64,000 nucleotides of DNA from contig DAML01000026.1 of assembly GCA_002497075.1 (NCBI GenBank), positions 128,493 to 192,492 of the forward strand, in the 5' to 3' direction. The position numbers were made by a program, and so were the translations under genes. Origin of the DNA: Methanomassiliicoccaceae archaeon UBA472. GTDB lineage: Archaea; Thermoplasmatota; Thermoplasmata; Methanomassiliicoccales; UBA472. The notes below the pieces were generated by a model that was given only the letters and a program-made list of their open reading frames with translations, did no database searches and had not been told where the DNA came from. This document shows positions 1 to 64,000 of the stretch, piece by piece (within the stretch, counting starts at the first letter, position 1; each line of letters opens with the position of its first letter).

Positions 1-112
1 CCCCCTATAAAAAAGATTCTTGTGGACTATTAATCGTTATCTGTCGATTATTTATCCGTTCCTAATCGATGGAAGGAAGGATAACAATATTTAAGTTCAG
101 TCCATTCTCAAG

Positions 113-1042
113 ATGATTCAAATGACGAAAGAGGACATGAGAGAGATCATCGAGAACCGCAAGTTCCTGTTCTTCGGTGGGAAGGGCGGGGTTGGGAAGA
201 CGACCATGGCCGCTACGACCGCGACATGGCTATCCGACCATGGGTACAAGACCCTGATCGTGGCCACAGACCCGACCGTCAGCTTATCGGCCATATACGG
301 CCAGGAGATCAGCGCCACTGAGGTCACCAAGATCGGTATCGAACGCAATCTCTGCGGTCTGAACATCAACCCCAAGAAGGCCATGGGCGTTTTCCAGACC
401 AGACTGGAGGGGATGATGGAAGGATTCTCGTCCATGTTCGGTTCCGAGCTTCTCTCCACGCCGTGCACGGAGGAGATCGCCGCCTTCGATCAGTTCGTCA
501 GTTACTTCGAGGATACCGAGCACGACAAGGTGGTCTTCGATACCGCTCCCACCGGGCACACCCTGCGCGAGCTGTCCATGCCCTTTGATTGGTCAGGCTA
601 CATCGCCAACCAGATCAAGAACCGCCGCGAGATGTCGGAGGTCCTTGGCTTCGTATACGACGAGAACATGGTGGCCGATCTGGAGACGGAAAAGGCACGT
701 TACGACAAGTCAGTGCGCGGGCTATCGGACGAGACCATTTCTGCTTTCAATCTGGTCCTACTGCCGGAGAAGCTCCCCATAGAGGAGACGGCCCGGGCGA
801 TAGAGGACCTGGGCGGATTCGGTATCAAGGTTAAATCGCTGATCATCAACGAGGTCATACCGAGGGAGGTCCTCCAGGGCAACTGGTTCCTGGAGAGGAG
901 AAGGGCCACCCAGGACAAATATCTCAATGAGATCGCCTCGAGGTTCTCAGCCATCCCCAGCATGGAGGTCCCCCTGTTCGACACTGATGTGTATGGGATG
1001 GAGATGCTGAGGAAGGTGGGGAGGGCGCTGTATGGGGAATAG
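113..1042 (+). CDS. ArsA/GET3-family P-loop ATPase (single domain, 309 aa)
   Basis: Walker A GGKGGVGKTT near the N-terminus and the family signature DTAPTGHTLR; ATG at 113; uninterrupted ORF. Confidence 0.85.
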   Translation: MIQMTKEDMREIIENRKFLFFGGKGGVGKTTMAATTATWLSDHGYKTLIVATDPTVSLSAIYGQEISATEVTKIGIERNLCGLNINPKKAMGVFQTRLEGMMEGFSSMFGSELLSTPCTEEIAAFDQFVSYFEDTEHDKVVFDTAPTGHTLRELSMPFDWSGYIANQIKNRREMSEVLGFVYDENMVADLETEKARYDKSVRGLSDETISAFNLVLLPEKLPIEETARAIEDLGGFGIKVKSLIINEVIPREVLQGNWFLERRRATQDKYLNEIASRFSAIPSMEVPLFDTDVYGMEMLRKVGRALYGE

Positions 1043-1373
1043 GCTCAAACTGACCATCTTCTCGGCCTCCTGTTGTCAACCGCAAACGGCGGTGTACGAC
1101 AAGCGGTACATCGAGCTGATAAAGCAGGTGATAGAGGAGAGCGGCATCGAGGCGGACATCGACCTGGTGACGGCGACCGAGGCCCGTATAAGCCTTGTTT
1201 ACTTCTTCGTTGGAGCTATCCAACCGCTCTACGCCAAGTACGGTCCGGCCGTGGCACCTGCCCTCTTCGTTAACGAGAAGCTGACGCTGTTCGGTGGGGT
1301 GCCGACAAAAGAAAAGTTGAAGGAGGTCCTGGAGAAAGCGGCCTCCGAACCTCCAATGCCGCTGATGTGGTAG
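1032..1373 (+). CDS. ArsD-like thioredoxin-fold small protein (113 aa)
   Basis: Overlaps the ArsA-family gene end by 11 nt. N-terminal vicinal Cys pair (FSASCCQP) and a C-terminal PALFVNEKLTLFGG segment are arranged like ArsD metallochaperones. Similarity judged by eye only. Confidence 0.45.
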   Translation: MGNRLKLTIFSASCCQPQTAVYDKRYIELIKQVIEESGIEADIDLVTATEARISLVYFFVGAIQPLYAKYGPAVAPALFVNEKLTLFGGVPTKEKLKEVLEKAASEPPMPLMW

Positions 1374-1374
1374 A

Positions 1375-1809
1375 TCACTTCCCAAGCAGCATGCTGATGC
1401 CCGCCACCGGAACTATGGACAGAAGCAGCACCGCCAGGTTCTGATATAGGCTGTAATCGCCAGCGTACCAGAACAGCCATGCCCCGATCGCCACCAGCCA
1501 TATCAGGGCCAGGGCGCCCTTGGCCATCCCATGCTTTTCCATCTCACAGCTGATGTCCTTCAGCTCGCCCATGCTCTTGGCGAAGGTCAGCCACACGGTC
1601 ACGTTCACCATGGCCAGGGCTACCACGGACAGCATGAGCACCGCTATGTTCTGCAGTATGCTGTACCCGTCGGCCAGGAAGAACAGCCAGGCAATAACGA
1701 AGCCGAACCATCCTAACGCCGATACGGCGCTGACCGTGACGCGCCAGCTCATTCCCTTGACCGCTCTCCAATCCCTGCAGTCGCCGCAGGCCCACTCGTT
1801 GTCGCTCAT
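1375..1809 (-). CDS. hypothetical integral membrane protein (144 aa, about 4 TM)
   Basis: Long ORF with four hydrophobic helices in two similar halves (WLFFLADGYSILQNIAVLMLSVV and WLFWYAGDYSLYQNLAVLLLSIV). Confidence 0.5.
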   Translation of the reverse strand: MSDNEWACGDCRDWRAVKGMSWRVTVSAVSALGWFGFVIAWLFFLADGYSILQNIAVLMLSVVALAMVNVTVWLTFAKSMGELKDISCEMEKHGMAKGALALIWLVAIGAWLFWYAGDYSLYQNLAVLLLSIVPVAGISMLLGK

Positions 1810-1927
1810 CGAAGCATCACATTCCTTTCTTCCTTGAAACGGATTAGGCTGAGCACTTTACTAAACGGAAGCGGACACTTGTGACCATTCCGAGCGAATT
1901 ATCTAGGTTGCGGCTCATAACGTTCTG

Positions 1928-2716
1928 ATGCCCGAGCTGCCGGAGGTGGAGATTGCCAGGAGGTTCGTGAGGGACCGCCTTATCGGAAAACGCGTCACAT
2001 CCATCGATGTCCTGGACAGCAGGATGCTGGCCAGAAGTTCGGAGCGTTCGATGAGGGCTGCTTTCCTTGAGAGGACCGTGGACGATGCCATTCGTCACGG
2101 AAAGAACTTGCTGGTGAAGATCGGGGACGATCATCTGTATCTGCACCTGGGCATGAGCGGTTCGCTGCATATGGTCGACGAGGACGGACATACCTCCCAC
2201 GAAAGGCTGCGCCTTGGTCTGGACGAGGGAGCCTTGGTCCTTGACGACCCCCGGAGGTTCGGGCGTTTCGGCCTCTACCATGACATCGAAGACATGCTGG
2301 CCGATAAGGGCCTGGGCCCGGATGCCTTGACGGTTTCAGACAAGGAGTTCGTTTCCAGGATGGCGGGCAGGAAAAGTTCGATAAAACCGTTGCTGCTGGA
2401 CCAAGGCATCATCGCTGGCGTCGGGAACCTGTACGCGGACGAGGTGCTTTTTCAGGAACAACTTCACCCCGCCACCAAGGCCAACGCGATCGCCCGAACG
2501 GATATGGCGCGTCTCGGGAAGCGCATCCGAAAGGTGCTGGAGACCTCCATCTCGGTTCGAACGGATTTTTCCCGGCTTCCTGAGGGTTATCTTCTGAGGG
2601 ACCGGAGAGAGGGGGCGCCCTGCCCTCGTTGCGCGACGGAGCTGGTGGTCATCCGCGTCGGCGGCAGGACGACCGTCCTGTGCCCTTCGTGTCAATCGCA
2701 ACGGGCGGAACGTTAA
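1928..2716 (+). CDS. Fpg/Nei-family DNA glycosylase/AP lyase
   Basis: Canonical N-terminus MPELPEVE, an H2TH-type middle region (LLDQGIIAGVGNLYADEVLF) and a C-terminal zinc finger CPRC...CPSC. Confidence 0.9.
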   Translation: MPELPEVEIARRFVRDRLIGKRVTSIDVLDSRMLARSSERSMRAAFLERTVDDAIRHGKNLLVKIGDDHLYLHLGMSGSLHMVDEDGHTSHERLRLGLDEGALVLDDPRRFGRFGLYHDIEDMLADKGLGPDALTVSDKEFVSRMAGRKSSIKPLLLDQGIIAGVGNLYADEVLFQEQLHPATKANAIARTDMARLGKRIRKVLETSISVRTDFSRLPEGYLLRDRREGAPCPRCATELVVIRVGGRTTVLCPSCQSQRAER

Positions 2717-2760
2717 GTGCTGCCTTATTATAGCCTCGGTCATCATATGTTTAACGGACC

Positions 2761-3024
2761 ATGGAAGTCGACATAGTCACCTTGGCGAACCTCCTGTTGT
2801 GCCTGGCCATAGTGGCCTTGGGGCTCCTGGGATATCGCAGGAGCAAACACACCTTGCCTTTGATGCTGGCCGTGGTGTTCGCCTTGTTCGGCGTTTCCCA
2901 TCTATTGATACTGTTGAGCCTTTTCGATGACCTGGAGATGGTTGTGTTCGCCATACGGGTCGTCGGTTACGCCCTGGTCATCTACCTGCTGTATCACTAC
3001 GTACAGGTACTGGACATCTTCTGA
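2761..3024 (+). CDS. small membrane protein (87 aa, about 3 TM)
   Basis: ATG ORF made almost entirely of hydrophobic helices; no recognisable family. Confidence 0.4.
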   Translation: MEVDIVTLANLLLCLAIVALGLLGYRRSKHTLPLMLAVVFALFGVSHLLILLSLFDDLEMVVFAIRVVGYALVIYLLYHYVQVLDIF

Positions 3025-3051
3025 ACTGCGGAACGTTCTTCCGCATCCTTA

Positions 3052-3726
3052 ATGAGATTAGAGAGGCGTGCCATCACCGGTGAGACCGTGTTGGGTCCGA
3101 AGGAAGAGCTCTTGCGCTTGGCCGCCCTCGCCGATGCCCATGGTGCCAGGTCAGCCGTGCTGAGCGCGCATGACGTGGTGGTGGCCGATTGGGTGCGCTT
3201 CAAGTGCCGTTACGGCTGCAAGGGTTACGCCAAGCATCTCACCTGCCCTCCGTACGCCCCGTCGCCAGAGGAGACCAGGAGGATGCTGGCCGAGTACGAT
3301 CATGCCCTGCTGCTCCGTTTTGACGGAGTGCCTGGTCGAGAGAAGGCCAGGCCTGAGGACGTGCCCGAGGACTTCCATCCATGGTACCGCGACCTGATCC
3401 TGCTGGTCAACCGCACCGTTCACCTCCTGGAGAAGACCGCGTTCTACGACGGTTTCTACAAGGCCTTCGGTTTCGGGGCGTATCCGTGCATATACTGCGA
3501 GCATTGCGTGGCCGAGGAGACGGAAGGGATCGTTGACGAGAGCGTTCGCCGGAAATGCAGGCACATGGACCTGGTCCGGCCTAGCATGGAAGCGGCGGGG
3601 ATGGACGTGTTCGCCATTGCCAGGAAGGTCGGTTGGGACATCAACACCATACCGTGCAAGGACCTGGAGTACGGGAAGGTCACCCGCTTCGACCTTATGT
3701 CCGTTGGACTGTTGCTCTTGGAGTGA
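3052..3726 (+). CDS. DUF2284-type Cys-rich metal-binding protein
   Basis: Motifs CRYGCKGYAKHLTCPPYAPSPEE and CIYCEHC are typical of the DUF2284 family. Confidence 0.7.
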   Translation: MRLERRAITGETVLGPKEELLRLAALADAHGARSAVLSAHDVVVADWVRFKCRYGCKGYAKHLTCPPYAPSPEETRRMLAEYDHALLLRFDGVPGREKARPEDVPEDFHPWYRDLILLVNRTVHLLEKTAFYDGFYKAFGFGAYPCIYCEHCVAEETEGIVDESVRRKCRHMDLVRPSMEAAGMDVFAIARKVGWDINTIPCKDLEYGKVTRFDLMSVGLLLLE

Positions 3727-3784
3727 GGACACCGAAGGTAAAATAATCGAGGTCCGCCTTTGTCGTTATCGGTGAACCGGTAAG

Positions 3785-4159
3785 ATGGTGGTCGACGCAA
3801 ATGGGTCTGGCGAAGGCAATTGTTCCCTGCCCAAGGATGTTGCTGACGGGCTCCGGGACGCTGGCGGAAGGGAGGGGCTCTTGTCGCGGATACCGGACAA
3901 GGATTCTCTCAAGGAGATATCTGACCGGCATCAGGCCCTGTCCGATCCCGTTAGATTGCAGATCGTTCACCTGCTGGGAGCGAGCGAACTCTGCCCCTGC
4001 GTGCTGAAGGACCTCACCGGGCTCACCGATTCCAAACTGTCCTACCATCTGAGCATTCTGGAGAAGGCCAAACTTATCTTGTGGCGTCAGAACAAGAACT
4101 GGCGCGTCTACCGCTTGACAGAACTGGGTCGATCTTATTTTGAGGGGAAAAGCATCTGA
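3785..4159 (+). CDS. ArsR/SmtB-family transcriptional regulator
   Basis: HQALSDPVRLQIVHLL...ELCPCVL...LSYHLSILEKAKLI winged-HTH signature, including the metal-site-like CxC. Confidence 0.85.
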   Translation: MVVDANGSGEGNCSLPKDVADGLRDAGGREGLLSRIPDKDSLKEISDRHQALSDPVRLQIVHLLGASELCPCVLKDLTGLTDSKLSYHLSILEKAKLILWRQNKNWRVYRLTELGRSYFEGKSI

Positions 4160-4214
4160 CGGTACGTTCTTTCAGGGACAACCTTTAAAATGGGGCTATA
4201 CCCATCGAAGACCT

Positions 4215-4931
4215 ATGACGACTACTGGTTCCTTGGAACCCCTTTATAAGAAGATCGAAGCAGCCGCCCGGGAATCCGGATCTGGCCTGGTCGGCTTCGC
4301 GGACCTGTCCCCCCTGAAAGGAATTCTTGCGGGCGACGCTACGACTTTCGAGTTCCCCTACGCGGTGACCTTTGCCGTGGAGATACCGAAAGAAGCGGCC
4401 CGGGCATCGTTGAACAAGCCGAGCGAAGAGATGCGCTCGGCCTACAAGATGTGCAATAAGAAGCTCAAGGAGGCGGGGGAGAAGATCGTCCAGATGCTAA
4501 CCGCGGAAGGTTATAAGGCAAGGTACATCGACCCGGCTCAACGGGTAAACCCGGAGAAGCTGCTCGGGCCGATATCCCAGAAGGCCATCGCCTCCCTGTC
4601 GGGAATGGGATGGATCGGGAAGAACGGGCTGCTGATCACGGAAGAGTATGGACCGCGGCAGCGCATGGGCGCCGTCCTGACGGACATGCCGGTCACCCGT
4701 AAGGCCAAGCTGATCGACAACCAGTGTGGCGATTGTACGGCTTGCATAGACCGCTGCGCCATGAAGGTGCTGAAGGGCCCGGAGTTCAAGCATCACCCGG
4801 AGAGCAGGGACCTGGTGATCGACTGGGCCAAGTGTGGTGTTTACGAGGCCAAGCTGATCGGGGACGGTAGCAAACCGGAGATGGCCTGCGGAAGGTGCAT
4901 ATCGGTCTGCCCGTTCTCCAAGCTCAACTAG
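4215..4931 (+). CDS. QueG/reductive-dehalogenase-related 4Fe-4S protein
   Basis: SGMGWIGKNGLLITEEYGPRQRMGAVLTD resembles the QueG core. Two ferredoxin-type Cys clusters are present (CGDCTACIDRC and CGRCISVCP). ATG at 4215 is preferred over the TTG at 4140, which lies inside the arsR-like gene. Confidence 0.7.
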   Translation: MTTTGSLEPLYKKIEAAARESGSGLVGFADLSPLKGILAGDATTFEFPYAVTFAVEIPKEAARASLNKPSEEMRSAYKMCNKKLKEAGEKIVQMLTAEGYKARYIDPAQRVNPEKLLGPISQKAIASLSGMGWIGKNGLLITEEYGPRQRMGAVLTDMPVTRKAKLIDNQCGDCTACIDRCAMKVLKGPEFKHHPESRDLVIDWAKCGVYEAKLIGDGSKPEMACGRCISVCPFSKLN

Positions 4932-5217
4932 TGGACTGGGGGTCCGCCCCCTTTTTCTTTTGTCCATCGTAACGCAGCTTCAGGAACACCATGACCGCGT
5001 TAAGGACTATGGACACCGCGTTCCAGAAGATTATTGGAAGATCGTTGAGGAATATCCCGTAGATCAACCACAGACCCATGCCCAACATGAGAACCATGGG
5101 CATGAACAGCGAAACGTCCTCCATGCGTCCGCTGCGGTATCCTTTGACGACCTGGGGAACGAACCCCATGGTCGTTATCAGGCCGGCCAGGAGCCCGATG
5201 ACGGTCAGATGGTCCAT
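4924..5217 (-). CDS. SemiSWEET / PQ-loop family small transporter (97 aa)
   Basis: Three TM helices with the PQ motif (MGFVPQVVKGYRSG), typical of MtN3/PQ-loop half-transporters. Confidence 0.7.
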   Translation of the reverse strand: MDHLTVIGLLAGLITTMGFVPQVVKGYRSGRMEDVSLFMPMVLMLGMGLWLIYGIFLNDLPIIFWNAVSIVLNAVMVFLKLRYDGQKKKGADPQSTS

Positions 5218-5691
5218 GGACCGGAAGCGGCGTTCCCATTAATGACCTTTTTTCGCTCACATGAAGGAGGTGGTCCGGCACCTCTCTTGGCTGTTGCGGC
5301 TATAGCAAAGACCACGGCTGGAGAAATGATGCGTCTGAAAATGGTAGAAGGGGTCTGAAAGAGCCCTATTTCTTAGCTGCCATTTCCTTCTTCTTCCTCT
5401 TGTTCAGGACCATGTAGACCAGGGCCAAGAGGACTATCGTAGGAAGGAACGGTGCGATTATGAGTATCATGCCGTCTATGATGTCACCCCCTAGGGATAT
5501 GTTCGTTTTCGGGAACGCGCTTCCCCTACTTATTTACCACTGTCCGTGACCCCGCGGTGCGGATAGAAAGTATCATCACTGAATAGGAACGCGGCATAGA
5601 CCAGTTATCACCCCAATGATCGCACCCATATTCCCAGTCGGCCCGGGGCATCGGGAAATGATTATCTTTCTGTAATTCCAAGTGAAACACC

Positions 5692-6267
5692 ATGGCGAAT
5701 GAGAGCGGGAGAGAACTATCATCGGAGCAGCGTGAGGCCTTGTTAGCTGCATTGAGGACCCGTTTCGAGGACAATAGGAGTCGGCATAAAGATCTGGACT
5801 GGAGCAAGGTAGAGGCCAGGCTGGATTCCCACTCACATACGTTGTGGTCGTTGGAAGAGATGGAGAGGACCGGAGGCGAACCTGACGTGGTCGGTTGCGA
5901 CAGGTCCGCCGGCGCTTTCATCTTCTTTGATTGCTCGAAGGAGACCCCCCATGGCCGAAGGAACATCTGTTACGACCAGGAAGGACAGGCGATGAGGGAG
6001 AAGAAGGGCGTGCATCCCGCCGGTAACGCCTTGGGCATGGCGGCCGCCATGGGAATAGAGCTGCTGACAGAGGAGCAATATCGGGAGCTTCAAAGGCTGG
6101 GAAGCTTTGACACCAAAACGTCCAGCTGGATCAGGACGCCGACCAACATCAGGACCCTCGGCGGGGCGCTGTTCGCCGATCGCCGTTACGGCCATGTGTT
6201 CGTGTATCACAACAGCGCGCCCTCGTTCTACAGCTCCCGGGGGTTCCGCGGATCGCTGAGGGTCTGA
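5692..6267 (+). CDS. DUF4256 family protein
   Basis: Full-length match by eye to the DUF4256 pattern (LWSLEEMERTGGEPDVVG, MGIELLTEEQYRELQ, FDTKTSSW, RYGHVFVYHN, RGFRGSLRV). Confidence 0.8.
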   Translation: MANESGRELSSEQREALLAALRTRFEDNRSRHKDLDWSKVEARLDSHSHTLWSLEEMERTGGEPDVVGCDRSAGAFIFFDCSKETPHGRRNICYDQEGQAMREKKGVHPAGNALGMAAAMGIELLTEEQYRELQRLGSFDTKTSSWIRTPTNIRTLGGALFADRRYGHVFVYHNSAPSFYSSRGFRGSLRV

Positions 6268-6298
6268 AAAATGACCGTTCCATGCCTGGATATGATGA

Positions 6299-6376
6299 TG
6301 GCGGGCCCGTGGGGATTCGAACCCCAGTCTTCGGCTTCGAAGGCCGAAAGGATAATCCAGGCTACCCTACGAGCCC
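6299..6376 (-). tRNA. tRNA-Arg (anticodon TCG), 3' CCA encoded
   Basis: Cloverleaf folded by hand. Acceptor GGGCTCG/CGGGCCC, anticodon stem TCGGC/GCCGA, loop CTTCGAA, T-arm TGGGG-TTCGAAT-CCCCA, discriminator G then CCA. Confidence 0.9.
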
Positions 6377-6477
6377 GTGCCTTGCCGCATATGGGCAGGG
6401 GGCATTAATACTATTCCTCCTTCCCGGTAGCTCTACTTTTGGGAATCTTAATAATCTGCTTCCCTCTTCCGCCCCTT

Positions 6478-7524
6478 ATGAAGCGGGTCACCATGGGCCA
6501 TGGGGCTGGCGGAGAGATGATGCAGGAGCTCATCGCCAAGTCCATCGCGCCGTTCCTTCCCAAGATCAAGATCGAGGTCCCCCTGGACTCCATGGACGAT
6601 GCCGCGATCGTGGACGACATCATCTTCACCACCGACGGGCACACCGTCAAACCAATCTTCTTCCCCGGAGGGGACATCGGTTCACTGGCCGTTAGCGGCA
6701 CCGTAAACGACATCGCGGTCATGGGCGGAAAGCCTCTGGCCCTGTCCATGTCCATGATCCTCGAGGAAGGCCTGGAGATCGAGGTGCTGGAGAGGGTCAC
6801 CAAGAGCATTGGCAATTGTTCAGAGCTGTCTGGAGTGCCAGTGGTCACCGGCGACACCAAGGTCATGGAGAAAGGGGCGATCGAAAGAATGATCATCTCG
6901 GCCGCCGCGGTCGGCAAACGCCACCCGGCCATGGACCACAACCTGAAGGTCGCGTCGTCCTATCGCAAGGTGGATTCCAGATGGCTGACGGATGACAACG
7001 TCCGGGACGGGGATGTCATATTGGTGTCGGGAACGCTTGGCGACCACGGGATAGCTTTACTTTCCTTCCGCGAGGGATACGGCTTCGAGAGCCAGGTACA
7101 GAGCGATTGCGCACCCCTCAACCACATGATCGGAAAGCTGCTGGCGGTAGGCGGGATAACCTCCATGAAGGACGCCACCCGCGGTGGTTTCGCCAACGCC
7201 ATCAACGAATGGAACTCCAAATCGAAGGTCGGCATGGAGCTGGTGGAGAAGGACATTCCAATGGCCGATGCCGTACGAAACGCCAGCGAGATGCTTGGCC
7301 TGGATCCGCTCACCATAGGGAACGAGGGCAAGGTCATCATCGCCTGCGTACCAGAGATGGCCGAGGAGGTCCTGAAGGCGCTGAGGTCCGACGAGCACGG
7401 ACGGAACGCGGCCATCGTGGGAAAGGCCAGCAAGGCGGTCAAGCATGTCGTGATGAGGACAGAGGTGGGCGGGCGCAGGATACTGGAGCCGCCGGTGGGA
7501 GACCCGGTGCCAAGGATCTGCTGA
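6478..7524 (+). CDS. hypE: hydrogenase maturation protein HypE
   Basis: AIR-synthase-like fold motifs (MGHGAGG, DDAA) and the diagnostic C-terminal PRIC. ATG at 6478 is preferred over the upstream ORF start, which overlaps the tRNA flank. Confidence 0.9.
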   Translation: MKRVTMGHGAGGEMMQELIAKSIAPFLPKIKIEVPLDSMDDAAIVDDIIFTTDGHTVKPIFFPGGDIGSLAVSGTVNDIAVMGGKPLALSMSMILEEGLEIEVLERVTKSIGNCSELSGVPVVTGDTKVMEKGAIERMIISAAAVGKRHPAMDHNLKVASSYRKVDSRWLTDDNVRDGDVILVSGTLGDHGIALLSFREGYGFESQVQSDCAPLNHMIGKLLAVGGITSMKDATRGGFANAINEWNSKSKVGMELVEKDIPMADAVRNASEMLGLDPLTIGNEGKVIIACVPEMAEEVLKALRSDEHGRNAAIVGKASKAVKHVVMRTEVGGRRILEPPVGDPVPRIC

Positions 7525-7621
7525 TCTCGGTTCATGAAACCTCTTAACGGTGTTTTAAACAGTAAATAATATTTATTTAGATATATAATTAATTATAATT
7601 ACCGTCAAGACCGGTATTTGC

Positions 7622-8341
7622 GTGGCGATTTTAATGTCCGACTATGCTGCGCTGGCGCGCGATCTCAAGGAAACCCTGGGCCTAAAGCACGAACCTGTGG
7701 CTATAACCCTGATCAGGAAGGGCGACGCACTACCGTCCGATTATCCGGTGACCGAGGCTCCGGTCAGGCATTGCGGAACGATAATGAGGGCCCGCAAGGG
7801 CGAGAAGTTCCTGGTTACGCCTGAGAAGGAGGCTTGCCCGGTCGGGGCGTCCGCTTTGGGCATGGTACCAGTGCCGGATAAGGTGGCTTCCGGAGATTTC
7901 CACGCCAACATGGGCATGTACAAGGACCCGGCCGCGGCCAAGAAAACCTTGGAGATGAGGACGGCGTTCCCGTTGGGCGACGTGATCGGCGTTGCTGCGG
8001 CACCATTGGACAAGGCCACCCTGGTACCGGACGTGGTGGTGTTGACGGCTTTGCCGGAGCAGGTTTTCTGGCTCATCCCCGCCGCTCAGACATATGAAGA
8101 AGGGGGAAGGGTTTCTGTGGAGATGGCGGCCGTTCAGGCCAGCTGCGTCGACGCTACCATCATCCCTATCGTCAAGGGCAAGACCAACATATCCCTCGGC
8201 TGCTTCGGCTGCCGCAAGACCACCGACATCATGGCCGAGGAGATGCTGGTCGGCATACCGTTCAAGAACTTTGAGAAGATAGTCGGCGCTGTGAAGACCA
8301 TGGGCGCGAGCGCGATCCCAAAATCCAGAGCAAAGGCGTGA
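7622..8341 (+). CDS. DUF169 family protein
   Basis: N-terminal LKETLGLKHEPVAITL plus overall length and pattern fit DUF169. The start is either GTG 7622 or ATG 7634. Confidence 0.72.
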   Translation: MAILMSDYAALARDLKETLGLKHEPVAITLIRKGDALPSDYPVTEAPVRHCGTIMRARKGEKFLVTPEKEACPVGASALGMVPVPDKVASGDFHANMGMYKDPAAAKKTLEMRTAFPLGDVIGVAAAPLDKATLVPDVVVLTALPEQVFWLIPAAQTYEEGGRVSVEMAAVQASCVDATIIPIVKGKTNISLGCFGCRKTTDIMAEEMLVGIPFKNFEKIVGAVKTMGASAIPKSRAKA

Positions 8342-8353
8342 GGTGTGTTTGAA

Positions 8354-9007
8354 ATGACAGAGGGCGAGCAGCGCAACCAGTGGAACTCAACCTACTCCAG
8401 CAAACCGAACTTCTTCGGAGCCGAACCGAGCGACCTGGCCATACGGGCAGTGGACATATTCAGGAAGAACGGATGCCGCAAGGTCTTGGAGCTGGGATGC
8501 GGCCAGGGCAGGGACACCTGCCTGTTCGCCAAGGAGGGTTTCCAGGTGATAGCTTTGGACTACTCCGAATCGGGCATATGCCAGATGCGGGAGAAGGCCA
8601 AGGAGATGTGCATGGATAAGAACGTGGAATGCGTATGCCAGGACCTCCGCGCCGGGATCCCGCTCCCGGACGGGTCGGTGGACGCGGTGTACTCGCACAT
8701 GCTGTTCACCATGGAGCTGTGGGAGAAGGAGATCCAGTTCATACTGGACGAGTGCAATAGGGTGCTCAGACCAGGCGGATTGAACATCTACTCGGTGCGC
8801 AACGACCACGATCCACATTTCGGGAAGGGCCCGCACAAGGGAGAGGACATGTGGCAGAACCCCATCGGGTTCGTGGTCCACTACTTCTCCGAGGAAAAGA
8901 TCAAGAGGCTGTCCAAGGGATACGAGATCGTGCACGTGAGGGAATTTGACGATCCCTCAAAGCCCTTCACCAAGAAATTGTACGAGGTCCTGCTGAGGAA
9001 GCCGTAG
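8354..9007 (+). CDS. class I SAM-dependent methyltransferase
   Basis: Motif I VLELGCGQGRD, post-I acidic LDYS and motif II DAVYS. ATG 8354 is preferred over GTG 8345. Confidence 0.8.
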   Translation: MTEGEQRNQWNSTYSSKPNFFGAEPSDLAIRAVDIFRKNGCRKVLELGCGQGRDTCLFAKEGFQVIALDYSESGICQMREKAKEMCMDKNVECVCQDLRAGIPLPDGSVDAVYSHMLFTMELWEKEIQFILDECNRVLRPGGLNIYSVRNDHDPHFGKGPHKGEDMWQNPIGFVVHYFSEEKIKRLSKGYEIVHVREFDDPSKPFTKKLYEVLLRKP

Positions 9008-9008
9008 T

Positions 9009-9560
9009 TCATACCACGCCGCCGATCAGATAGCATACGACGAAAGCGGCCAGACCGACCAGGGACATCCTGAGCCCCTTCCACCAGGGATTCTTCTCGC
9101 TCAGCTTGCCCATTATGAAGCCGGTGATGAACAGCAGGACTATCGCCAGAACTATCGCTACCTCGGCCGCCACCAGAATGGTCTCCTCGCCCATAAGGAG
9201 GAACGGTGACACGATTATCGCCCCAGTCATCAGTGGCGCCAGGGAGTTCGAGAAGGCGATTATCGCCGCGCTGGCCTTGGATGCTTTGCCCAGATTGGTC
9301 TCTTCCACCGGCCGCAGCATAGCTCGTCCGATCTCGTCCATGCGCCGGGACTGCTCAAGCGTCTCCCCCTCGTAGACGCTGCTGCCGGTTGATATGGCCA
9401 GGGCGACACAGCTGGTGATGATGGTGGTTATCACCAGCCCGGGGTCCGCATCGGCGGTCAGGGCTGAACCTATGATTATACCCAGCACGGCGAACGTGCT
9501 GTCGAACATGGTGTTCACGAAATACCTGCGAAGCGCCGGACCCGTTTCCGGCAGGCTCAT
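9009..9560 (-). CDS. VIT1/CCC1-related integral membrane protein (family call tentative)
   Basis: Polytopic membrane ORF. FVNTMFDSTFAVLGIIIGSA resembles the first TM of VIT-family proteins. ATG at 9560 is preferred; the ORF track start at 9632 is TTG. Confidence 0.5.
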   Translation of the reverse strand: MSLPETGPALRRYFVNTMFDSTFAVLGIIIGSALTADADPGLVITTIITSCVALAISTGSSVYEGETLEQSRRMDEIGRAMLRPVEETNLGKASKASAAIIAFSNSLAPLMTGAIIVSPFLLMGEETILVAAEVAIVLAIVLLFITGFIMGKLSEKNPWWKGLRMSLVGLAAFVVCYLIGGVV

Positions 9561-9728
9561 GGCCTCCTTGAACCACGAGCTATTGCGATCGTTCTTGGCC
9601 AACTGACCATCACCGTTTAACGTCCTCTCCAATAATAGAGGCGGACTAAATCCTTTTCGGGGGTCCTTGTGCGCGGGATCCCGCCCAGACCCGGTTTTCG
9701 CCCTTTATTCCGAAGTATTTATACAGAT

Positions 9729-9743
9729 TATCAATAATTGATA
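9729..9743. promoter_or_regulatory. perfect 7-1-7 palindrome TATCAAT-A-ATTGATA upstream of the secreted peptidase gene
   Basis: Read directly from the sequence. It lies in an AT-rich intergenic region about 55-70 nt upstream of the 9800 start. Confidence 0.25.
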
Positions 9744-9799
9744 CTGACCCATCAAAACATTATATAACCCACAAGGAAATATTCGCTTTAAATCGCCCT

Positions 9800-12052
9800 A
9801 TGGGACTAGCCATAGTAAGGGGGCGGGAGGAGATGCATTTGATAAAGAATTTGTATAGAACGATAGCAGTGATGATCGCACTTACCATGCTAGTGGGTGC
9901 CTTTGCGGTTCTGCCTTATAGCGCCTCATCTGAGACCTTGGCGCAGCAGAACATCGCAGACCCCATCGGCATTGACGTTGGTCCTAGCATCAGGGCACAG
10001 ACCTATGATGCGGACGACATCGCAGCCAGCGCAGCTGAGAGGGGCTTGTCCCTTGAAGCGACGATGGCAGACAACTATGAGGTGAACGACTCCAACTACT
10101 ACTACACCTGGGGATATGGAAAGAGCAATTGGATGGTGTTCACCAAGAGGGCTGAGGGCACCAATTGCGAGATCTGGGTCGCGAACGACCTGAGCTTCCC
10201 TGCTGGCGACCCCAGGAACGATGGCCGCGTAGAGATTACCGACGACCAGGCTCAGTACATGGTCCAGGAATTTGACGAGGTCATTTATCCGATAGAGAGC
10301 GCCTACTTCTCAGAGGCGCCTCCCCTGAACGGCACGAACGCCGTGCTGCCTGAGGTGACCGGAGACCCCGCGGACTATTACAACACCACGGATGACGGTA
10401 AGGTCATGATAATGGTGTTCAACATCGTGGACGAAAGCTTCAATGACCCGACCTACCCGTATTACGTCGTTGGGTTCTACACCAGCAGCACCCCGTACTA
10501 CTACGACAGGAACATAATTCATATCGACTGTTGGGACTGGACCAACAGGACCGGAGAGTTCTCCGCCAGGCCCTATGTCTACGAGTCCACCTTCGCCCAC
10601 GAGTACCAGCACCTGCTGCATGACTACGTGGACAGCGGCGAAGATACCTGGATCAACGAAGGATGCTCCATGTATTCCGAGGCTCTTTGCGGCTATGGAT
10701 ATAGCTACTCCCACATAGCGGCCTTCTTCTACACCCCTGACAACTCACTGACCCAGTGGGGAGACCAGGGAGACATAAACATCCTGGCCGATTACGGCGC
10801 TGCATTGATCTTCATGATCTATCTGAACGACCACTATGGCGGGTCGGACATTATATCGGCGATCATGCAGAACCAGCTGAGCGGGCAGGAGGGCATCACC
10901 GACTCCCTGTGGTCGCTGGGATACAACCGTATGAGCTTTGACAGGGTGTTCCATGACTGGAGGCTGGCCAACCTGCTGTGGTCCGACGAGGTCGGAGGCG
11001 GGCTGTACAACTACAACAGCATACAGCTCTGGCAGATCGAACAGCAAGTGAACGTCCTGTGGTGGGATGGAGACTATACCTGGGGAACGGACTATGGCAC
11101 CACGAAGACCATAGAGTACATCGATGAGGACCAGCCCTGGCTCGGCCACATCGACACTGGCATCTCCCTGCTCAGCGCCTACGGTACGGACTATATCCAC
11201 CTGGACTTCGGATACATATCCGATAGCTGGGAACCGATCGGCACCGAGGAGGCCGCGGCCCGCCCGCCCATGTATGACCCGACCCTCGACCCCGAACCGC
11301 TGAAGTTCACCTTCGACGGCGACGACGAGGCGACAGTTCCCGGATGGGAGATCGTTGAGCTGATGGAAGGCGGATACGCCTGGTATTCCAACACCGCTGA
11401 CGAGGTAGACTACCTTTTAGCCATGGAGGTCGACCTGACCGCCCCGGCTAGCGAAGAAGGCGACTACCTGCACTGGCTGAACATAACCACTATCTGGGAC
11501 ATGGAGGACTATTGGGACTTCGGGTTCGTACAGGTATCTACCGACAACGGGGCTACCTGGACCTCCCTGAACGACACCGGTGACCTGTTCACCGAAGAGT
11601 ACGACCCGAGCGCCATGGAGAGCATTGTGGCCAACCTGCCCGGGCTGACCTCCTGGAACTATTCCTGGAATGACATCAGCTTCGATCTTTCGGCCTATGA
11701 CGGGCAGGAGATCCTGGTCGGGTTCCGCTACATGACCGACTGGGCCACCAACTACTATGGATGGCTTATCAGCGAGTTCCTCGTGGACGGCGTGGCCGTG
11801 GACCTGGAAGAGCTCTATCCGATCAACCCCGAGGTGGACTTCTTCCTGACCATCTACGTCCCGGAGAACGGCGCACACGGTGCCTTGGTCATGGACATAC
11901 CCACCATGGACATCGATGAGACCGCGACGAAGATCATGTCGACCCTCATGTTCTACTACGACGAGATGTACATCATCGTAACGCCGAACGAGGGACCAGC
12001 CGACTACGCGATCGAAGTCGAATACCGTGGCGCGGACATGCAGGTACGTTAA
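9800..12052 (+). CDS. secreted MA-clan (gluzincin) zinc metallopeptidase, 750 aa
   Basis: N-terminal signal/anchor (IAVMIALTMLVGAFAVLPYSASS). HEXXH motif (FAHEYQHLLH) is followed by a W-x-NEG third-ligand motif (TWINEGCSMYSE). The protein is acidic and Tyr/Trp-rich. Confidence 0.7.
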   Translation: MGLAIVRGREEMHLIKNLYRTIAVMIALTMLVGAFAVLPYSASSETLAQQNIADPIGIDVGPSIRAQTYDADDIAASAAERGLSLEATMADNYEVNDSNYYYTWGYGKSNWMVFTKRAEGTNCEIWVANDLSFPAGDPRNDGRVEITDDQAQYMVQEFDEVIYPIESAYFSEAPPLNGTNAVLPEVTGDPADYYNTTDDGKVMIMVFNIVDESFNDPTYPYYVVGFYTSSTPYYYDRNIIHIDCWDWTNRTGEFSARPYVYESTFAHEYQHLLHDYVDSGEDTWINEGCSMYSEALCGYGYSYSHIAAFFYTPDNSLTQWGDQGDINILADYGAALIFMIYLNDHYGGSDIISAIMQNQLSGQEGITDSLWSLGYNRMSFDRVFHDWRLANLLWSDEVGGGLYNYNSIQLWQIEQQVNVLWWDGDYTWGTDYGTTKTIEYIDEDQPWLGHIDTGISLLSAYGTDYIHLDFGYISDSWEPIGTEEAAARPPMYDPTLDPEPLKFTFDGDDEATVPGWEIVELMEGGYAWYSNTADEVDYLLAMEVDLTAPASEEGDYLHWLNITTIWDMEDYWDFGFVQVSTDNGATWTSLNDTGDLFTEEYDPSAMESIVANLPGLTSWNYSWNDISFDLSAYDGQEILVGFRYMTDWATNYYGWLISEFLVDGVAVDLEELYPINPEVDFFLTIYVPENGAHGALVMDIPTMDIDETATKIMSTLMFYYDEMYIIVTPNEGPADYAIEVEYRGADMQVR

Positions 12053-12114
12053 ACTCCAAACAAACCCTTTTTCCTTTTCCTTTTTATAATCCCTGAACAA
12101 TCACCGATTCCATA

Positions 12115-12190
12115 GGGCCCATGGTCTAGCGGTTATGACGACTCCCTTACACGGAGTAGGTCGCCGGTTCGAATCCGGCTGGGCCCACCA
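12115..12190 (+). tRNA. tRNA-Val (anticodon TAC), 3' CCA encoded
   Basis: Hand-folded cloverleaf. Acceptor GGGCCCA/TGGGCCC, anticodon stem ACTCC/GGAGT, loop CTTACAC, T-arm GCCGG-TTCGAAT-CCGGC, discriminator A then CCA. Confidence 0.92.
12175..12188 (+). repeat. attL core CCGGCTGGGCCCAC (inside the tRNA-Val 3' end)
   Basis: Identical 14-mer at 29902-29915 in the same orientation. Confidence 0.6.
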
Positions 12191-12226
12191 CTTCTTATAT
12201 CCAGACAATTATTTTTTGAATTCAAT

Positions 12227-13426
12227 TCAATCGTTTTCAGCCTTTATAGCTGGCTCGGTACGAAACATGCTGTTGTATGTTTCATTGACCCGGGCGAACG
12301 CACGGTCAGCCTTGGCGCGGCAATAGTACCGCTCCGTCGTCTTCGTCGATGTGTGCCTCATGCTCAACGATACCTGATCTATTGAGACGCCGCCGTCCAA
12401 CGCCAGCTGCCCTCCGGTAGGCCGGAAGTCCTTCCACTTGAAGGCGATGCCCGTACGCTTCACTACGTCGTTCTTCAACCGCCCGAACGCCTGCTGTGTG
12501 TAGTAGCTTACGCCATTGCAGGAAACGGCCGGTATCAGCGGTTCCGCGAACGCGATCCCCTTGGACCTGAGCATCTCTTCTCGTGCGCTGAGGTAATCGA
12601 GCGCGAAGGGCCTCAGGACGTCCGGTATCTGCAGGCGGCGAACTTCGCCGTATGAATCCTTGCCTTTCGGATTGGACACCAGGAAGGTCCACTTCCTCAC
12701 GTCCAAATCCCGCACGGACGCCTTCTGCAGCTCTCCCGGGCGCAATTGGAGGAAGGTGCACATGGTGACCGCGAAGCGGCACACCTCGCTCTTCCAACCT
12801 CCGAGAGCCTCGCAGGCATCGATTATCGCCTGCAGCTCCTCCTGCTCCAGGGAGAACGGCTCCCGGTGGTCGCACCCTATGCGGATACGCCCGGTCCTCA
12901 GCAGCTCCTCGATGACGTGATTACCGCCCTCCAGGCACACCTCCTTCAGCAGTTGCGTTTGCTTCCGGACGGTAGACCATTTTGGCGGCATCCCCCTCAC
13001 CTTCCTGTTCTTCAATGCCAGATATATCTCGATGGCGTCGTTCCCTGTGAACAGGTAGGGGTTCGAGGTGCTTATCGTGCCCTTGTCATTGAGGTCTTGC
13101 ACGATCGAGGCGATGAAGTGCAGTTTGCGCTCCCTCTCCTCTATCGTGCCTTCGCCCAAACGGGCACGGGCGTTCTTCAGGTATTGTCGATAGGCGCACA
13201 CGAAGGGATATCGACCCATTGTCTTCCCTCTCCTGTGCCCTGTCCGGGAACACGTGTTCCGTCGGGAGGAATTCCTTCCTCCTTTCGTATCAGACGTTCC
13301 CGAGGCGAGTTTTCCGCGTTTGAGCGGTATCCTCTCCTTGGAAGGAGAAGAGACGGTGAGATTACTTAAGTCTTGAGCAGGCCAGCTTCTCTCATGTGAG
13401 TGAATTGCCGGTCTTTTCCTTCTCAT
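12227..13426 (-). CDS. tyrosine recombinase / phage-type integrase
   Basis: C-terminal catalytic region carries LRPGEL (Arg I), KDFRPTG and MRHTSTKTTERYY (His/Tyr box). The stop lies 36 nt from the tRNA-Val end. The basic N-terminal 69 aa is optional; an alternative ATG is at 13219. Confidence 0.85.
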   Translation of the reverse strand: MRRKRPAIHSHERSWPAQDLSNLTVSSPSKERIPLKRGKLASGTSDTKGGRNSSRRNTCSRTGHRRGKTMGRYPFVCAYRQYLKNARARLGEGTIEERERKLHFIASIVQDLNDKGTISTSNPYLFTGNDAIEIYLALKNRKVRGMPPKWSTVRKQTQLLKEVCLEGGNHVIEELLRTGRIRIGCDHREPFSLEQEELQAIIDACEALGGWKSEVCRFAVTMCTFLQLRPGELQKASVRDLDVRKWTFLVSNPKGKDSYGEVRRLQIPDVLRPFALDYLSAREEMLRSKGIAFAEPLIPAVSCNGVSYYTQQAFGRLKNDVVKRTGIAFKWKDFRPTGGQLALDGGVSIDQVSLSMRHTSTKTTERYYCRAKADRAFARVNETYNSMFRTEPAIKAEND

Positions 13427-13506
13427 TATCTCAGCGCCTTTCTGTTTATCCTGTCACGCTTTCTCCGCCGTTTTCGATAAAAAAAATAATTAAAAAGGGT
13501 TTGAGA

Positions 13507-13722
13507 TCAGGCTTCGTCCGACTCCTCTTCCGCGGATTCGTCCTCGATGTCCTCCTCTGATTCCATGCCGTGGAAGTCCTCGATGTAACGTCGAACAACG
13601 TATTCGAGGAAGTCCTCCACCGACATGTTCTGTTTCTCGGCTATCTCTACTGCCCGCGAACGCACAGGTTCCGGAAAGATCTCTTCAATGCTTTCATACA
13701 TTATTTCATCCTGCTCTCTCAT
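13507..13722 (-). CDS. small acidic protein, possible ribbon-helix-helix regulator/excisionase-like (71 aa)
   Basis: Sits directly upstream of the integrase on the same strand. The central segment VRSRAVEIAEKQNMSVEDFLEYVVRRYIE has an RHH-like helix-turn-helix pattern, followed by a poly-acidic tail. Weak evidence. Confidence 0.4.
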   Translation of the reverse strand: MREQDEIMYESIEEIFPEPVRSRAVEIAEKQNMSVEDFLEYVVRRYIEDFHGMESEEDIEDESAEEESDEA

Positions 13723-14078
13723 CGATCTCGAAAGAGCATTTGGTATTATTTTGGAAGGTCGTATATATTCCTCGTGTGAGCAGGATTTCCGCTTCTTTTC
13801 TGCTCAATTTTTTACGATCTGGCCTATCCATATATTTTTAAACAGTTTTGTTACCACAGTGCTCGAGTATTTCCGAAAAATATCGAAATCGGAAATCCTT
13901 TGAGACACTCAATTATTAATCGATTTTTTAGCCGAATTAAAAAAGTTTTTTTTCAGAGAGTGCGGTGAAAAATCTATAAAAAATGGCTTAGATGTGCAAT
14001 TCGGACATGAGCATTCGCCCAGATCGAAAGAGTAGGAAACTATCGTCCTCTATGTAAGACAAGGTTGGTTGGAAAATG

Positions 14079-14681
14079 TTATTTCATTCCTATATGGGAT
14101 TTTCGACGGCGGAAGATCATTTCGGCCATGCAGTTGTATGCACCGTCAAATGCGCTATCGTTATTCTCCTGCAATGGTGGAAACGACCTTATCTCTCCTT
14201 TTGCCAATTCCCAATGGGGACAATGTGCTGGACACTCTGAGTTCCCTGGGCCGGGATGGATCAGGCAATCATGATCTCTGATATCTGGATGGGCCAAACA
14301 GAAACACCTGATGAACTCCTGCGGTGGGATGGCATGGAAAATGCATAATCTTCCCGCATACTGCTTACTGCACTTTGAACAATTATTGAATGGAACGTTC
14401 TCGAGCACCATTTTAGCATGTTCGTTGACCGTTTTGATCGACAACGCGAATTCTTGGTAAAACAGATCCGGGTCTTCATCCATCATTATGCTTTCACCCC
14501 GGGCGGTCATCCATATGTTATATGGCCATGATGACATGGTTGTTGTCACAGAGTCTTCAGTTCTCAGAGAGTCGACCTCCCTCCCTGTTCTGTGCAGTTT
14601 CATGAGTCCGTGGCGCATGGCACAACATAGCGCACCTTCCTCGGGTCTTTTCTGGACTTCTTCATTCGCCATATCGATCAT
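14079..14681 (-). CDS. hypothetical Cys/His-rich protein (200 aa)
   Basis: Longest ORF in the AT-rich part of the island. The C-terminal half has dense C/H spacing (CSKCSK..C..H, CFCLAH, HDCLIH, CPAHCPH), suggesting zinc binding. No family recognised. Confidence 0.45.
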   Translation of the reverse strand: MIDMANEEVQKRPEEGALCCAMRHGLMKLHRTGREVDSLRTEDSVTTTMSSWPYNIWMTARGESIMMDEDPDLFYQEFALSIKTVNEHAKMVLENVPFNNCSKCSKQYAGRLCIFHAIPPQEFIRCFCLAHPDIRDHDCLIHPGPGNSECPAHCPHWELAKGEIRSFPPLQENNDSAFDGAYNCMAEMIFRRRKSHIGMK

Positions 14682-14782
14682 TTCATACCCATTCCTATTC
14701 CATCAACGACCATTAGAATCTATTGAGGTTAACGATATAGTTGAGTTGATACATATTTTTATTTTATTATTATAAACCCAAT

Positions 14783-14800
14783 TTCACTCACATGAGTGAA
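14783..14800. promoter_or_regulatory. 8-2-8 inverted repeat TTCACTCA-CA-TGAGTGAA in a divergent intergenic region
   Basis: Read directly. It lies between the divergently oriented ORFs 14079-14681 (-) and 14858-15190 (+), in very AT-rich DNA. Confidence 0.3.
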
Positions 14801-14857
14801 TTACTGGCTATCGAAAATTAGGGTCAAATTAATATATTTATATTTGTTAGTTGAGAG

Positions 14858-15190
14858 TTGGTAAAAATGATAAAAACGAAAAGGAACAGAATCGAAAAGA
14901 ATGATGCCAAACTCGATTTAGAAAAGATCAAGGTCGGAGATGTGGTGGCCATCGAGTGGCTTGACGTCCACGCATACGAGAGAATACGGTTGGACGAGAT
15001 CCGTGACCTTGAAGAGCCCGGCGCCACTCGTTGCTGGGGAGCGGTGGTCCGGCTGTCGGAAAGTTACATCTTCATCGCCCACGAGATCGGCGATAATGAT
15101 GCGGATGGAGTATGGATTGAAGCTCTGCCCTACGGGATGATCCGTTCATGTAATATTATCAGTTGTGTTGAGATCGAACTTGATCAGTAG
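14858..15190 (+). CDS. hypothetical protein (110 aa)
   Basis: ATG ORF with protein-like composition, divergent from the 200-aa ORF. No family recognised. Confidence 0.4.
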   Translation: MVKMIKTKRNRIEKNDAKLDLEKIKVGDVVAIEWLDVHAYERIRLDEIRDLEEPGATRCWGAVVRLSESYIFIAHEIGDNDADGVWIEALPYGMIRSCNIISCVEIELDQ

Positions 15191-16030
15191 CAGGATAATA
15201 AAAGTGGGTTGTGACTTCAGTCTTTTTTGTCGACTTAAAGCGATTGAACATTTCTTCTCTATAACGGGTCAGCACTCCACAGTAACAGTTCAGTTGAATT
15301 TTCGACTCAACTCAACCATCGTTCACACAGGATTCGTCTTCTGGCCGCCTCATTATTAAAGTCTTCAAAGACTTTCAAAAAAGTGAAAAAGACTTACATT
15401 CGATGCCTAATGAATAAATGACTTCTGTCAGAGTCTTTCTTTTAATTTGAAGGATGACTGTAATGTTGGTTTAATAAACTCCATCATCAAAGACAGACCC
15501 TCTGTCATTTCATTTACAGATCGTCCCCGTTGATCACCAAGACAACATTACACGTTGGGGGGGGGTCTCAAAACGAATGGGATATTATGTTTAATCAACT
15601 CCACCTAATGATAGGAGAAAATTCGTAATAATCCCGAACTCACCAGTTGATGGTGCTATTCGAACGAAATAATTTGGTGAATAGATGCTGACGTATTGGT
15701 GTCCAGTACTGAAAGCATCAACGTTTCTACTACAGAACGACATAGTTGGGTGTCAAGGAAATGTAGGATCACATAATGGGCGTTCCGGGAGGAGGAGAAC
15801 GCTGCTTCATACGCAACAAAGGGCATTCCGGTGCAAAAGATTGAACGTTTGCGGTCCATGCTGCAGGGAACGATGACCACTCACGCTCGTAGGAATCAGA
15901 ATGGTTCGATGCTCCATCAATCATACCATCGGAAACGACAGCCAAACCGGCATGGTAGGTTATGATTCCGTCGATAGCATATGTCAAATCCATCGTTTAC
16001 GACAACAATTATTATTTTTAGAAACATAGG

Positions 16031-16046
16031 TATATAATTTAAATAT
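16031..16046 (+). promoter_or_regulatory. TATA-box-like element (TATATAATTTAAATAT) upstream of the giant gene
   Basis: AT-rich box 33-48 nt upstream of the ATG at 16079, consistent with an archaeal TATA box and a short leader. A purine-rich GGGGAAGAAGG precedes the ATG. Confidence 0.35.
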
Positions 16047-16078
16047 CAAACAATGTCCTCTTCATCCGGGGAAGAAGG

Positions 16079-19000
16079 ATGAGGGAAGCCAGCCTCAAAT
16101 TGATTAGCGTAGCTTGTGCTCTGATCATGGTCCTGACCGTGTTTCAGGTAACGACGACGAACGCATCTGCTAGCGATCCAGGCGAGATCGCAGAAATCAA
16201 TCCGACAATACACGATCACCGTCAATTGACCATCTCGAACGAAGGAGCAGTGTCTCCGGCATCGGCGATGTCATCGGAAGGAACGCTCCATGTGGTTTGG
16301 GTGGACATGACCTCAAGCGGTGTAGAACTTAGTTATAAGCAATCCATCGACAACGGAACCTACTTCACTCCCGATCTTATAATATCCTCAAATTTCTATT
16401 CCATAACAAACATTTCTATTTCCTGCCAGAACGACCTGGATATAGGCATTGCGTTCGAAGGATGCCTGGACGAAAGTTCGGATCCCACGGTCTATCTGTT
16501 GTGCTCATCCAACGGTGGCCTGTCTTGGAGCCAAGCGTACCAACTGTGCGAGGGTTCCTCTCCATCAGTGTTTGCGAGGAACGGGTGCCTTTATCTCGGA
16601 CTAACAAGACCATACAACAATTCCTTCGTTTTCTCCATATTGAACTTCACGATAGATGACAACGAGGTTGTGAACAGCGCATCAATGATATCCCTGTCGA
16701 TCGGTGAAGGCTTCGGGAAGATCACTGGTGATGAGTCAGAAATATATTATGCGGTCCGATGCAGCGATGGTATAACCTATGGAAGCATAGACTACGACGG
16801 GCACCAGGTCGATACCAGCAGGTATGTCAGGAACATATACTCTGGTAATGTGTCAGACCTCGATATGCTTCTCAGCGATGACAGGCTATTCATCGTCTGG
16901 TCACTCAACGACGATGTTGATGCATACATCTTTGGTCTGATCTCATCAAGCGATCATCAATCCTGGGCCGGAATTGATGTCTCGAACGCCGAGGGTGGTT
17001 TCGGGTCGGTCTCTGTCACTGCCTGCAGCACAGGTTTTTTCGTCGCCTGGGAGAATGATACCAAGGCATGGACGGAGATAACCGCGTCTCAGCTATCTTC
17101 GGATGGTACCATCACCATCGATGCGATGCGGCTATCCACCGATCGCGTAGAATCGGCGTGCCCTTCGGTCACGACCGATGCGAACGGAGAGGTGGCCGGC
17201 ATATGGGTCGAAGAGCACTACCAGACCACGGAACTGTTCTTCTTCCAGGACATCCTTTTCAAATCCCTCGACATTCGTTCGATGGAGGAATACATCGCCT
17301 CTTTGGATGACGATATCTTCACCAGTTCAACAGCCAGACCCGAGCTTATCGCATCGATCGAACTTATTACGGGGTGCATGGACAATGCTGACGATGAGGG
17401 TGCCATAACCGAGATCGGGTCCCTATTGTCTAAGGTCGACGGGTTCATTGGTGGGGCAACGGGCAACGACCTCATAGATTCGTTCCCAGTTCAGATCAGG
17501 ATATATGATGTGCTATTGTCTGTAAGAGATACGCTGTCAAGCAGCGAATGCCCGACGGGCATGGCGATCTCGAACCTTGCATCCGCACGTGACAGCAATT
17601 CAGCCGTAATCACATGGACGACATCCTCTGACGCCACATCTGTCGTGGAATACGGCATCGATCCATCCTACGGGAGCATCGCCACCGGCGTGAGTGGGAC
17701 CTCGCACACAGTAACGATCACAGGGCTGTCCGCCTCCACCACCTACTACTACAAAGCCAGATCGATGTCTACGATCGATCCGTCGTACACAGCAAGCAGT
17801 GCTTCAACTTTCACGACGGATGACAGCCTGAACTTTATACGTGCTCTCGGCACCGATTCCGATGTCATCTATATCTCCTCTTCATCAGTCCGTATTCGAT
17901 GGACAACGTCAATAGAAAGCACATCCGTCGTTGATTATGGGCCCACATCTTCATATGGCAACACAGTCGACGGAACCAGCGGCGTTTCGCACTCCGTGAC
18001 GATAACTGGACTATTGGCGGAAACGCTGTACCATTACAGGGTCAGATCTGTGTCATTGTCCGATCCATCGGATATGATCAGCGGCACCGATGCCAACTTC
18101 ACCACGAACGCCGCCGAGGTCTCCAGCGCCACGGTCACGGTCCTGAGCTCAAGCTCCGTCACCATCGCCTGGGCGACCTCCCTTACCAGCACATCCTATG
18201 TCGATTATGGCAATACCTCGTCATACGGGAGCACCGCAACAGGAACGAACGGCACATCGCACTCGGTTACTCTTACTGGACTATTGGCGGCTACCGCATA
18301 CCATTTCAGGGTAAGGTCCATATCCTTGACCAACGACACGAACGTGGATTGCAGCGCTGACGGATCATTCACCACAGGTTCTGCAGAGATATCCAGCGTA
18401 ACGGTAACGATGAGCGGTTCCTCCGTCACCATCACCTGGACGACCACGTCCACGCGCACCACGGTGGTTGAATACGGCACCGACTCTTCATATGGGAACA
18501 TCATGACTGGAGTGAGCGGCACTTCGCACTGGGTGACCATCACAGGACTTTATCCCTCCACGACGTATCATTTCAGGGCGAAATCTGTCTCGACCTCCAC
18601 CTATTACAGTACCGACAGGACATTCACCACAGGCATTTCTGCAATATCAGACATAGTGATCTCGATAGGATCGACATCCACCATCATCACCTGGACGACC
18701 TCCTCTCCAAGCGGAACGTCGGAGATCGAATACGGAACCGATTCCTCCTACGGATGCTCAGCGACCGGTACGACGTCTGGCAATTCGCACACTGTAACCT
18801 TGACGGGGCTCTCCTCGTCCACGACGTATTATTTCCGAGCGAAGACAGTGCGCAGTCAGGACATTTACTACAGCGTTGAAACGGTCTTTTCCACCCCAGC
18901 TATCACTATCAGCGACATAAGTATAATCTCCGTCAGCCCCAGCTCGATTGCCATCACCTGGACCACATCCCTCAGTGGTACGTCCGTGGTAGATTACGGC

Positions 19001-22000
19001 ACGACTACATTATACGGGAGCACGGTCACAGGTACGACCGGGACGTCACACTCGGTGACGCTCACTGGGCTTTCCTCAACGACCACCTATCACTTCAGGG
19101 TACGGTCAGTCTCTGCTACTAACTCATCAGATACTGTGAACAGCAATGATTCTACCTTCAGATCGGGTATGATAATATCCGGCATCACAGTTACATCAAT
19201 CAATTCCATAACTGTAACCATCGCATGGGCGAATTCAGATGGCTGTACTTCGGTGATAGAGTACGGTACGACAGTATCATACGGCTCCTCCATATCGGAT
19301 GGTAATAATACGTCCCATTCCGTGACGCTCACTGGTCTCTCGCCATCCACGACTTACCATTACCGCATCAAATTGATTTCCGAGACCGACCCATCAGATG
19401 TTACTCCCAGCCTTGACAGAACCTTCACGACAAACCCATCTGAGATATATGTCACCACGGTGTCCGGTATCAGCTCTACATCTGTCACCATAACATGGAC
19501 TACGGCATCCATCGGTACATCGGTGATAGATTACGGTACGACAGCATCATACGGTAACACGGCCACGGGCACCAGCGGTACATCACACTCGGTGATTCTG
19601 ACCGGCCTTACATACAACACCACCTACCACTTCAGGGCGAAGTCCGTGCTTTCCTCCTCGACCTATTACAGCGCCGATACGACGTTCACCACCAACTCTC
19701 CCGAGATCACCGATGTCGCGATCACGATCAACTCCGGTTCGATAGTTATCTCCTGGACCACTTCGTCAAGAGGCACATCAGTGGTCGAATACGGGGTCAC
19801 AACGTCATATGGAAGCACGGTCACTGATGATACCAGCACCTACTCGCATTCGGTGACCATCACAGGACTGCCCACTGCCACCACATATCATTTCAGGGCG
19901 AAGTCAGTGATCTATAGCCAATCGGCCTATAGCGCTGACACGACATTTACCACTGCTGGAATCACGATATCCTCCATCTCCCTCACGAATGTCAATTCGA
20001 ACTCCGTCAAAATAACATGGACAACATCGGCAAGTGGTACATCGACTGTCGAATACGGTGCTACATCATCTTACGGGCTCACAGCCATTAGTTCTGGCGG
20101 AACATCTCACTCAGTAACGCTTACGGGACTGTCACCGGCAACGACATACCATTACCGGGTGGTATCAACATCCGCGACCACCTCGTCCGATACAGCATAC
20201 AGTACCGATTCGACGTTCACATCAATACCCGCAGAGGTGTCCAGCGTTACGGTCACTATTAGTTACACCTCTGTAACATTCGTATGGAACACCGGGGCCA
20301 CAATGACGTCCGTTGTAGAATATGGCACAACATCGTCATATGGAAGCACCGCGACAGGTAATGATGGGACGCACCATTCCGTGACCATTACGAACATTCC
20401 ATCTGCTGCAACATACCACTTCCGAGTGGTGTCATCCAAACTGAATTCGGATCACGTGACGTATCAGTACGCATACAGTGCTGATTCGATGTTCACCATA
20501 TCCGCCTTGACCATATCAGATGTCGTAGTTACACCTGTCAACTCCATAACCGTCACCATCGCATGGAACACCTCTATCAGTGGCACGTCTGTTATTGAAT
20601 ATGGTACTGATTCTTCTTACGGGTGTTCAGTCACCGGAACCAGCGGCAATGGTAGGTATCATTCTGTTTCCTTGACGAGCCTTTCCGCATCCACCACTTA
20701 CCACTACAGGATCGTATCAGCATCATTGACCAACTCCTCCGATATCGCGTACAGCGCCGATTCCACATTCACCACGGGAGCAGCCGAGATATCCAATGTG
20801 ATAGTGACCCTCCTAGGTTCCAATTCCGCCTCCATAACATGGACGACGGTGCGCAGCAGTACGTCCGTGGTTGAATTCGGGTTAACATCCTCTTATGGGA
20901 GCACTGCTACGGGTAACAGCAACACTCTAGCGCACTCGGTGACGCTGACCGGTCTTTCGTCTGCGACCGTCTATCATTTCAGAGCGAAATCCGTGACCAC
21001 TCTGTACGGGACATACTACAGCGAGGATATTACCTTCAATACGCCCGCCATTGCGATGTCCAGCGTCACCGCCGTCCATGTTTCCTCCACTTCGGTCAAT
21101 ATTATATGGACCACGTCGATAAGTGGCACGTCCGTGGTCGAATATGGCACGAACTCGTCGTATGGAAGTACAATAACGGGCACGAGCGGAACTTCGCATT
21201 GTGTTGCATTAACAGGACTACCATCTGACGTCATCTATCATTTCCGAGTAAGATCCGCCTCGACAACGAACTCCTCCGATATCACCTGCAGCAATGACAG
21301 CACCTTCAGATGTGGTATCACTGTGTCCAATATAGCTGTGATTCCAGTCAGTTCTACATCAGTCACCATAACATGGACCACATCTCTAAGTGGCACATCC
21401 GTGGCAAATTACGGTGCGACAACATCATACGGGAGCACGGCAACGGGCTCTAGCGGTACATCTCACTCGGTGACTCTGACCGGGCTTACATACAGCACCA
21501 CCTATCACTTCAGGGTCAGGTCAACGTCCGCGACCAATTCATCGGATATCGCATTCGGGAACGACAGCACGTTCCGTTCAGGAATCGCTGTATCCAACGT
21601 CAGATGCACCGTCGGTACGAATTCCGCCACCGTCACCTGGACGACATCCATCAGCGGCTCTACGGTCGTCGAATACGGCCCCACCTCATCATACGGTTAC
21701 ACAAAGACCAGCTGGAGCAGTGGTACTTCTCATTCGGTGACGATCACCGGCCTATCATCCGCTACCACCTACCATTTCCGGGTCAAATCCGTATCTTCCA
21801 CGCACTCTTCGGATATCGGTTACAGCAATGATAGCACGTTCGTTACACCAGCAATAACGATATCTGATATTGCGTATGGTGTTTCAGGTCCTTCCGCGGT
21901 CATAACATGGACGACCTCCGTAACCGGGTCATCGGTCGTCGAGTACGGTTTGACGACCGGATACGGCAATACGGTCTCGGACACAAGGAACGTGCTGAGC

Positions 22001-25000
22001 CACAGTGTAACGATCTCAGGACTGGCCTCGGCCACCACATATCATTTCTTGGTCAGTTCCGTATCCTCCACGAACTCCTCCGATACCTCTTACGGTGTCG
22101 ATGCGACGTTCAGCACGAGCTCGATAACGATAACCTTTTTGCAAACGACCGTTCTCTCGTCCACATCAGCGCGCATCGTCTGGAACACGGACTTCGCCGG
22201 TTCGACCATGATCGAGTACGGAAGGACGACATCGTATGGTACGACTACCATAATCTGTGGCAATAGTACCTACCATTCGATAACGTTGAGCGGGCTGAAC
22301 TATAACACAAGATACTATTACAGAGTCACTTCGGTCTCACAGTCCAATTCCGCGGATTCCGTGCAGCATGAAGGATATTTTACAACCCCGGTAGTCACGA
22401 TATCTAATCTTGCGACCATCACGACCAATTATACCGCATCGATCACCTGGTCCACGAACATCGCAGCAACAACGGTGGTCGAATATGGCACGACCACTTC
22501 GTATGGTCTAACGGTCACCGGCGACAATGGGGCTTCTCACTCCGTGTCAATAATTGATCTCCTCCCGGGAACGACCTACTACTACCGGGTGAAATCAGCC
22601 TCCACGACATATGGCAGTGATGTAAGGACTTTGACAGGCTCGTTCACAACCAAGTCTGTTAATGACGCCGAAAAAGGGATTGATGCCGGTAGCAACATCT
22701 CAGGAGCTCTCCACATAGTGACCGGTTCGTTCTCGGGAGCGCTGTTCAGCCAATATGACGTCTCTGACTATTACAAGGTATATGCAAATAGCGGTCAGCA
22801 GATACAGATCATACTTACCGTACCCAGCGGATGCAATTATGATCTAAATCTGCTGGATTCGTCAGGCGCCTCCATGGGCGCGTCCAACAACGCTGCGGGC
22901 CAGACCGACAGCATCGACTTCATCGCGCCTTCATCCGGTTACTGGTACATCGCAATAACGTGGGTGTCAGGCCCCGGTTCTTGTACATACTCGTGCTCGG
23001 TCGATGTTTCCGCGGGGCAGGACATATACGATCTGGACGTCGGATCTTCCGGCGATTCGATCATCTCCGATCATCTTCCCGGGATGAGCATCCATGATGT
23101 CGACGATCTGTGGAAAGATCCCGTGGGATCGGTTAGGCAATGCGGTGAGAACGCAGCGTTCCTGCTCAATCTGTACGAGGTTTCGTATCAGGCCGGCGTC
23201 GGTTATCTGATCACCATTCGCTACTATGCCACCGCGCCTACGGCCGTGCAGGTTCTATGCAATGGGGTATGGGTGAATGTTGCCGCACTTCCCGCTCCGT
23301 CCTCGTATTGGAGCTATTCTTTCGTCCTTTCGCCAGAATACATCAACGACGCTCTGCCTGGCGAGATAGGCTGCAACGTAGAGCTCCGGTTCGATCACGC
23401 GCTCGAGGTCGATACCATCAGCGCGGTAGCCTATTCGTACACGACGGACCTCAGCCTGCCGATCATAGCAAATCGCAACCCCGGGATCGCCTTGATGTCC
23501 GGATGGACGATCGAAAACGGTATCGCCAACGGCACCGACGGTTCCACTTTGACCGTATCGGTCCCTCTGACCACCGTGAGCTACGATCTAACGTTCACCT
23601 ACCTCAACGCCTCCGATGGGATGATGGTCGAGATGTACACTTCGGCCGGATGGACGTCCGTCGGTGCGCTCAATAGATGGGGCTCGTCCGCCACGGTAAC
23701 GCTGAACTATCTCAACTATTACGATTCGGATTCTACCCTTACCGGAATGAACCTTCTGTTAAGGGTAAGTGGGGGGCAATTCGATCTCACGAACCTCACA
23801 TCCGTGGCCATCATGCCTTCGGCCGCCTTTACGGACGTGGGCGTTGCCGGGGATTCAGCGTTCTCCGGTCTCACGACGAAGCTGTTCGGCGTGAGCGTCC
23901 TAGATGATGGCAGATGGTCCGGTATAACGACCAACGGCGGGGTCAGCTTGAGAACGGTCACATCATCCGTAGCATATTTCTATCTCAACGCGCCCGTGTC
24001 CGATCAGAGCTATCGCATCGATATTACGTATAAGACATCATCCACATCCGGTGGCATATACCAGTTGCTCAGTTCAACGCCCTCAAAAAAGCTTGGTACG
24101 CTCACTGGAGATGGTACATGGCGCACGCTTTCCGTCTGGGTCTCGTCCGACTCTTTCATAGATGGTGCGGCCGGGTCCTTCATCAATGCAAAATTCAGTA
24201 TAGGAAACGCAAATGGCACGCTCGTATCCTCGTTCACCGTCTATGTCGATTCTGATAAGGATACGTTGACGGACTGTCAGGAAACGGTGAACTACGGAAC
24301 GGACCCGTTCTCCGCGGACACGGACTATGATGGACTGAACGACAATGTGGAGCTCAGTAGCCTATGGGATACCGACCCATGCGATGCCGATACCGACTCG
24401 GATGGCCTTATGGATGGTAGCGAGATCTGGAGCCAATCCTGGTCGAACGATGAGTTCTATAACGTGACACACAATGCCGATGCCCTCATCAGCTATTCGC
24501 TCCCGGCGCTGGCCAATGTCACCGCCGCAATGCTCCTGATAGGTATCTCAAGCGAGAGCATGAGCGATATCGCCGTGTACATCAGAATGGATTCCGGGTC
24601 GTGGAAAACGCTATTGTACCGAACTGCATCGGGCTCCACCATCTACGCAAGCTACGACCTCCTGGCCAACAGATATGCGAGCTCCAATTTCGCCAGCTCG
24701 CACACCTGGTGCATAATGGTGAAAGACCTCAACCACAATGACATTGGCGGGGAGGTGCAGTACGTTTCTATGCAGGTCAGTGGTACCACGGACGCGAACG
24801 ATCCCGATACGGATGGGGATGAAATACTGGACGGCGAGGAGGTCGATCTGGGAGTCGATGGATGGTCGACGAATCCCGTGCTCGCCGACACGGACGGCGA
24901 CGACCTTTCAGACCATATCGAGATAAACGGAGTTTATACGCCCTGCCATACCGAGACCGATCCCACGCTCAAGGACACCGACGGTGACGGTTACGACGAC

Positions 25001-26911
25001 AACGACGATCTGTACATGGGCGATGCGGTGCTCAGGGTCACGTTGTTGAACTATTCGTCGCTCGCTTCCTATGGCGCTTGGCCCAATGAGCAGGAAATCG
25101 TCGACGTCTTCTTCGTCATCACCTATGTGCAGGGAAATATAGAGCTAGCAACGAAGCAGCTGATCGATGCGCATAAGGATCAGATGTACTATCTGAACTG
25201 GAAATATGACATCGACATCCCCGACAACGTCACATGCGTCAGCATGATCTTCGAGGCGGTCGCTGAGGGCGCTGCAGAGAGCGGCATTGGTGATGGTAAG
25301 CTGGATATTGACAATGGGTTTGATACTGATACGTACAATGTCGATTGGAACCTCAATAATACATCATTCTTTGGCATAGGCACTGATGGCGGAGATCGTG
25401 GAGCATATCTGTCCGTCAATTTGCAGGTGGCTACGGCAGAGAAGGCCAACGTCATTATCATCAACGGCACGGGGGACGGCGGGGACTACGGTCTCGACGA
25501 GGTCTCTCCCGGCGTGTACCGTTACTCAGCGGACGAACAGGTGTACCTGATCAACCTGAACGTCAGCTCGATAAGCACGCACTTCCAGCAGGGCATGAAC
25601 ACCATTATCCTCCCGAGGGCCATCGCCCTCGAGTGCCAGCTGAACGACACGCTGTACGATCTTGGTTCCATGACCAGTTCGAACGTCCTGTACAACGCCT
25701 CGTTCTACAGCACGAACATGAGCAGCTCCACCTCATCCTCTCATATCGTGGTCGTGATAACCAAAAACGTCACCGCGACGCAAGCGGAAGCGATATTGAC
25801 GATGCTGACCTTCAATTCCACCAACGCACGCATCGGCAACAATGTGACCATATCGTCCACAGCGCTCTACCTGCTGCACCTGCCGGGCGATGTCCTTTCC
25901 GCGATACCGACATCTGTTGAGAATGCTGGTATGGGGGAGGGTCCATCGTACTTCAGCCCAACTGGCCTTATAACAGATCTCGCTGAGATGGCGTTCGGTT
26001 TCCTTGTCTGGCTTGCGACCGGGGGTCTACTGCTCCTCTTGGCTCATCTGGTGCTATTGGGCCTCGAGGCAATCGCGAACTTGGCCTCCTCCGCGGCCTC
26101 TGCCGTCATGGAGGCAGTGGACGTTATCGTCGACGCGTTCTGCGCGTTCGTGGATTGGGTGATAGATACGCTCATGGCTTCCCTCGACGCTATCTTCTCT
26201 CCGATCATCGACAGCATCGAGAACGCGTTAACGTCCTACTGCGAGGGGGTAGGGATGGCTTATCTAAGGGCTGAACAGGACGTGGTCGAATTCGGCACCG
26301 TGACCGGAGATACGCTCGGTGCGGTCTTCAATGCAGTAAATGCAAACCTGTTCATGCTGATGATAGGGGTGGGAATATCGCTCAAGCTCATACTCGATGC
26401 CTTCACCGTCCTTACCGCTGGCATGAGCTTCCTGCTCATATTGCTCATATCCCCAGTTATCGGGTACATCATGAATGAGGTCATCAAGGCATTCGATTAC
26501 GATGAATTCACTGGCGCGATATGTGACACCTTCGACGGAATTTGGGATTGGATGGTCGATGTGTTCGGTCCAGGTGAGGATCCACCCCAGCGAGAACAGA
26601 TTGCATGGGAGGCGGGCAGCTTCATGATGGGGGTCCTCGGGTCGATCTATTCTTCGAACGGGCTTCTCAACAAGGTACTTCTCCAATCAGTATGTTTCGC
26701 ATGCGGTATAATATCGATCATCCTAGGAATATATGGTACAAGCGTAAATAGTACTGGGTGCGGAATACTTGGAATTGTATTGGGGGTCGGGCCAGTACTA
26801 TATTCGATTCGTGATGTATTCACTCTCAATAATGCAGATAATAGAATATTGGCTGGTATAGTGGCTACATTTGGACTCGTAGGCATCATGTGTTCGTATA
26901 AGGCTTTGTGA
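16079..26911 (+). CDS. giant secreted multidomain surface protein (3610 aa)
   Basis: Uninterrupted 10.8 kb ORF. N-terminal signal (LISVACALIMVLTVFQVTTTNASA). Asp-box/BNR-like motifs (SSNGGLSW, SIDNGTYF). 19 tandem Fn3-like repeats. PPC-like domain (YDVSDYYKVYANSGQQIQIILT). Two blocks of Asp-rich DxDxDG calcium-type repeats. About 6-7 TM helices at the C-terminus. Confidence 0.9.
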   Translation: MREASLKLISVACALIMVLTVFQVTTTNASASDPGEIAEINPTIHDHRQLTISNEGAVSPASAMSSEGTLHVVWVDMTSSGVELSYKQSIDNGTYFTPDLIISSNFYSITNISISCQNDLDIGIAFEGCLDESSDPTVYLLCSSNGGLSWSQAYQLCEGSSPSVFARNGCLYLGLTRPYNNSFVFSILNFTIDDNEVVNSASMISLSIGEGFGKITGDESEIYYAVRCSDGITYGSIDYDGHQVDTSRYVRNIYSGNVSDLDMLLSDDRLFIVWSLNDDVDAYIFGLISSSDHQSWAGIDVSNAEGGFGSVSVTACSTGFFVAWENDTKAWTEITASQLSSDGTITIDAMRLSTDRVESACPSVTTDANGEVAGIWVEEHYQTTELFFFQDILFKSLDIRSMEEYIASLDDDIFTSSTARPELIASIELITGCMDNADDEGAITEIGSLLSKVDGFIGGATGNDLIDSFPVQIRIYDVLLSVRDTLSSSECPTGMAISNLASARDSNSAVITWTTSSDATSVVEYGIDPSYGSIATGVSGTSHTVTITGLSASTTYYYKARSMSTIDPSYTASSASTFTTDDSLNFIRALGTDSDVIYISSSSVRIRWTTSIESTSVVDYGPTSSYGNTVDGTSGVSHSVTITGLLAETLYHYRVRSVSLSDPSDMISGTDANFTTNAAEVSSATVTVLSSSSVTIAWATSLTSTSYVDYGNTSSYGSTATGTNGTSHSVTLTGLLAATAYHFRVRSISLTNDTNVDCSADGSFTTGSAEISSVTVTMSGSSVTITWTTTSTRTTVVEYGTDSSYGNIMTGVSGTSHWVTITGLYPSTTYHFRAKSVSTSTYYSTDRTFTTGISAISDIVISIGSTSTIITWTTSSPSGTSEIEYGTDSSYGCSATGTTSGNSHTVTLTGLSSSTTYYFRAKTVRSQDIYYSVETVFSTPAITISDISIISVSPSSIAITWTTSLSGTSVVDYGTTTLYGSTVTGTTGTSHSVTLTGLSSTTTYHFRVRSVSATNSSDTVNSNDSTFRSGMIISGITVTSINSITVTIAWANSDGCTSVIEYGTTVSYGSSISDGNNTSHSVTLTGLSPSTTYHYRIKLISETDPSDVTPSLDRTFTTNPSEIYVTTVSGISSTSVTITWTTASIGTSVIDYGTTASYGNTATGTSGTSHSVILTGLTYNTTYHFRAKSVLSSSTYYSADTTFTTNSPEITDVAITINSGSIVISWTTSSRGTSVVEYGVTTSYGSTVTDDTSTYSHSVTITGLPTATTYHFRAKSVIYSQSAYSADTTFTTAGITISSISLTNVNSNSVKITWTTSASGTSTVEYGATSSYGLTAISSGGTSHSVTLTGLSPATTYHYRVVSTSATTSSDTAYSTDSTFTSIPAEVSSVTVTISYTSVTFVWNTGATMTSVVEYGTTSSYGSTATGNDGTHHSVTITNIPSAATYHFRVVSSKLNSDHVTYQYAYSADSMFTISALTISDVVVTPVNSITVTIAWNTSISGTSVIEYGTDSSYGCSVTGTSGNGRYHSVSLTSLSASTTYHYRIVSASLTNSSDIAYSADSTFTTGAAEISNVIVTLLGSNSASITWTTVRSSTSVVEFGLTSSYGSTATGNSNTLAHSVTLTGLSSATVYHFRAKSVTTLYGTYYSEDITFNTPAIAMSSVTAVHVSSTSVNIIWTTSISGTSVVEYGTNSSYGSTITGTSGTSHCVALTGLPSDVIYHFRVRSASTTNSSDITCSNDSTFRCGITVSNIAVIPVSSTSVTITWTTSLSGTSVANYGATTSYGSTATGSSGTSHSVTLTGLTYSTTYHFRVRSTSATNSSDIAFGNDSTFRSGIAVSNVRCTVGTNSATVTWTTSISGSTVVEYGPTSSYGYTKTSWSSGTSHSVTITGLSSATTYHFRVKSVSSTHSSDIGYSNDSTFVTPAITISDIAYGVSGPSAVITWTTSVTGSSVVEYGLTTGYGNTVSDTRNVLSHSVTISGLASATTYHFLVSSVSSTNSSDTSYGVDATFSTSSITITFLQTTVLSSTSARIVWNTDFAGSTMIEYGRTTSYGTTTIICGNSTYHSITLSGLNYNTRYYYRVTSVSQSNSADSVQHEGYFTTPVVTISNLATITTNYTASITWSTNIAATTVVEYGTTTSYGLTVTGDNGASHSVSIIDLLPGTTYYYRVKSASTTYGSDVRTLTGSFTTKSVNDAEKGIDAGSNISGALHIVTGSFSGALFSQYDVSDYYKVYANSGQQIQIILTVPSGCNYDLNLLDSSGASMGASNNAAGQTDSIDFIAPSSGYWYIAITWVSGPGSCTYSCSVDVSAGQDIYDLDVGSSGDSIISDHLPGMSIHDVDDLWKDPVGSVRQCGENAAFLLNLYEVSYQAGVGYLITIRYYATAPTAVQVLCNGVWVNVAALPAPSSYWSYSFVLSPEYINDALPGEIGCNVELRFDHALEVDTISAVAYSYTTDLSLPIIANRNPGIALMSGWTIENGIANGTDGSTLTVSVPLTTVSYDLTFTYLNASDGMMVEMYTSAGWTSVGALNRWGSSATVTLNYLNYYDSDSTLTGMNLLLRVSGGQFDLTNLTSVAIMPSAAFTDVGVAGDSAFSGLTTKLFGVSVLDDGRWSGITTNGGVSLRTVTSSVAYFYLNAPVSDQSYRIDITYKTSSTSGGIYQLLSSTPSKKLGTLTGDGTWRTLSVWVSSDSFIDGAAGSFINAKFSIGNANGTLVSSFTVYVDSDKDTLTDCQETVNYGTDPFSADTDYDGLNDNVELSSLWDTDPCDADTDSDGLMDGSEIWSQSWSNDEFYNVTHNADALISYSLPALANVTAAMLLIGISSESMSDIAVYIRMDSGSWKTLLYRTASGSTIYASYDLLANRYASSNFASSHTWCIMVKDLNHNDIGGEVQYVSMQVSGTTDANDPDTDGDEILDGEEVDLGVDGWSTNPVLADTDGDDLSDHIEINGVYTPCHTETDPTLKDTDGDGYDDNDDLYMGDAVLRVTLLNYSSLASYGAWPNEQEIVDVFFVITYVQGNIELATKQLIDAHKDQMYYLNWKYDIDIPDNVTCVSMIFEAVAEGAAESGIGDGKLDIDNGFDTDTYNVDWNLNNTSFFGIGTDGGDRGAYLSVNLQVATAEKANVIIINGTGDGGDYGLDEVSPGVYRYSADEQVYLINLNVSSISTHFQQGMNTIILPRAIALECQLNDTLYDLGSMTSSNVLYNASFYSTNMSSSTSSSHIVVVITKNVTATQAEAILTMLTFNSTNARIGNNVTISSTALYLLHLPGDVLSAIPTSVENAGMGEGPSYFSPTGLITDLAEMAFGFLVWLATGGLLLLLAHLVLLGLEAIANLASSAASAVMEAVDVIVDAFCAFVDWVIDTLMASLDAIFSPIIDSIENALTSYCEGVGMAYLRAEQDVVEFGTVTGDTLGAVFNAVNANLFMLMIGVGISLKLILDAFTVLTAGMSFLLILLISPVIGYIMNEVIKAFDYDEFTGAICDTFDGIWDWMVDVFGPGEDPPQREQIAWEAGSFMMGVLGSIYSSNGLLNKVLLQSVCFACGIISIILGIYGTSVNSTGCGILGIVLGVGPVLYSIRDVFTLNNADNRILAGIVATFGLVGIMCSYKAL
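17561..22653 (+). repeat. 19 tandem, diverged coding repeats of about 89-95 aa (about 270-285 nt), Fn3-like
   Basis: Unit consensus read from the translation: I(T/A)WTTS..(G)TSVVEYG(T)TSSYGST.TG.SGTSHSVTLTGLS..TTYHFRV(R/K)S.S. I counted 19 (E/D/N)(Y/F)G cores. Confidence 0.9.
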
Positions 26912-26916
26912 TAGGA

Positions 26917-27408
26917 ATGAAAAGCGATACAATTGAATCCGAAACTGAACTTCTCAACGCACCATGTAAATGGGTTTTTATCATGTACTCAGCTCTGGCA
27001 GCATTATCTTTCCTAATCGGGTTACTAATGCTGCCTGCAGAGGGCATTAAATTGGTTGTTCCTTTTATGATGTTTATTTTCAGCGCAATATTCTTTTTTG
27101 GAACAGTTTATCGGGAACTCATCCACCGCCCGAAATCCATCATCGTAAGGGATGATGGGGTGCTAATGAAGTTCCGCATCTATAAGCCAAGATTCCTCAG
27201 GTGGGAAAACATACTCTTTATCGTTGATTCTGGACCACCATCACAGATCATTATAGGATTAGATGGCGACGGAGCTCTACAACCGGTCAATGGGCATTTC
27301 TATTCCATGACATACAGGGCTGCCAGCGAAGTCAAGAAGGCTTATTATGAAAGGACTGGCGGATACCCGATGACCAAGGATGAATATTTTAAGACGAAAA
27401 AGAAATGA
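26917..27408 (+). CDS. small 2-TM membrane protein with a soluble beta-rich C-terminal domain (163 aa)
   Basis: ATG lies 5 nt after the giant-gene stop; a GTG at 26908 overlaps it. Two TM helices (FIMYSALAALSFLIGLLML and VVPFMMFIFSAIFFFG) precede a domain of about 100 aa. Very AT-rich. Confidence 0.6.
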   Translation: MKSDTIESETELLNAPCKWVFIMYSALAALSFLIGLLMLPAEGIKLVVPFMMFIFSAIFFFGTVYRELIHRPKSIIVRDDGVLMKFRIYKPRFLRWENILFIVDSGPPSQIIIGLDGDGALQPVNGHFYSMTYRAASEVKKAYYERTGGYPMTKDEYFKTKKK

Positions 27409-28891
27409 GAGTATTTTGAGGGGGGATGGCGACGATGGCCTCAACACAATCTCCGCAGGCATTTACCGTTACAACTCCGACGACCAGGTGTACATGGTCA
27501 ACCTGAACGTATCCGGATCTAGCGCTCACTTCCAGTCCGGAATGAATACGATAATCCTTCCGCGCGCGATCGCCCTGCGGTGCCAGCTGAACGATACGCT
27601 TTACTACCTGCAGCACGTCGGCAATATGCCGTTGAACAACGTATCGTTCTACAGCACCGATCCCCTGAAGGCCACGGCGTCCGGTCACATAATCGCGGTC
27701 ATCAGCAAGAACGTCACCGCCTCGCAGGCCGAGGCGATACTGACAATGCTGACGCATGACGCGACGAACGGTCGCGTCGGCAACAATGTCACGATATCCT
27801 CCTCGGCGCTCTACCTGCTGCACCTGCCGTGCGACATCCTTTCCGCGATACCGACGACCGTCGAGAACGCCGGTCTGGGCAGCGGCCCGAGCTACTTCAG
27901 CTGGGGCGGTTTGATCAAGACCATCGTCAACATGACGTTCAACTTCCTGTTCTGGTGGGCTGCCGGAGGGGTGCTGCTTCTCTGGCTGCACCTGAAGGCG
28001 ATAGGGCTGGAGACGTTGGGAGGTCTCTGGGCAGGCGTAGGGGCGATGGTAGAGGATGCGGTGGATCACATCGTAGATGGACTCAACGCGCTCAAGAATT
28101 TGCTGCTGGATTTCGTGTACGATACTATACTGCCTTCCATCTCCTCTTTCATAGGTGACATCTGGAACGTAGTGGTCAGCTGGGGATCCGGATTGGTGGC
28201 ATCCCTGTATCGACTAGGCGGGCAGGTTGATTTTGGTTCGATGTCCGTGGCCCAAGCCGCCGATCAGTTCGTCGATGCGCTGATATTCAATGGGGTATTC
28301 CTCTGCGTGGTTGCTCTAGCCATTGCGCTGTACGCGGTGATGCTGGTGCTGAACCCAGTAATAGCGCCGTACGCCTTCGTGCTATCCGAGGTCGCACCGC
28401 TGCTCATCATCGCGATACTCATGGGCGGCTCCGGTCTGCTCAACGGGGCAAGCTCCTCCGGGATAGCCATGGCGTCGGACATCGTAGATCTAATCAGCGA
28501 ATTCCTTGGGGATGGGCTCGTTATTTTCGAAACGACAATGTGGAGCATCATCACGGGTGTGGTTGGGACGCTCATGACCTCAGTGGCAGCAGCAGTGAAG
28601 GTCTGTGCAAACACTTTCCTCTCCTTCGTCGTGTCGATCGTAGGAGCCATACTATCCTTTGCTGCTCTAACGCAGATCAATGAACAGACGACAATGGATT
28701 GGGTTATTGCAAGCGTTATTGGTTTTATATTATCAGCTTATGGTTTCTACCTATCTCTAACCGGGCCGAATTTAGACGGAAAAATATGCCCTGGATTTAA
28801 CGCCGTCTCAGATTTAATTTCCGGTCTAGGTTTCGGGGTATCGATATTATCATTAGGAGAAACATATCAGAAATTTGCTTCAAGGGGGTGA
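27380..28891 (+). CDS. 5'-truncated paralog of the giant protein C-terminal module (503 aa, polytopic membrane)
   Basis: From GDGDDGL onward it aligns with residues encoded from about 25471 of the giant gene. Examples: YRY..D.QVY..NLNVS, GMNTIILPRAIAL.CQLNDTLY, KNVTA.QAEAILTMLT, ALYLLHLP, LSAIPT.VENAG, GPSYFS. Exact nucleotide blocks of 24 and 19 nt are shared. It has no signal peptide. Confidence 0.75.
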   Translation: MNILRRKRNESILRGDGDDGLNTISAGIYRYNSDDQVYMVNLNVSGSSAHFQSGMNTIILPRAIALRCQLNDTLYYLQHVGNMPLNNVSFYSTDPLKATASGHIIAVISKNVTASQAEAILTMLTHDATNGRVGNNVTISSSALYLLHLPCDILSAIPTTVENAGLGSGPSYFSWGGLIKTIVNMTFNFLFWWAAGGVLLLWLHLKAIGLETLGGLWAGVGAMVEDAVDHIVDGLNALKNLLLDFVYDTILPSISSFIGDIWNVVVSWGSGLVASLYRLGGQVDFGSMSVAQAADQFVDALIFNGVFLCVVALAIALYAVMLVLNPVIAPYAFVLSEVAPLLIIAILMGGSGLLNGASSSGIAMASDIVDLISEFLGDGLVIFETTMWSIITGVVGTLMTSVAAAVKVCANTFLSFVVSIVGAILSFAALTQINEQTTMDWVIASVIGFILSAYGFYLSLTGPNLDGKICPGFNAVSDLISGLGFGVSILSLGETYQKFASRG

Positions 28892-28895
28892 TTAT

Positions 28896-29540
28896 ATGGA
28901 TGACAACCGAGGAGATGTATTATTCGAAGAAAAGTTACTAGGATGTTACTTACCAGGAGGATGGGAGTCATTTAGGAAAAAAAAAATTAATGCATATTTA
29001 GCTCGTGGGATAAACGCAATATTGATCGTTTTATTCATTGCCATGTTAGCGATTCAATTTGATTTAAATCATTTTAGACCGGTATCTATTCTGTGTGATT
29101 TATTATCTATTACTGGGATATTAATGGTCTTCTTAATTGGAGAAAATTTTTATAAAAACGGTGGAGTGTCCTCTAGACCAATAACCGTCCAATTGAGCGG
29201 TCTGACGATTCCCCCAATATACATCAGAGCTCTGTCCAAGGAGAAAGGCTTCATTCACAAGGACCTCATCGATCACCTCGAGGTAAGATGGCACAAGGAG
29301 CATACAGCCTACTTTTCCAAGGTAAGCAGTATAAATTGGTACGACGCACCCGTTGAGTTCGTCGTCCACCTTAAGAACGGGAAAGCTATAAGCTCCGGGA
29401 AGAGGCCTCCCGAGACCATACTGGAAGCGGTTGATACGATGGAGAGGGCCTGGGGGATCAAAGTGATACGCCAGGGCTTCAAGAGAGGAAGGATGGAAAA
29501 GATCGTGAACCTGGAGACGGTGGAGGAGAGGGAGCTTTGA
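28896..29540 (+). CDS. small 2-TM membrane protein with a soluble C-terminal domain (214 aa)
   Basis: ATG lies 4 nt after the stop of the 503-aa ORF; a TTG at 28875 overlaps it. Two TM helices (INAILIVLFIAMLAIQF and ILCDLLSITGILMVFLIG) precede a beta-rich domain. The 5' half is AT-rich. Confidence 0.6.
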   Translation: MDDNRGDVLFEEKLLGCYLPGGWESFRKKKINAYLARGINAILIVLFIAMLAIQFDLNHFRPVSILCDLLSITGILMVFLIGENFYKNGGVSSRPITVQLSGLTIPPIYIRALSKEKGFIHKDLIDHLEVRWHKEHTAYFSKVSSINWYDAPVEFVVHLKNGKAISSGKRPPETILEAVDTMERAWGIKVIRQGFKRGRMEKIVNLETVEEREL

Positions 29541-29901
29541 CGGGACAGCATCGCTTTAACAGAATGTATGGGCATGGGACGGAGCTGGTCAGAAAGGTCT
29601 CATAAAAACATATGTTGGTTCGGTCAATCGTCCGGGCCTCCTCCCTCAGCTTTATCCGAACGAACCAAAGGTCATACGGCCCCTAAGAGGGAGGTGTGCG
29701 CGGATGTCGTTGAAAATTTGACATCCTCGGGGTCCGTTGATCAATTCATGAGCGAAAAGCTAAGCCAGATGGACAGCCTAATCGGGACACCTCAACGATC
29801 TCGGATAATAATAAAATAAAAGGGTTTGAACGACTGGCCTGCGCACACCGTCCGATAATTGATTTCAAATTTTCAATTCCTGGCTTGAGTGACTCGTGGT
29901 C

Positions 29902-29915
29902 CCGGCTGGGCCCAC
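29902..29915 (+). repeat. attR core CCGGCTGGGCCCAC
   Basis: Exact copy of tRNA-Val positions 12175-12188. It is followed by AT-rich spacer and then the high-GC CPBP protease gene. Confidence 0.6.
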
Positions 29916-30031
29916 TTTGATCCCATATGAACACAATTCTTTATTCTGAATATATTACCTATCCGATTGTAGATAACTAAAATTATGTATTTTAGTTAAT
30001 TATATTAACATATATTTTTAAACGTTTTTTA

Positions 30032-30688
30032 ATGAATCGGGACGACATCTGGATGTTGATCTCCTTTGTTGAGCTGGCCGTTGCTGCTGTCGTAATATAT
30101 CTCGACCTTCTCATTCCGACCTTGGTCATACTCGGCCTTTGCGCCATTTCCCTGGTCGTGCGCAAGGAGAAGATCACCGTCCTCGGGTTCAAGAAGACCG
30201 AACGACCGCTGTACATGGCGGCGGTAGTGCTGCTTCTGATGGTCGTTTGGAGCCTGTTCCATCTGTCAGTTTCCATGCCCATGCTGAACCACCTCACCGG
30301 AACGACCCAGGACCTCAGCTCCTTCGAGAACCTCCAGGGAGACGTAACGAACCTGGCGTTCCTGCTGCTGGCCACCTGGACCCTGGCCGCATTCGGCGAG
30401 GAGATAGTGTACCGGGGTTACCTGCAGAGGAGGGTCCGGGACATAATGGGAGATGGTCGTGAGGGCATTATTGTGGCGGTGGCATTGACCTCGCTGCTCT
30501 TCGGCATCGCCCATCTCGAGCAGGGCATCATCGGGGTTGTGATCACCGCCATGGACGCCGTGGTCTTCAGCGCGATCAAGCTAAAGTTCGACGACAACCT
30601 TTGGGCGGCGATACTGGCGCATGGATTCAGCAACACCGTCGGGCTGGTCACGTTCTTCTTCGTCGGGCCGATATACGGATTCTGGTGA
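30032..30688 (+). CDS. CPBP-family intramembrane glutamic endopeptidase (CAAX protease-like)
   Basis: Motifs EEIVYRGYLQ, FGIAHL and HGFSN in a polytopic membrane protein. Confidence 0.85.
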   Translation: MNRDDIWMLISFVELAVAAVVIYLDLLIPTLVILGLCAISLVVRKEKITVLGFKKTERPLYMAAVVLLLMVVWSLFHLSVSMPMLNHLTGTTQDLSSFENLQGDVTNLAFLLLATWTLAAFGEEIVYRGYLQRRVRDIMGDGREGIIVAVALTSLLFGIAHLEQGIIGVVITAMDAVVFSAIKLKFDDNLWAAILAHGFSNTVGLVTFFFVGPIYGFW

Positions 30689-30779
30689 TGACCCCGACAA
30701 ATAAACTCTAAAGCCCGTTTAAAAAAATCTGGAAATAGATTATTCGTAAATATACGAATGATTATTATGACTCGGTAAC

Positions 30780-30965
30780 ATGGCCGACGAAATCGAGAAG
30801 GGACCATGCCTTTGGCATGCGCCGGACGACCGATGCGCCAATTGTAAAGCAAGGCGCTACCGGCTTGATGCTCTGGGCATGAAGGACATCTACGGCGAAT
30901 GCCGAGGCCAGGAAGATTACCGTACCTGCGAGTTCTATAAACTTAAACCGGTCCCGAAGTGCTGA
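30780..30965 (+). CDS. small Cys-rich protein (61 aa)
   Basis: ATG ORF with 6 Cys (C..H....C..C ... C......C ... C). It sits immediately upstream of the HEAT-repeat gene. No family recognised. Confidence 0.4.
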   Translation: MADEIEKGPCLWHAPDDRCANCKARRYRLDALGMKDIYGECRGQEDYRTCEFYKLKPVPKC

Positions 30966-30988
30966 TCGACCGTTAGGAGTGGGGTAAA

Positions 30989-31537
30989 GTGGTGGAGTTC
31001 GATCTGGCCGGGATGCTTAAGGGATTGCGGTCCCTGGACGTCGAGGAGTGCCGGGCGGCCCTGGAGGACAGCCGAGAGCTTTTGATGGCCGGATGGGCTG
31101 ACCGCCGTTTGCTGCAGGCCCTGATCCCGCTGACCGAAGCCGAGGACGATCAGGTGAGGAAGGACGCCTCCTGGTGCATCGGGAAGCTGGCCCTCATGAA
31201 GATCGGCGACCCCCGCTCGGTGGAGAGGCTCATCGCATTGACCACCGATCGGGACGATGAGGTGCGGGCCAACGCCGCCTGGGCCCTGGGGGAGCTGGCC
31301 GGACAGCAGATCGGGGACACCGATTCCATTGAGGCCCTGAACATCCTGCTCACCGACCCGGACAAGGAGACCAGGGGGATGGCCGCCTGGGCCCTGGGCC
31401 GGATGGCCGACAAGATGAGGGTGACCTCGCCCTCCTCCGTCCCTATTCTGGAAATAATGCTCCAGGACAAGAGCGAGTACCTGCGCAAGGGGGCGGAGTG
31501 GTCCCTGGAGCGCATACGCCGCCTGCACCCCTTGTGA
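30989..31537 (+). CDS. HEAT-repeat (PBS-lyase-type) protein
   Basis: Three or more repeats of D(D/K)(Q/E)VR..A.WA(L/I)G.L. GTG start is preceded by a GGAGTGGGG purine-rich tract. Confidence 0.75.
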   Translation: MVEFDLAGMLKGLRSLDVEECRAALEDSRELLMAGWADRRLLQALIPLTEAEDDQVRKDASWCIGKLALMKIGDPRSVERLIALTTDRDDEVRANAAWALGELAGQQIGDTDSIEALNILLTDPDKETRGMAAWALGRMADKMRVTSPSSVPILEIMLQDKSEYLRKGAEWSLERIRRLHPL

Positions 31538-31576
31538 TGGCAACGGTTATATCATCGCGGCCCTAATCGGCTGAAC

Positions 31577-32455
31577 ATGCCCGGAGAACGCACGCTCAAG
31601 GTCGGACTGGTGCAGATGTCCATGTCCTCCGATGTCTCGGACAATCTGGAGAGGGGCGTCCGCATGTCCGAGTACGCCGCAGCGCAGGGAGCGGACATCA
31701 TCTGCCTGCCCGAGCTGTTCACCACCTCCTACTTCCCGAGAGAGGAGGACCCGGAGGGAAAAAGGGAGCGCGGGGCGTTCCTGAGCACCATCCCCGGACT
31801 TGTCACGGAGACATTGTCGGAACTGGCCAAGAGGACCGGTACGGTCGTCATCGGAGGTTCCATCTACGAGGCGGCGGAGGACGGGCTGTTCAACACCGCC
31901 ACCGTGTTCGATAGGGACGGCAGGATGCTGGGCAGGTACCGCAAGACCCACATCCCCCACGACGAGTGCTTCTACGAGCAGGATTACTTCACCCCAGGCG
32001 ATACCGGGTTCCAGGTGTTCCCGACCTCCCGGGGAAGGGTGTCCGCCCTGATCTGTTACGACCAGTGGTTCCCGGAGGCCGCGCGCTGCTCAGCGCTGCT
32101 CGGAGCGGAGATCATCTTCTATCCGACCGCTATCGGCACCGTGCGCGGCATAGGCCAGGCGGAGGGCGATTGGCAGGAGGCCTGGGAGAACGTGATGCGC
32201 GGGCACGCCATAGCGAACGCCGTCCCGGTGTGCGCCGTGAACCGCGTCGGGATCGAGGGGGAGAGCGAGTTCTACGGCGGTTCCTTCGTCTGCGACGCCT
32301 TCGGAAAGACCCTGGCCCGGGCGGGAAAGGGCGAGGAGGTTCTCGTGGCGGAAGTGGACATGGACCACGGAAAAAGGGTAAGGGAGGGCTGGAGATTCTT
32401 CCACAACCGCCGCCCGGAGTGCTACGGGGCGCTCGTTCAGAGAGGAGGGAAGTGA
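31577..32455 (+). CDS. aguB: carbon-nitrogen hydrolase, N-carbamoylputrescine amidase-like
   Basis: Nitrilase-superfamily pattern (LPELF, RKTHIP, ALICYDQWFPE with the catalytic Cys), directly followed by agmatine deiminase. Confidence 0.8.
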   Translation: MPGERTLKVGLVQMSMSSDVSDNLERGVRMSEYAAAQGADIICLPELFTTSYFPREEDPEGKRERGAFLSTIPGLVTETLSELAKRTGTVVIGGSIYEAAEDGLFNTATVFDRDGRMLGRYRKTHIPHDECFYEQDYFTPGDTGFQVFPTSRGRVSALICYDQWFPEAARCSALLGAEIIFYPTAIGTVRGIGQAEGDWQEAWENVMRGHAIANAVPVCAVNRVGIEGESEFYGGSFVCDAFGKTLARAGKGEEVLVAEVDMDHGKRVREGWRFFHNRRPECYGALVQRGGK

Positions 32456-32457
32456 GC

Positions 32458-33510
32458 GTGGCCTTGCAGGACGGTACACCATTATCCAAAGGATACCGTA
32501 TGCCCGCGGAGTGGGCGAGACACGAAGCGACGTGGCTCTCCTGGCCCAAGAACCCGCTGACCTTCCCGGAGGACGTGATCGATGAGGTCGAGGGCGTTTT
32601 CGCGCAAATGGCCGCCGCCCTTGGCTCGGGCGAGCTGGTGAGGATCCTGGTGGACGACCAGGCCCTGGAAGACCGCGCTTACGCCAAGGTATCCAAGGCC
32701 GGGGCGGACATGTCCCGGGTCCGATTCGAGCGCATAAAGAGCGCGGACGTCTGGATCAGGGATTACGGACCGTCGTTCCTCTTGCATAAGGACACCGGAA
32801 GGAAGGCGGCCGTCAAATGGGACTTCAACGCCTGGGGGGCCAAGTACGACGACCTGCTGTACGACGATGTCGCGGGACAGAATGTCGTGGAAAGGTCGGG
32901 AGTCCCCTACTTCAAACCCGGCATAGTTATGGAAGGCGGTTCGATCGACGTCAACGGGAACGGTCTGGTGCTGACGACCGAACAGTGCCTTTTGAACAAG
33001 AACCGGAACCCGAACCTGGACCGCAGGCAGATCGAAGAGTATCTGAAGCAGTACATCGCCACGCCGGACGTGATCTGGCTGGCGTCCGGGATAGAGGGGG
33101 ACGATACCGACGGGCACATCGACGACTTCGCCCGTTTCTCGTCCGCATCATCCGTTCTCTGCGCCTTTTCGGAACGGGGGGAGAACGCCCCGGTACTGGA
33201 GAGAAACTGGTCATTGCTCGAGAATGCCCAGGACCGCTTCGGGCTCGAACTGCAGCGCCTGCCGATGCCTGAGCCGCTTTATCTAGAGGAAGAGGAGAGA
33301 AACCTCCCGGCCAGCTACGCCAACTTCTACATCGGAAACAAGGTGGTGCTGTTACCGGTGTTCGAGGATCCCATGGACAAGGTGGCCGCGGACATCATGT
33401 CCTCCCACTTCCCGGGAAGGGAGATAGTCCCTATCGTGGCCAGGGAACTGGTCTACGGCTACGGCGGCATTCACTGCGTGACCCAGCAGGAACCGATCGA
33501 GCGCGGCTGA
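32458..33510 (+). CDS. aguA: agmatine deiminase
   Basis: GYRMPAEWARHEATWLSWP at the N-terminus, DGHIDDFARF, and C-terminal GGIHCVTQQEP with the catalytic Cys. The ORF-track start at 31966 is an out-of-context extension. GTG 32458 lies 2 nt after the aguB stop; an alternative ATG is at 32500. Confidence 0.88.
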   Translation: MALQDGTPLSKGYRMPAEWARHEATWLSWPKNPLTFPEDVIDEVEGVFAQMAAALGSGELVRILVDDQALEDRAYAKVSKAGADMSRVRFERIKSADVWIRDYGPSFLLHKDTGRKAAVKWDFNAWGAKYDDLLYDDVAGQNVVERSGVPYFKPGIVMEGGSIDVNGNGLVLTTEQCLLNKNRNPNLDRRQIEEYLKQYIATPDVIWLASGIEGDDTDGHIDDFARFSSASSVLCAFSERGENAPVLERNWSLLENAQDRFGLELQRLPMPEPLYLEEEERNLPASYANFYIGNKVVLLPVFEDPMDKVAADIMSSHFPGREIVPIVARELVYGYGGIHCVTQQEPIERG

Positions 33511-34898
33511 GGGGTGAACTCCTGCAGTAGAGACCCGCCGGACCACTCGCCGTGCCGGCTCATCAGGAACACCTGGTCGGAGATCCGCTGCAGGCCGCCG
33601 GGTTCGGTTCCCCCGACCAGCACGGTGAATATCCGGCAACCCTGTTTCTCCTTCAGGCAGTTCCAGTCGTGCAGGCAGCCCCGGTCCTTTATCCTGGCCA
33701 GACCGTCCGTTATGAAGAGTATGTCCGCCCCCTGCCATTGCGGTTCGCTTAGGCTCTTGACGCCTTGACGGAGCGCGGCGTCGAAGTCGGTACCTCCGCC
33801 GAACGTCTTGCACAGGAAATCCAGGAACTGAGATTGCCCATCCGGGTTGTACAGATCGTATGCTTCCACGTCCACCGAGAACATCAGCGCCCGCAGCGGG
33901 CGCCGTTCCTCCGCTAGGCGTCTGGACAGCGCCAACAACAATGCCTTGGCGGCCATCTCCGGCTCGCCGCTCATCGATCCGGACGAATCGAGAAGCGCTA
34001 ACACCGGACCGCCCCTCCTCCTTTCCCCGTCCCGGAACTCCTTTCCCCTGAGCTGGTATGTTAGCAAGCGCCGCTCGCACATCCTGGCGTAGAAGAGCAT
34101 CTTCAATCGCTCATCGGCCAGGTTGACCATCTCCTGGGGCAGCATGCGCTGAACGTCGCCGGAGAAGACCAAAGAATGCGTTTCTGTCAACGATTGGGAG
34201 TCTGAGGACGTTCTCCTGTCCCTCTCGCCCTCCATCCGGCCAAGCAGGTCCTTCAGATGCTCGACGTCCTTATGCTTTCGCAGCAATGAAGCGTAACGCT
34301 CCAGATTGCCGAGCATGGTCCTGTGCAATCCCACGCGGTGCAGGTCCCATCCGCGACCGGGAAGCATCTCCTCCAGATGAAGAAGCGTTTCAGCGTCCTT
34401 TCGCAGCCTGTCGATTATCGGGGCCAGGCTGCGGTCCAGGGACCTCACCAGCATCCTGAGGACCAGCAACAGCGCTTCCCTCTGGCGCTCGTCCAGCTCG
34501 ATCTCCTCGCCGTCGCCTGCGCCTTGCTTCAGCATCCCCTCCAGAAGGTCCTCCGTCCGGCGACGGACCTCTTCGGGCAGCTCGCTCCAGTCCAGGCCGG
34601 CCAGGCCGTTCTTCATCGCCTCGAGCACCTGAGGGAGCGTCAGCACCATCAGCTCCGGTATCAGGTCCGGGCGGTCCTCGGCGAACTTCCTGGCATCCGT
34701 CCAGGCCTTGCTCTGGAAAAGGGAATGGATGACCATGGTGGCCGCGTCGACAGGCTCGACGCTTCGAGCGTCCCCGAAGAGATCGGCGGCCATGAGCGCC
34801 GCGGCCGTCTGCCTCTGTTCCCAGGGCACCGCGCTTGGCGCCATAAGGATCGCCTGGACCTCCGGTATCTCCACCCACTCACGGATGAGGCCGGTCAT
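33471..34898 (-). CDS. VWA-domain protein (ViaA/CoxE-like partner of the AAA+ ATPase)
   Basis: MIDAS motif LLDSSGSMSG plus FITDG in the C-terminal half. It starts 10 nt after the upstream AAA+ gene stop. Confidence 0.8.
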   Translation of the reverse strand: MTGLIREWVEIPEVQAILMAPSAVPWEQRQTAAALMAADLFGDARSVEPVDAATMVIHSLFQSKAWTDARKFAEDRPDLIPELMVLTLPQVLEAMKNGLAGLDWSELPEEVRRRTEDLLEGMLKQGAGDGEEIELDERQREALLLVLRMLVRSLDRSLAPIIDRLRKDAETLLHLEEMLPGRGWDLHRVGLHRTMLGNLERYASLLRKHKDVEHLKDLLGRMEGERDRRTSSDSQSLTETHSLVFSGDVQRMLPQEMVNLADERLKMLFYARMCERRLLTYQLRGKEFRDGERRRGGPVLALLDSSGSMSGEPEMAAKALLLALSRRLAEERRPLRALMFSVDVEAYDLYNPDGQSQFLDFLCKTFGGGTDFDAALRQGVKSLSEPQWQGADILFITDGLARIKDRGCLHDWNCLKEKQGCRIFTVLVGGTEPGGLQRISDQVFLMSRHGEWSGGSLLQEFTPQPRSIGSCWVTQ

Positions 34899-34908
34899 CA
34901 GCGTAGTA

Positions 34909-36360
34909 TCACCCCTTGAGCTCCGCTTCCACTTCCTTCAGGGAGCGCTCGATCTCGGCCATCGACTCCAGGCGACGGTCCTGCCTGGCCAGGATGTCCT
35001 GGCGGTCCCTTTTGCTTAGCCATATGTTCCCATCCAGCCGTTTGCGCAGATCGCCCCGTTCCATCTCGTGCGCCCCTCTCACCTTTTCGTAGACGGTACG
35101 CAGGTCCTGCAGCTCCCTGGCGTACAGCCTCTGCTCGGCGCCGCCGCGCAGGCAGGTGACCTTCCAGCCACGGACGTTCTCCAGAACATGCATCAGCTCC
35201 GACAGCTCGAACTTGCGGTAGGAGGGGTTCACGCCCTGCGCCTCCCTGGCGTATGGGTCCATATAAAGATGCTTGGGGAAGGACTCGCCGTGCCGGCAGA
35301 GCTCCTTGGCGCTCATGAAGGTGGAGCCGCAATCGTAGCAGCATACCGGCCTCGGGAACTGCACATCGGAGGCGGAGTGCTGCTTCGCTTTCGCCAAAAG
35401 CGATAGCAGTTCCTCGCTGCTTGATTGCAATCGACGAAGGTCGACACCTCCGCTGCTTGTTAGATCGATGAGCAACGAGCGCAATCCTTCTTTCTGTTCC
35501 GGCTTATCCCACAGCATATGCTGGAGCAGCGGAAGGAAGCTCAGATCGACGTTCTCCCGGCCCATGGCCGCGGCGGCGGTGCGCATCACCAGAAGGGTCT
35601 TGTTCCAGCGGCGGTCGGATATGTACACGCTCTGGGACCGGAAGTGCTTGCGCAAGCTCAGATACGCCTGCAGCACGTCGTCGTCCACCTTAACCGATAG
35701 AGCACCGCTCTTGACACGCTCGATGTCCTCTAGCCCTATGGTGGTATTGGCCGACGTTCCGTTCGTCGAGGTGAGCACCTTCAGGAAGTTGCCCTCGTCC
35801 TGGACGTTGGTTATGAAGAAACGGTACAGGAAACGGTCGTACAGCGCCGCCAGCCCTTCCTCCTCGTTCGGAAGCTCGTTCGATGCCCCGTAAACAGAAA
35901 GGATCGGCACGCCCACCACCTCGTTCCCGTTGTGGAACCTCCGTTCGTTCAGAATGGTCAGCAGGCTGTTCAGAATGGACGAGTTGGCCTTGAATATCTC
36001 ATCAAGGAACGCTATGTTGGCCTGCGGTAGGTATCCTTCGGTGCGTCTTCGGAACTCGTCCCGTTGCAGGGAGCTGAGGGAGAGCGGGCCGAAGACCTCC
36101 TCCGGAGAGGTGAAGCGGGTCAGCAGATAATAATAGAAGGAACCGCCACGCAGCCTTTCGCACATGACCTTGGCCATCTGGCTTTTAGCGGTTCCGGGCG
36201 GACCGATGAAGAGCACGTGCTCCCCGGACAGCATGGCCAGGAGAGCGCCGGCGATCTCCTCCTCCCTCTCCACGAACTGCTCACGCAACTCGACCATGAG
36301 CGCGCCCAGCCTATCCGGGAATCCCTTGACCTCGTCGGTCTGAACGTGCCCTCCGCTCAT
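34909..36360 (-). CDS. MoxR/RavA-like AAA+ ATPase with a C-terminal coiled-coil and a C2H2-like zinc finger
   Basis: Walker A FIGPPGTAKS, Walker B AFLDEIF, sensor GASNELP. C-terminal CYDC-x12-H-x6-H. ATG at 36360 is preferred over the TTG at 36381. Confidence 0.85.
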   Translation of the reverse strand: MSGGHVQTDEVKGFPDRLGALMVELREQFVEREEEIAGALLAMLSGEHVLFIGPPGTAKSQMAKVMCERLRGGSFYYYLLTRFTSPEEVFGPLSLSSLQRDEFRRRTEGYLPQANIAFLDEIFKANSSILNSLLTILNERRFHNGNEVVGVPILSVYGASNELPNEEEGLAALYDRFLYRFFITNVQDEGNFLKVLTSTNGTSANTTIGLEDIERVKSGALSVKVDDDVLQAYLSLRKHFRSQSVYISDRRWNKTLLVMRTAAAAMGRENVDLSFLPLLQHMLWDKPEQKEGLRSLLIDLTSSGGVDLRRLQSSSEELLSLLAKAKQHSASDVQFPRPVCCYDCGSTFMSAKELCRHGESFPKHLYMDPYAREAQGVNPSYRKFELSELMHVLENVRGWKVTCLRGGAEQRLYARELQDLRTVYEKVRGAHEMERGDLRKRLDGNIWLSKRDRQDILARQDRRLESMAEIERSLKEVEAELKG

Positions 36361-36460
36361 ATGAACACCAACTGGACACAAAAGAGTGGTAGCAGGATTT
36401 ATAAAATCGTAGCGGACGATATTGATAAGTTAGGGAAGCGCTGATTACTTCTGGAGGACC

Positions 36461-38404
36461 ATGGAACTGGGTTTGGGGATCGACACCGGAGGCACGTACA
36501 CCGACGCGGCCATGGTCGACCTCGGCACTAAAAGGCTGATCGCCTGGAGTAAGAGCCCCACCACCCCCCAGGACCTGACGATAGGCATCGAGAACTCGGT
36601 GCGGTCCCTTCTGAAGAAGCAGAGTTTCGATACGGCACGGATCAAGTTGGTGGGGTTATCGACCACCCTGGCCACCAACTCCGTGCTTGAGTCGCGGGGC
36701 GGAAGGGTCTGCCTCATCGGCATCGGCTGGGACACTGAGGACGTGGACGCCCTGGGCGCGGAGCGCTGCGCGTTCATCAAGGGCGGTCACGACAGCAAGG
36801 GCCGGGAGCTTGACGCACTTGACCTGAAAGGACTGCGCGAAACGGTGGAGACCGTGAGGGACGAAGTGGACGCCTTCGTCGTTTCCTCCATGTTCAGCGT
36901 GTATCAGCCCAGCCACGAGGACCGGGCGCGGCATCTGATAAGAGAACTGACCGGAATGCCGGTGGTCGCCGCCTACGAGCTGAGCGGGGAGCTGGGTGTG
37001 GTAGAGAGGAGCGTCACGGCCGTGCTGAACGCCAGGCTGTTGCCGGTGATATCCGATTTCCTGGACCGCATCGAGTCTTCGTTGAGAGCTTTGCACGTCG
37101 TGGCCAACATCGTCGTGCTCAAGGGGGACGGGAACGTAATGCCCGTGAGGTCGGCCAGGGAGCGCCCGGTGGAGACCATACTTTCCGGGCCGGCCGCTTC
37201 ACTTTTAGGCGGTTCCCGCCTATCCGGCCTGGACAACTGCCTGGTGGTGGACATGGGCGGGACGTCCACCGATATCGCCTACATCGACAACGGTTTCCCC
37301 CGCATCGGCCGGGAGGGAGCGCAGCTGGGCGGCTGGCGCACCCGCGTACGGTCCATAGACGCTACCACCGTAGGCTTGGGCGGGGATTCGGAGATCGGCT
37401 CGGACCTGCACGGAGATCTCATGATAGGGCCGGCCAGGGTGCTTCCCCTGGCTCTTGCCGGGGAACTTGCGAAGAACTTGCCGCGCGCGATCATGGAGAG
37501 ACGGCGAACCGATTTCTTCGTTACCGCACGGGGTCCGGAACGGCTGTCGGGCAACAAGCTCCAGATATACCAGAAAGTGGAAGAGATGGGCTTGTGCGAC
37601 GAGGAGGACCTCCGCTCCGCGCTCCCGGACATCTACTTGGTCAGGGAGACGGCCAGGGAACTCGTCCGCTCCGGGAATCTTCTGCGCACAGGGCTCACGC
37701 CCACGGACATCTTCAACCTGGAAGGGCTTTACAGGATAGGGGACGCGGCCTCGTCCCGGGCTGGCGTGGAGCATTATCTGGAAGGCACCCGGATGACCGT
37801 GGAGGCTTACTGCGCCCGGGTGATGCACCGGATGGTCGGTCGTCTGGCCGAAGAGGTCGTGCGCAAGGTGGTGGCAGAAGAGATCGGCGATCTGCCTAGG
37901 GATGCTACAGTGGACCGTCTGGTGCAGCTGATGGCTGGGGAGCGCTCTTCGGGTTCCTTCCGCATCGACCTCCGGCTGGACCGACCCATCGTGGGCATCG
38001 GAGGACCGGCACGATTGCTCATGCCCTCGCTGCGAGAGCTTCTTGGCGCTGAGGTGGTCATCCCGGAGGGTGGACCGGTCGGTAACGCCGTTGGCGCGGT
38101 CTGCTCGCGGATATCGGAATCGCTCACGCTGCGCATCCAGACACTGAGCGACGGGCAGTTCCAGATGGTCACGCCGTGGGGGGACGCCCAGGACTTCCGA
38201 AGGGCCGAGGACGCCGTCAAGAGGGCCAGGGAGCTGGCGGAGGAGCATGTCTGGGGCAAGGCCGATCGAGCCGGAGCGGTCGACATCACCCTGCGCTCGG
38301 ACGTCCGGGAGGTCCGTTTCAAGGACCAGAAGGGCGTGGACCACCTGAACTGGATAGAGGTCACCGCCCGGGCGACGGGCGAACCGGGGCAAGGTCATCA
38401 TTAA
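36461..38404 (+). CDS. hydantoinase/oxoprolinase-family protein (647 aa)
   Basis: N-terminal GIDTGGTYTDAAMVD and internal DMGGTSTDIA ASKHA-type phosphate motifs. Confidence 0.8.
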   Translation: MELGLGIDTGGTYTDAAMVDLGTKRLIAWSKSPTTPQDLTIGIENSVRSLLKKQSFDTARIKLVGLSTTLATNSVLESRGGRVCLIGIGWDTEDVDALGAERCAFIKGGHDSKGRELDALDLKGLRETVETVRDEVDAFVVSSMFSVYQPSHEDRARHLIRELTGMPVVAAYELSGELGVVERSVTAVLNARLLPVISDFLDRIESSLRALHVVANIVVLKGDGNVMPVRSARERPVETILSGPAASLLGGSRLSGLDNCLVVDMGGTSTDIAYIDNGFPRIGREGAQLGGWRTRVRSIDATTVGLGGDSEIGSDLHGDLMIGPARVLPLALAGELAKNLPRAIMERRRTDFFVTARGPERLSGNKLQIYQKVEEMGLCDEEDLRSALPDIYLVRETARELVRSGNLLRTGLTPTDIFNLEGLYRIGDAASSRAGVEHYLEGTRMTVEAYCARVMHRMVGRLAEEVVRKVVAEEIGDLPRDATVDRLVQLMAGERSSGSFRIDLRLDRPIVGIGGPARLLMPSLRELLGAEVVIPEGGPVGNAVGAVCSRISESLTLRIQTLSDGQFQMVTPWGDAQDFRRAEDAVKRARELAEEHVWGKADRAGAVDITLRSDVREVRFKDQKGVDHLNWIEVTARATGEPGQGHH

Positions 38405-38428
38405 ATCGGTACATGCCGATTCGAAGGC

Positions 38429-39535
38429 ATGGCTTCCTCCAAGGTCTACTTCACCGATATGCACACCTGCCAAGGCAGCAACCTGCTGCAGAAGATGGAA
38501 AAGCTCCTGCGCAAGGCCGGCCTGGACAAGATGGACCTGGACGGAAAGATGGTCGCGGTCAAACTGCATATGGGCGAGCCAGGGAATCTCGCGTACATCC
38601 GCCCGAACTTCGCCGCGGTCCTGGTCAGGATGATCAAGGAGAAGGGCGGAAAACCGTTCCTGACCGATTGTAACACCTTGTACAGGGGCAAGAGGGCTAA
38701 CGCCGTGGACCATCTGAACGTAGCGATGGAGAACGGCTTCAACCGCATCGCCGTGGGCTGCGATGTGATCATCGCCGACGGGCTGTGGGGGAACGAACAG
38801 CGCGAAATTCTCATCGAAAAGGAGCTGTGCCGGACGGCGAAGATAGGAAGCGCCATAGCCGACGCGGACGTGATAATATCTTTGAGCCATTTCAAAGGCC
38901 ACGACCTCACCGGTTTCGGCGGAGCCCTTAAGAACCTGGGCATGGGGAGCGGAAGCCGCTGCGGGAAGATGGAGATGCACGCGTCCTCCCACCCCACCGT
39001 GGACGCCAAGAAATGCGTGGGCTGCGGGCAATGCGTCAGAAATTGCCCGGAGAAGGCCATTGTGCTTAACGCCAAGAAAAAGGCGGTCATCGATCAGGCT
39101 CTGTGCGTGGGCTGCGGGCAATGCGTGGCCGTCTGTCGTTACGGAGCGCCGGAGGTGGAATGGGAAGGTTCCTCGGAGATCGTCAACAAGAAGATCGCCG
39201 AGTACGCGTACGCCGTGATCAGTGGCAAACCATCGTTCCACATATCCCTCATCATGGACGTCTCGCCGAACTGCGACTGCTGGCCCTTCAATGACGTTCC
39301 CATCGTCCCGGACATCGGCTTAGCCGCATCCAAGGACCCGGTGGCCCTGGACATGGCCTGCGCCACGCTGGTCAACGAGGCGTCGGTGGGAAAGGGAAGC
39401 GTTCTTGATGTCAAAGGGAAAAAGGGCGACAAGTTCAAGGCGATCTATCCCAACACGGACTGGATGACCGGAATGGACCACGGGCAGCGCATCGGCCTGG
39501 GAAAGAAGGATTACGAGCTGGTCCGGTTGAAATGA
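38429..39535 (+). CDS. DUF362 protein with two 4Fe-4S ferredoxin motifs
   Basis: SKVYFTDM..., HMGEPGNLAYIRPN and FLTDCNTLY match the DUF362 pattern. CVGCGQCVRNCP and CVGCGQCVAVC cluster motifs are present. Confidence 0.82.
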   Translation: MASSKVYFTDMHTCQGSNLLQKMEKLLRKAGLDKMDLDGKMVAVKLHMGEPGNLAYIRPNFAAVLVRMIKEKGGKPFLTDCNTLYRGKRANAVDHLNVAMENGFNRIAVGCDVIIADGLWGNEQREILIEKELCRTAKIGSAIADADVIISLSHFKGHDLTGFGGALKNLGMGSGSRCGKMEMHASSHPTVDAKKCVGCGQCVRNCPEKAIVLNAKKKAVIDQALCVGCGQCVAVCRYGAPEVEWEGSSEIVNKKIAEYAYAVISGKPSFHISLIMDVSPNCDCWPFNDVPIVPDIGLAASKDPVALDMACATLVNEASVGKGSVLDVKGKKGDKFKAIYPNTDWMTGMDHGQRIGLGKKDYELVRLK

Positions 39536-39572
39536 TTGTAAAAGATATTATCGGATAGAGCGTTGACCGTTC

Positions 39573-40760
39573 ATGGTCGATTTCCGTCCGTTCCGCCCCT
39601 ACATCCCTCGCCTGGAAAACGGCGAGGCGATCATCGATCGCGTGTCCCCGCCCTACGATGTCATATCCGCCGAGGAGCTGGCAAGACTGAAAGGGAACCG
39701 CTTTAACGTCACCAACGTGACCATGGGCGGGATCGGCGGGGATTACACCGCGACCGGGGCGGCGCTCCGTTCCTGGATAGAGCACGGCGCTCTGGCGCAG
39801 GACCGGCGGGATGCTTTCTACACCTACAAGCAGACCTTCTGCGAGGGTGAGCATTGCTGGCAGAGGACCGGGATAATCGGGATACTGGCGGCCAAGGGCT
39901 ACGCTGAAGGTGTCGTTCCTCATGAGGAGACCTTCCCCAAGGTCAAGGAGGACCGTTTGAACCTGCTCCGGGGAACGGAGACGCACTGCGAATCGATCTT
40001 CGGGATCTTCGATGAGCTGTCCGCCAAGTCAAGGGATAAGATCGAGGACCTGGAGACCAAGGTCCTGGAGTTCACCGATCCCCAGGGCGTGCGGCACTGC
40101 CTGTTCCGGGTCTGCGATCCTGAAACGGTAAAGGCGATATCCGATGAGCTCAGGGAAAAGACCGTGCTCATCGCCGACGGCCACCACCGGTTTGAGACGT
40201 CCTCACGTTACGCGCAGGAGAATCCTGACTCGCCGGCAAAGCAGTTCGTGCTGGCCACCCTGGTGCCGTCCAACGATCCTGGACTTTTAGTGTTCCCGAC
40301 ACACCGTCTGGTGAAGGACCTGCCTGTTCCGGCCGACAGGTTCCTGGAGATCATGAAGAGCAGGTTCGAGCTGCAGACGGTGCCGTCACCTTCCGAACTG
40401 GCCTCCGCCCTGGAAGGCCGGCCGTCCTCGGACATAGGACTGGTCATTGACGGAAGGGCGTACCTCGCCTCCCCCCGGGACCTGCCGGCCGACCCGATGT
40501 GGGAGCTGGACTCCTACGTAGGCCAGGAATGGGTGCTGAAGGGAGAGGCCTGGAAGGAAGAGCCGCAGGTGTTATACGAACACGACACCGCCAAGGCCTT
40601 GGCCAAGGTGGCCGATGGGTATCGGCTGATGGTCATGCTGAGGTCGCCCTCGGTGGAAAAGATATGGGAGCTGGCCCGCATGGACCGCCGCATGCCCAAG
40701 AAGTCCACCTACTTCTGGCCGAAGATGTGGTCCGGGTTCGTCTACTACCGCATGGCGTGA
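39573..40760 (+). CDS. DUF1015 family protein
   Basis: FRPFRPYIP...VSPPYDVIS N-terminus, IADGHHRFETS and VFPTHRL motifs. Confidence 0.78.
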   Translation: MVDFRPFRPYIPRLENGEAIIDRVSPPYDVISAEELARLKGNRFNVTNVTMGGIGGDYTATGAALRSWIEHGALAQDRRDAFYTYKQTFCEGEHCWQRTGIIGILAAKGYAEGVVPHEETFPKVKEDRLNLLRGTETHCESIFGIFDELSAKSRDKIEDLETKVLEFTDPQGVRHCLFRVCDPETVKAISDELREKTVLIADGHHRFETSSRYAQENPDSPAKQFVLATLVPSNDPGLLVFPTHRLVKDLPVPADRFLEIMKSRFELQTVPSPSELASALEGRPSSDIGLVIDGRAYLASPRDLPADPMWELDSYVGQEWVLKGEAWKEEPQVLYEHDTAKALAKVADGYRLMVMLRSPSVEKIWELARMDRRMPKKSTYFWPKMWSGFVYYRMA

Positions 40761-40761
40761 A

Positions 40762-43014
40762 CTACCTCTTGCGGCGTCGCAGATATATCGCCATGGATCC
40801 CCCAATGGCCAAGATCGCCAAGGTTAGGAGAACAAATCCAATATAGGGGGAGGTAAGCGAAATGCCCCCCTCCTTACCGTAGACCATCTCCACATCGCCG
40901 ACGTCCTGGTCTTCCCCGGGCAAGACCTGGATGCTCAAGGGGCGAGCGGTGTAATCGTCCTTCCAGAATTCGAACGAATAGTTGCCTGGGGCAACCTCGA
41001 GAGAGAAACGCCCATCAGCCCCTGTGTAAACATCGACACTGCCCAATACCACGCGAACACCTTCGAGGGCGTTCCCGTCCTCGTCTATGACGCGCCCGCT
41101 CACGGTGGCGTTCGGCCCTTCGGTCCTGAAGGTCCAGCTGAACTCGGTCATGTTGTTCCCAGCCAGATCGCGGCCGTTCACCTTGACGGAATAGTCGGTC
41201 TCGAATTCCATCAGCATGCCGAGGGTGAAGGTACGGTCGTTCCATATGCCGTTGGTCTGGACCAAGTTGATCGTCACCACTACCGAACTGGCGTTCATGT
41301 TCTCGGAGAAGGTGATGCTGATGGCGCCCCCTTGCTCGGCGTCCAGGCCTTGAGGTGCGTGAGCGATCACCTCTGGCGGCGTGATGTCCGCGGGTATCTC
41401 CAACCCGGAAATGCTGGTCAGCGGGAACGGGTCCTGGCATCCTCCGGACAGATTGTACGGCAGGTCCACGATCCCGTCGTCGTTATCATCTGGGGAAAGC
41501 CAGTCGGCCCAAAGGTTGCCGGTGCCGAGGGACCAGTTGTTCCCCTCCTCGCCGCAGTAGGCCTGCGGCCTCAGCGGGGAGTACTGTCTGCCGGAGTCCT
41601 TGTTGAAGAGCAGGGCGTTGCCATAAATGGAGTTCCCGGACCCTTCTTCGAGATACACGCCTTCCTGGACGTTGCTCATGAACAGGTTGCTGACCACCAC
41701 GTTATCGTCGGTACCCCGGAGGTGCAGACCGAAGCCATCGTTGTACGATGCCTCGTTGTTCCCTACGCGCATATCATGACATCCGGCGCCCAGGTAAACC
41801 CCGTCATCCCCCCCGTTCGCGAAGGAGTTGTTCACCAGTTCGGAATTGACGGTGTAGATAAGATAGGCTCCCTCCTTGACAGAACCGCTGATGGAATTGT
41901 TGGAGATGCTGATCCCGGTTATCTCCTGTCCGGAGAGGGTTGCCGCCCGGATGCCGACGTTGCACCCGGATATGTCGTTCCCATTGACGATGGTGTCCTT
42001 GACCTCTCCGATACCCAGGTAAATGCCCACCGCGGAATCCGATCTGGTCATGCGCATTATGACGTTGTCGAGCACCTCGTTGCCTTGACCAGGGCTGATC
42101 AGCACGCCGAAGGCCCCGTCCACGATAACATTGGCGGAGATCAGATTGCGGTCGGCGTCGGTCCCGACCAGTATACCCCGGGTGTTGTTCGAGAGCACGT
42201 TGCCGGAGACCTCGTTGTCGGTCCAATCAATCTCCACCCCCTGGAAGCATCCAGAGATCGCGTTCCCGGACACATTCTCCGATGTTCCGAATGAGATCAT
42301 GACCCCAGAACCCACAGTGTTTCGGATGGTGTTGTTGAGCACATTGTCGCCAGTAGTAATGCGGGAATCGCCGAGCACTATCCCGTTGGACCCCTCATCG
42401 ATGGTGTTGCCGAGAATTTTCACACCTTGGCATCCATCTATGAGTATCCCGGTGTCCATGTTTCCTACGAGGAAGGTGCTGTGGGTGACCTTGACGGTAC
42501 CATCCGAACAGTCCAGCAGGTGCACCCCGGTCCTGAGGTTATTGATGAACCGGGAGCCGTTGATGGTAACGTTGCTGGACCCGACCACCGTCACTCCCCT
42601 GACGTTGTATTCGGTCAGGCAATCCTCTATGAGGGCATTGGTGACGTTGACCAGCAGTATCCCAGAACCGCTCTCCGATAGGTCGAGGGGATCGTGGTTA
42701 GGTGAATATGCGTCATGGACATAGCACCCCTCGATGCGGAAGTGCGCGGTGGTGTTGGAGATGCGTATCCCGTGCAGCTCGAGGGAAGCGTTGAGACTGA
42801 TGTCCCTGAGGATGTAAGGGTCCTCAGAAGTGCCGCTGCCGGTGAAGCCCGCGGCGTTGAAGCCCCCGTTGCCCTCCACCACGATCGGGTCGAACTTGAA
42901 TGTCAATCCTTGAGAACCGGGAGCGAGCGACGGTACCGTTAAAAGGACGCTGAGCAAGATCACGACGACGACACTGAGAACCCGCTTCCCCCGCTCCACC
43001 ATGGCCCTGCCCAT
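40762..43014 (-). CDS. secreted right-handed beta-helix (PbH1/NosD-like) surface protein with a C-terminal tail anchor (750 aa)
   Basis: Signal peptide. Many short G-x-x-(I/V/L)..S..N.(I/V)..N beta-helix turns. An Ig-like segment, then a CarboxypepD_reg-like segment (VSGRVIDEDGNALEGVRVV), then a single TM helix ending in RRRKR. Confidence 0.8.
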   Translation of the reverse strand: MGRAMVERGKRVLSVVVVILLSVLLTVPSLAPGSQGLTFKFDPIVVEGNGGFNAAGFTGSGTSEDPYILRDISLNASLELHGIRISNTTAHFRIEGCYVHDAYSPNHDPLDLSESGSGILLVNVTNALIEDCLTEYNVRGVTVVGSSNVTINGSRFINNLRTGVHLLDCSDGTVKVTHSTFLVGNMDTGILIDGCQGVKILGNTIDEGSNGIVLGDSRITTGDNVLNNTIRNTVGSGVMISFGTSENVSGNAISGCFQGVEIDWTDNEVSGNVLSNNTRGILVGTDADRNLISANVIVDGAFGVLISPGQGNEVLDNVIMRMTRSDSAVGIYLGIGEVKDTIVNGNDISGCNVGIRAATLSGQEITGISISNNSISGSVKEGAYLIYTVNSELVNNSFANGGDDGVYLGAGCHDMRVGNNEASYNDGFGLHLRGTDDNVVVSNLFMSNVQEGVYLEEGSGNSIYGNALLFNKDSGRQYSPLRPQAYCGEEGNNWSLGTGNLWADWLSPDDNDDGIVDLPYNLSGGCQDPFPLTSISGLEIPADITPPEVIAHAPQGLDAEQGGAISITFSENMNASSVVVTINLVQTNGIWNDRTFTLGMLMEFETDYSVKVNGRDLAGNNMTEFSWTFRTEGPNATVSGRVIDEDGNALEGVRVVLGSVDVYTGADGRFSLEVAPGNYSFEFWKDDYTARPLSIQVLPGEDQDVGDVEMVYGKEGGISLTSPYIGFVLLTLAILAIGGSMAIYLRRRKR

Positions 43015-43051
43015 GGGAATGCTGGGTTATGAATTTTTGTTGAGAATGATA

Positions 43052-43126
43052 TGGAGCCACTGGAGGGAATTGAACCCTCGACCTACGCCTTACCAAGGCG
43101 TCGCTATACCTCTAAGCCACAGTGGC
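43052..43126 (-). tRNA. tRNA-Thr (anticodon GGT), 3' CCA encoded
   Basis: Hand-folded. Acceptor GCCACTG/CAGTGGC, anticodon stem ACGCC/GGCGT, loop TTGGTAA, T-arm GAGGG-TTCAATT-CCCTC. Confidence 0.9.
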
Positions 43127-43218
43127 CTGCTCCACCGACAAACCGGTGGTCGTTCATAAACCTTTTGCTACTGGTCTAAGGCAAAATCCTTTTGATTGCG
43201 GGGGCGCTAGAGGTGGCG

Positions 43219-45132
43219 ATGAAGAAGGAGATGACGGCCTTCGACGTGGCGGCCATAACGTCGGAGATGCAGGGGCTGGTCGGTGGCTTCCTGGACAAGA
43301 TATTCCACTGGGACGGTCGCAACGTGCTGCTGCGCATAAACGTGCAGGGAACGGGCAAGAAGGAGCTCATGCTAAAGGACGGCCGTTGGCTGCATCTGGT
43401 GGCCGACCGCCCGGAGACGCCCGACACACCGTCCGGCTTCGCCGTGCACCTGCGCAAGGTGCTCTACAACACCCGGATCATCTCCGTCTCCCAGAGGGAG
43501 TTCGACCGCATCGTCACCATGGACCTGGCCGATCGTGACGGCACATACAAGCTCGTCTTCGAGCTCATCGGCGAGGGCAACCTGATAATGGTGAACGACG
43601 GAAAGATAACCAACGCCCTGGAGCAGAAGCGGTGGAGGCACCGGGACGTGCTCATCGGGGCCGAGTACGCGTACCCGCCCTCGAGGTTCGATCCGAGGAG
43701 CGCTTCCGCTGAGGATTTCACCACGGCGGTCCTCACCTCCAAGTCCGATCTCGTTCGAACGCTGGCCACTTCGGTGAACCTCGGCGGGCAGTACGGAGAG
43801 GAGGTCTGTCTCCGGACCGGTCTGGACAAGGGACGGAAGGCCTCCGGGATGACCGCGGAGGAAATAACTTCCCTGCGCTCGGCCACGCTCGGCCTCTTCG
43901 AGGCCCTCCGGGAAAGGGAGTTCGCCTGCCTGGTGTCCGAAGGAGACGCAGCGATCGACGCCACGCCCTATCCCCTCGTGGTCAACGAAGGTTTCACCAG
44001 GGAAGATATGCCCACGCTCTCCGCGGCTATCTCGGCGTTCCTCGCCAAAAAGAAAGAGGACGAGGTCAAGGTCGACCCGGAGCTGGAGAGGCTACAGAGG
44101 CAACTGGACCAGCAGTTGAAGGGGATCGAGGCGACCGAACGGGAGGCGGCCGTGCTGCAGGCGCAGGGCGATCTCCTCTACACCAGCTACGCTGACGTTT
44201 CGTTGACCCTGGAAAGGATGAACGGGCTGTCGAAGAACACCAGCTGGGAGAAGCTCAAGGAGCAGGGAACGAAGGTGCCTTTGGTCACTTCCGTGGAACC
44301 GCAGAAGAAGAGCTTCGTCATGAAGCTGGGCGACGAGCAGGTAACCCTTGATTACACTGTCGGTATAGACGAGAACGCCAACCGGCTGTACTCGCAGTCC
44401 AAGGAACTGAGGGAGAAGGCCGCCGGGGCCAAGGGAGCATTGGAGGAGACGCGAAAAGCAATGGCCAAGCGGGAAGCGAAGGGAGCCAAGGCCGCCCAAG
44501 AGGCCAAGGACCGCATGCAGCCCACCAAGCGCTTCTGGTTCGAGACGTACAAGTGGTTCATCACCTCCAACGGCCGCCTGGTACTGGGAGGAAGGGACGC
44601 CAAGTCCAACGACCAGGTGGTCAAGAAGCACCTGGGCGACCGGGAACGCTACGCTCACGCCGACTTCCACGGGGCGCCGTCCATCGTCCTCAAGGAAGGG
44701 GCGGAGGCGACGGAAAAGGAGATGCGGGAGATCTGCCAGTTCGCCCTCTGCCACTCCAAGGCCTGGAACGCCGGGGCCGCCGAGGGATCGGCTTACTGGG
44801 TGCTCCCGGACCAGGTTTCCAAACGGCCAGAGGCCGGAGAGTTCGCCCCGCGCGGGGCCTTCATCATCCGCGGGAAGCGTAATTACGAACACCATCTCCC
44901 GCTGGAGATGGTCATCGCCGAGGTGCTGGTGGAAGGGGCCCGGAAGATATCCTGTGCCCCCCGGGAGAGCGTCCCCTCGGAGAAGATGGTGGTCATCATT
45001 CCCGGGAAGATGCCGCGGGGGAAGACCTCCGCGATGCTGGCCAAAGCCTTCGGAGTGCCAGAAGAAGAGATATCCCGCATAATACCGCCGGGGGACCTGG
45101 AGATCAAGGAGACCGTCGGTATGAACCTGTAG
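43219..45132 (+). CDS. NFACT-family protein (archaeal Rqc2/RqcH/FbpA-like ribosome quality control factor)
   Basis: N-terminal NFACT-N pattern (MTAFDVAAITSEMQ...), a central coiled-coil, and an NFACT-R region (RYAHADFHGAPSIVLK). ATG at 43219 is preferred. Confidence 0.85.
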   Translation: MKKEMTAFDVAAITSEMQGLVGGFLDKIFHWDGRNVLLRINVQGTGKKELMLKDGRWLHLVADRPETPDTPSGFAVHLRKVLYNTRIISVSQREFDRIVTMDLADRDGTYKLVFELIGEGNLIMVNDGKITNALEQKRWRHRDVLIGAEYAYPPSRFDPRSASAEDFTTAVLTSKSDLVRTLATSVNLGGQYGEEVCLRTGLDKGRKASGMTAEEITSLRSATLGLFEALREREFACLVSEGDAAIDATPYPLVVNEGFTREDMPTLSAAISAFLAKKKEDEVKVDPELERLQRQLDQQLKGIEATEREAAVLQAQGDLLYTSYADVSLTLERMNGLSKNTSWEKLKEQGTKVPLVTSVEPQKKSFVMKLGDEQVTLDYTVGIDENANRLYSQSKELREKAAGAKGALEETRKAMAKREAKGAKAAQEAKDRMQPTKRFWFETYKWFITSNGRLVLGGRDAKSNDQVVKKHLGDRERYAHADFHGAPSIVLKEGAEATEKEMREICQFALCHSKAWNAGAAEGSAYWVLPDQVSKRPEAGEFAPRGAFIIRGKRNYEHHLPLEMVIAEVLVEGARKISCAPRESVPSEKMVVIIPGKMPRGKTSAMLAKAFGVPEEEISRIIPPGDLEIKETVGMNL

Positions 45133-45141
45133 TGAAAAGAG

Positions 45142-45215
45142 CGCCCGGGCCGGAATTCGAATCCGGGTCTAGAGGTTCGCAGCCTCTTAGGATATCCAAG
45201 CTACCCCACCCGGGC
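45142..45215 (-). tRNA. tRNA-Arg (anticodon GCG), CCA not encoded
   Basis: Hand-folded. Acceptor GCCCGGG/CCCGGGC, anticodon stem AGAGG/CCTCT, loop CTGCGAA, T-arm CCGGA-TTCGAAT-TCCGG, discriminator G. Confidence 0.88.
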
Positions 45216-45399
45216 CTATTTTGTGGACAATATGCTCCAATTACTAAAGCGTTGTTACTCCCCGGGCCGGTCGTAAGGATGTAAAGGAGTAATGCCAGAC
45301 GTTCGGTTCCGGAATAATATGACTTTATGAATGGAATACAAGATGAAAAATCAAGAAGATGTTATGACGGTCGCGCCGGGAGGCGCGATCAAAGGGGTT

Positions 45400-45591
45400 T
45401 CAGAAATCCTTGTTCTGCCAGTAGCGGCTGACGTAACCGGCGATGCGGTTCCTCATCATGATGGAGCTTACGTTGGTAAGCCTCTGGACCAGGATCTTGT
45501 TGTTCTCGAAGTCAGCGCTGAAAGCGCGGGGGTACTTCTCGACCAGTTCCACGGCCACTCTCTTAATGTAAGTTGGTCTGATGTTGCCCAT
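45400..45591 (-). CDS. rps17e: 30S ribosomal protein S17e
   Basis: MGNIRPTYIKRVAVELVEKYP...NKILVQ is the conserved S17e sequence, 63 aa. The ORF-track entry 45400-46260 is an upstream over-extension across thyX. Confidence 0.9.
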   Translation of the reverse strand: MGNIRPTYIKRVAVELVEKYPRAFSADFENNKILVQRLTNVSSIMMRNRIAGYVSRYWQNKDF

Positions 45592-45629
45592 AGCAATCTT
45601 CCCAGGTAAATGCGGCCAAAGTGTTGGAG

Positions 45630-46304
45630 TTATATAAATCTTAGCTCCGTGCGCGGTTTGCCACAGCTCAGCTTCCCTTCCGGACACTTCCCCCGGAGGC
45701 AGGCTGGGCCAGCATCCCTGAATATGGCCGGGGATGCTTTCCGTGCTTCCATCAACATCAGCTCGGCGGCGGTGCGTATCTCTTGCTGCGCCCTCCGGCA
45801 CGTGCGCAACGTAAAGAAGTGCCACAGCTCCCGGGCGTTCATCGTCACCACGATGTTCGTAGTGCAGGCGTTCGGCAATACGTAACGAGCGTCCTCCACC
45901 GGGACGACGGTCGACAGCTTCTGGTACGCTTCCCAGGCGTTCTCCATGGCCTCCTCGAACACCTTCTTGGATTCCGGATCGGACCGGACCGTTTCCGGAA
46001 TAACGTAATCCGGCTCCAGCAAGGACACGTACCTCTGGCTCTGCTGCGAGAAGCTGGCTATGCGGTGCCGGACCAGCTGGTGAGTAAGAGAACGTGATAC
46101 GCCTTCCAGCGAGAAGGTGTAAGAGGCGTGCTCGATGACCGAGTGGTGACCCATGCCCACCACCTTGTCGATGAAGGTGCCGGCCTTGCCTTCCTCCACG
46201 TCCTCCAGTATCTCGCTCGCCGGGTCCGGCGAATAGCAGGAGCGGGCGGCCGCGGCGCACAGCCGCTCGGCGTCGTTGGTGTACGAGAGAAGAACTACCT
46301 TCAT
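45630..46304 (-). CDS. thyX: FAD-dependent thymidylate synthase ThyX
   Basis: ThyX signature RHRIASFSQQSQRY, with HHSVIEH upstream. Confidence 0.92.
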   Translation of the reverse strand: MKVVLLSYTNDAERLCAAAARSCYSPDPASEILEDVEEGKAGTFIDKVVGMGHHSVIEHASYTFSLEGVSRSLTHQLVRHRIASFSQQSQRYVSLLEPDYVIPETVRSDPESKKVFEEAMENAWEAYQKLSTVVPVEDARYVLPNACTTNIVVTMNARELWHFFTLRTCRRAQQEIRTAAELMLMEARKASPAIFRDAGPACLRGKCPEGKLSCGKPRTELRFI

Positions 46305-46341
46305 CGAACGGGATATGCCATCCGGGGAAAAAGGATTTCCC

Positions 46342-47043
46342 TCAATTCCCGATGGTGAACGAGAAGGAAGCCTCGGCGTTGTTCACCGGTCCTTCCAGGC
46401 GGAGGTCCTTAAGGTCCTTTAGGCGGTAGGCCACCAGATCCTCCCTGGACAGTATCCGGCGTATTCCTTCCACGTGCCCGTCGCCGATCACAGCCAGCAC
46501 GCTTCCGTAAAGCCCCTCGGCCCTCAGGATGTTCCGGGCCATGTGCTCATTGCGCTCGTCTATCAGAACGCGCTTCACGGTAGGGAAGCTCCTGGCCAGG
46601 GTGTCCATGTACCTCTCTTCGTTCTCCTGGAACTCCTGCAGCTCCTTCTCCACCCGCTTGCGGGTCATGAACAGACCGCCGAAGGAGGATAGCAGCATGC
46701 CCACCCTCTCCTTCACAGACATCTGCTTGATCAGGGAATTGAAGAGGCGGCCGGCGTCCATGTCGATGAAGAGGACCTGCGATCCCCGGGCTTTGGCGGC
46801 ATCCACCGCGGCCAGCATTTCCGCCCCGACCTCCCCGCCGAACTGTTCGGCCAGCCTTCGTTGCATGACCGCCAGCAAGCGATAGGGAATAGGCACCTTG
46901 CCGCGCGGCGATCCTTCCTGAAGCGCACGATATCGTCCGGGGTCCAGCTCTATGCCGACCGCACCCGGGGCGTAATGCTCGACCAGGGAGCCTATCGGCT
47001 TAGACACGTCGATGACATGGGCCACGCCGACAAGCACGATCAT
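46342..47043 (-). CDS. TraB/GumN-family protein
   Basis: N-terminal IVLVGVAHVIDVS and GDGHVEGI motifs. Confidence 0.78.
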   Translation of the reverse strand: MIVLVGVAHVIDVSKPIGSLVEHYAPGAVGIELDPGRYRALQEGSPRGKVPIPYRLLAVMQRRLAEQFGGEVGAEMLAAVDAAKARGSQVLFIDMDAGRLFNSLIKQMSVKERVGMLLSSFGGLFMTRKRVEKELQEFQENEERYMDTLARSFPTVKRVLIDERNEHMARNILRAEGLYGSVLAVIGDGHVEGIRRILSREDLVAYRLKDLKDLRLEGPVNNAEASFSFTIGN

Positions 47044-47095
47044 GTTCTGGTCATTGCAGCAACTTTCTTATAATCATTGCCTCCTGGCTTTGACC

Positions 47096-47752
47096 GTGAG
47101 AGAGAACGGGCGCAAGTTCGACCTGGTGGCCTTCGACATGGACGGCGTGCTGGTCGATTATCTTTCTTCCTGGACCTGGGTGCACGACCGGTTCGGGGTG
47201 AGCAACGAGGAGTCGGTCATATCCTTCATGGACGGGGAGATCGACGACCTGGAGTTCATGCGGCGGGACATCGCGCTTTGGCTCAAGCATCGCCCCGGGC
47301 TGGGACTGGGGGACGTGGAGAGGGAGCTGGCGAGGCTTCCGATCAACCCTGGCATAGGAGCTACCGTCCGGGCTTTGCAGGAGAGGGGCACCAGGACGGT
47401 CATCATTAGCGGGGGGCTGGACCTTATCGCCGGAAAGCTGGCCAAGGAGTACGGCTTCGATGCGCAGTGGTCCAACGGACTGGAGGCGGACGCCCGTGGG
47501 AAGCTGACCGGAGAAGGGGTTCTCAGGGTGGAGCTGTGCAACAAACGGAAGGCTTTGCAGGAAGCGCAAGAGATCTTCAGCGTTACCCCGGAAAGAACGG
47601 CGGCCATAGGGAACAGCTCCATCGACGTCTCGATGTTCCAGGCGTCCTCCTTGGGAATAGCTTTCAATCCCATTGATGAGGACGTGGTACGCGGGGCCCA
47701 TCACGTCATAAGGGACGCCAGCCTGAGCGCCGTTCTCCCATTGCTATTGTGA
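47096..47752 (+). CDS. HAD-superfamily hydrolase (phosphoserine phosphatase-like)
   Basis: Motif I FDMDGVL, motif II ISGG, motif III/IV K...GNSSIDVSM. The start is uncertain (TTG 47090 or GTG 47096). The ORF-track ATG at 47012 would overlap the divergent traB-like start. Confidence 0.7.
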
Positions 47753-48397
47753 CGGGTGACCCTTTTCACCGATCAGCGGGACGAAGACCACGGAACCGAG
47801 GTCCTCGGTCAGTATCTTTCCTCCCAGCCTCCTCACCCGGAGCAAGGACTGGTAATCCAGGCCGCCCACCGGTATCACCATGATACCGCCTTCTCGGAGC
47901 TGTTCTGCCAGGGGACCGGGCACCCGGGGCGCCCCGCAGGTTACGCTTATCCTGTCGTACGGAGCCTGTTCCGGGTAGCCTAACGAACCGTCACCCACCA
48001 CCAACTGGACGTTGGTGTACCCTGCTTCCAGCAGAACCCTGGACGCCTTCTCCGCCAGGGAGGGGTGCCGCTCCATGGTGATGATCTTGCCCTGGGGGCC
48101 GACCAGCTCGGCCATGACCGCGGCGTTGTAGCCGGAACCGGCACCGATCTCCAATACCTTCTGCCCTTCGCGAAGATCTAACGCCTCAGCCATGACCGCC
48201 ACCATGTGCGGGGCCGATATGGTCTGCCCGTCGCCAATGGGGAGAGGCGAATCGCGATAGGCATGCGGACGGGCGCTCTCCGGCAGGAAGAGATGGCGGG
48301 GGACCTTGAGCAGGGCCTCTTCGACCCTTGGAGAGAACACCAGGCCGCGGCCGCGAAGCCCGGCCACCATCTGCCGACGTTCGTCCATGCTCATCAC
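47744..48397 (-). CDS. pcm: protein-L-isoaspartate O-methyltransferase
   Basis: [10 protein letters not shown] and [16 protein letters not shown] motifs; typical length. Confidence 0.9.
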
Positions 48398-48993
48398 GAG
48401 TAGGTGGTGCGGGCCTTCCTGGCGTATAGCCTCACGATGTCCCTGGCCAGTACCGAACCGCGGCGGGCCATGCCATCCGGGGTCTTGATCTGGGTTATGA
48501 CCACATTGTATCGTCCGACGGTCATCAGGTCCCCGATGAAGAACTCCTCCTCCGGAAGGACGACTATCTCCGCCGGTATGGTCTTGTGCACGTCGTTTAT
48601 CGATATTTTCACGTGGACCTGGTCGAAGCGCTTGGCCCAGATGGCCGTGATGTCCTTCGCCAACGCCTTCGTCACCCGTCCGTTCCCCTTCTCCACGGAA
48701 CTTACGATTATCGGAAGGTCGTCCAGGAGGAGCTCGTCCTCTATGCGTATCTCCTCGTCCTCGGGGATCTCGATCTCCGCCTTCCTTGACTCACCCTGGT
48801 CGCTGATTATGACCGGGACCATGACGGTCTTGGTCTCCCTGACCACGGCGGTGTGCACCCGTCCGCATTCATGACAGCGCAGCGTGCCTTCCAAGGTGTT
48901 CCCGTCCTTGCCTAGCCTCCCTTTCAGCACCTCGTGCAGGGTCTCCTCGCCGCAGTCCGGGCATTCCACTTGTATCGCGTTCGGTACGTTCAT
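48394..48993 (-). CDS. conserved archaeal N-terminal zinc-ribbon protein (199 aa)
   Basis: CPDCG...CHECG ribbon at the N-terminus. The ATG at 48993 forms an ATGA overlap with the upstream MBL gene stop. The ORF-track N-terminal extension is Arg/Gly-rich shadow sequence. Confidence 0.65.
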
Positions 48994-49583
48994 TCGCCTC
49001 GCCTTCCTTTTCCTTTGTACGGCGCCGTGCGGAAGGGCGGACCGTGACCCGGCACGACCACGTCGGCCGCCTCGATCAGCATTTCCATGGAATCCATGGC
49101 CTTCCGCCGGTCGTAATGGTGCCCAGGGGGCACCCATTTTCGGGCGTTGTCCTCGGTCGGTATGGCGTCGCCCGCTATCGCGAACGTCTCGCCGGCCTCG
49201 ACCATCACGCTGATGCTTCCCGGGGTGTGCCCGGGGGTGTGCACCAGCCGCACGCCCTCCCATATCTCGACGTCGTTCTCCAGCGCCATCTGGCCGCCTT
49301 CCTCGCGGTGCGCTATGACCTTGGCATGAGGGAACATGCCGAGGTTACCTTCGTGGTCGCCGTGCGCGTGCGTGAGAACGACCGCCTCTATGTCCGATGG
49401 ACCAAGTCCCCGGGACCGCAGGGCATCCATCAACACAAGGCTATTCTGAGGTCCACTGGTATCCACCAGCAGCCGCCGCTCTCCCCGGCTGACCAGGGTC
49501 GCGGTGGAGCGAGCCTCCAGGATGATCTGTCCGTCGCGGACGATCATCCCCGGGCAGAGCACCTCCACCCTGTTCATGCTCAT
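48990..49583 (-). CDS. MBL-fold metallo-hydrolase
   Basis: HAHGDHEGN metal-binding motif, then HTPGHTPGS and downstream His/Asp ligands. The ATG at 49583 forms an ATGA overlap with the rhomboid stop. Confidence 0.8.
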   Translation of the reverse strand: MSMNRVEVLCPGMIVRDGQIILEARSTATLVSRGERRLLVDTSGPQNSLVLMDALRSRGLGPSDIEAVVLTHAHGDHEGNLGMFPHAKVIAHREEGGQMALENDVEIWEGVRLVHTPGHTPGSISVMVEAGETFAIAGDAIPTEDNARKWVPPGHHYDRRKAMDSMEMLIEAADVVVPGHGPPFRTAPYKGKGRRGE

Positions 49584-50476
49584 CTTACCGACCTCTCCCA
49601 TCCGCATGCGCACTTAATACGGTTTCCCTCCAGCTTCGGACGGTTGCCGCAGGAAGGGCACACGGAACGTTCAACGAACCTCTCCAGCCAAACCCGACGT
49701 ACATCTGGCTCCGTTTCCGTTTCGATGCGTTCCTTGATCTTGCGGAGCTCGTCGGTGGTGGCCAGGCCCTCCAGGTCCACCTCGTCGTCAGGATCGCTCT
49801 CCTTCTCCCCGGGCAGAAGGAACGCCACCCCCATCCCCGCTACGAAGCCGCCGATGTGCGCTGCGTACGCGATACCGCCGGAAGCTATGCCCGATGGTAG
49901 CGTGAAGGCCGAGACCGCCTGGATGGCGAACCATGCCCCTACCGAGATCCAGACGGGTACCCGGGGCAGGAATATGAAGCCGAGGAACATGGGGATCTCG
50001 TCCTTAGGATACAGGAACAGAAGCGCGCCCATGGTCCCGGCCACCGCTCCTGACGCGCCCAGGATCAGGATGCTGGGATCGCCCGATCTCACCGTGGCCT
50101 CCAGTATCAAGGCCAGCACCCCCGGGACGAAGAAGCAGAGAGCGAAGTTGCGCCTGCCGATGCGTTCCTCCAGCGGAACGCCAATCAGCATCAGGAACAC
50201 CATGTTGAACAGCACGTGCATGAGGTCGGCGTGCACGAACATGTGCGTGAGGACGGTATACCAACTGGACGGCTCGCCGGCGTAACTCGGTTGGAAGGCA
50301 AGCTCGCGCTGCATCTCCGACAGATAAAATGGCGATCCCCAGTCGGCGATGGTGCTCAACAGGAACATGCCCAGGTTGATCAGTACCAGCATCTGGGCCA
50401 ACGGATATCGCCTGAGGTAGGCCAGCAGCAGGGCTGCGATTATCACGCCGATACCGAACAGGCTGTACGGGTCCAC
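49580..50476 (-). CDS. rhomboid-family intramembrane serine protease with a C-terminal zinc ribbon
   Basis: GASGAVAG catalytic Ser motif, AHIGGFVAG catalytic His motif, 6 TM helices. C-terminal CPSCG...CACG. Confidence 0.85.
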   Translation of the reverse strand: MDPYSLFGIGVIIAALLLAYLRRYPLAQMLVLINLGMFLLSTIADWGSPFYLSEMQRELAFQPSYAGEPSSWYTVLTHMFVHADLMHVLFNMVFLMLIGVPLEERIGRRNFALCFFVPGVLALILEATVRSGDPSILILGASGAVAGTMGALLFLYPKDEIPMFLGFIFLPRVPVWISVGAWFAIQAVSAFTLPSGIASGGIAYAAHIGGFVAGMGVAFLLPGEKESDPDDEVDLEGLATTDELRKIKERIETETEPDVRRVWLERFVERSVCPSCGNRPKLEGNRIKCACGWERSVR

Positions 50477-50547
50477 GTTTGTCCGATATACCGTCCCCGT
50501 TTAAACCCTTCGGGAAAGGTTATTACCCCTGGCAGCGCTGAACGTCC

Positions 50548-51114
50548 GTGCTTCGTGACCGCATCATCCAGCTGGACATCCATCCGGAGGTTTACGCGCC
50601 GGCCGAGGACACCTATCTCCTGCTGTCCGCCGTTGACGTGGTTAAGGGAGAGAAGGTGCTGGAGATGGGCTGCGGGTCCGGGATCATATCCATGCACATG
50701 GCCAAGGCTGGTGCCGTCGTCACCGCGGCGGACATGGACGGGAGGGCGGTCCGGGCCACCGGGAACAGCGCCATGCTGAACAGCCTCGATGTGAGCGTGG
50801 TACAGAGCGATCTGTTCACGGACGTTTCCGGCAGGTTCGACCTGATCGTCTTCAATCCTCCCTACCTGCGCGGTGACGTTCAGGGGCAGGAGGACCTGTG
50901 CTGGGCCGGCGGCGAGGACGGGGTCCGTCTCACCTCGCGCTTCCTTGATGATGCGAAAGAGCATCTTGAGCCGGGCGGCAGGGTGCTGCTGCTCATCTCT
51001 GACGACATGGACCCCTCGGCCCTGGAGAACGCGCTATCGAATTGGAAGGCGGAGACCGTGGCCTCCAAGACCCTCTTTTTCGAAGAGCTTCGAGTGCTGA
51101 GGCTCACCCTCTAA
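50548..51114 (+). CDS. HemK/PrmC-related (Mtq2-like) methyltransferase
   Basis: VYAPAEDTYLL N-terminus, VLEMGCGSGIIS motif I, and the NPPY motif (FNPPYL). GTG start. Confidence 0.8.
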   Translation: MLRDRIIQLDIHPEVYAPAEDTYLLLSAVDVVKGEKVLEMGCGSGIISMHMAKAGAVVTAADMDGRAVRATGNSAMLNSLDVSVVQSDLFTDVSGRFDLIVFNPPYLRGDVQGQEDLCWAGGEDGVRLTSRFLDDAKEHLEPGGRVLLLISDDMDPSALENALSNWKAETVASKTLFFEELRVLRLTL

Positions 51115-52966
51115 GGAAGGCCTGCACCCTTTCCTTCAGCAGGTCGGCGGCCTGCTTGCCGTCCACCTTTCCGCGCAGCTCTTTCATGGCCACGCCCATG
51201 AGCGGCCCTACCGCGTTCTCGCCCTTCTCGCGGACGAAGTCGGCTCGTTCCTTGATGATCGCGTCTATGATGCCGGCGGCGTCCCCCTGGTCCAGTGAAC
51301 CTAGCCCCAGGGCGCTCACGGCCTTTTCGACGGTGGAACCGTTGGCCAGTTCCTTGAGCACCGCGGGAAGCGCCTCCTTGGCGAACCGTCCGGCGGATAG
51401 CGCAGCAAAGGCTTCCTTGACCCTCGCGTCCGTAAGCGTCTCCAGGCCCACGCCGTCCTTCTGCAGCTCCGGATAAGTGCTCAGGAATGTGCGGGCGGCC
51501 ACCGCCGCCACGGCACGGTCCTTGGCGACCTCTTCGAACAGCTCGTCGAAGCCGTCCTTGACCAGTTGGCGGGACTGCTGCTCGTTCACGCCGTACTCCC
51601 TGGATATGCGCGCCATGCGCTCCTCGGGAAGCTCCGGAAGGTTCTGGCGAATGGATTCCAAACGGTCCCTGCCGATCAGTATCGGCTTCACGTCCGTCTC
51701 GGGGTACATGCGCCCGGCCCCCGGCAGGGGACGGCTGTAAACGGACGTACCGTCCGGCAAAGGATCGCGGGTCTCCTCGGGCACGCCGATCAGAGCCTGG
51801 TTCGCCCTGGCCACGGCGGCCAGTAGAGCTGGTTCCGCCCGATCGGCGGCGTCGGCGCAGAGCGCGAAGGCGTCACCGTCACCGAGAGCGAACTCCTTGC
51901 GTATCGCCTGCACCTCCTCGGCGGTTATGCCGTAAGCCGGTAGTTCGTCGGAATGGAATATTCCGGCCACTCCGCGGGACCGGGCGTGCTGGGCCATCTC
52001 CGCGCCCAACCGCAGTTTGCTGTCGGGACTGCGCATCACGCCGGCGAAGAGCGGAAGAGCGGAACAGAACACCTTCCCGCCCTTGGACAGCGCGGAATGA
52101 ATGACCTTGGAGCGGCTGTCCTTCAACAGAACGGAAATGTCCCTGGCCGCCACCGGAACGGGCAGGGCGCCCCTTTCCCTGAGCATATGCCTGATCTCGA
52201 TAAGGGAACGCTGCCTCTCCATCTCGTTGCGGACGTACGTCGGCAACAGGGAGAGGTCCTGGGCCCCCTTGATCTCCACCCTGGCGCCATCTGGAATTGA
52301 TATGTTCAGGTCTTCCCTTATCGTCCCCAGACCGCGCTTCACCTTGCGCGTGGAGCGGAGTATGGAGCCCAAGCGCTGCGCCACCTCCTTCACCTCGTCC
52401 GGGTCGTGCATGTCCGGGGCGGTGGCTATCTCGATCAGCGGTATTCCCAGACGGTCCAGGCGGTACGTCACCTCCCTGTCCTTGGTCTCCACCTTGCGGG
52501 CGGCGTCCTCCTCCAGGCACAAGGACAATATCCCGATCTTACGGCCGTTCACGTCCAGGTGGCCGTCCACCGCCACCAACGCCGTGCGCTGGAAGCCGCT
52601 GGTGTTCGAGCCATCGATGACGATCTTGCGCATGAAGTGCACTTCGTCCATCACCCGGCAGTTCAGCATGGCCGAGACAATAAGTGAAGCCTGCATCGCC
52701 TCCTCGTCCGCGTCGTGGGGCGGTTCCTCGTCCGCTTCCACCAGACAGGAAACATCTGAGGGAGCCTGATAGGTGAAATGCATTCGCCGTTCGGCCTGCG
52801 CCAGGACGGCCCGGTCGATCTCCCCCATCTCGCTCTGTGTCGGACGCAGCCGGCGCCGGAAGCATTTCCCTTCCTCTTCCACCAGACGGGAGCGGCAGGA
52901 GCAGAACAGCTTGTGGGTGTCCAGCTGCTGATGGATCTCGATCCCGCAGGTCAGCTGGTGCATCAC
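51104..52966 (-). CDS. gatE: Glu-tRNA(Gln) amidotransferase subunit E
   Basis: CGIEIHQQLDT N-terminus, a GatB/E core and a C-terminal YqeY-like tail. ATGA overlap with gatD. Confidence 0.93.
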   Translation of the reverse strand: MMHQLTCGIEIHQQLDTHKLFCSCRSRLVEEEGKCFRRRLRPTQSEMGEIDRAVLAQAERRMHFTYQAPSDVSCLVEADEEPPHDADEEAMQASLIVSAMLNCRVMDEVHFMRKIVIDGSNTSGFQRTALVAVDGHLDVNGRKIGILSLCLEEDAARKVETKDREVTYRLDRLGIPLIEIATAPDMHDPDEVKEVAQRLGSILRSTRKVKRGLGTIREDLNISIPDGARVEIKGAQDLSLLPTYVRNEMERQRSLIEIRHMLRERGALPVPVAARDISVLLKDSRSKVIHSALSKGGKVFCSALPLFAGVMRSPDSKLRLGAEMAQHARSRGVAGIFHSDELPAYGITAEEVQAIRKEFALGDGDAFALCADAADRAEPALLAAVARANQALIGVPEETRDPLPDGTSVYSRPLPGAGRMYPETDVKPILIGRDRLESIRQNLPELPEERMARISREYGVNEQQSRQLVKDGFDELFEEVAKDRAVAAVAARTFLSTYPELQKDGVGLETLTDARVKEAFAALSAGRFAKEALPAVLKELANGSTVEKAVSALGLGSLDQGDAAGIIDAIIKERADFVREKGENAVGPLMGVAMKELRGKVDGKQAADLLKERVQAFLRG

Positions 52967-54255
52967 AGTTCCCTCCTTTCCGAGAACTCCCCGCGAAGGT
53001 TGGTGAGCATCAGCTCCCTGACCTTGTCCTTATCGTCGGTCCGTCCTAGAACCCACATCAGCTTCACCAAGGCCGTTTCAGGCAGCATGTCCTCGCCCGA
53101 GATGACCCCGGCGGAGAGAAGGTCCCTGCCGGTATCGTAGACGTTCAGGTTTACCCTGCCTTCAAGGCATTGCGTGGTCATGACCACCGTCATCCCCTGG
53201 GAGGTCAAGATCTTAAGACCTTTCACCAGGTCCTTGGAGACGTGGCCGAGACCGGTGCCAGCTATGACCAGCCCACGCAGGCCTTCCGCGAACCTGCTCA
53301 CCGCCTCGGCGCTGAGACCGGGGTAGAAGTGCAGCAACCCCACGTTCGGCTCCATGCGGGTGTCCACCTGCACCTTGACATCGTTCTTCGGATGACACTG
53401 GGCAGTCATCTCCAAGCCGCCGTTGAGGTCCAGGATGGCCGCCGGAACGGCGTTCATACTACGGAACGCGTCACGGCGGCTAGCGTGCATCTTGCGGACC
53501 TTGGTGCCGCGGTGAACGTGCGCGCAGGTGTCCGAGGTCTCGCCATGCATCAGCACGAAGATCCCGGCCGCATTGGCGTTCACGCAGAAGCGCGCCGCGG
53601 AAAGTAAGTTTCCGTACGAATCGGAAGAAGGGCGATCTGATGATCTCTGGGCTCCGACCAGCACGACCGGTCTCGGCACTTCGCCCAGCATGAAGGATAG
53701 CGCGGCTGACGTGAATCCCAGGGTGTCCGTTCCGTGCGGGATTATGACGCCTTCCACCCCGGAATTCAATTCCTCGGCCACGGCTCCCGCCAGTTCTTGC
53801 CAGTGAGCGACGTCCATGTTCTCGCTGAATATCGAGAACACCACCTTGGAGCGCATCTTGCATATCTCGGTGAGCTCGGGAACGGTGGCCACCAATTCCT
53901 CGGCCTTAAGGGCCGGATGGACAGCGCCAGTTCGATAATCAACGTAACTGGCAATGGTGCCGCCCGTCCCCAGGAAGGATATGATTGGCAGGTCGCTTCC
54001 CTTGGACGGCGCCTTGGGTTTCGGGGAACGCTCCTGGGCCTTGACCTCGACCTTCAGCTCGAAGGAATCGTCGACCATGACCCCGATGTTGTAGCCGCTC
54101 TTCAGCTTGATCACTATGACATCGGGATGGCTGAACTCGTGGTGAGGCATGAGTATGCCCGAATGCTCCTTGCCCCCCGCCTTGAGACGGACGGTATCGC
54201 CTTCGGAGGCATGGCTGCTGGCCAATAGATGTCGCACCCTTTCGGAATAGGTCAT
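52963..54255 (-). CDS. gatD: Glu-tRNA(Gln) amidotransferase subunit D
   Basis: Asparaginase-like motifs (GTGGTIAS, HGTDT) behind a GatD N-terminal domain. ATG at 54255 (MTYSERVRHLL) is preferred over the TTG at 54291. Confidence 0.93.
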   Translation of the reverse strand: MTYSERVRHLLASSHASEGDTVRLKAGGKEHSGILMPHHEFSHPDVIVIKLKSGYNIGVMVDDSFELKVEVKAQERSPKPKAPSKGSDLPIISFLGTGGTIASYVDYRTGAVHPALKAEELVATVPELTEICKMRSKVVFSIFSENMDVAHWQELAGAVAEELNSGVEGVIIPHGTDTLGFTSAALSFMLGEVPRPVVLVGAQRSSDRPSSDSYGNLLSAARFCVNANAAGIFVLMHGETSDTCAHVHRGTKVRKMHASRRDAFRSMNAVPAAILDLNGGLEMTAQCHPKNDVKVQVDTRMEPNVGLLHFYPGLSAEAVSRFAEGLRGLVIAGTGLGHVSKDLVKGLKILTSQGMTVVMTTQCLEGRVNLNVYDTGRDLLSAGVISGEDMLPETALVKLMWVLGRTDDKDKVRELMLTNLRGEFSERREL

Positions 54256-54355
54256 TTCGCTCGCTCGGGAATGGAACTCCCTCTTTAACAAAGTATCTTA
54301 GTGGAGAAAAATGAGAAACGAGGAAAAGGTTTGGAACTAAGAGGTTTGGGTCCCG

Positions 54356-57300
54356 TTACTTCCGGCGCCTCATGACCACTACCGCGGCCACGATGAGCAG
54401 GATGATGACCAGTACCCCGACTACCGCCAGTATGGCGCCCATGTCGCTTTCCTCTTCGCCCTCGATGGTGACGTCCTGGTATGACTGGTTCAGGGTCACA
54501 TCCATGGACTTCTCACCGGACTCGAAGTCAGCGGTTATGGTGTAGGGGTTAAATCCATCGTCCTTGCCCTCGGAGGTGTAGGAGTACTGTATGAGCAGTA
54601 TCCTGACCTTGCCGTCGGCATCGGTGGTGCCGTTGTAGACGATCTCGCCCTTGGCGTTCTTTATGAGCACCGAGACGTTCGCCGCCGGGTCGCCCTCGTC
54701 AAGGGCGGTCAGGGTCATCCAGGTGCCTTCGTTGAGGCTGTGGGAGTCCATGACCTTGGCCTTGGCGTAGGTGGTGGCGATGTTGTAGACGTCCGAACCG
54801 CCGAAGACGAAGTAGTCGAAGTCGCCCGCCAGTAGCGTGGCGCCCTCGATCCAGGCCTCGGAAGACTCGAGCACTAACGCATCGTCCAGAACCTCTATGG
54901 TGGATCCGTCCACCCACACCTGGGAGCGGGCTGCGTACAGACCGTTCAAGGTGTAGAGGTTGAGCGAGTAGTTGTACATCTCACCGTCGTTGGCGTGCGG
55001 AACATTGAGCACAATGGTCCTCACGTCATCGGCGAAGTGTATCTCGCTGTCCACCGCGTACAGGGCGTAATTGACCAGACCGTACACGTTTCCACTAGTG
55101 CGCACCGTGGAGCCCTCGGACCAGATACCGTTGTGGGCTTTGACCCAGGACCCGATGTCGGACCAGCTGGAGTCCAGTATGGCATCCATGGCCGCCTGTG
55201 GGTCGGCAGTTGTGGTCTCAGAGTCCTCGCTGCCGAGGTTCACGAAGTGACCGAGGATGGGCGCGTAGTTGGCTATGACCTGGAACATGTTGGTGTAGCC
55301 GATCTCGTTGTCCTCCACGCTCACGTCGCTGTTGCGCAGTAGTATCTCCACCTTGTTCAGGAGGAAGATGTTGTCGTGTATGGCGCCGGTGCAGTTCTCG
55401 GCCAGCAGTCCGGCCATGGAGTTGGCGACTATGAGGTTGTCATAGACGCCGCCCATGTCCATTCCATTGGCGTAGATGCCCACCGCGTACAGGGCGATGA
55501 TGTTGCTGACGATGCTCGGGGCAGCCCCGTTCTTGACCACTATACCGTATTCGTCGCCGTAACCCACGAAGAGGTTGTCAGCGATGACCGGCGCACATCC
55601 GTCTACGAGCATGTCGCTGTAGTAGAAGGTGCTGGTGCGGATCTCTGCCTCCGCGGTCGGTCCGAGGTTGACGTCGGTCTCATCGAACACGCTCAGGCTG
55701 GCCCAGAAGGTACCAGCCACATCGATGAACCAGCATTCGTCGACCATGACGTTGCTCATGGAGAGCAGCCCGCCCTCATCGACGGTAAGTCCTCCCCAGA
55801 TCTCGATCCACGCGTCCTCCACGACCATGCTTCCACCCGCCAGGACGTATATCGGCCCGGTGAAGTAGATGCCGCTGCGAGACGACTGGCATTGGGCGTC
55901 AACGTACCATACGACCTCCATGTACAGGTATGAGTATATCTCGGTCCCGTACTCGTTGTCGATGAAGACGTTGTTCCACAGCACCATCCGGTGGACCTCG
56001 TCCCACATGTAGATGCCGTAGTAGTTCTCCATGAAGGTGTTGTTGCCTACCACCAGGTCCTCCACGTAGGAGGATATGTACAGACCGTAGTAGCAGCCTG
56101 TAACGGTGTTGGCCTCGACCCACACGAACCAGGCTTCGTAGACGTAGATACCGGCCTCGGAGGCGTCGGATATCTCGTTGCCCTCGATGGTTATGTTCCA
56201 GACATAGTACATGTCCACGCCGTAGTCAGCGCCGCTGATCACGTTGTTGGCGATCAGGACGTTGGGCACGTCATAGAGCTCGATACCGTAGCTGGACCAC
56301 GGCAGGAACGGGTTCTCCAGGGCGGTGATGGTGTTGTCCACGATCACGCCGTCAGCATCCTCCTCGTCGTCGTACTCGTAGATGTACATACCTGTCGCGC
56401 CGAACTGGATCAGGTTGCCCTGGACCAGCCAGTGGTGCAGGTAGTCCACGTACACGGCGATCTCGGCGGTGATGGTGTTGCCGACCATCTCGCCCTCGGC
56501 CTCGTACCAGTATATACCGTAGATGTCGGCGCCGATGTCGCACTCCACGATGTTGTTACGGACATCCATGGCATCCTCGAGGTACATACCGTACCAGGAG
56601 TCGTTGACGTAGTTGTTCTCCACCACTATGTCGTTGACATAGGTGTAGAACACCTCGTCGCCAGTGAGCTCGTAGTCGGCCGGCACATCGAAGTACAGGG
56701 TTCCGTAGACCTCGATACCGTAGTAGGCGTGGCTCACGGTGTTGCCGCTAACGGAGGCCACGAAGGCGTAGTTGCCGTTCTGCTCGTCCCAGTACTCCCA
56801 GCTGGAGGTGTTCTCACAGCTGTCCAGGTAGATACCGGAATAGCTGTCGTCGATGTCCTCCATGGAGACGATGTTGTTCTCGATGTCCACCGCGATGCTC
56901 ATCTCTACGGTGCCGTAGGTGTCATCATCGTCGCGGTCCAGCTCATAGCTGATACCATCATCCCCAATGTCGGTCAGGGTGTTACCGGATATGTTCCAGT
57001 CGACGTTATAGTCGAGGCAGGACACTCCATCGTCCAGATCGATCTCCTCGTAGACCTCGATACCGTCCTCGAAACCGTTGATCTCGTTGCCGGTGACGGA
57101 CCAGGACATGTCCACGGTCGCTCCGACCTCGGTGATCACGTAGTCGTTGCATTCCACATCGGTTTCGCTGTTCAGATAGATAGCATCGTAGGCGTAGCCG
57201 TCTTCCTCAAGTAGTGTCTGCAGCACGTTGTTGTCAACGGCCACATCCACATCCACCCATATCCAGGAGCTCTTCTGAGCACCCGCATAGTGATACAAGT

Positions 57301-60300
57301 AGATGCCGTCGATGTATCCGTCCAGGGTGATGTCGTTGCCGCTGATTGATAACGCACCGGTGATCCAGGCGTATGATTCAGCAGCGATGGACACGGTACC
57401 GGTCTCGATCCAGGCCCAGTATTCGATATCGACGTATATCATCTCAGACCAGGACGACATGAAGTACGGGCAGGTGACCACGTTGTTGTCCACCGTGTAC
57501 AGATAGTCCATGACGAAGTTCGCTACAGCGGTCTCGTTCTCCGGAGGCCAATAGTTGCCTGAGAAGTACGGACCGGCGTACAAATACGCCTCGACGGCGT
57601 AGCTGACGTTCAGCAGCTGGTTCCCATCCATGTGGGAGGTCAGCGCCACGTTCCAGTCCCCAACCACGTTTTCCTGGTAGTAGTAAATCTCGGAGTAGAT
57701 ACCGTAATAGGCACCCTCCACCAGGTTGTCGGAGACCGATATGTAGGTGGTTATGTCAGCATCTCCGGACTGATCGTAGTTTAAGCCCTCATAGCTATCC
57801 ACGGCTACGTAGACATATATGGCGTTGATGCTCTGAGACCCATCGTTTATCTCGTTGTTCTCGATGGTTATGCTCGCATCGTCGACCACGTTGCCTACAC
57901 CGACATACGTCTCGGACCATACGTTGATACCACTGTTTCCAGTGATGTTCAGCAGGTTGTCGGATATGTCGATGACGACGTTCTTGGTGGTGTCGCCATA
58001 GTTGTTGTAGATCACGTTGCCCACGTCGATACCCCAGGAACCGGGGCACTCAATGTAGTTGCCCGTAACGGTAGCGGTCTGCTCCAGGGTGACGCTGTTC
58101 TCGTCCTCGTTGTCTTGGTCGATGTAGACAGCGGAACCTAGGGCGGAATCCATCGGGAACATGGTACCGAACGGCCAGGAGCCCATGTAGTTCTCCTGGA
58201 TCATGACGTTGTTGATCATGTTCTGTTCGACGGTCACGGTCCAGTCGACCGGGTCGTACAGGTACAGGCTGATCCAGCAGACCATTCCGTACGCGTCGGT
58301 CATAACGTTGTTCTGGAAGTTAACCGTCACATCCAGGGAGTCGTTCCCAGTGCGGCCGGTGTTGTCCCAGACCTCGATGACCGAGTAGAAGGCATAGCCG
58401 ACCTTGTTGAACACGGAGTCGGACATGTCAACCACTTTCTCGCCACCCTCGGTGCTAGACAGGTAGAGGCTGATGGCGAGGCCCCAAATTCGTTCGAAGG
58501 AGTTGTCAGCCATGACCACTTCGGAATTACCGTTGAAGTCATAGATGTCCAGGGCGGCGAAATCGTCGCCCACTATCTTGCTGAAATCGTTTCCAGTGAC
58601 CTCCAGGTCAAGGTCGCCGTCCAGGGATATCACCGCGATACCGCCCCTGTAGTAACCAGTGACGGTGTTGTTGGTGATGACCGCGGAGATGTTGCCTTCC
58701 TCCATGGTCAGCAGCGCACCCATCCCGTAGGAGATGGTCAGCGGGGTGAACAGGAAGGCCATCCAGTCGGCTTCCCACTTGGGCATGTCATAAAGGTTGT
58801 TGAGGTCGTAGGTGTCTGAGTACGAGGTCTCCAGTCCATACGGGACATCGTTGGAGTAGGACTCCATGTCACCGTAGTTGAACTGGATGGTGCCGTCGGC
58901 GAACAGTACTACCTGGAAGACCATGCTTAGGGAGTAACCGGAGTACGACTCGGACGCGTACCAGTGGAACATCACTGACATGCCGTCCTCGGCCTCCTTG
59001 TAGCCGAAGAACTCCTCGTAGTTGTAGATCAGGTTGGTATCACCAACCGGCATGATCTCCTGGCCATCGTCGAAGTACAGGTATCCGTCCTCGCCCATAT
59101 AAACGTCGGAGTACTCCACGCCGTTATAGTTGAAGGCGAACGGAAGGCCTATCCACGCGCCTCCGCCGTTCCAGGCGTCATCGCCCATGGTCCAGTAGTT
59201 CCTACCGATCAGCTGGAAGGTGTTCTCCACTTCCTCGACCATATAGACGGTCATGTCCGCGGCGGAGGATCCGTCGAAGACGCTGTCGGTTATCTCCACG
59301 ACCATGTCGCCGAACAGGGAATCGAACCAGTAGCCAGCCACGCCGTGGCCGAGGAACTGGGTGTTGTCGATGGTCACGATACCGCCGATCTGCGACAGAG
59401 CGTGCACACCGTATGCGCCGCCCTCGAAGACGGAGTCGACGATGTTCATGTTGATGACGCTCATGTCCTCCGCGCTCAGGGAGCTGACCTCCACGAGCAC
59501 GCCGAACTCATAAGTGTTTAGGTGAACACCACTGAGGTTCACCTGTATGTCACCGTCGTTGGCATAGGCCCACAGTCCGGTGCCGGAGTTGACCACGGTC
59601 AGGTCGTCGTCCACGAAGGTGAAGTTCAGGTCACCGCTGCGGACGTCGAAGTGCATGGCCTCCCCGATGATGTTCTCGAAGAGAGTGGTGGTAAGGTCCA
59701 CCGGGTTCAGTTCCTCGGACCAGGTCCTGATACCGCCTCCCGCGTTCATGAACGTCGAGTTAACGACGGTCAGGGTGACGAAACCGTTGTCCAGGCTGTT
59801 GGAGTTCACGGTGACGTCGATAAGGAAGACGCCAGTGTCGTTGTTGCCTGCCAGGACGGAATCGGTTATCACCAGTTCCACGTTACCGAAGGTGACCGCC
59901 AGGTCCAGGAAGGAACCGACGCCCATCGCCTGCACTCCCTCGATCTGGACGACCATATCGGCGTAATCCAGGTTCATCGACACCGCGTAGTAGGTTATGT
60001 CCGAGAACACGGTGTTGGTTATCTGGTAATCACCGATGGTGTCCGCTTCGAAGTAGAATCCGTAGGTGGCGTTGCTGAAGGCGCAATCGTTCATGACGAC
60101 ATCGATCACCGCAGTGTTGTCATCATTGAAGGCCACGAACCATCCCAGTTCATAGGTGTTGTTGATCTGGACAGATTCCAGGACCAGGGATATGTTGCCC
60201 TCGATCAGCGGGTCGATGCCGGTATAGACATTGTCCATCAGAACGTCGGTCAGCTCGATGCTGAGGTCACCGACCGGGACGAATGCCTCGTATGGGTCGA

Positions 60301-61570
60301 CAGTAATGGCGCCATCCGTATAGACGTTGGTCAGCTCGACATTGGTCATCGAGACGCTGCCCGAGGTCTCGGAGTAGAACCAGAAACCGTATTCGGTGTC
60401 ATTGAAGGTAGAATCCGTCACGGTGAAGTCCACGCGTGCGGAGTCGTCCATGCTGTAAGCCCACCAGCCACCTACCCACCAGGAGTAGTCGGTGTGGACC
60501 TCGGTCAGGCTGGCCACGATGCTGCCGTTGTAGGTTTCCGCATAGAATCCGATATCGAAGTCGTACATGGTGACGTTGTTCATTATGAACTCCATGTCGC
60601 CTTCGTCGGAGTACAGCTCGACGCAGTAGTTGCCAACGCCATCGAAGGTGGAGTTGGCTAGCTCGAAGTAGACCAGGGCATCGGATTCGACGTATATCGC
60701 ATCATAATAGATGTTCTCGAACACCGCGCCTTCCACTATGAGGCTCATGTCGCCAGCATCATCGTAAAGCTCAATCGCAGCTCCATCAGATATGTTGGAG
60801 AACGAGCAGCCCATGATGTTGACCGTTCCGATCACGCCCGCCTCGATGCCAAGTCCGTAATAGGTGTCGTTGAAGGCGGAGTCGATGACGTTAAGGTCGA
60901 CCTGATCGGCCCCGAAACCACCGACCGCGAAGCCGTAATCGAGGATGAACCTCTCCAAGGTTATGTCCAGGCTACCATTGTCGTTGGATATGGACACCCC
61001 GACGAACGCGTTATAGATGTTTATGTCGGAGAGAGCCAAGGAAATATCTTGCTCCATACCATAGAATTCGCCATAGATAGCAAAGGTCACATCCATCAGG
61101 TTGACGTTCGATATCGGGACGCTAACATTGTCCAGATAGATACCGGAACAATGAGAGATGTTGACAAAGTCCAGAGAACCGCTCGATCCGGACTCGAAAT
61201 AAAGGTTCCCCCAGTACCAACCCAATGAATCATTCCAGGAGAAGATCACCGGATGCTCGGCGGTCCCTTCGGCCACCAGCGATCCGATTACATAGATGTT
61301 GAAATTTCCTTCAAAGACAACGGTAACGTTGTCCTCTATGGTCAGATTTCCTATGACGTTCACATCGCCTGTTACGTTATACACGCCGCCTGACGCCCAG
61401 ACCACATCATCGCCAACGATGTCGCCTGAAACGTCCTCAGCGCTGGCCTGCCCGGCTCCCAAAAATAGGAGCAGAACGAAGGCAAAGGCCAATATACCGA
61501 TGTATAGGGCCGCCCTCTTGGCCAAACTGATTGTCATCTTATTACTTTGCACATTACTTGGACTGTCCAT
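54356..61570 (-). CDS. giant acidic beta-helix surface protein with a C-terminal tail anchor (2404 aa)
   Basis: N-terminal signal/anchor (IGILAFAFVLLLFLGAGQASA). About 2000 aa of degenerate beta-helix-type N/D/G/Y/V-rich turns. A CarboxypepD_reg-like segment (VLIKNAKGEIVYNGTTDADGKVRI). One TM helix ending in MRRRK. Confidence 0.85.
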   Translation of the reverse strand: MDSPSNVQSNKMTISLAKRAALYIGILAFAFVLLLFLGAGQASAEDVSGDIVGDDVVWASGGVYNVTGDVNVIGNLTIEDNVTVVFEGNFNIYVIGSLVAEGTAEHPVIFSWNDSLGWYWGNLYFESGSSGSLDFVNISHCSGIYLDNVSVPISNVNLMDVTFAIYGEFYGMEQDISLALSDINIYNAFVGVSISNDNGSLDITLERFILDYGFAVGGFGADQVDLNVIDSAFNDTYYGLGIEAGVIGTVNIMGCSFSNISDGAAIELYDDAGDMSLIVEGAVFENIYYDAIYVESDALVYFELANSTFDGVGNYCVELYSDEGDMEFIMNNVTMYDFDIGFYAETYNGSIVASLTEVHTDYSWWVGGWWAYSMDDSARVDFTVTDSTFNDTEYGFWFYSETSGSVSMTNVELTNVYTDGAITVDPYEAFVPVGDLSIELTDVLMDNVYTGIDPLIEGNISLVLESVQINNTYELGWFVAFNDDNTAVIDVVMNDCAFSNATYGFYFEADTIGDYQITNTVFSDITYYAVSMNLDYADMVVQIEGVQAMGVGSFLDLAVTFGNVELVITDSVLAGNNDTGVFLIDVTVNSNSLDNGFVTLTVVNSTFMNAGGGIRTWSEELNPVDLTTTLFENIIGEAMHFDVRSGDLNFTFVDDDLTVVNSGTGLWAYANDGDIQVNLSGVHLNTYEFGVLVEVSSLSAEDMSVINMNIVDSVFEGGAYGVHALSQIGGIVTIDNTQFLGHGVAGYWFDSLFGDMVVEITDSVFDGSSAADMTVYMVEEVENTFQLIGRNYWTMGDDAWNGGGAWIGLPFAFNYNGVEYSDVYMGEDGYLYFDDGQEIMPVGDTNLIYNYEEFFGYKEAEDGMSVMFHWYASESYSGYSLSMVFQVVLFADGTIQFNYGDMESYSNDVPYGLETSYSDTYDLNNLYDMPKWEADWMAFLFTPLTISYGMGALLTMEEGNISAVITNNTVTGYYRGGIAVISLDGDLDLEVTGNDFSKIVGDDFAALDIYDFNGNSEVVMADNSFERIWGLAISLYLSSTEGGEKVVDMSDSVFNKVGYAFYSVIEVWDNTGRTGNDSLDVTVNFQNNVMTDAYGMVCWISLYLYDPVDWTVTVEQNMINNVMIQENYMGSWPFGTMFPMDSALGSAVYIDQDNEDENSVTLEQTATVTGNYIECPGSWGIDVGNVIYNNYGDTTKNVVIDISDNLLNITGNSGINVWSETYVGVGNVVDDASITIENNEINDGSQSINAIYVYVAVDSYEGLNYDQSGDADITTYISVSDNLVEGAYYGIYSEIYYYQENVVGDWNVALTSHMDGNQLLNVSYAVEAYLYAGPYFSGNYWPPENETAVANFVMDYLYTVDNNVVTCPYFMSSWSEMIYVDIEYWAWIETGTVSIAAESYAWITGALSISGNDITLDGYIDGIYLYHYAGAQKSSWIWVDVDVAVDNNVLQTLLEEDGYAYDAIYLNSETDVECNDYVITEVGATVDMSWSVTGNEINGFEDGIEVYEEIDLDDGVSCLDYNVDWNISGNTLTDIGDDGISYELDRDDDDTYGTVEMSIAVDIENNIVSMEDIDDSYSGIYLDSCENTSSWEYWDEQNGNYAFVASVSGNTVSHAYYGIEVYGTLYFDVPADYELTGDEVFYTYVNDIVVENNYVNDSWYGMYLEDAMDVRNNIVECDIGADIYGIYWYEAEGEMVGNTITAEIAVYVDYLHHWLVQGNLIQFGATGMYIYEYDDEEDADGVIVDNTITALENPFLPWSSYGIELYDVPNVLIANNVISGADYGVDMYYVWNITIEGNEISDASEAGIYVYEAWFVWVEANTVTGCYYGLYISSYVEDLVVGNNTFMENYYGIYMWDEVHRMVLWNNVFIDNEYGTEIYSYLYMEVVWYVDAQCQSSRSGIYFTGPIYVLAGGSMVVEDAWIEIWGGLTVDEGGLLSMSNVMVDECWFIDVAGTFWASLSVFDETDVNLGPTAEAEIRTSTFYYSDMLVDGCAPVIADNLFVGYGDEYGIVVKNGAAPSIVSNIIALYAVGIYANGMDMGGVYDNLIVANSMAGLLAENCTGAIHDNIFLLNKVEILLRNSDVSVEDNEIGYTNMFQVIANYAPILGHFVNLGSEDSETTTADPQAAMDAILDSSWSDIGSWVKAHNGIWSEGSTVRTSGNVYGLVNYALYAVDSEIHFADDVRTIVLNVPHANDGEMYNYSLNLYTLNGLYAARSQVWVDGSTIEVLDDALVLESSEAWIEGATLLAGDFDYFVFGGSDVYNIATTYAKAKVMDSHSLNEGTWMTLTALDEGDPAANVSVLIKNAKGEIVYNGTTDADGKVRILLIQYSYTSEGKDDGFNPYTITADFESGEKSMDVTLNQSYQDVTIEGEEESDMGAILAVVGVLVIILLIVAAVVVMRRRK

Positions 61571-61737
61571 TAGAAACCCCCTTTAGGTCCCATCCACCTT
61601 ACAGGACCCTGTTTAGTTGAAGAATCATATTTGCGTGACATTACTTAAAAGTTATTCGATAAAATACATCAAACCGTAATAGCCATACTGCCGAGTTAAC
61701 AGGCGTTATAGCGTAATTCGAACTTCCGGTACGAAAA

Positions 61738-62442
61738 ATGCTGGAAGGATTAAGGGCAAAGTTATTAACAACGGAGGTAAAATCCGCCCTCGTGCACAAG
61801 ATCACCCATATAAGCATGGAGACCGACGTTCTGGCGGAGAACAGGCATTTGGCAGAGCACAACCATCAGAAGCTTCACGGCTCCGGCGTTCGCTCGGTGG
61901 ACGTGATGGGCACTACCGGGGCGGGGAAGACCGCCCTGATCATCAAGCTCTCCAAGCTGCTGATGGCCCGCGGGCTGCGCGTCGCCGCCATCGCTGGCGA
62001 CGTAACCGGTCAGGACGATTACGATCGGTTCGAGGCGGCGGGCGTCAGGGCCTTCAACCTCAACACCGGAAAGGAATGCCACCTGGACGCGCACTTGCTG
62101 GACCATGCCCTGGACCATATCGACCTCAAGGGGTTCGATTTCCTCTTCGTGGAGAACGTGGGCAACCTGGTCTGCCCGGCGGACTTTCCGCTCGGTACGG
62201 ACAAGCGCATGGTCGTGATCTCCGTCACGGAAGGAGATGACATGGTGCGCAAGCACCCCATGATCTTCCAGGGGGCGGACGTTGCCGTCATCAACAAGAT
62301 GGACCTCGCGGAGTACATGGGCATTGACGTCCTTAGGGTTAAGGCCGATTATCGCAAGTTATCCGGCGGACGGGAGCTGCTGCCGGTGAGCGAGCGCACC
62401 GGGGAAGGCCTGGAAGCCCTGGTGGAAGCGCTGCTGGGCTGA
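61738..62442 (+). CDS. hypB: hydrogenase nickel-incorporation GTPase HypB
   Basis: P-loop GTTGAGKT, ENVGNLVCPADF, and NKMDL (NKxD) motifs. Confidence 0.88.
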   Translation: MLEGLRAKLLTTEVKSALVHKITHISMETDVLAENRHLAEHNHQKLHGSGVRSVDVMGTTGAGKTALIIKLSKLLMARGLRVAAIAGDVTGQDDYDRFEAAGVRAFNLNTGKECHLDAHLLDHALDHIDLKGFDFLFVENVGNLVCPADFPLGTDKRMVVISVTEGDDMVRKHPMIFQGADVAVINKMDLAEYMGIDVLRVKADYRKLSGGRELLPVSERTGEGLEALVEALLG

Positions 62443-62485
62443 GCATCAATTCATTTAATAAAGCTCAGCGCCATCCCCGAAGCGC

Positions 62486-63808
62486 ATGACCGCGAAGGTG
62501 CTGGTTGTCGGCGGAGGGGGGCGGGAGCACGCCATCGTCGAGGCTTTGATCAGGGACGGCGCGACGGTCTACGTCGCAATGAAGAACCACAACCCGGGGA
62601 TCGCCCGTTCGGCCCAAGAGTTCAAGCTGATCAAGGAGACCGACCTGCTCAAGGTCGCCGAGTTCGCCACCTCCTGTGGCGCTGAACTGGCGGTCATCGG
62701 TCCCGAGGCCCCGCTAGAGGTCGGCCTTGCTGACGAGCTGCTGAGGAGGGGCGTCGGATGCGTCGGCCCTTCCCAATCCGCGGCACGGCTTGAAACATCC
62801 AAGCGGTTCGCCCGCCGCCTGCTTAAGAAGCACGCCATCCCCGGGAACGTTGCTTTCGGCACCTTCCAGGACTTTGGATCGGCGAAATTGTTCGTTGATG
62901 ATTTCTCAGGCGAGCTGGTCGTCAAACCGGAAGGGCTCACCGGCGGAAAGGGCGTCAAGGTAGAGGGAGAGCATCTGGAAGGAAAGGAAGGAGTGCTCTC
63001 GTACGTCAAGGAGGTTCTGGACCACAAGATCGGCGGGGCCGGCGTGGTGCTCGAAGAGCGCCTGGTCGGGGAGGAGTTCACCCTGCAGGCCTTCTGCGAT
63101 GGACGGAACGTCAGAGGTATGCCCCTGGTGCAGGACCACAAGCGGGCGTACGACGGGGACGTCGGTCCGAACACCGGCGGCATGGGTTCTTACACCGACG
63201 CTGACCACCTGCTGCCGTTCGTGACCGAGGAAGAGCGCCTGAAGGCGCTGGAGATAATGCAGCGCACGGTGCAGGCGATGCGTGATGACGGTTCTCCGTA
63301 CCGTGGCGTCCTCTACGGGCAGTTCATGCTTACCAGGGACGGCCCGAAGGTCATCGAGTTCAACGCCCGATTCGGCGATCCGGAGGCGATGAACGTTCTG
63401 ACGCTGCTCCAGAACGGCTTCCTGGAAGTGTGCCAGGGTGTCGCCGACGGAAAGTTATCAACGGACGTTCCGTTCCTCAGAAAGGCCACGGTGTGCAAGT
63501 ACGTCGTTCCGGCCGGATACGGTACGGAATCCAAGGCCGGGCGGCCGGTCATGGTGAACGAAAAGAAGCTGGCAGCCACTGGTGCCCGCCTCTACTACGC
63601 GGCGGTGGACGAGAAGGACGGCGTTGTATTGACGACATCGTCCCGCACCCTGGGCGTGGTGGGGATGGCCGATTCCATCGAGGAGGCGGAGGCGATATGC
63701 GAGGCCGGGCTCGAGCACGTGCAGGGCGAGATATTCGTCCGTCACGACATTGGAAAGAGGGAGCTGGTGCGCCGAAGGGTGGAGCACATGCTCCAGGTCC
63801 GGAGCTGA
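62486..63808 (+). CDS. purD: phosphoribosylamine-glycine ligase
   Basis: MKVLVVGGGGREHA-type N-terminus, an ATP-grasp core, and EFNARFGDPE. Confidence 0.93.
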   Translation: MTAKVLVVGGGGREHAIVEALIRDGATVYVAMKNHNPGIARSAQEFKLIKETDLLKVAEFATSCGAELAVIGPEAPLEVGLADELLRRGVGCVGPSQSAARLETSKRFARRLLKKHAIPGNVAFGTFQDFGSAKLFVDDFSGELVVKPEGLTGGKGVKVEGEHLEGKEGVLSYVKEVLDHKIGGAGVVLEERLVGEEFTLQAFCDGRNVRGMPLVQDHKRAYDGDVGPNTGGMGSYTDADHLLPFVTEEERLKALEIMQRTVQAMRDDGSPYRGVLYGQFMLTRDGPKVIEFNARFGDPEAMNVLTLLQNGFLEVCQGVADGKLSTDVPFLRKATVCKYVVPAGYGTESKAGRPVMVNEKKLAATGARLYYAAVDEKDGVVLTTSSRTLGVVGMADSIEEAEAICEAGLEHVQGEIFVRHDIGKRELVRRRVEHMLQVRS

Positions 63809-63842
63809 GCAAGCTTTTCATATCCCCCGGCAATCTACCCTC

Positions 63843-64000
63843 ATGCAGAACCTGGAGCACATCGCCCAGAGGATACAGGACTCCCTGGAGGAGAAGGATA
63901 CCGTCAGGGAGATCGCCATAAAGTCCTCCCGCGCCCTGATCAGAATGTCCAGCGGGGTGGTCCACGGGATGCACAAGGGCATTGACGGCACCGACGCGCT
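63843..64000 (+). CDS. translin-family protein, 5' fragment (runs off the window)
   Basis: ATG at 63843. LEHIAQRIQDSLEEKDTVREIAIKSSRALIRMSSGVVHGMHKG resembles the N-termini of archaeal translin-like (COG2178) proteins. Only 52 codons are visible. Confidence 0.5.
   Translation, partial: MQNLEHIAQRIQDSLEEKDTVREIAIKSSRALIRMSSGVVHGMHKGIDGTDA

Follow-up and report, generated by a model that had tools for sequence, protein, structure and literature searches.

Evidence for a modular tRNA-Val integrative island with a giant surface-protein cargo in the Methanomassiliicoccales

The window analysed here, 64,000 nt of a Methanomassiliicoccaceae genome, contains an intact forward-strand tRNA-Val(TAC) gene (12115..12190; ARAGORN; Rfam tRNA model, 69.9 bits), in which the 14-mer CCGGCTGGGCCCAC (12175..12188, forward strand) spans the 3' strands of the T-stem and of the acceptor stem, together with the discriminator base and one more base. 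The same 14-mer recurs exactly and in identical orientation at 29902..29915, where it represents the host's own tRNA-Val 3' end, displaced by the insertion, and the last 16 nt of the present tRNA gene are now in part element-derived. We refer to the two copies as the attL and attR cores. The original prediction of an exact 14-bp direct repeat without a further copy was confirmed: a third exact copy was not found, none is expected by chance, and the 14-mer was present in 0 of 100 dinucleotide shuffles. In the reconstructed attP, the core is surrounded by an imperfect 13-nt inverted repeat with the arms TTTGAATTCAATT (12215..12227, forward strand) and AATTGATTTCAAA (29857-29869), a candidate integrase-binding site. 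The second arm is located within a conserved right arm of the element (29807..29901, forward strand), delineated by comparison with the related loci L020 and L029. At 14 nt the repeat is short for an att core, and we counted this against present-day mobility.

The sequence between the repeats differs in composition from its surroundings, with a G+C content of 0.506 (12191-29915) against 0.589 outside. In 1-kb windows the inside mean is 0.505 (minimum 0.399) and the outside mean 0.591 (sd 0.032), with steps at both ends, as anticipated from the few lines counted by hand originally. The tetranucleotide distance to the flanks is likewise higher across all 2-kb bins between 12 and 30 kb, dropping back at 30 kb and being limited to these bins on that side of the window, so that the windowed statistics place the shift at the repeat coordinates. 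The island is not the sole anomaly of the window, because the region at 56-62 kb, which holds a second, unrelated giant gene, is also atypical. AT-rich stretches are indeed present, the left part (13.2-16.1 kb) having a G+C content of 0.433, but their description as simply non-coding did not hold, as this part contains the genes o200 and o110. The earlier reading had overlooked both this conserved, gene-bearing backbone at the AT-rich left end and the polymorphic cassette locus of the giant gene. A single ORF of 10,833 nt (16079..26911) accounts for 61% of the element, in line with the predicted 60% for a gene of about 10.8 kb, and searches of the island ORFs with Pfam, NCBIfam, PHROG and PADLOC profiles detected no replication, capsid, partition or conjugation genes, bearing out the absence noted initially.

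Adjacent to the tRNA, on the reverse strand, lies the gene of a predicted tyrosine integrase (12227..13219), identified by Pfam, PHROG, alignment and homologues; its ORF ends at 12227, 36 nt from the tRNA as described before. Similarity to curated models is weak (Pfam PF00589, E 2e-6, 28 bits; NCBIfam XerA, 21 bits against a cutoff of 220 bits), and PHROG_1 (integrase) is matched at E 2.5e-16. R160, E163, K185, K263-x-x-R266, H289 and Y299 are present in the alignment (A4), and R160, K185, K263xxR266, H289 and Y299 are invariant or present among the homologues, thus completing the R-K-(H/K)xxR-H-Y set. The longest ORF runs to 13426, and the length of 399 aa given earlier was not upheld: all homologues begin at MGRYPF, for which reason the start yielding 330 aa is preferred and is probably the correct one. 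Every source name given for the 60 homologues is Methanomassiliicoccales or Thermoplasmata. Wherever DNA past the stop codon was readable, the homologous gene abuts the 3' end of a convergent tRNA, with a gap of about 38 nt in L011, L012-L015, L016 and L029, and directly, as called, in L032. Like the archaeal SSV1-type integrases, which have been reviewed together with the pNOB8-type (PMC8371274), the enzyme is a tyrosine recombinase aimed at a tRNA gene, and its box II KxxR (KDFR) fits the consensus R...KxxR...Y, whereas the YxxR motif of the pNOB8-type is absent. SSV1-type integrases, however, carry attP within their own gene, which is split on integration, whereas here integration leaves the gene unsplit, an intact ORF of full family length beside attL. 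An SSV1-type ('suicidal') element is therefore ruled out despite the KxxR box II.

Together with o71, o200 and o110, the integrase gene forms a conserved left-end backbone (12191..15547), and the alignment to L029, in which the cargo differs, shows 89.7% nucleotide identity over window positions 12114-15547. o71 (13507..13722, reverse strand) is a small, very acidic ORF adjoining the integrase, with 81% amino acid identity in L029 and an analogous acidic ORF of 67 aa beside the integrase in L031/L032. It overlaps an opposite-strand ORF and is weakly supported as a gene; it could be a directionality or regulatory factor. The other two of the three small genes are clearly conserved. The Cys/His-rich o200 (14079..14681, reverse strand) has 19 homologues at 52-86% identity, in which the Cys and His residues are invariant, and the divergently oriented o110 (14858..15190, forward strand) has homologues in L029 (92% identity), L030 (53%) and L031/L032 (61%). 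Neither protein has a match in Pfam, NCBIfam, PHROG, PADLOC or the PDB, and the phage and plasmid collections searched (INPHARED, PLSDB) contain no homologues of the backbone proteins. o200 and o110 occur together next to two different integrase subfamilies.

The remainder of the island is dominated by the gene of a giant surface protein of 3,610 aa (16079..26911, forward strand), analysed by Pfam, repeat listing and hydropathy. From the N-terminus, the protein comprises a signal peptide (signal-peptide-like by hydropathy), an N-terminal domain of about 490 aa, 19 FN3-like repeats, a PPC domain, TSP3-like Ca-binding repeats, a conserved pre-membrane domain and a variable membrane tail of several hydrophobic helices (about 250 aa by hydropathy). 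Full-length homologues in other samples measure 3,607 aa and over 3,620 aa. Comparison with the L020/P0113 allele reveals a sharp switch from conserved to variable sequence at the C-terminus of this large secreted protein, a feature of polymorphic toxins, located after ...AVDVIVDAFCAFVDW (26130..26165, forward strand): identity is about 93% (nucleotides) and 95% (amino acids) upstream, and about 50% and 20% downstream. At the protein level, the approximately 95% identity extends to about residue 3350, and the switch follows directly upon ...CAFVDW (3356-3361), after which identity falls to 14-30%. The tail is replaced between alleles.

Immediately downstream, o166 (26908..27408, forward strand) encodes a small protein with two transmembrane helices (2-TM). 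In L027 it is 96% identical and the tail 98%, with the upstream domain at only 69.5%; in L020 the values are 28% for o166 and 21% for the tail. o166 may accordingly be inherited with the tail and is a putative immunity-like or partner protein. Across 28 pairs, tail and small-gene identities are not significantly correlated (Spearman 0.21, p 0.28), and only three pairs, which are non-independent, exceed the noise floor: their tails are at 98, 56 and 55%, and their small genes, at 96, 33 and 34%, are also the most similar ones. Next follows orf503 (27380..28891, forward strand), identified by family and profile searches as an 'orphan' copy of the pre-membrane domain that lacks the stalk and bears a different membrane tail (48% identity to giant-protein residues 3121-3462), and then o221 (28875..29540, forward strand), a second small 2-TM protein according to hydropathy, with same-position homologues in L026 and L028. 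Such downstream orphan C-terminal copies are another feature of polymorphic toxin loci, and orphan arrays with truncated remnants are also found in L026, L027, L028 and L020. The orf503 family search returned 31 matches, Methanomassiliicoccales being the sole organism named by any source, and the profile search 556 representative clusters. Long members (1.4-3.6 thousand aa) bear the module at the C-terminus on FN3, PKD or TSP3 stalks, and many are short, N-truncated copies. Structure models of the cargo are of low confidence (pLDDT 52.8 and 56.6). The cargo is a 14-kb locus in which a giant secreted FN3-repeat protein is held in the membrane by its multi-helix tail. This tail and the 2-TM gene next to it are probably swapped as a unit between alleles, and a second, stalk-less tail with its own small gene is located downstream.

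Comparison with related metagenome contigs shows that the region is an insertion. As predicted, an empty site is present in relatives: L017 and L019, from other species at about 80-87% nucleotide identity rather than from the same strain, carry the peptidase gene, tRNA-Val(TAC) and the CPBP gene in succession, with about 110 nt between the tRNA and the CPBP gene, and blastn breakpoints at 12193 and 29974 of the window. The more distant L003 and L004 are also free of the island and retain the flanking order (peptidase, tRNA-Val ... 182-aa gene, aguB, and in the longer L004 also aguA); here, tRNA-Val directly precedes genes of 61 and 182 aa. The CPBP gene, described originally as an ordinary high-GC gene, is host-like in G+C content (0.574) and present in the closest relatives, but missing from L003 and L004.

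A second island is found at the same tRNA-Val site in L020, which derives from another species. Its final 74 nt, with the 14-mer as their end, are 98.6% identical to the window, and the spacer beyond only 60%. The giant gene is 92.8% identical, against 82.5% for the CPBP gene, 86.5% for the downstream DNA and 82-86% for the flanks overall; the island is more conserved between the two than the host flanks. In L029, the same backbone with an integrase of 97% protein identity is located at a different gene, tRNA-Val(CAC), where an 18-bp repeat, CCGGCTGAGCCCACCACT, bounds 12.3 kb of DNA (G+C 0.42 vs 0.58) with a Type IIG restriction enzyme and a Ppl-like ATPase as cargo. The right arm (about 110 nt) is 76% identical, in conserved blocks, to the right end of that island.

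These observations bear directly on whether the 14-mer could be coincidental, in which case the region would be an ancestral hypervariable surface-protein locus without any insertion. Giant surface-protein loci are variable among methanogens in general, and the second giant gene of the window (54-61.6 kb) deviates in composition without att sites. Against this stand the shuffles, the empty-site breaks 5 nt past the left copy and 59 nt past the right copy (in a poorly conserved spacer), the arm conservation in L020 that stops exactly at the 14-mer, and the recurrence of the pattern in L029 with a variant sequence of its own tRNA. The breaks, the L020 arm and the L029 repeat effectively refute a coincidence, to which we attach next to no probability. 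The insertion and its boundaries are established by the same comparisons, and site-specific integration that regenerates the tRNA 3' end, as first proposed, is supported by the intact tRNA, the empty sites and the sister islands. We propose that the recombinase exchanges strands inside the 14-nt identity common to the element attP and the tRNA gene. The element would bring a replacement 3' end with encoded CCA, forming attL, which would explain why the tRNA stays intact, and the displaced host copy would stay behind as attR. The assignment of this reaction to the predicted integrase, as well as any present-day excision, we infer from its sequence.

On the basis of the empty sites and the L020 and L029 islands we conclude, at the level of sequence comparison, that the element belongs to an undescribed Methanomassiliicoccales family of integrative islands. 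Islands integrated at tRNA genes are a familiar kind; it is the family carrying the o200/o110 backbone that is undescribed. Taken as a whole, we are highly confident that window 12191-29915 is best explained as an integrative island inserted by its own integrase, belonging to a modular family and carrying a giant-protein cargo. Further members differ in cargo. In L031/L032, o200 and o110 accompany a 32%-identical integrase at tRNA-Lys together with helicase, methyltransferase and ResIII genes, in L030 the pair adjoins BREX genes, and in a third sample a giant FN3 protein of over 3,620 aa accompanies int, o200 and o110. Four other integrase homologues showed no repeats of at least 11 nt in the surrounding 10 kb, so both island ends are defined only for the window and L029, with a single end for L020, a further point counted against present-day mobility. 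The plan of the family comprises a left backbone of about 3.4 kb, a right arm of about 110 nt and an exchangeable cargo bay in between, which in the sister elements holds restriction-modification genes or others of a defence type. Conserved backbones with hotspots of defence cargo occur in bacterial integrative islands and in phage satellites, which the family resembles in its minimal integrase backbone and interchangeable conflict or defence cargo. It differs in its archaeal host and in that the searches identified neither a helper virus nor packaging or replication genes.

Could the element instead be a provirus of an unrecognised archaeal virus, e.g. pleolipovirus-like, with the giant protein or orf503 as virion or envelope parts? 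Proviruses, too, typically show such a size, tRNA integration and an integrase, Methanomassiliicoccales are reported to harbour pleolipovirus-like ones (PMC10919331), and orf503 has weak PHROG matches to tape-measure proteins (E 0.0035). However, these matches lie in hydrophobic, low-complexity helices, the integrase alone is detected with confidence by PHROGs, and capsid, portal, terminase, VP4-like spike, NTPase and Rep genes were not found using Pfam and NCBIfam. Moreover, the integrase and o200 have no relatives in IMG/VR or INPHARED, and the sister elements have just the backbone in common, their cargo being restriction or defence genes. We consider a provirus very unlikely and reject it, as neither PHROGs, Pfam nor NCBIfam recovered virion, packaging or replication genes. 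An integrative conjugative or mobilisable element is similarly rejected, as no island ORF matches transfer genes (VirB4/TraG-type ATPases, relaxase) in Pfam or NCBIfam; o200 has no relative in PLSDB either. Since replication, virion and transfer genes are absent, movement between cells would have to rely on other routes.

The insertion may also be real and yet no longer mobile, a fixed relic that persists as a chromosomal variable region. In agreement with this, the attP junction is absent from IMG/VR, neither a circular form nor a repaired attB was observed at strain level, transfer functions were not found, the same sequence recurs in two samples at 99.96% identity, and the cargo type also occurs at chromosomal sites in L027 and L028, where the approximately 10 kb read on each side showed neither an integrase nor a nearby tRNA. 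Such immobility is hard to reconcile with an intact integrase ORF that keeps all catalytic residues, exact repeats, a 97%-identical integrase and 90%-identical backbone at a different tRNA with different cargo, and an island similarity between the window and L020 in excess of that of the host flanks. These features, and the occurrence in another species and at another tRNA, argue for recent activity of the family, and we regard a relic as improbable. A close parallel is PYG1 (Li et al. 2016, PMC5126054), which occupies about 21 kb at a tRNA 3' end in the archaeon Pyrococcus yayanosii. This integrative island is likewise bounded by direct repeats, has a G+C content about 10 points below the host and carries an intact terminal integrase, and no replication module was identified in it. 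The PYG1 repeat, however, measures 43 bp and lies at tRNA-Gln of a hyperthermophile, against 14-18 bp at tRNA-Val in the present family, and excision of PYG1 was demonstrated experimentally. The island differs further in the o200/o110 pair, which the profile and structure databases did not match, and in a cargo that consists of one giant gene locus.

For the cargo, all statements on function are ones that we infer. In view of its layout, of the polymorphic toxin/immunity or self-recognition kind, we consider a role in cell-cell discrimination or antagonism most likely, exerted at the surface of these wall-less archaea. As in polymorphic toxin systems with orphan modules (CdiA-CT/CdiI, Rhs; PMC8416519 section 15), the first gene is long, encodes a secreted product and precedes co-directed genes, a conserved region abruptly turns into a variable C-terminus, a small neighbouring gene may be inherited with that C-terminus, and stalk-less C-terminal copies, each with a small gene, lie downstream along with decayed remnants. 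In contrast to those systems, the island cargo has no recognisable toxin fold or delivery system (no toxin domain in the variable C-terminus, and no secretion system or defence model matched, in Pfam, NCBIfam and PADLOC), its variable part is a multi-helix membrane tail of about 250 aa, and its host is a wall-less archaeon. The missing overall correlation of tail and small-gene identities, the low-confidence structure models and the presence of this cargo type at the chromosomal sites of L027 and L028 also weigh against such a function.

Alternatively, the giant protein may be a plain adhesin or surface coat without a role in conflict or recognition, with the hydrophobic tail simply a fast-diverging anchor, as it could well be, served by a small chaperone or partner. 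Adhesins typically have stalks of the FN3, PKD and TSP3 kinds, free-living Methanomassiliicoccales are enriched in FN3 proteins (PMC7883539), the family includes stand-alone proteins of 400-860 aa, and the missing toxin domain fits equally. A drop from 93% to about 50% nucleotide identity in a single step, however, is not what gradual divergence produces, and such divergence leaves unexplained a tail at 98% and a small gene at 96% beside a domain at 69.5%, as well as the stalk-less tail arrays and decayed remnants; the sister elements, in addition, carry conflict systems. We take the adhesin for a serious competitor, though we lean towards the discrimination or antagonism reading. In E. coli EC93, the pore-forming CdiA-CT has a small membrane protein as its immunity partner. 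Among archaeal loci, the VARTIG modules of Thermococcales, marked by homology to arCOG07710, are similarly headed by a large Ig-fold-repeat protein with a recombining hypervariable C-terminal region, followed by variable small membrane-protein genes; their organisation has been likened to polymorphic toxin systems, with function unknown, and a counterpart beyond the Thermococcales was not found in that study (Makarova et al. 2021, PMC8416519). Compared by architecture only, the variable part is an Ig domain in VARTIG and a membrane tail here, and the island locus, unlike VARTIG, rides on an integrase element.

An element with defined ends occupies the 3' end of tRNA-Val(TAC) (12115..12190, plus strand; recognized by ARAGORN and, at 69.9 bits, by Rfam), and we consider it highly probable that this object, at 12191-29915, is a site-specific integrative island. 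The two copies of the 14-bp direct repeat named in the original prediction, CCGGCTGGGCCCAC, at 12175-12188 and 29902-29915, are identical and equally oriented; as claimed, the window contains no other exact copy, and 0 of 100 dinucleotide-preserving shuffles contained the sequence. The repeat takes in the 3' strands of both the T-stem and the acceptor stem as well as the discriminator base and a single further base, and the tRNA is intact because the element supplies a replacement end, including CCA. The recombinase gene expected to end 36 nt from the tRNA is an open reading frame with a weak, above-threshold Pfam Phage_integrase match that stops at 12227. Also borne out is the drop in composition between the repeats: G+C is 0.506 in the island versus 0.589 across the remainder of the window, the left stretch at 13.2-16.1 kb being lowest (0.433), and all 2-kb bins from 12 to 30 kb show an elevated tetranucleotide distance to the flanks, which returns to background at 30 kb. 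A single gene (16079..26911, plus strand; 3,610 aa) takes up 61% of the element, close to the 60% first estimated. An Rfam scan of the island returned the tRNA only, and a sigma-70 promoter and terminator scan, using a model not suited to archaea, remained at background level. Elsewhere in the window, a second giant ORF of 2,404 aa (54356-61570, minus strand) accounts for G+C being lower, and tetranucleotide distance higher, at 56-62 kb. It is an ordinary 'adhesin-like protein' that combines right-handed beta-helix/NosD repeats and an MG3-like domain with one TM anchor at the C-terminus, and is unrelated to the giant protein of the island, with no match in BLASTP.

Integration at tRNA-Val, as proposed, is supported by empty sites in relatives and by sister islands at the same or a near-identical tRNA end. 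The predicted empty site was found in two metagenome contigs, L017 and L019, which were retrieved via the CPBP protein (85% and 78% identity, respectively) and in which the order is peptidase, tRNA-Val(TAC), CPBP, with a tRNA-to-CPBP gap of about 110 nt. By blastn, window 11279-12193 corresponds to L017 130-1052, and window 29974-31833 to L017 1101-2962. Relatives of the flanking peptidase all belong to Methanomassiliicoccales or allied uncultured archaeal MAGs. The wider synteny persists in L003 and L004, two MAG contigs at a greater distance (peptidase identity 71% and 51%), as tRNA-Arg, peptidase, tRNA-Val, 61-aa ORF, 182-aa protein and aguB, the longer L004 additionally having aguA and VWA, MoxR and hydantoinase genes. 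Both are without island and without CPBP, and there the promoter region of the 61-aa gene begins within 30-40 nt after tRNA-Val. The CPBP (Rce1-like) gene is found in L017, L019 and the sister-island contig L020; in the window it lies at 30032-30688, with a host-like G+C of 0.574, behind a 116-nt spacer (29916-30031) of G+C 0.198. Its lack in L003 and L004 points to a lineage-specific gain of this one gene beside the tRNA. A third, degenerate att copy past CPBP was considered as an explanation for this lack and rejected, as the resemblance seen by eye was weak at most, with no att remnant detected there, and the gene is host-like in G+C. The same flank harbors a palindromic motif, ATTATTCGTAAATATACGAATGATTAT (TTCGTA...TACGAA), at window 30739-30766, L003 ~1836-1862 and L004 ~12351-12378, immediately upstream of the 61-aa Cys-rich ORF (window 30780-30965). 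Kept among relatives in which the neighboring peptidase is 51-71% identical, it probably serves as an operator or promoter element.

Sister elements are found at this tRNA-Val end, or at one almost identical to it, and their cargo differs. The flanks of L020, a contig with an island in the same site, are 82-86% identical to those of the window. Its island ends, in order, with the stretch of a giant gene that encodes its C-terminal 733 residues, a small gene for a protein with two TM segments, ~900 nt of decayed sequence and the right end, which is 98.6% identical to the window across the final 74 nt, through CCGGCTGGGCCCAC. Directly past the 14-mer, identity to the window falls to 60%, and the flank there resembles that of the empty-site contig L017. 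Between L020 and the window the giant-gene segment is 92.8% identical, versus 82.5% for CPBP and 86.5% for downstream host DNA; hence, the island is better conserved than the hosts around it, an indication of horizontal spread.

The second sister island, L029, adjoins tRNA-Val(CAC), with a one-base difference in the tRNA 3' end, and is 89.7% identical in nucleotide sequence to window 12114-15547; the integrase and the small neighboring ORFs o71, o200 and o110 are 97%, 81%, 85% and 92% identical at the protein level. An 18-bp repeat, CCGGCTGAGCCCACCACT, recurs at a distance of 12.3 kb, the ~110 nt inside it being homologous to the right arm in the window, with common blocks AAAGGGTTT, AATTGATTTCAAA and CTGGCTTGAGTGAC. 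G+C is 0.42 in this island versus 0.58 in ~8 kb of host DNA past the tRNA. The cargo is wholly unlike that of the window: PADLOC identifies a Type IIG restriction-modification enzyme (E = 0) and a Ppl-like ATPase (1.5e-44), and three more genes are unknown. Elsewhere, o200 and o110 are found with helicase, methyltransferase and ResIII genes (L031/L032), or as a pair adjoining BREX genes (L030), and a 15-kb contig from a third sample carries the integrase, a 116-aa gene, o200 (82%), a 107-aa gene and an FN3 protein of >3,620 aa, a gene order equal to the window architecture. From the comparison of L029 and the other relatives, the element has a ~3.4-kb backbone at 12191-15547 and, past a cargo bay at 15548-29806, a right arm at 29807-29901 and the core repeat. 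Within the backbone, o200 (14079..14681, minus strand; 200 aa) has 19 homologues at 52-86% identity with invariant Cys and His residues and is, judged on this conservation, a real gene. L029 and L032 both derive from JGI sample 3300021167, placing two o200/o110 family members in one community; their o200 proteins are 85% and 66%, and their integrases 97% and 32%, identical to those of the window, and their targets are tRNA-Val(CAC) and tRNA-Lys.

Organism names, where attached to the 60 integrase homologues, are all Methanomassiliicoccales or Thermoplasmata. Most homologues measure 325-330 aa and every aligned one starts MGRYPF, so that the true integrase gene is probably 12227..13219; the exact 399-aa product is absent from the record. 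The alignment shows that R160, E163, K185, K263-x-x-R266, H289 and Y299 are retained. Wherever DNA past its stop was readable (six of six contexts), the integrase adjoins the 3' end of a convergent tRNA: tRNA-Met in L011, tRNA-Val GAC in L012-L015, tRNA-Val TAC in L016, tRNA-Val CAC in L029, tRNA-Lys in L032 (32%-identical integrase) and the window itself. The gap is ~38 nt in five of these, and in the sixth (L032) the gene call abuts the tRNA. Direct repeats of at least 11 nt were not found within 10 kb of the homologues in L011, L012, L014 and L016, and these islands are probably longer than the 10-kb flank. In L011 (MAG GCA_026394395.1), whose integrase is 78% identical, a 178-aa protein with a Cas1 Pfam match (5376-5912) and an Eco57I-type methyltransferase (2572-4641) lie upstream, another conflict-type cargo.

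Reconstruction predicts the attP junction ...CTGGCTTGAGTGACTCGTGGTC-CCGGCTGGGCCCAC-CACTTCTTATATCCAGACAATT... and the repaired attB junction ...GGTTCGAATCCGGCTGGGCCCAC-TTTGATCCCATATGAACAC... A 13-nt inverted repeat, AATTGATTTCAAA / TTTGAATTCAATT, with one mismatch, lies on either side of the attP core at -45 and +40, and its arms are candidate integrase-binding sites. The integrase would catalyze attP x attB exchange inside the 14-18 nt of identity, o71, o200 and o110 may serve element maintenance or direction control, and transfer from cell to cell would take an external route. Consistent with the initial claim, no replication, capsid, partition or conjugation genes were detected in the island using Pfam, NCBIfam, PHROGs and PADLOC, nor did these reveal a packaging or defence function, PADLOC giving 0 matches among the island proteins. 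A pleolipovirus-like provirus was rejected because there is no VP4-like or other virion gene. IMG/VR yielded no match to the integrase, the o200 profile or the attP junction, INPHARED no relative of o200 or the integrase, and PLSDB none of o200, and a PDB sequence search with o200 and the integrase gave nothing useful. The structure model of o200 has a pLDDT of 56.6, with only noise in Foldseek against the PDB (best E 0.06).

The giant protein starts with a signal-peptide-like segment and a ~490-aa N-terminal domain, 25-28% identical to the giants of the relatives L026 and L028, followed by 19 FN3/Pur_ac_phosph_N repeats (aa ~490-2190), too diverged to register in a tandem-repeat scan of the DNA. 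Next come a PPC domain and TSP3-type Ca-binding repeats, then a conserved pre-membrane domain of ~240 aa and a tail (aa ~3362-3610) of about six to eight hydrophobic segments. Downstream, orf503 (27380..28891), a stalk-less orphan copy, shares 48% identity with giant aa 3121-3462 and diverges thereafter (structure model poor, pLDDT 52.8). Both tails have a small 2-TM protein behind them, o166 and o221, respectively. Compared to the 3,607-aa allele of L020 (P0113), the giant protein is ~95% identical up to the motif ...AVDxIVDAFCAFVDW and then falls in one step to 14-30%; the same allelic switch is seen in the DNA, from 93% to ~50% at ~26130. An 859-aa protein at a chromosomal locus of another MAG (L027) shares 98% identity with the window tail and 96% in the next small protein, versus 69.5% in the adjacent pre-membrane domain and 44% in the stalk, which argues that tail and small gene move as a unit, independent of the remainder. 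The evidence for co-variation of tail and small gene comes from three non-independent pairs, with an overall Spearman correlation of 0.21 (p = 0.28). Arrays occur in L026 (giant, three tail-plus-small-gene units and a remnant) and L028 (giant, small gene, orphan, small gene, remnant), and truncated remnants also in L027 and L020. At L026 356-7089, a 1,783-aa giant gene ends within the conserved pre-membrane domain and a 461-aa gene resumes the homology in another frame; possible readings of this break are a frameshift, a pseudogene and a scar left by recombination. An exhaustive profile search returned 556 representative clusters, 89 with E ≤ 1e-30, in which the module is C-terminal in all long proteins (1.4-3.6 thousand aa), on FN3, PKD or TSP3 stalks, along with many short N-truncated copies. 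No toxin domain was found in the cargo, the variable part being the membrane tail.

JGI metagenome contig 3300002498 TOLCLC_10004848 (L001; 301,675 bp) is 100% identical to window 20032-40688, and a contig of a second sample 99.96% across window 27838-34799. The JGI calls on L001 break the 3,610-aa ORF into a 1,397-aa gene and several short reverse-strand genes; because public calls are split in this way, the giant protein would be missed in catalogue searches by exact product.

For the cargo, we tentatively propose a system of conflict or recognition. It may act in surface recognition or antagonism, the small 2-TM protein being the putative cognate partner of the tail. In a wider joint reading, the giant stalk would display a polymorphic tail that inserts into membranes, possibly forming pores or acting as a fusogen, and the co-inherited 2-TM partner would neutralize or recognize its own tail variant, with orphan cassettes swapped through recombination at the conserved pre-membrane domain. 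The locus would spread among Methanomassiliicoccales species on a minimal integrase island, sister copies bearing anti-virus defence genes, and o200 and o110 would be new element-specific maintenance or excision factors. Taken as a whole, with its spread and backbone roles, this picture of an undescribed archaeal system for cell-cell discrimination or antagonism is one we hold to be rather doubtful. If the cassette-like behavior of the tails reflects toxin/immunity or kin recognition, few comparable archaeal systems have been proposed, and this one lends itself to direct testing.

Taken alone, the island is a classical, textbook tRNA-integrated genomic island. Its closest described archaeal counterpart is PYG1 of Pyrococcus yayanosii, likewise tRNA-integrated, of lower G+C and without a replication module; PYG1 is 21.4 kb long, has a 43-bp repeat at tRNA-Gln, and its excision has been demonstrated (PMC5126054). 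With SSV1-type integrases (PMC8371274) the KxxR motif is shared, whereas the window integrase is unsplit by integration and thus not "suicidal". The cargo locus is organized as in polymorphic toxin systems and VARTIG (PMC8416519). The literature searched contained no published description of such integrated elements in Methanomassiliicoccales, and, as far as it shows, neither the family, with its o200/o110 backbone, right arm and exchangeable cargo, nor the polymorphic membrane-tail locus has been described. The cargo shows giant FN3 surface proteins of free-living Methanomassiliicoccales moving between species, with membrane tails behaving as exchangeable cassettes with linked small genes, and the element family and the cassette-like giant protein are the parts deserving further study. 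We know of no genetic system for Methanomassiliicoccales, and the integrase with its 14-18 nt tRNA-Val site is a candidate tool for site-specific integration in the order. Having clear ends, a recognizable backbone and a cargo bay, the family also offers a practical way to locate islands, and genes of defence or conflict, in these methanogens. In the closest MAG (L009), a 30%-identical integrase-like sequence (110-853) adjoins tRNA-Arg(TCG) at 920-997, the orthologue of which lies at 6299-6376 in the window.
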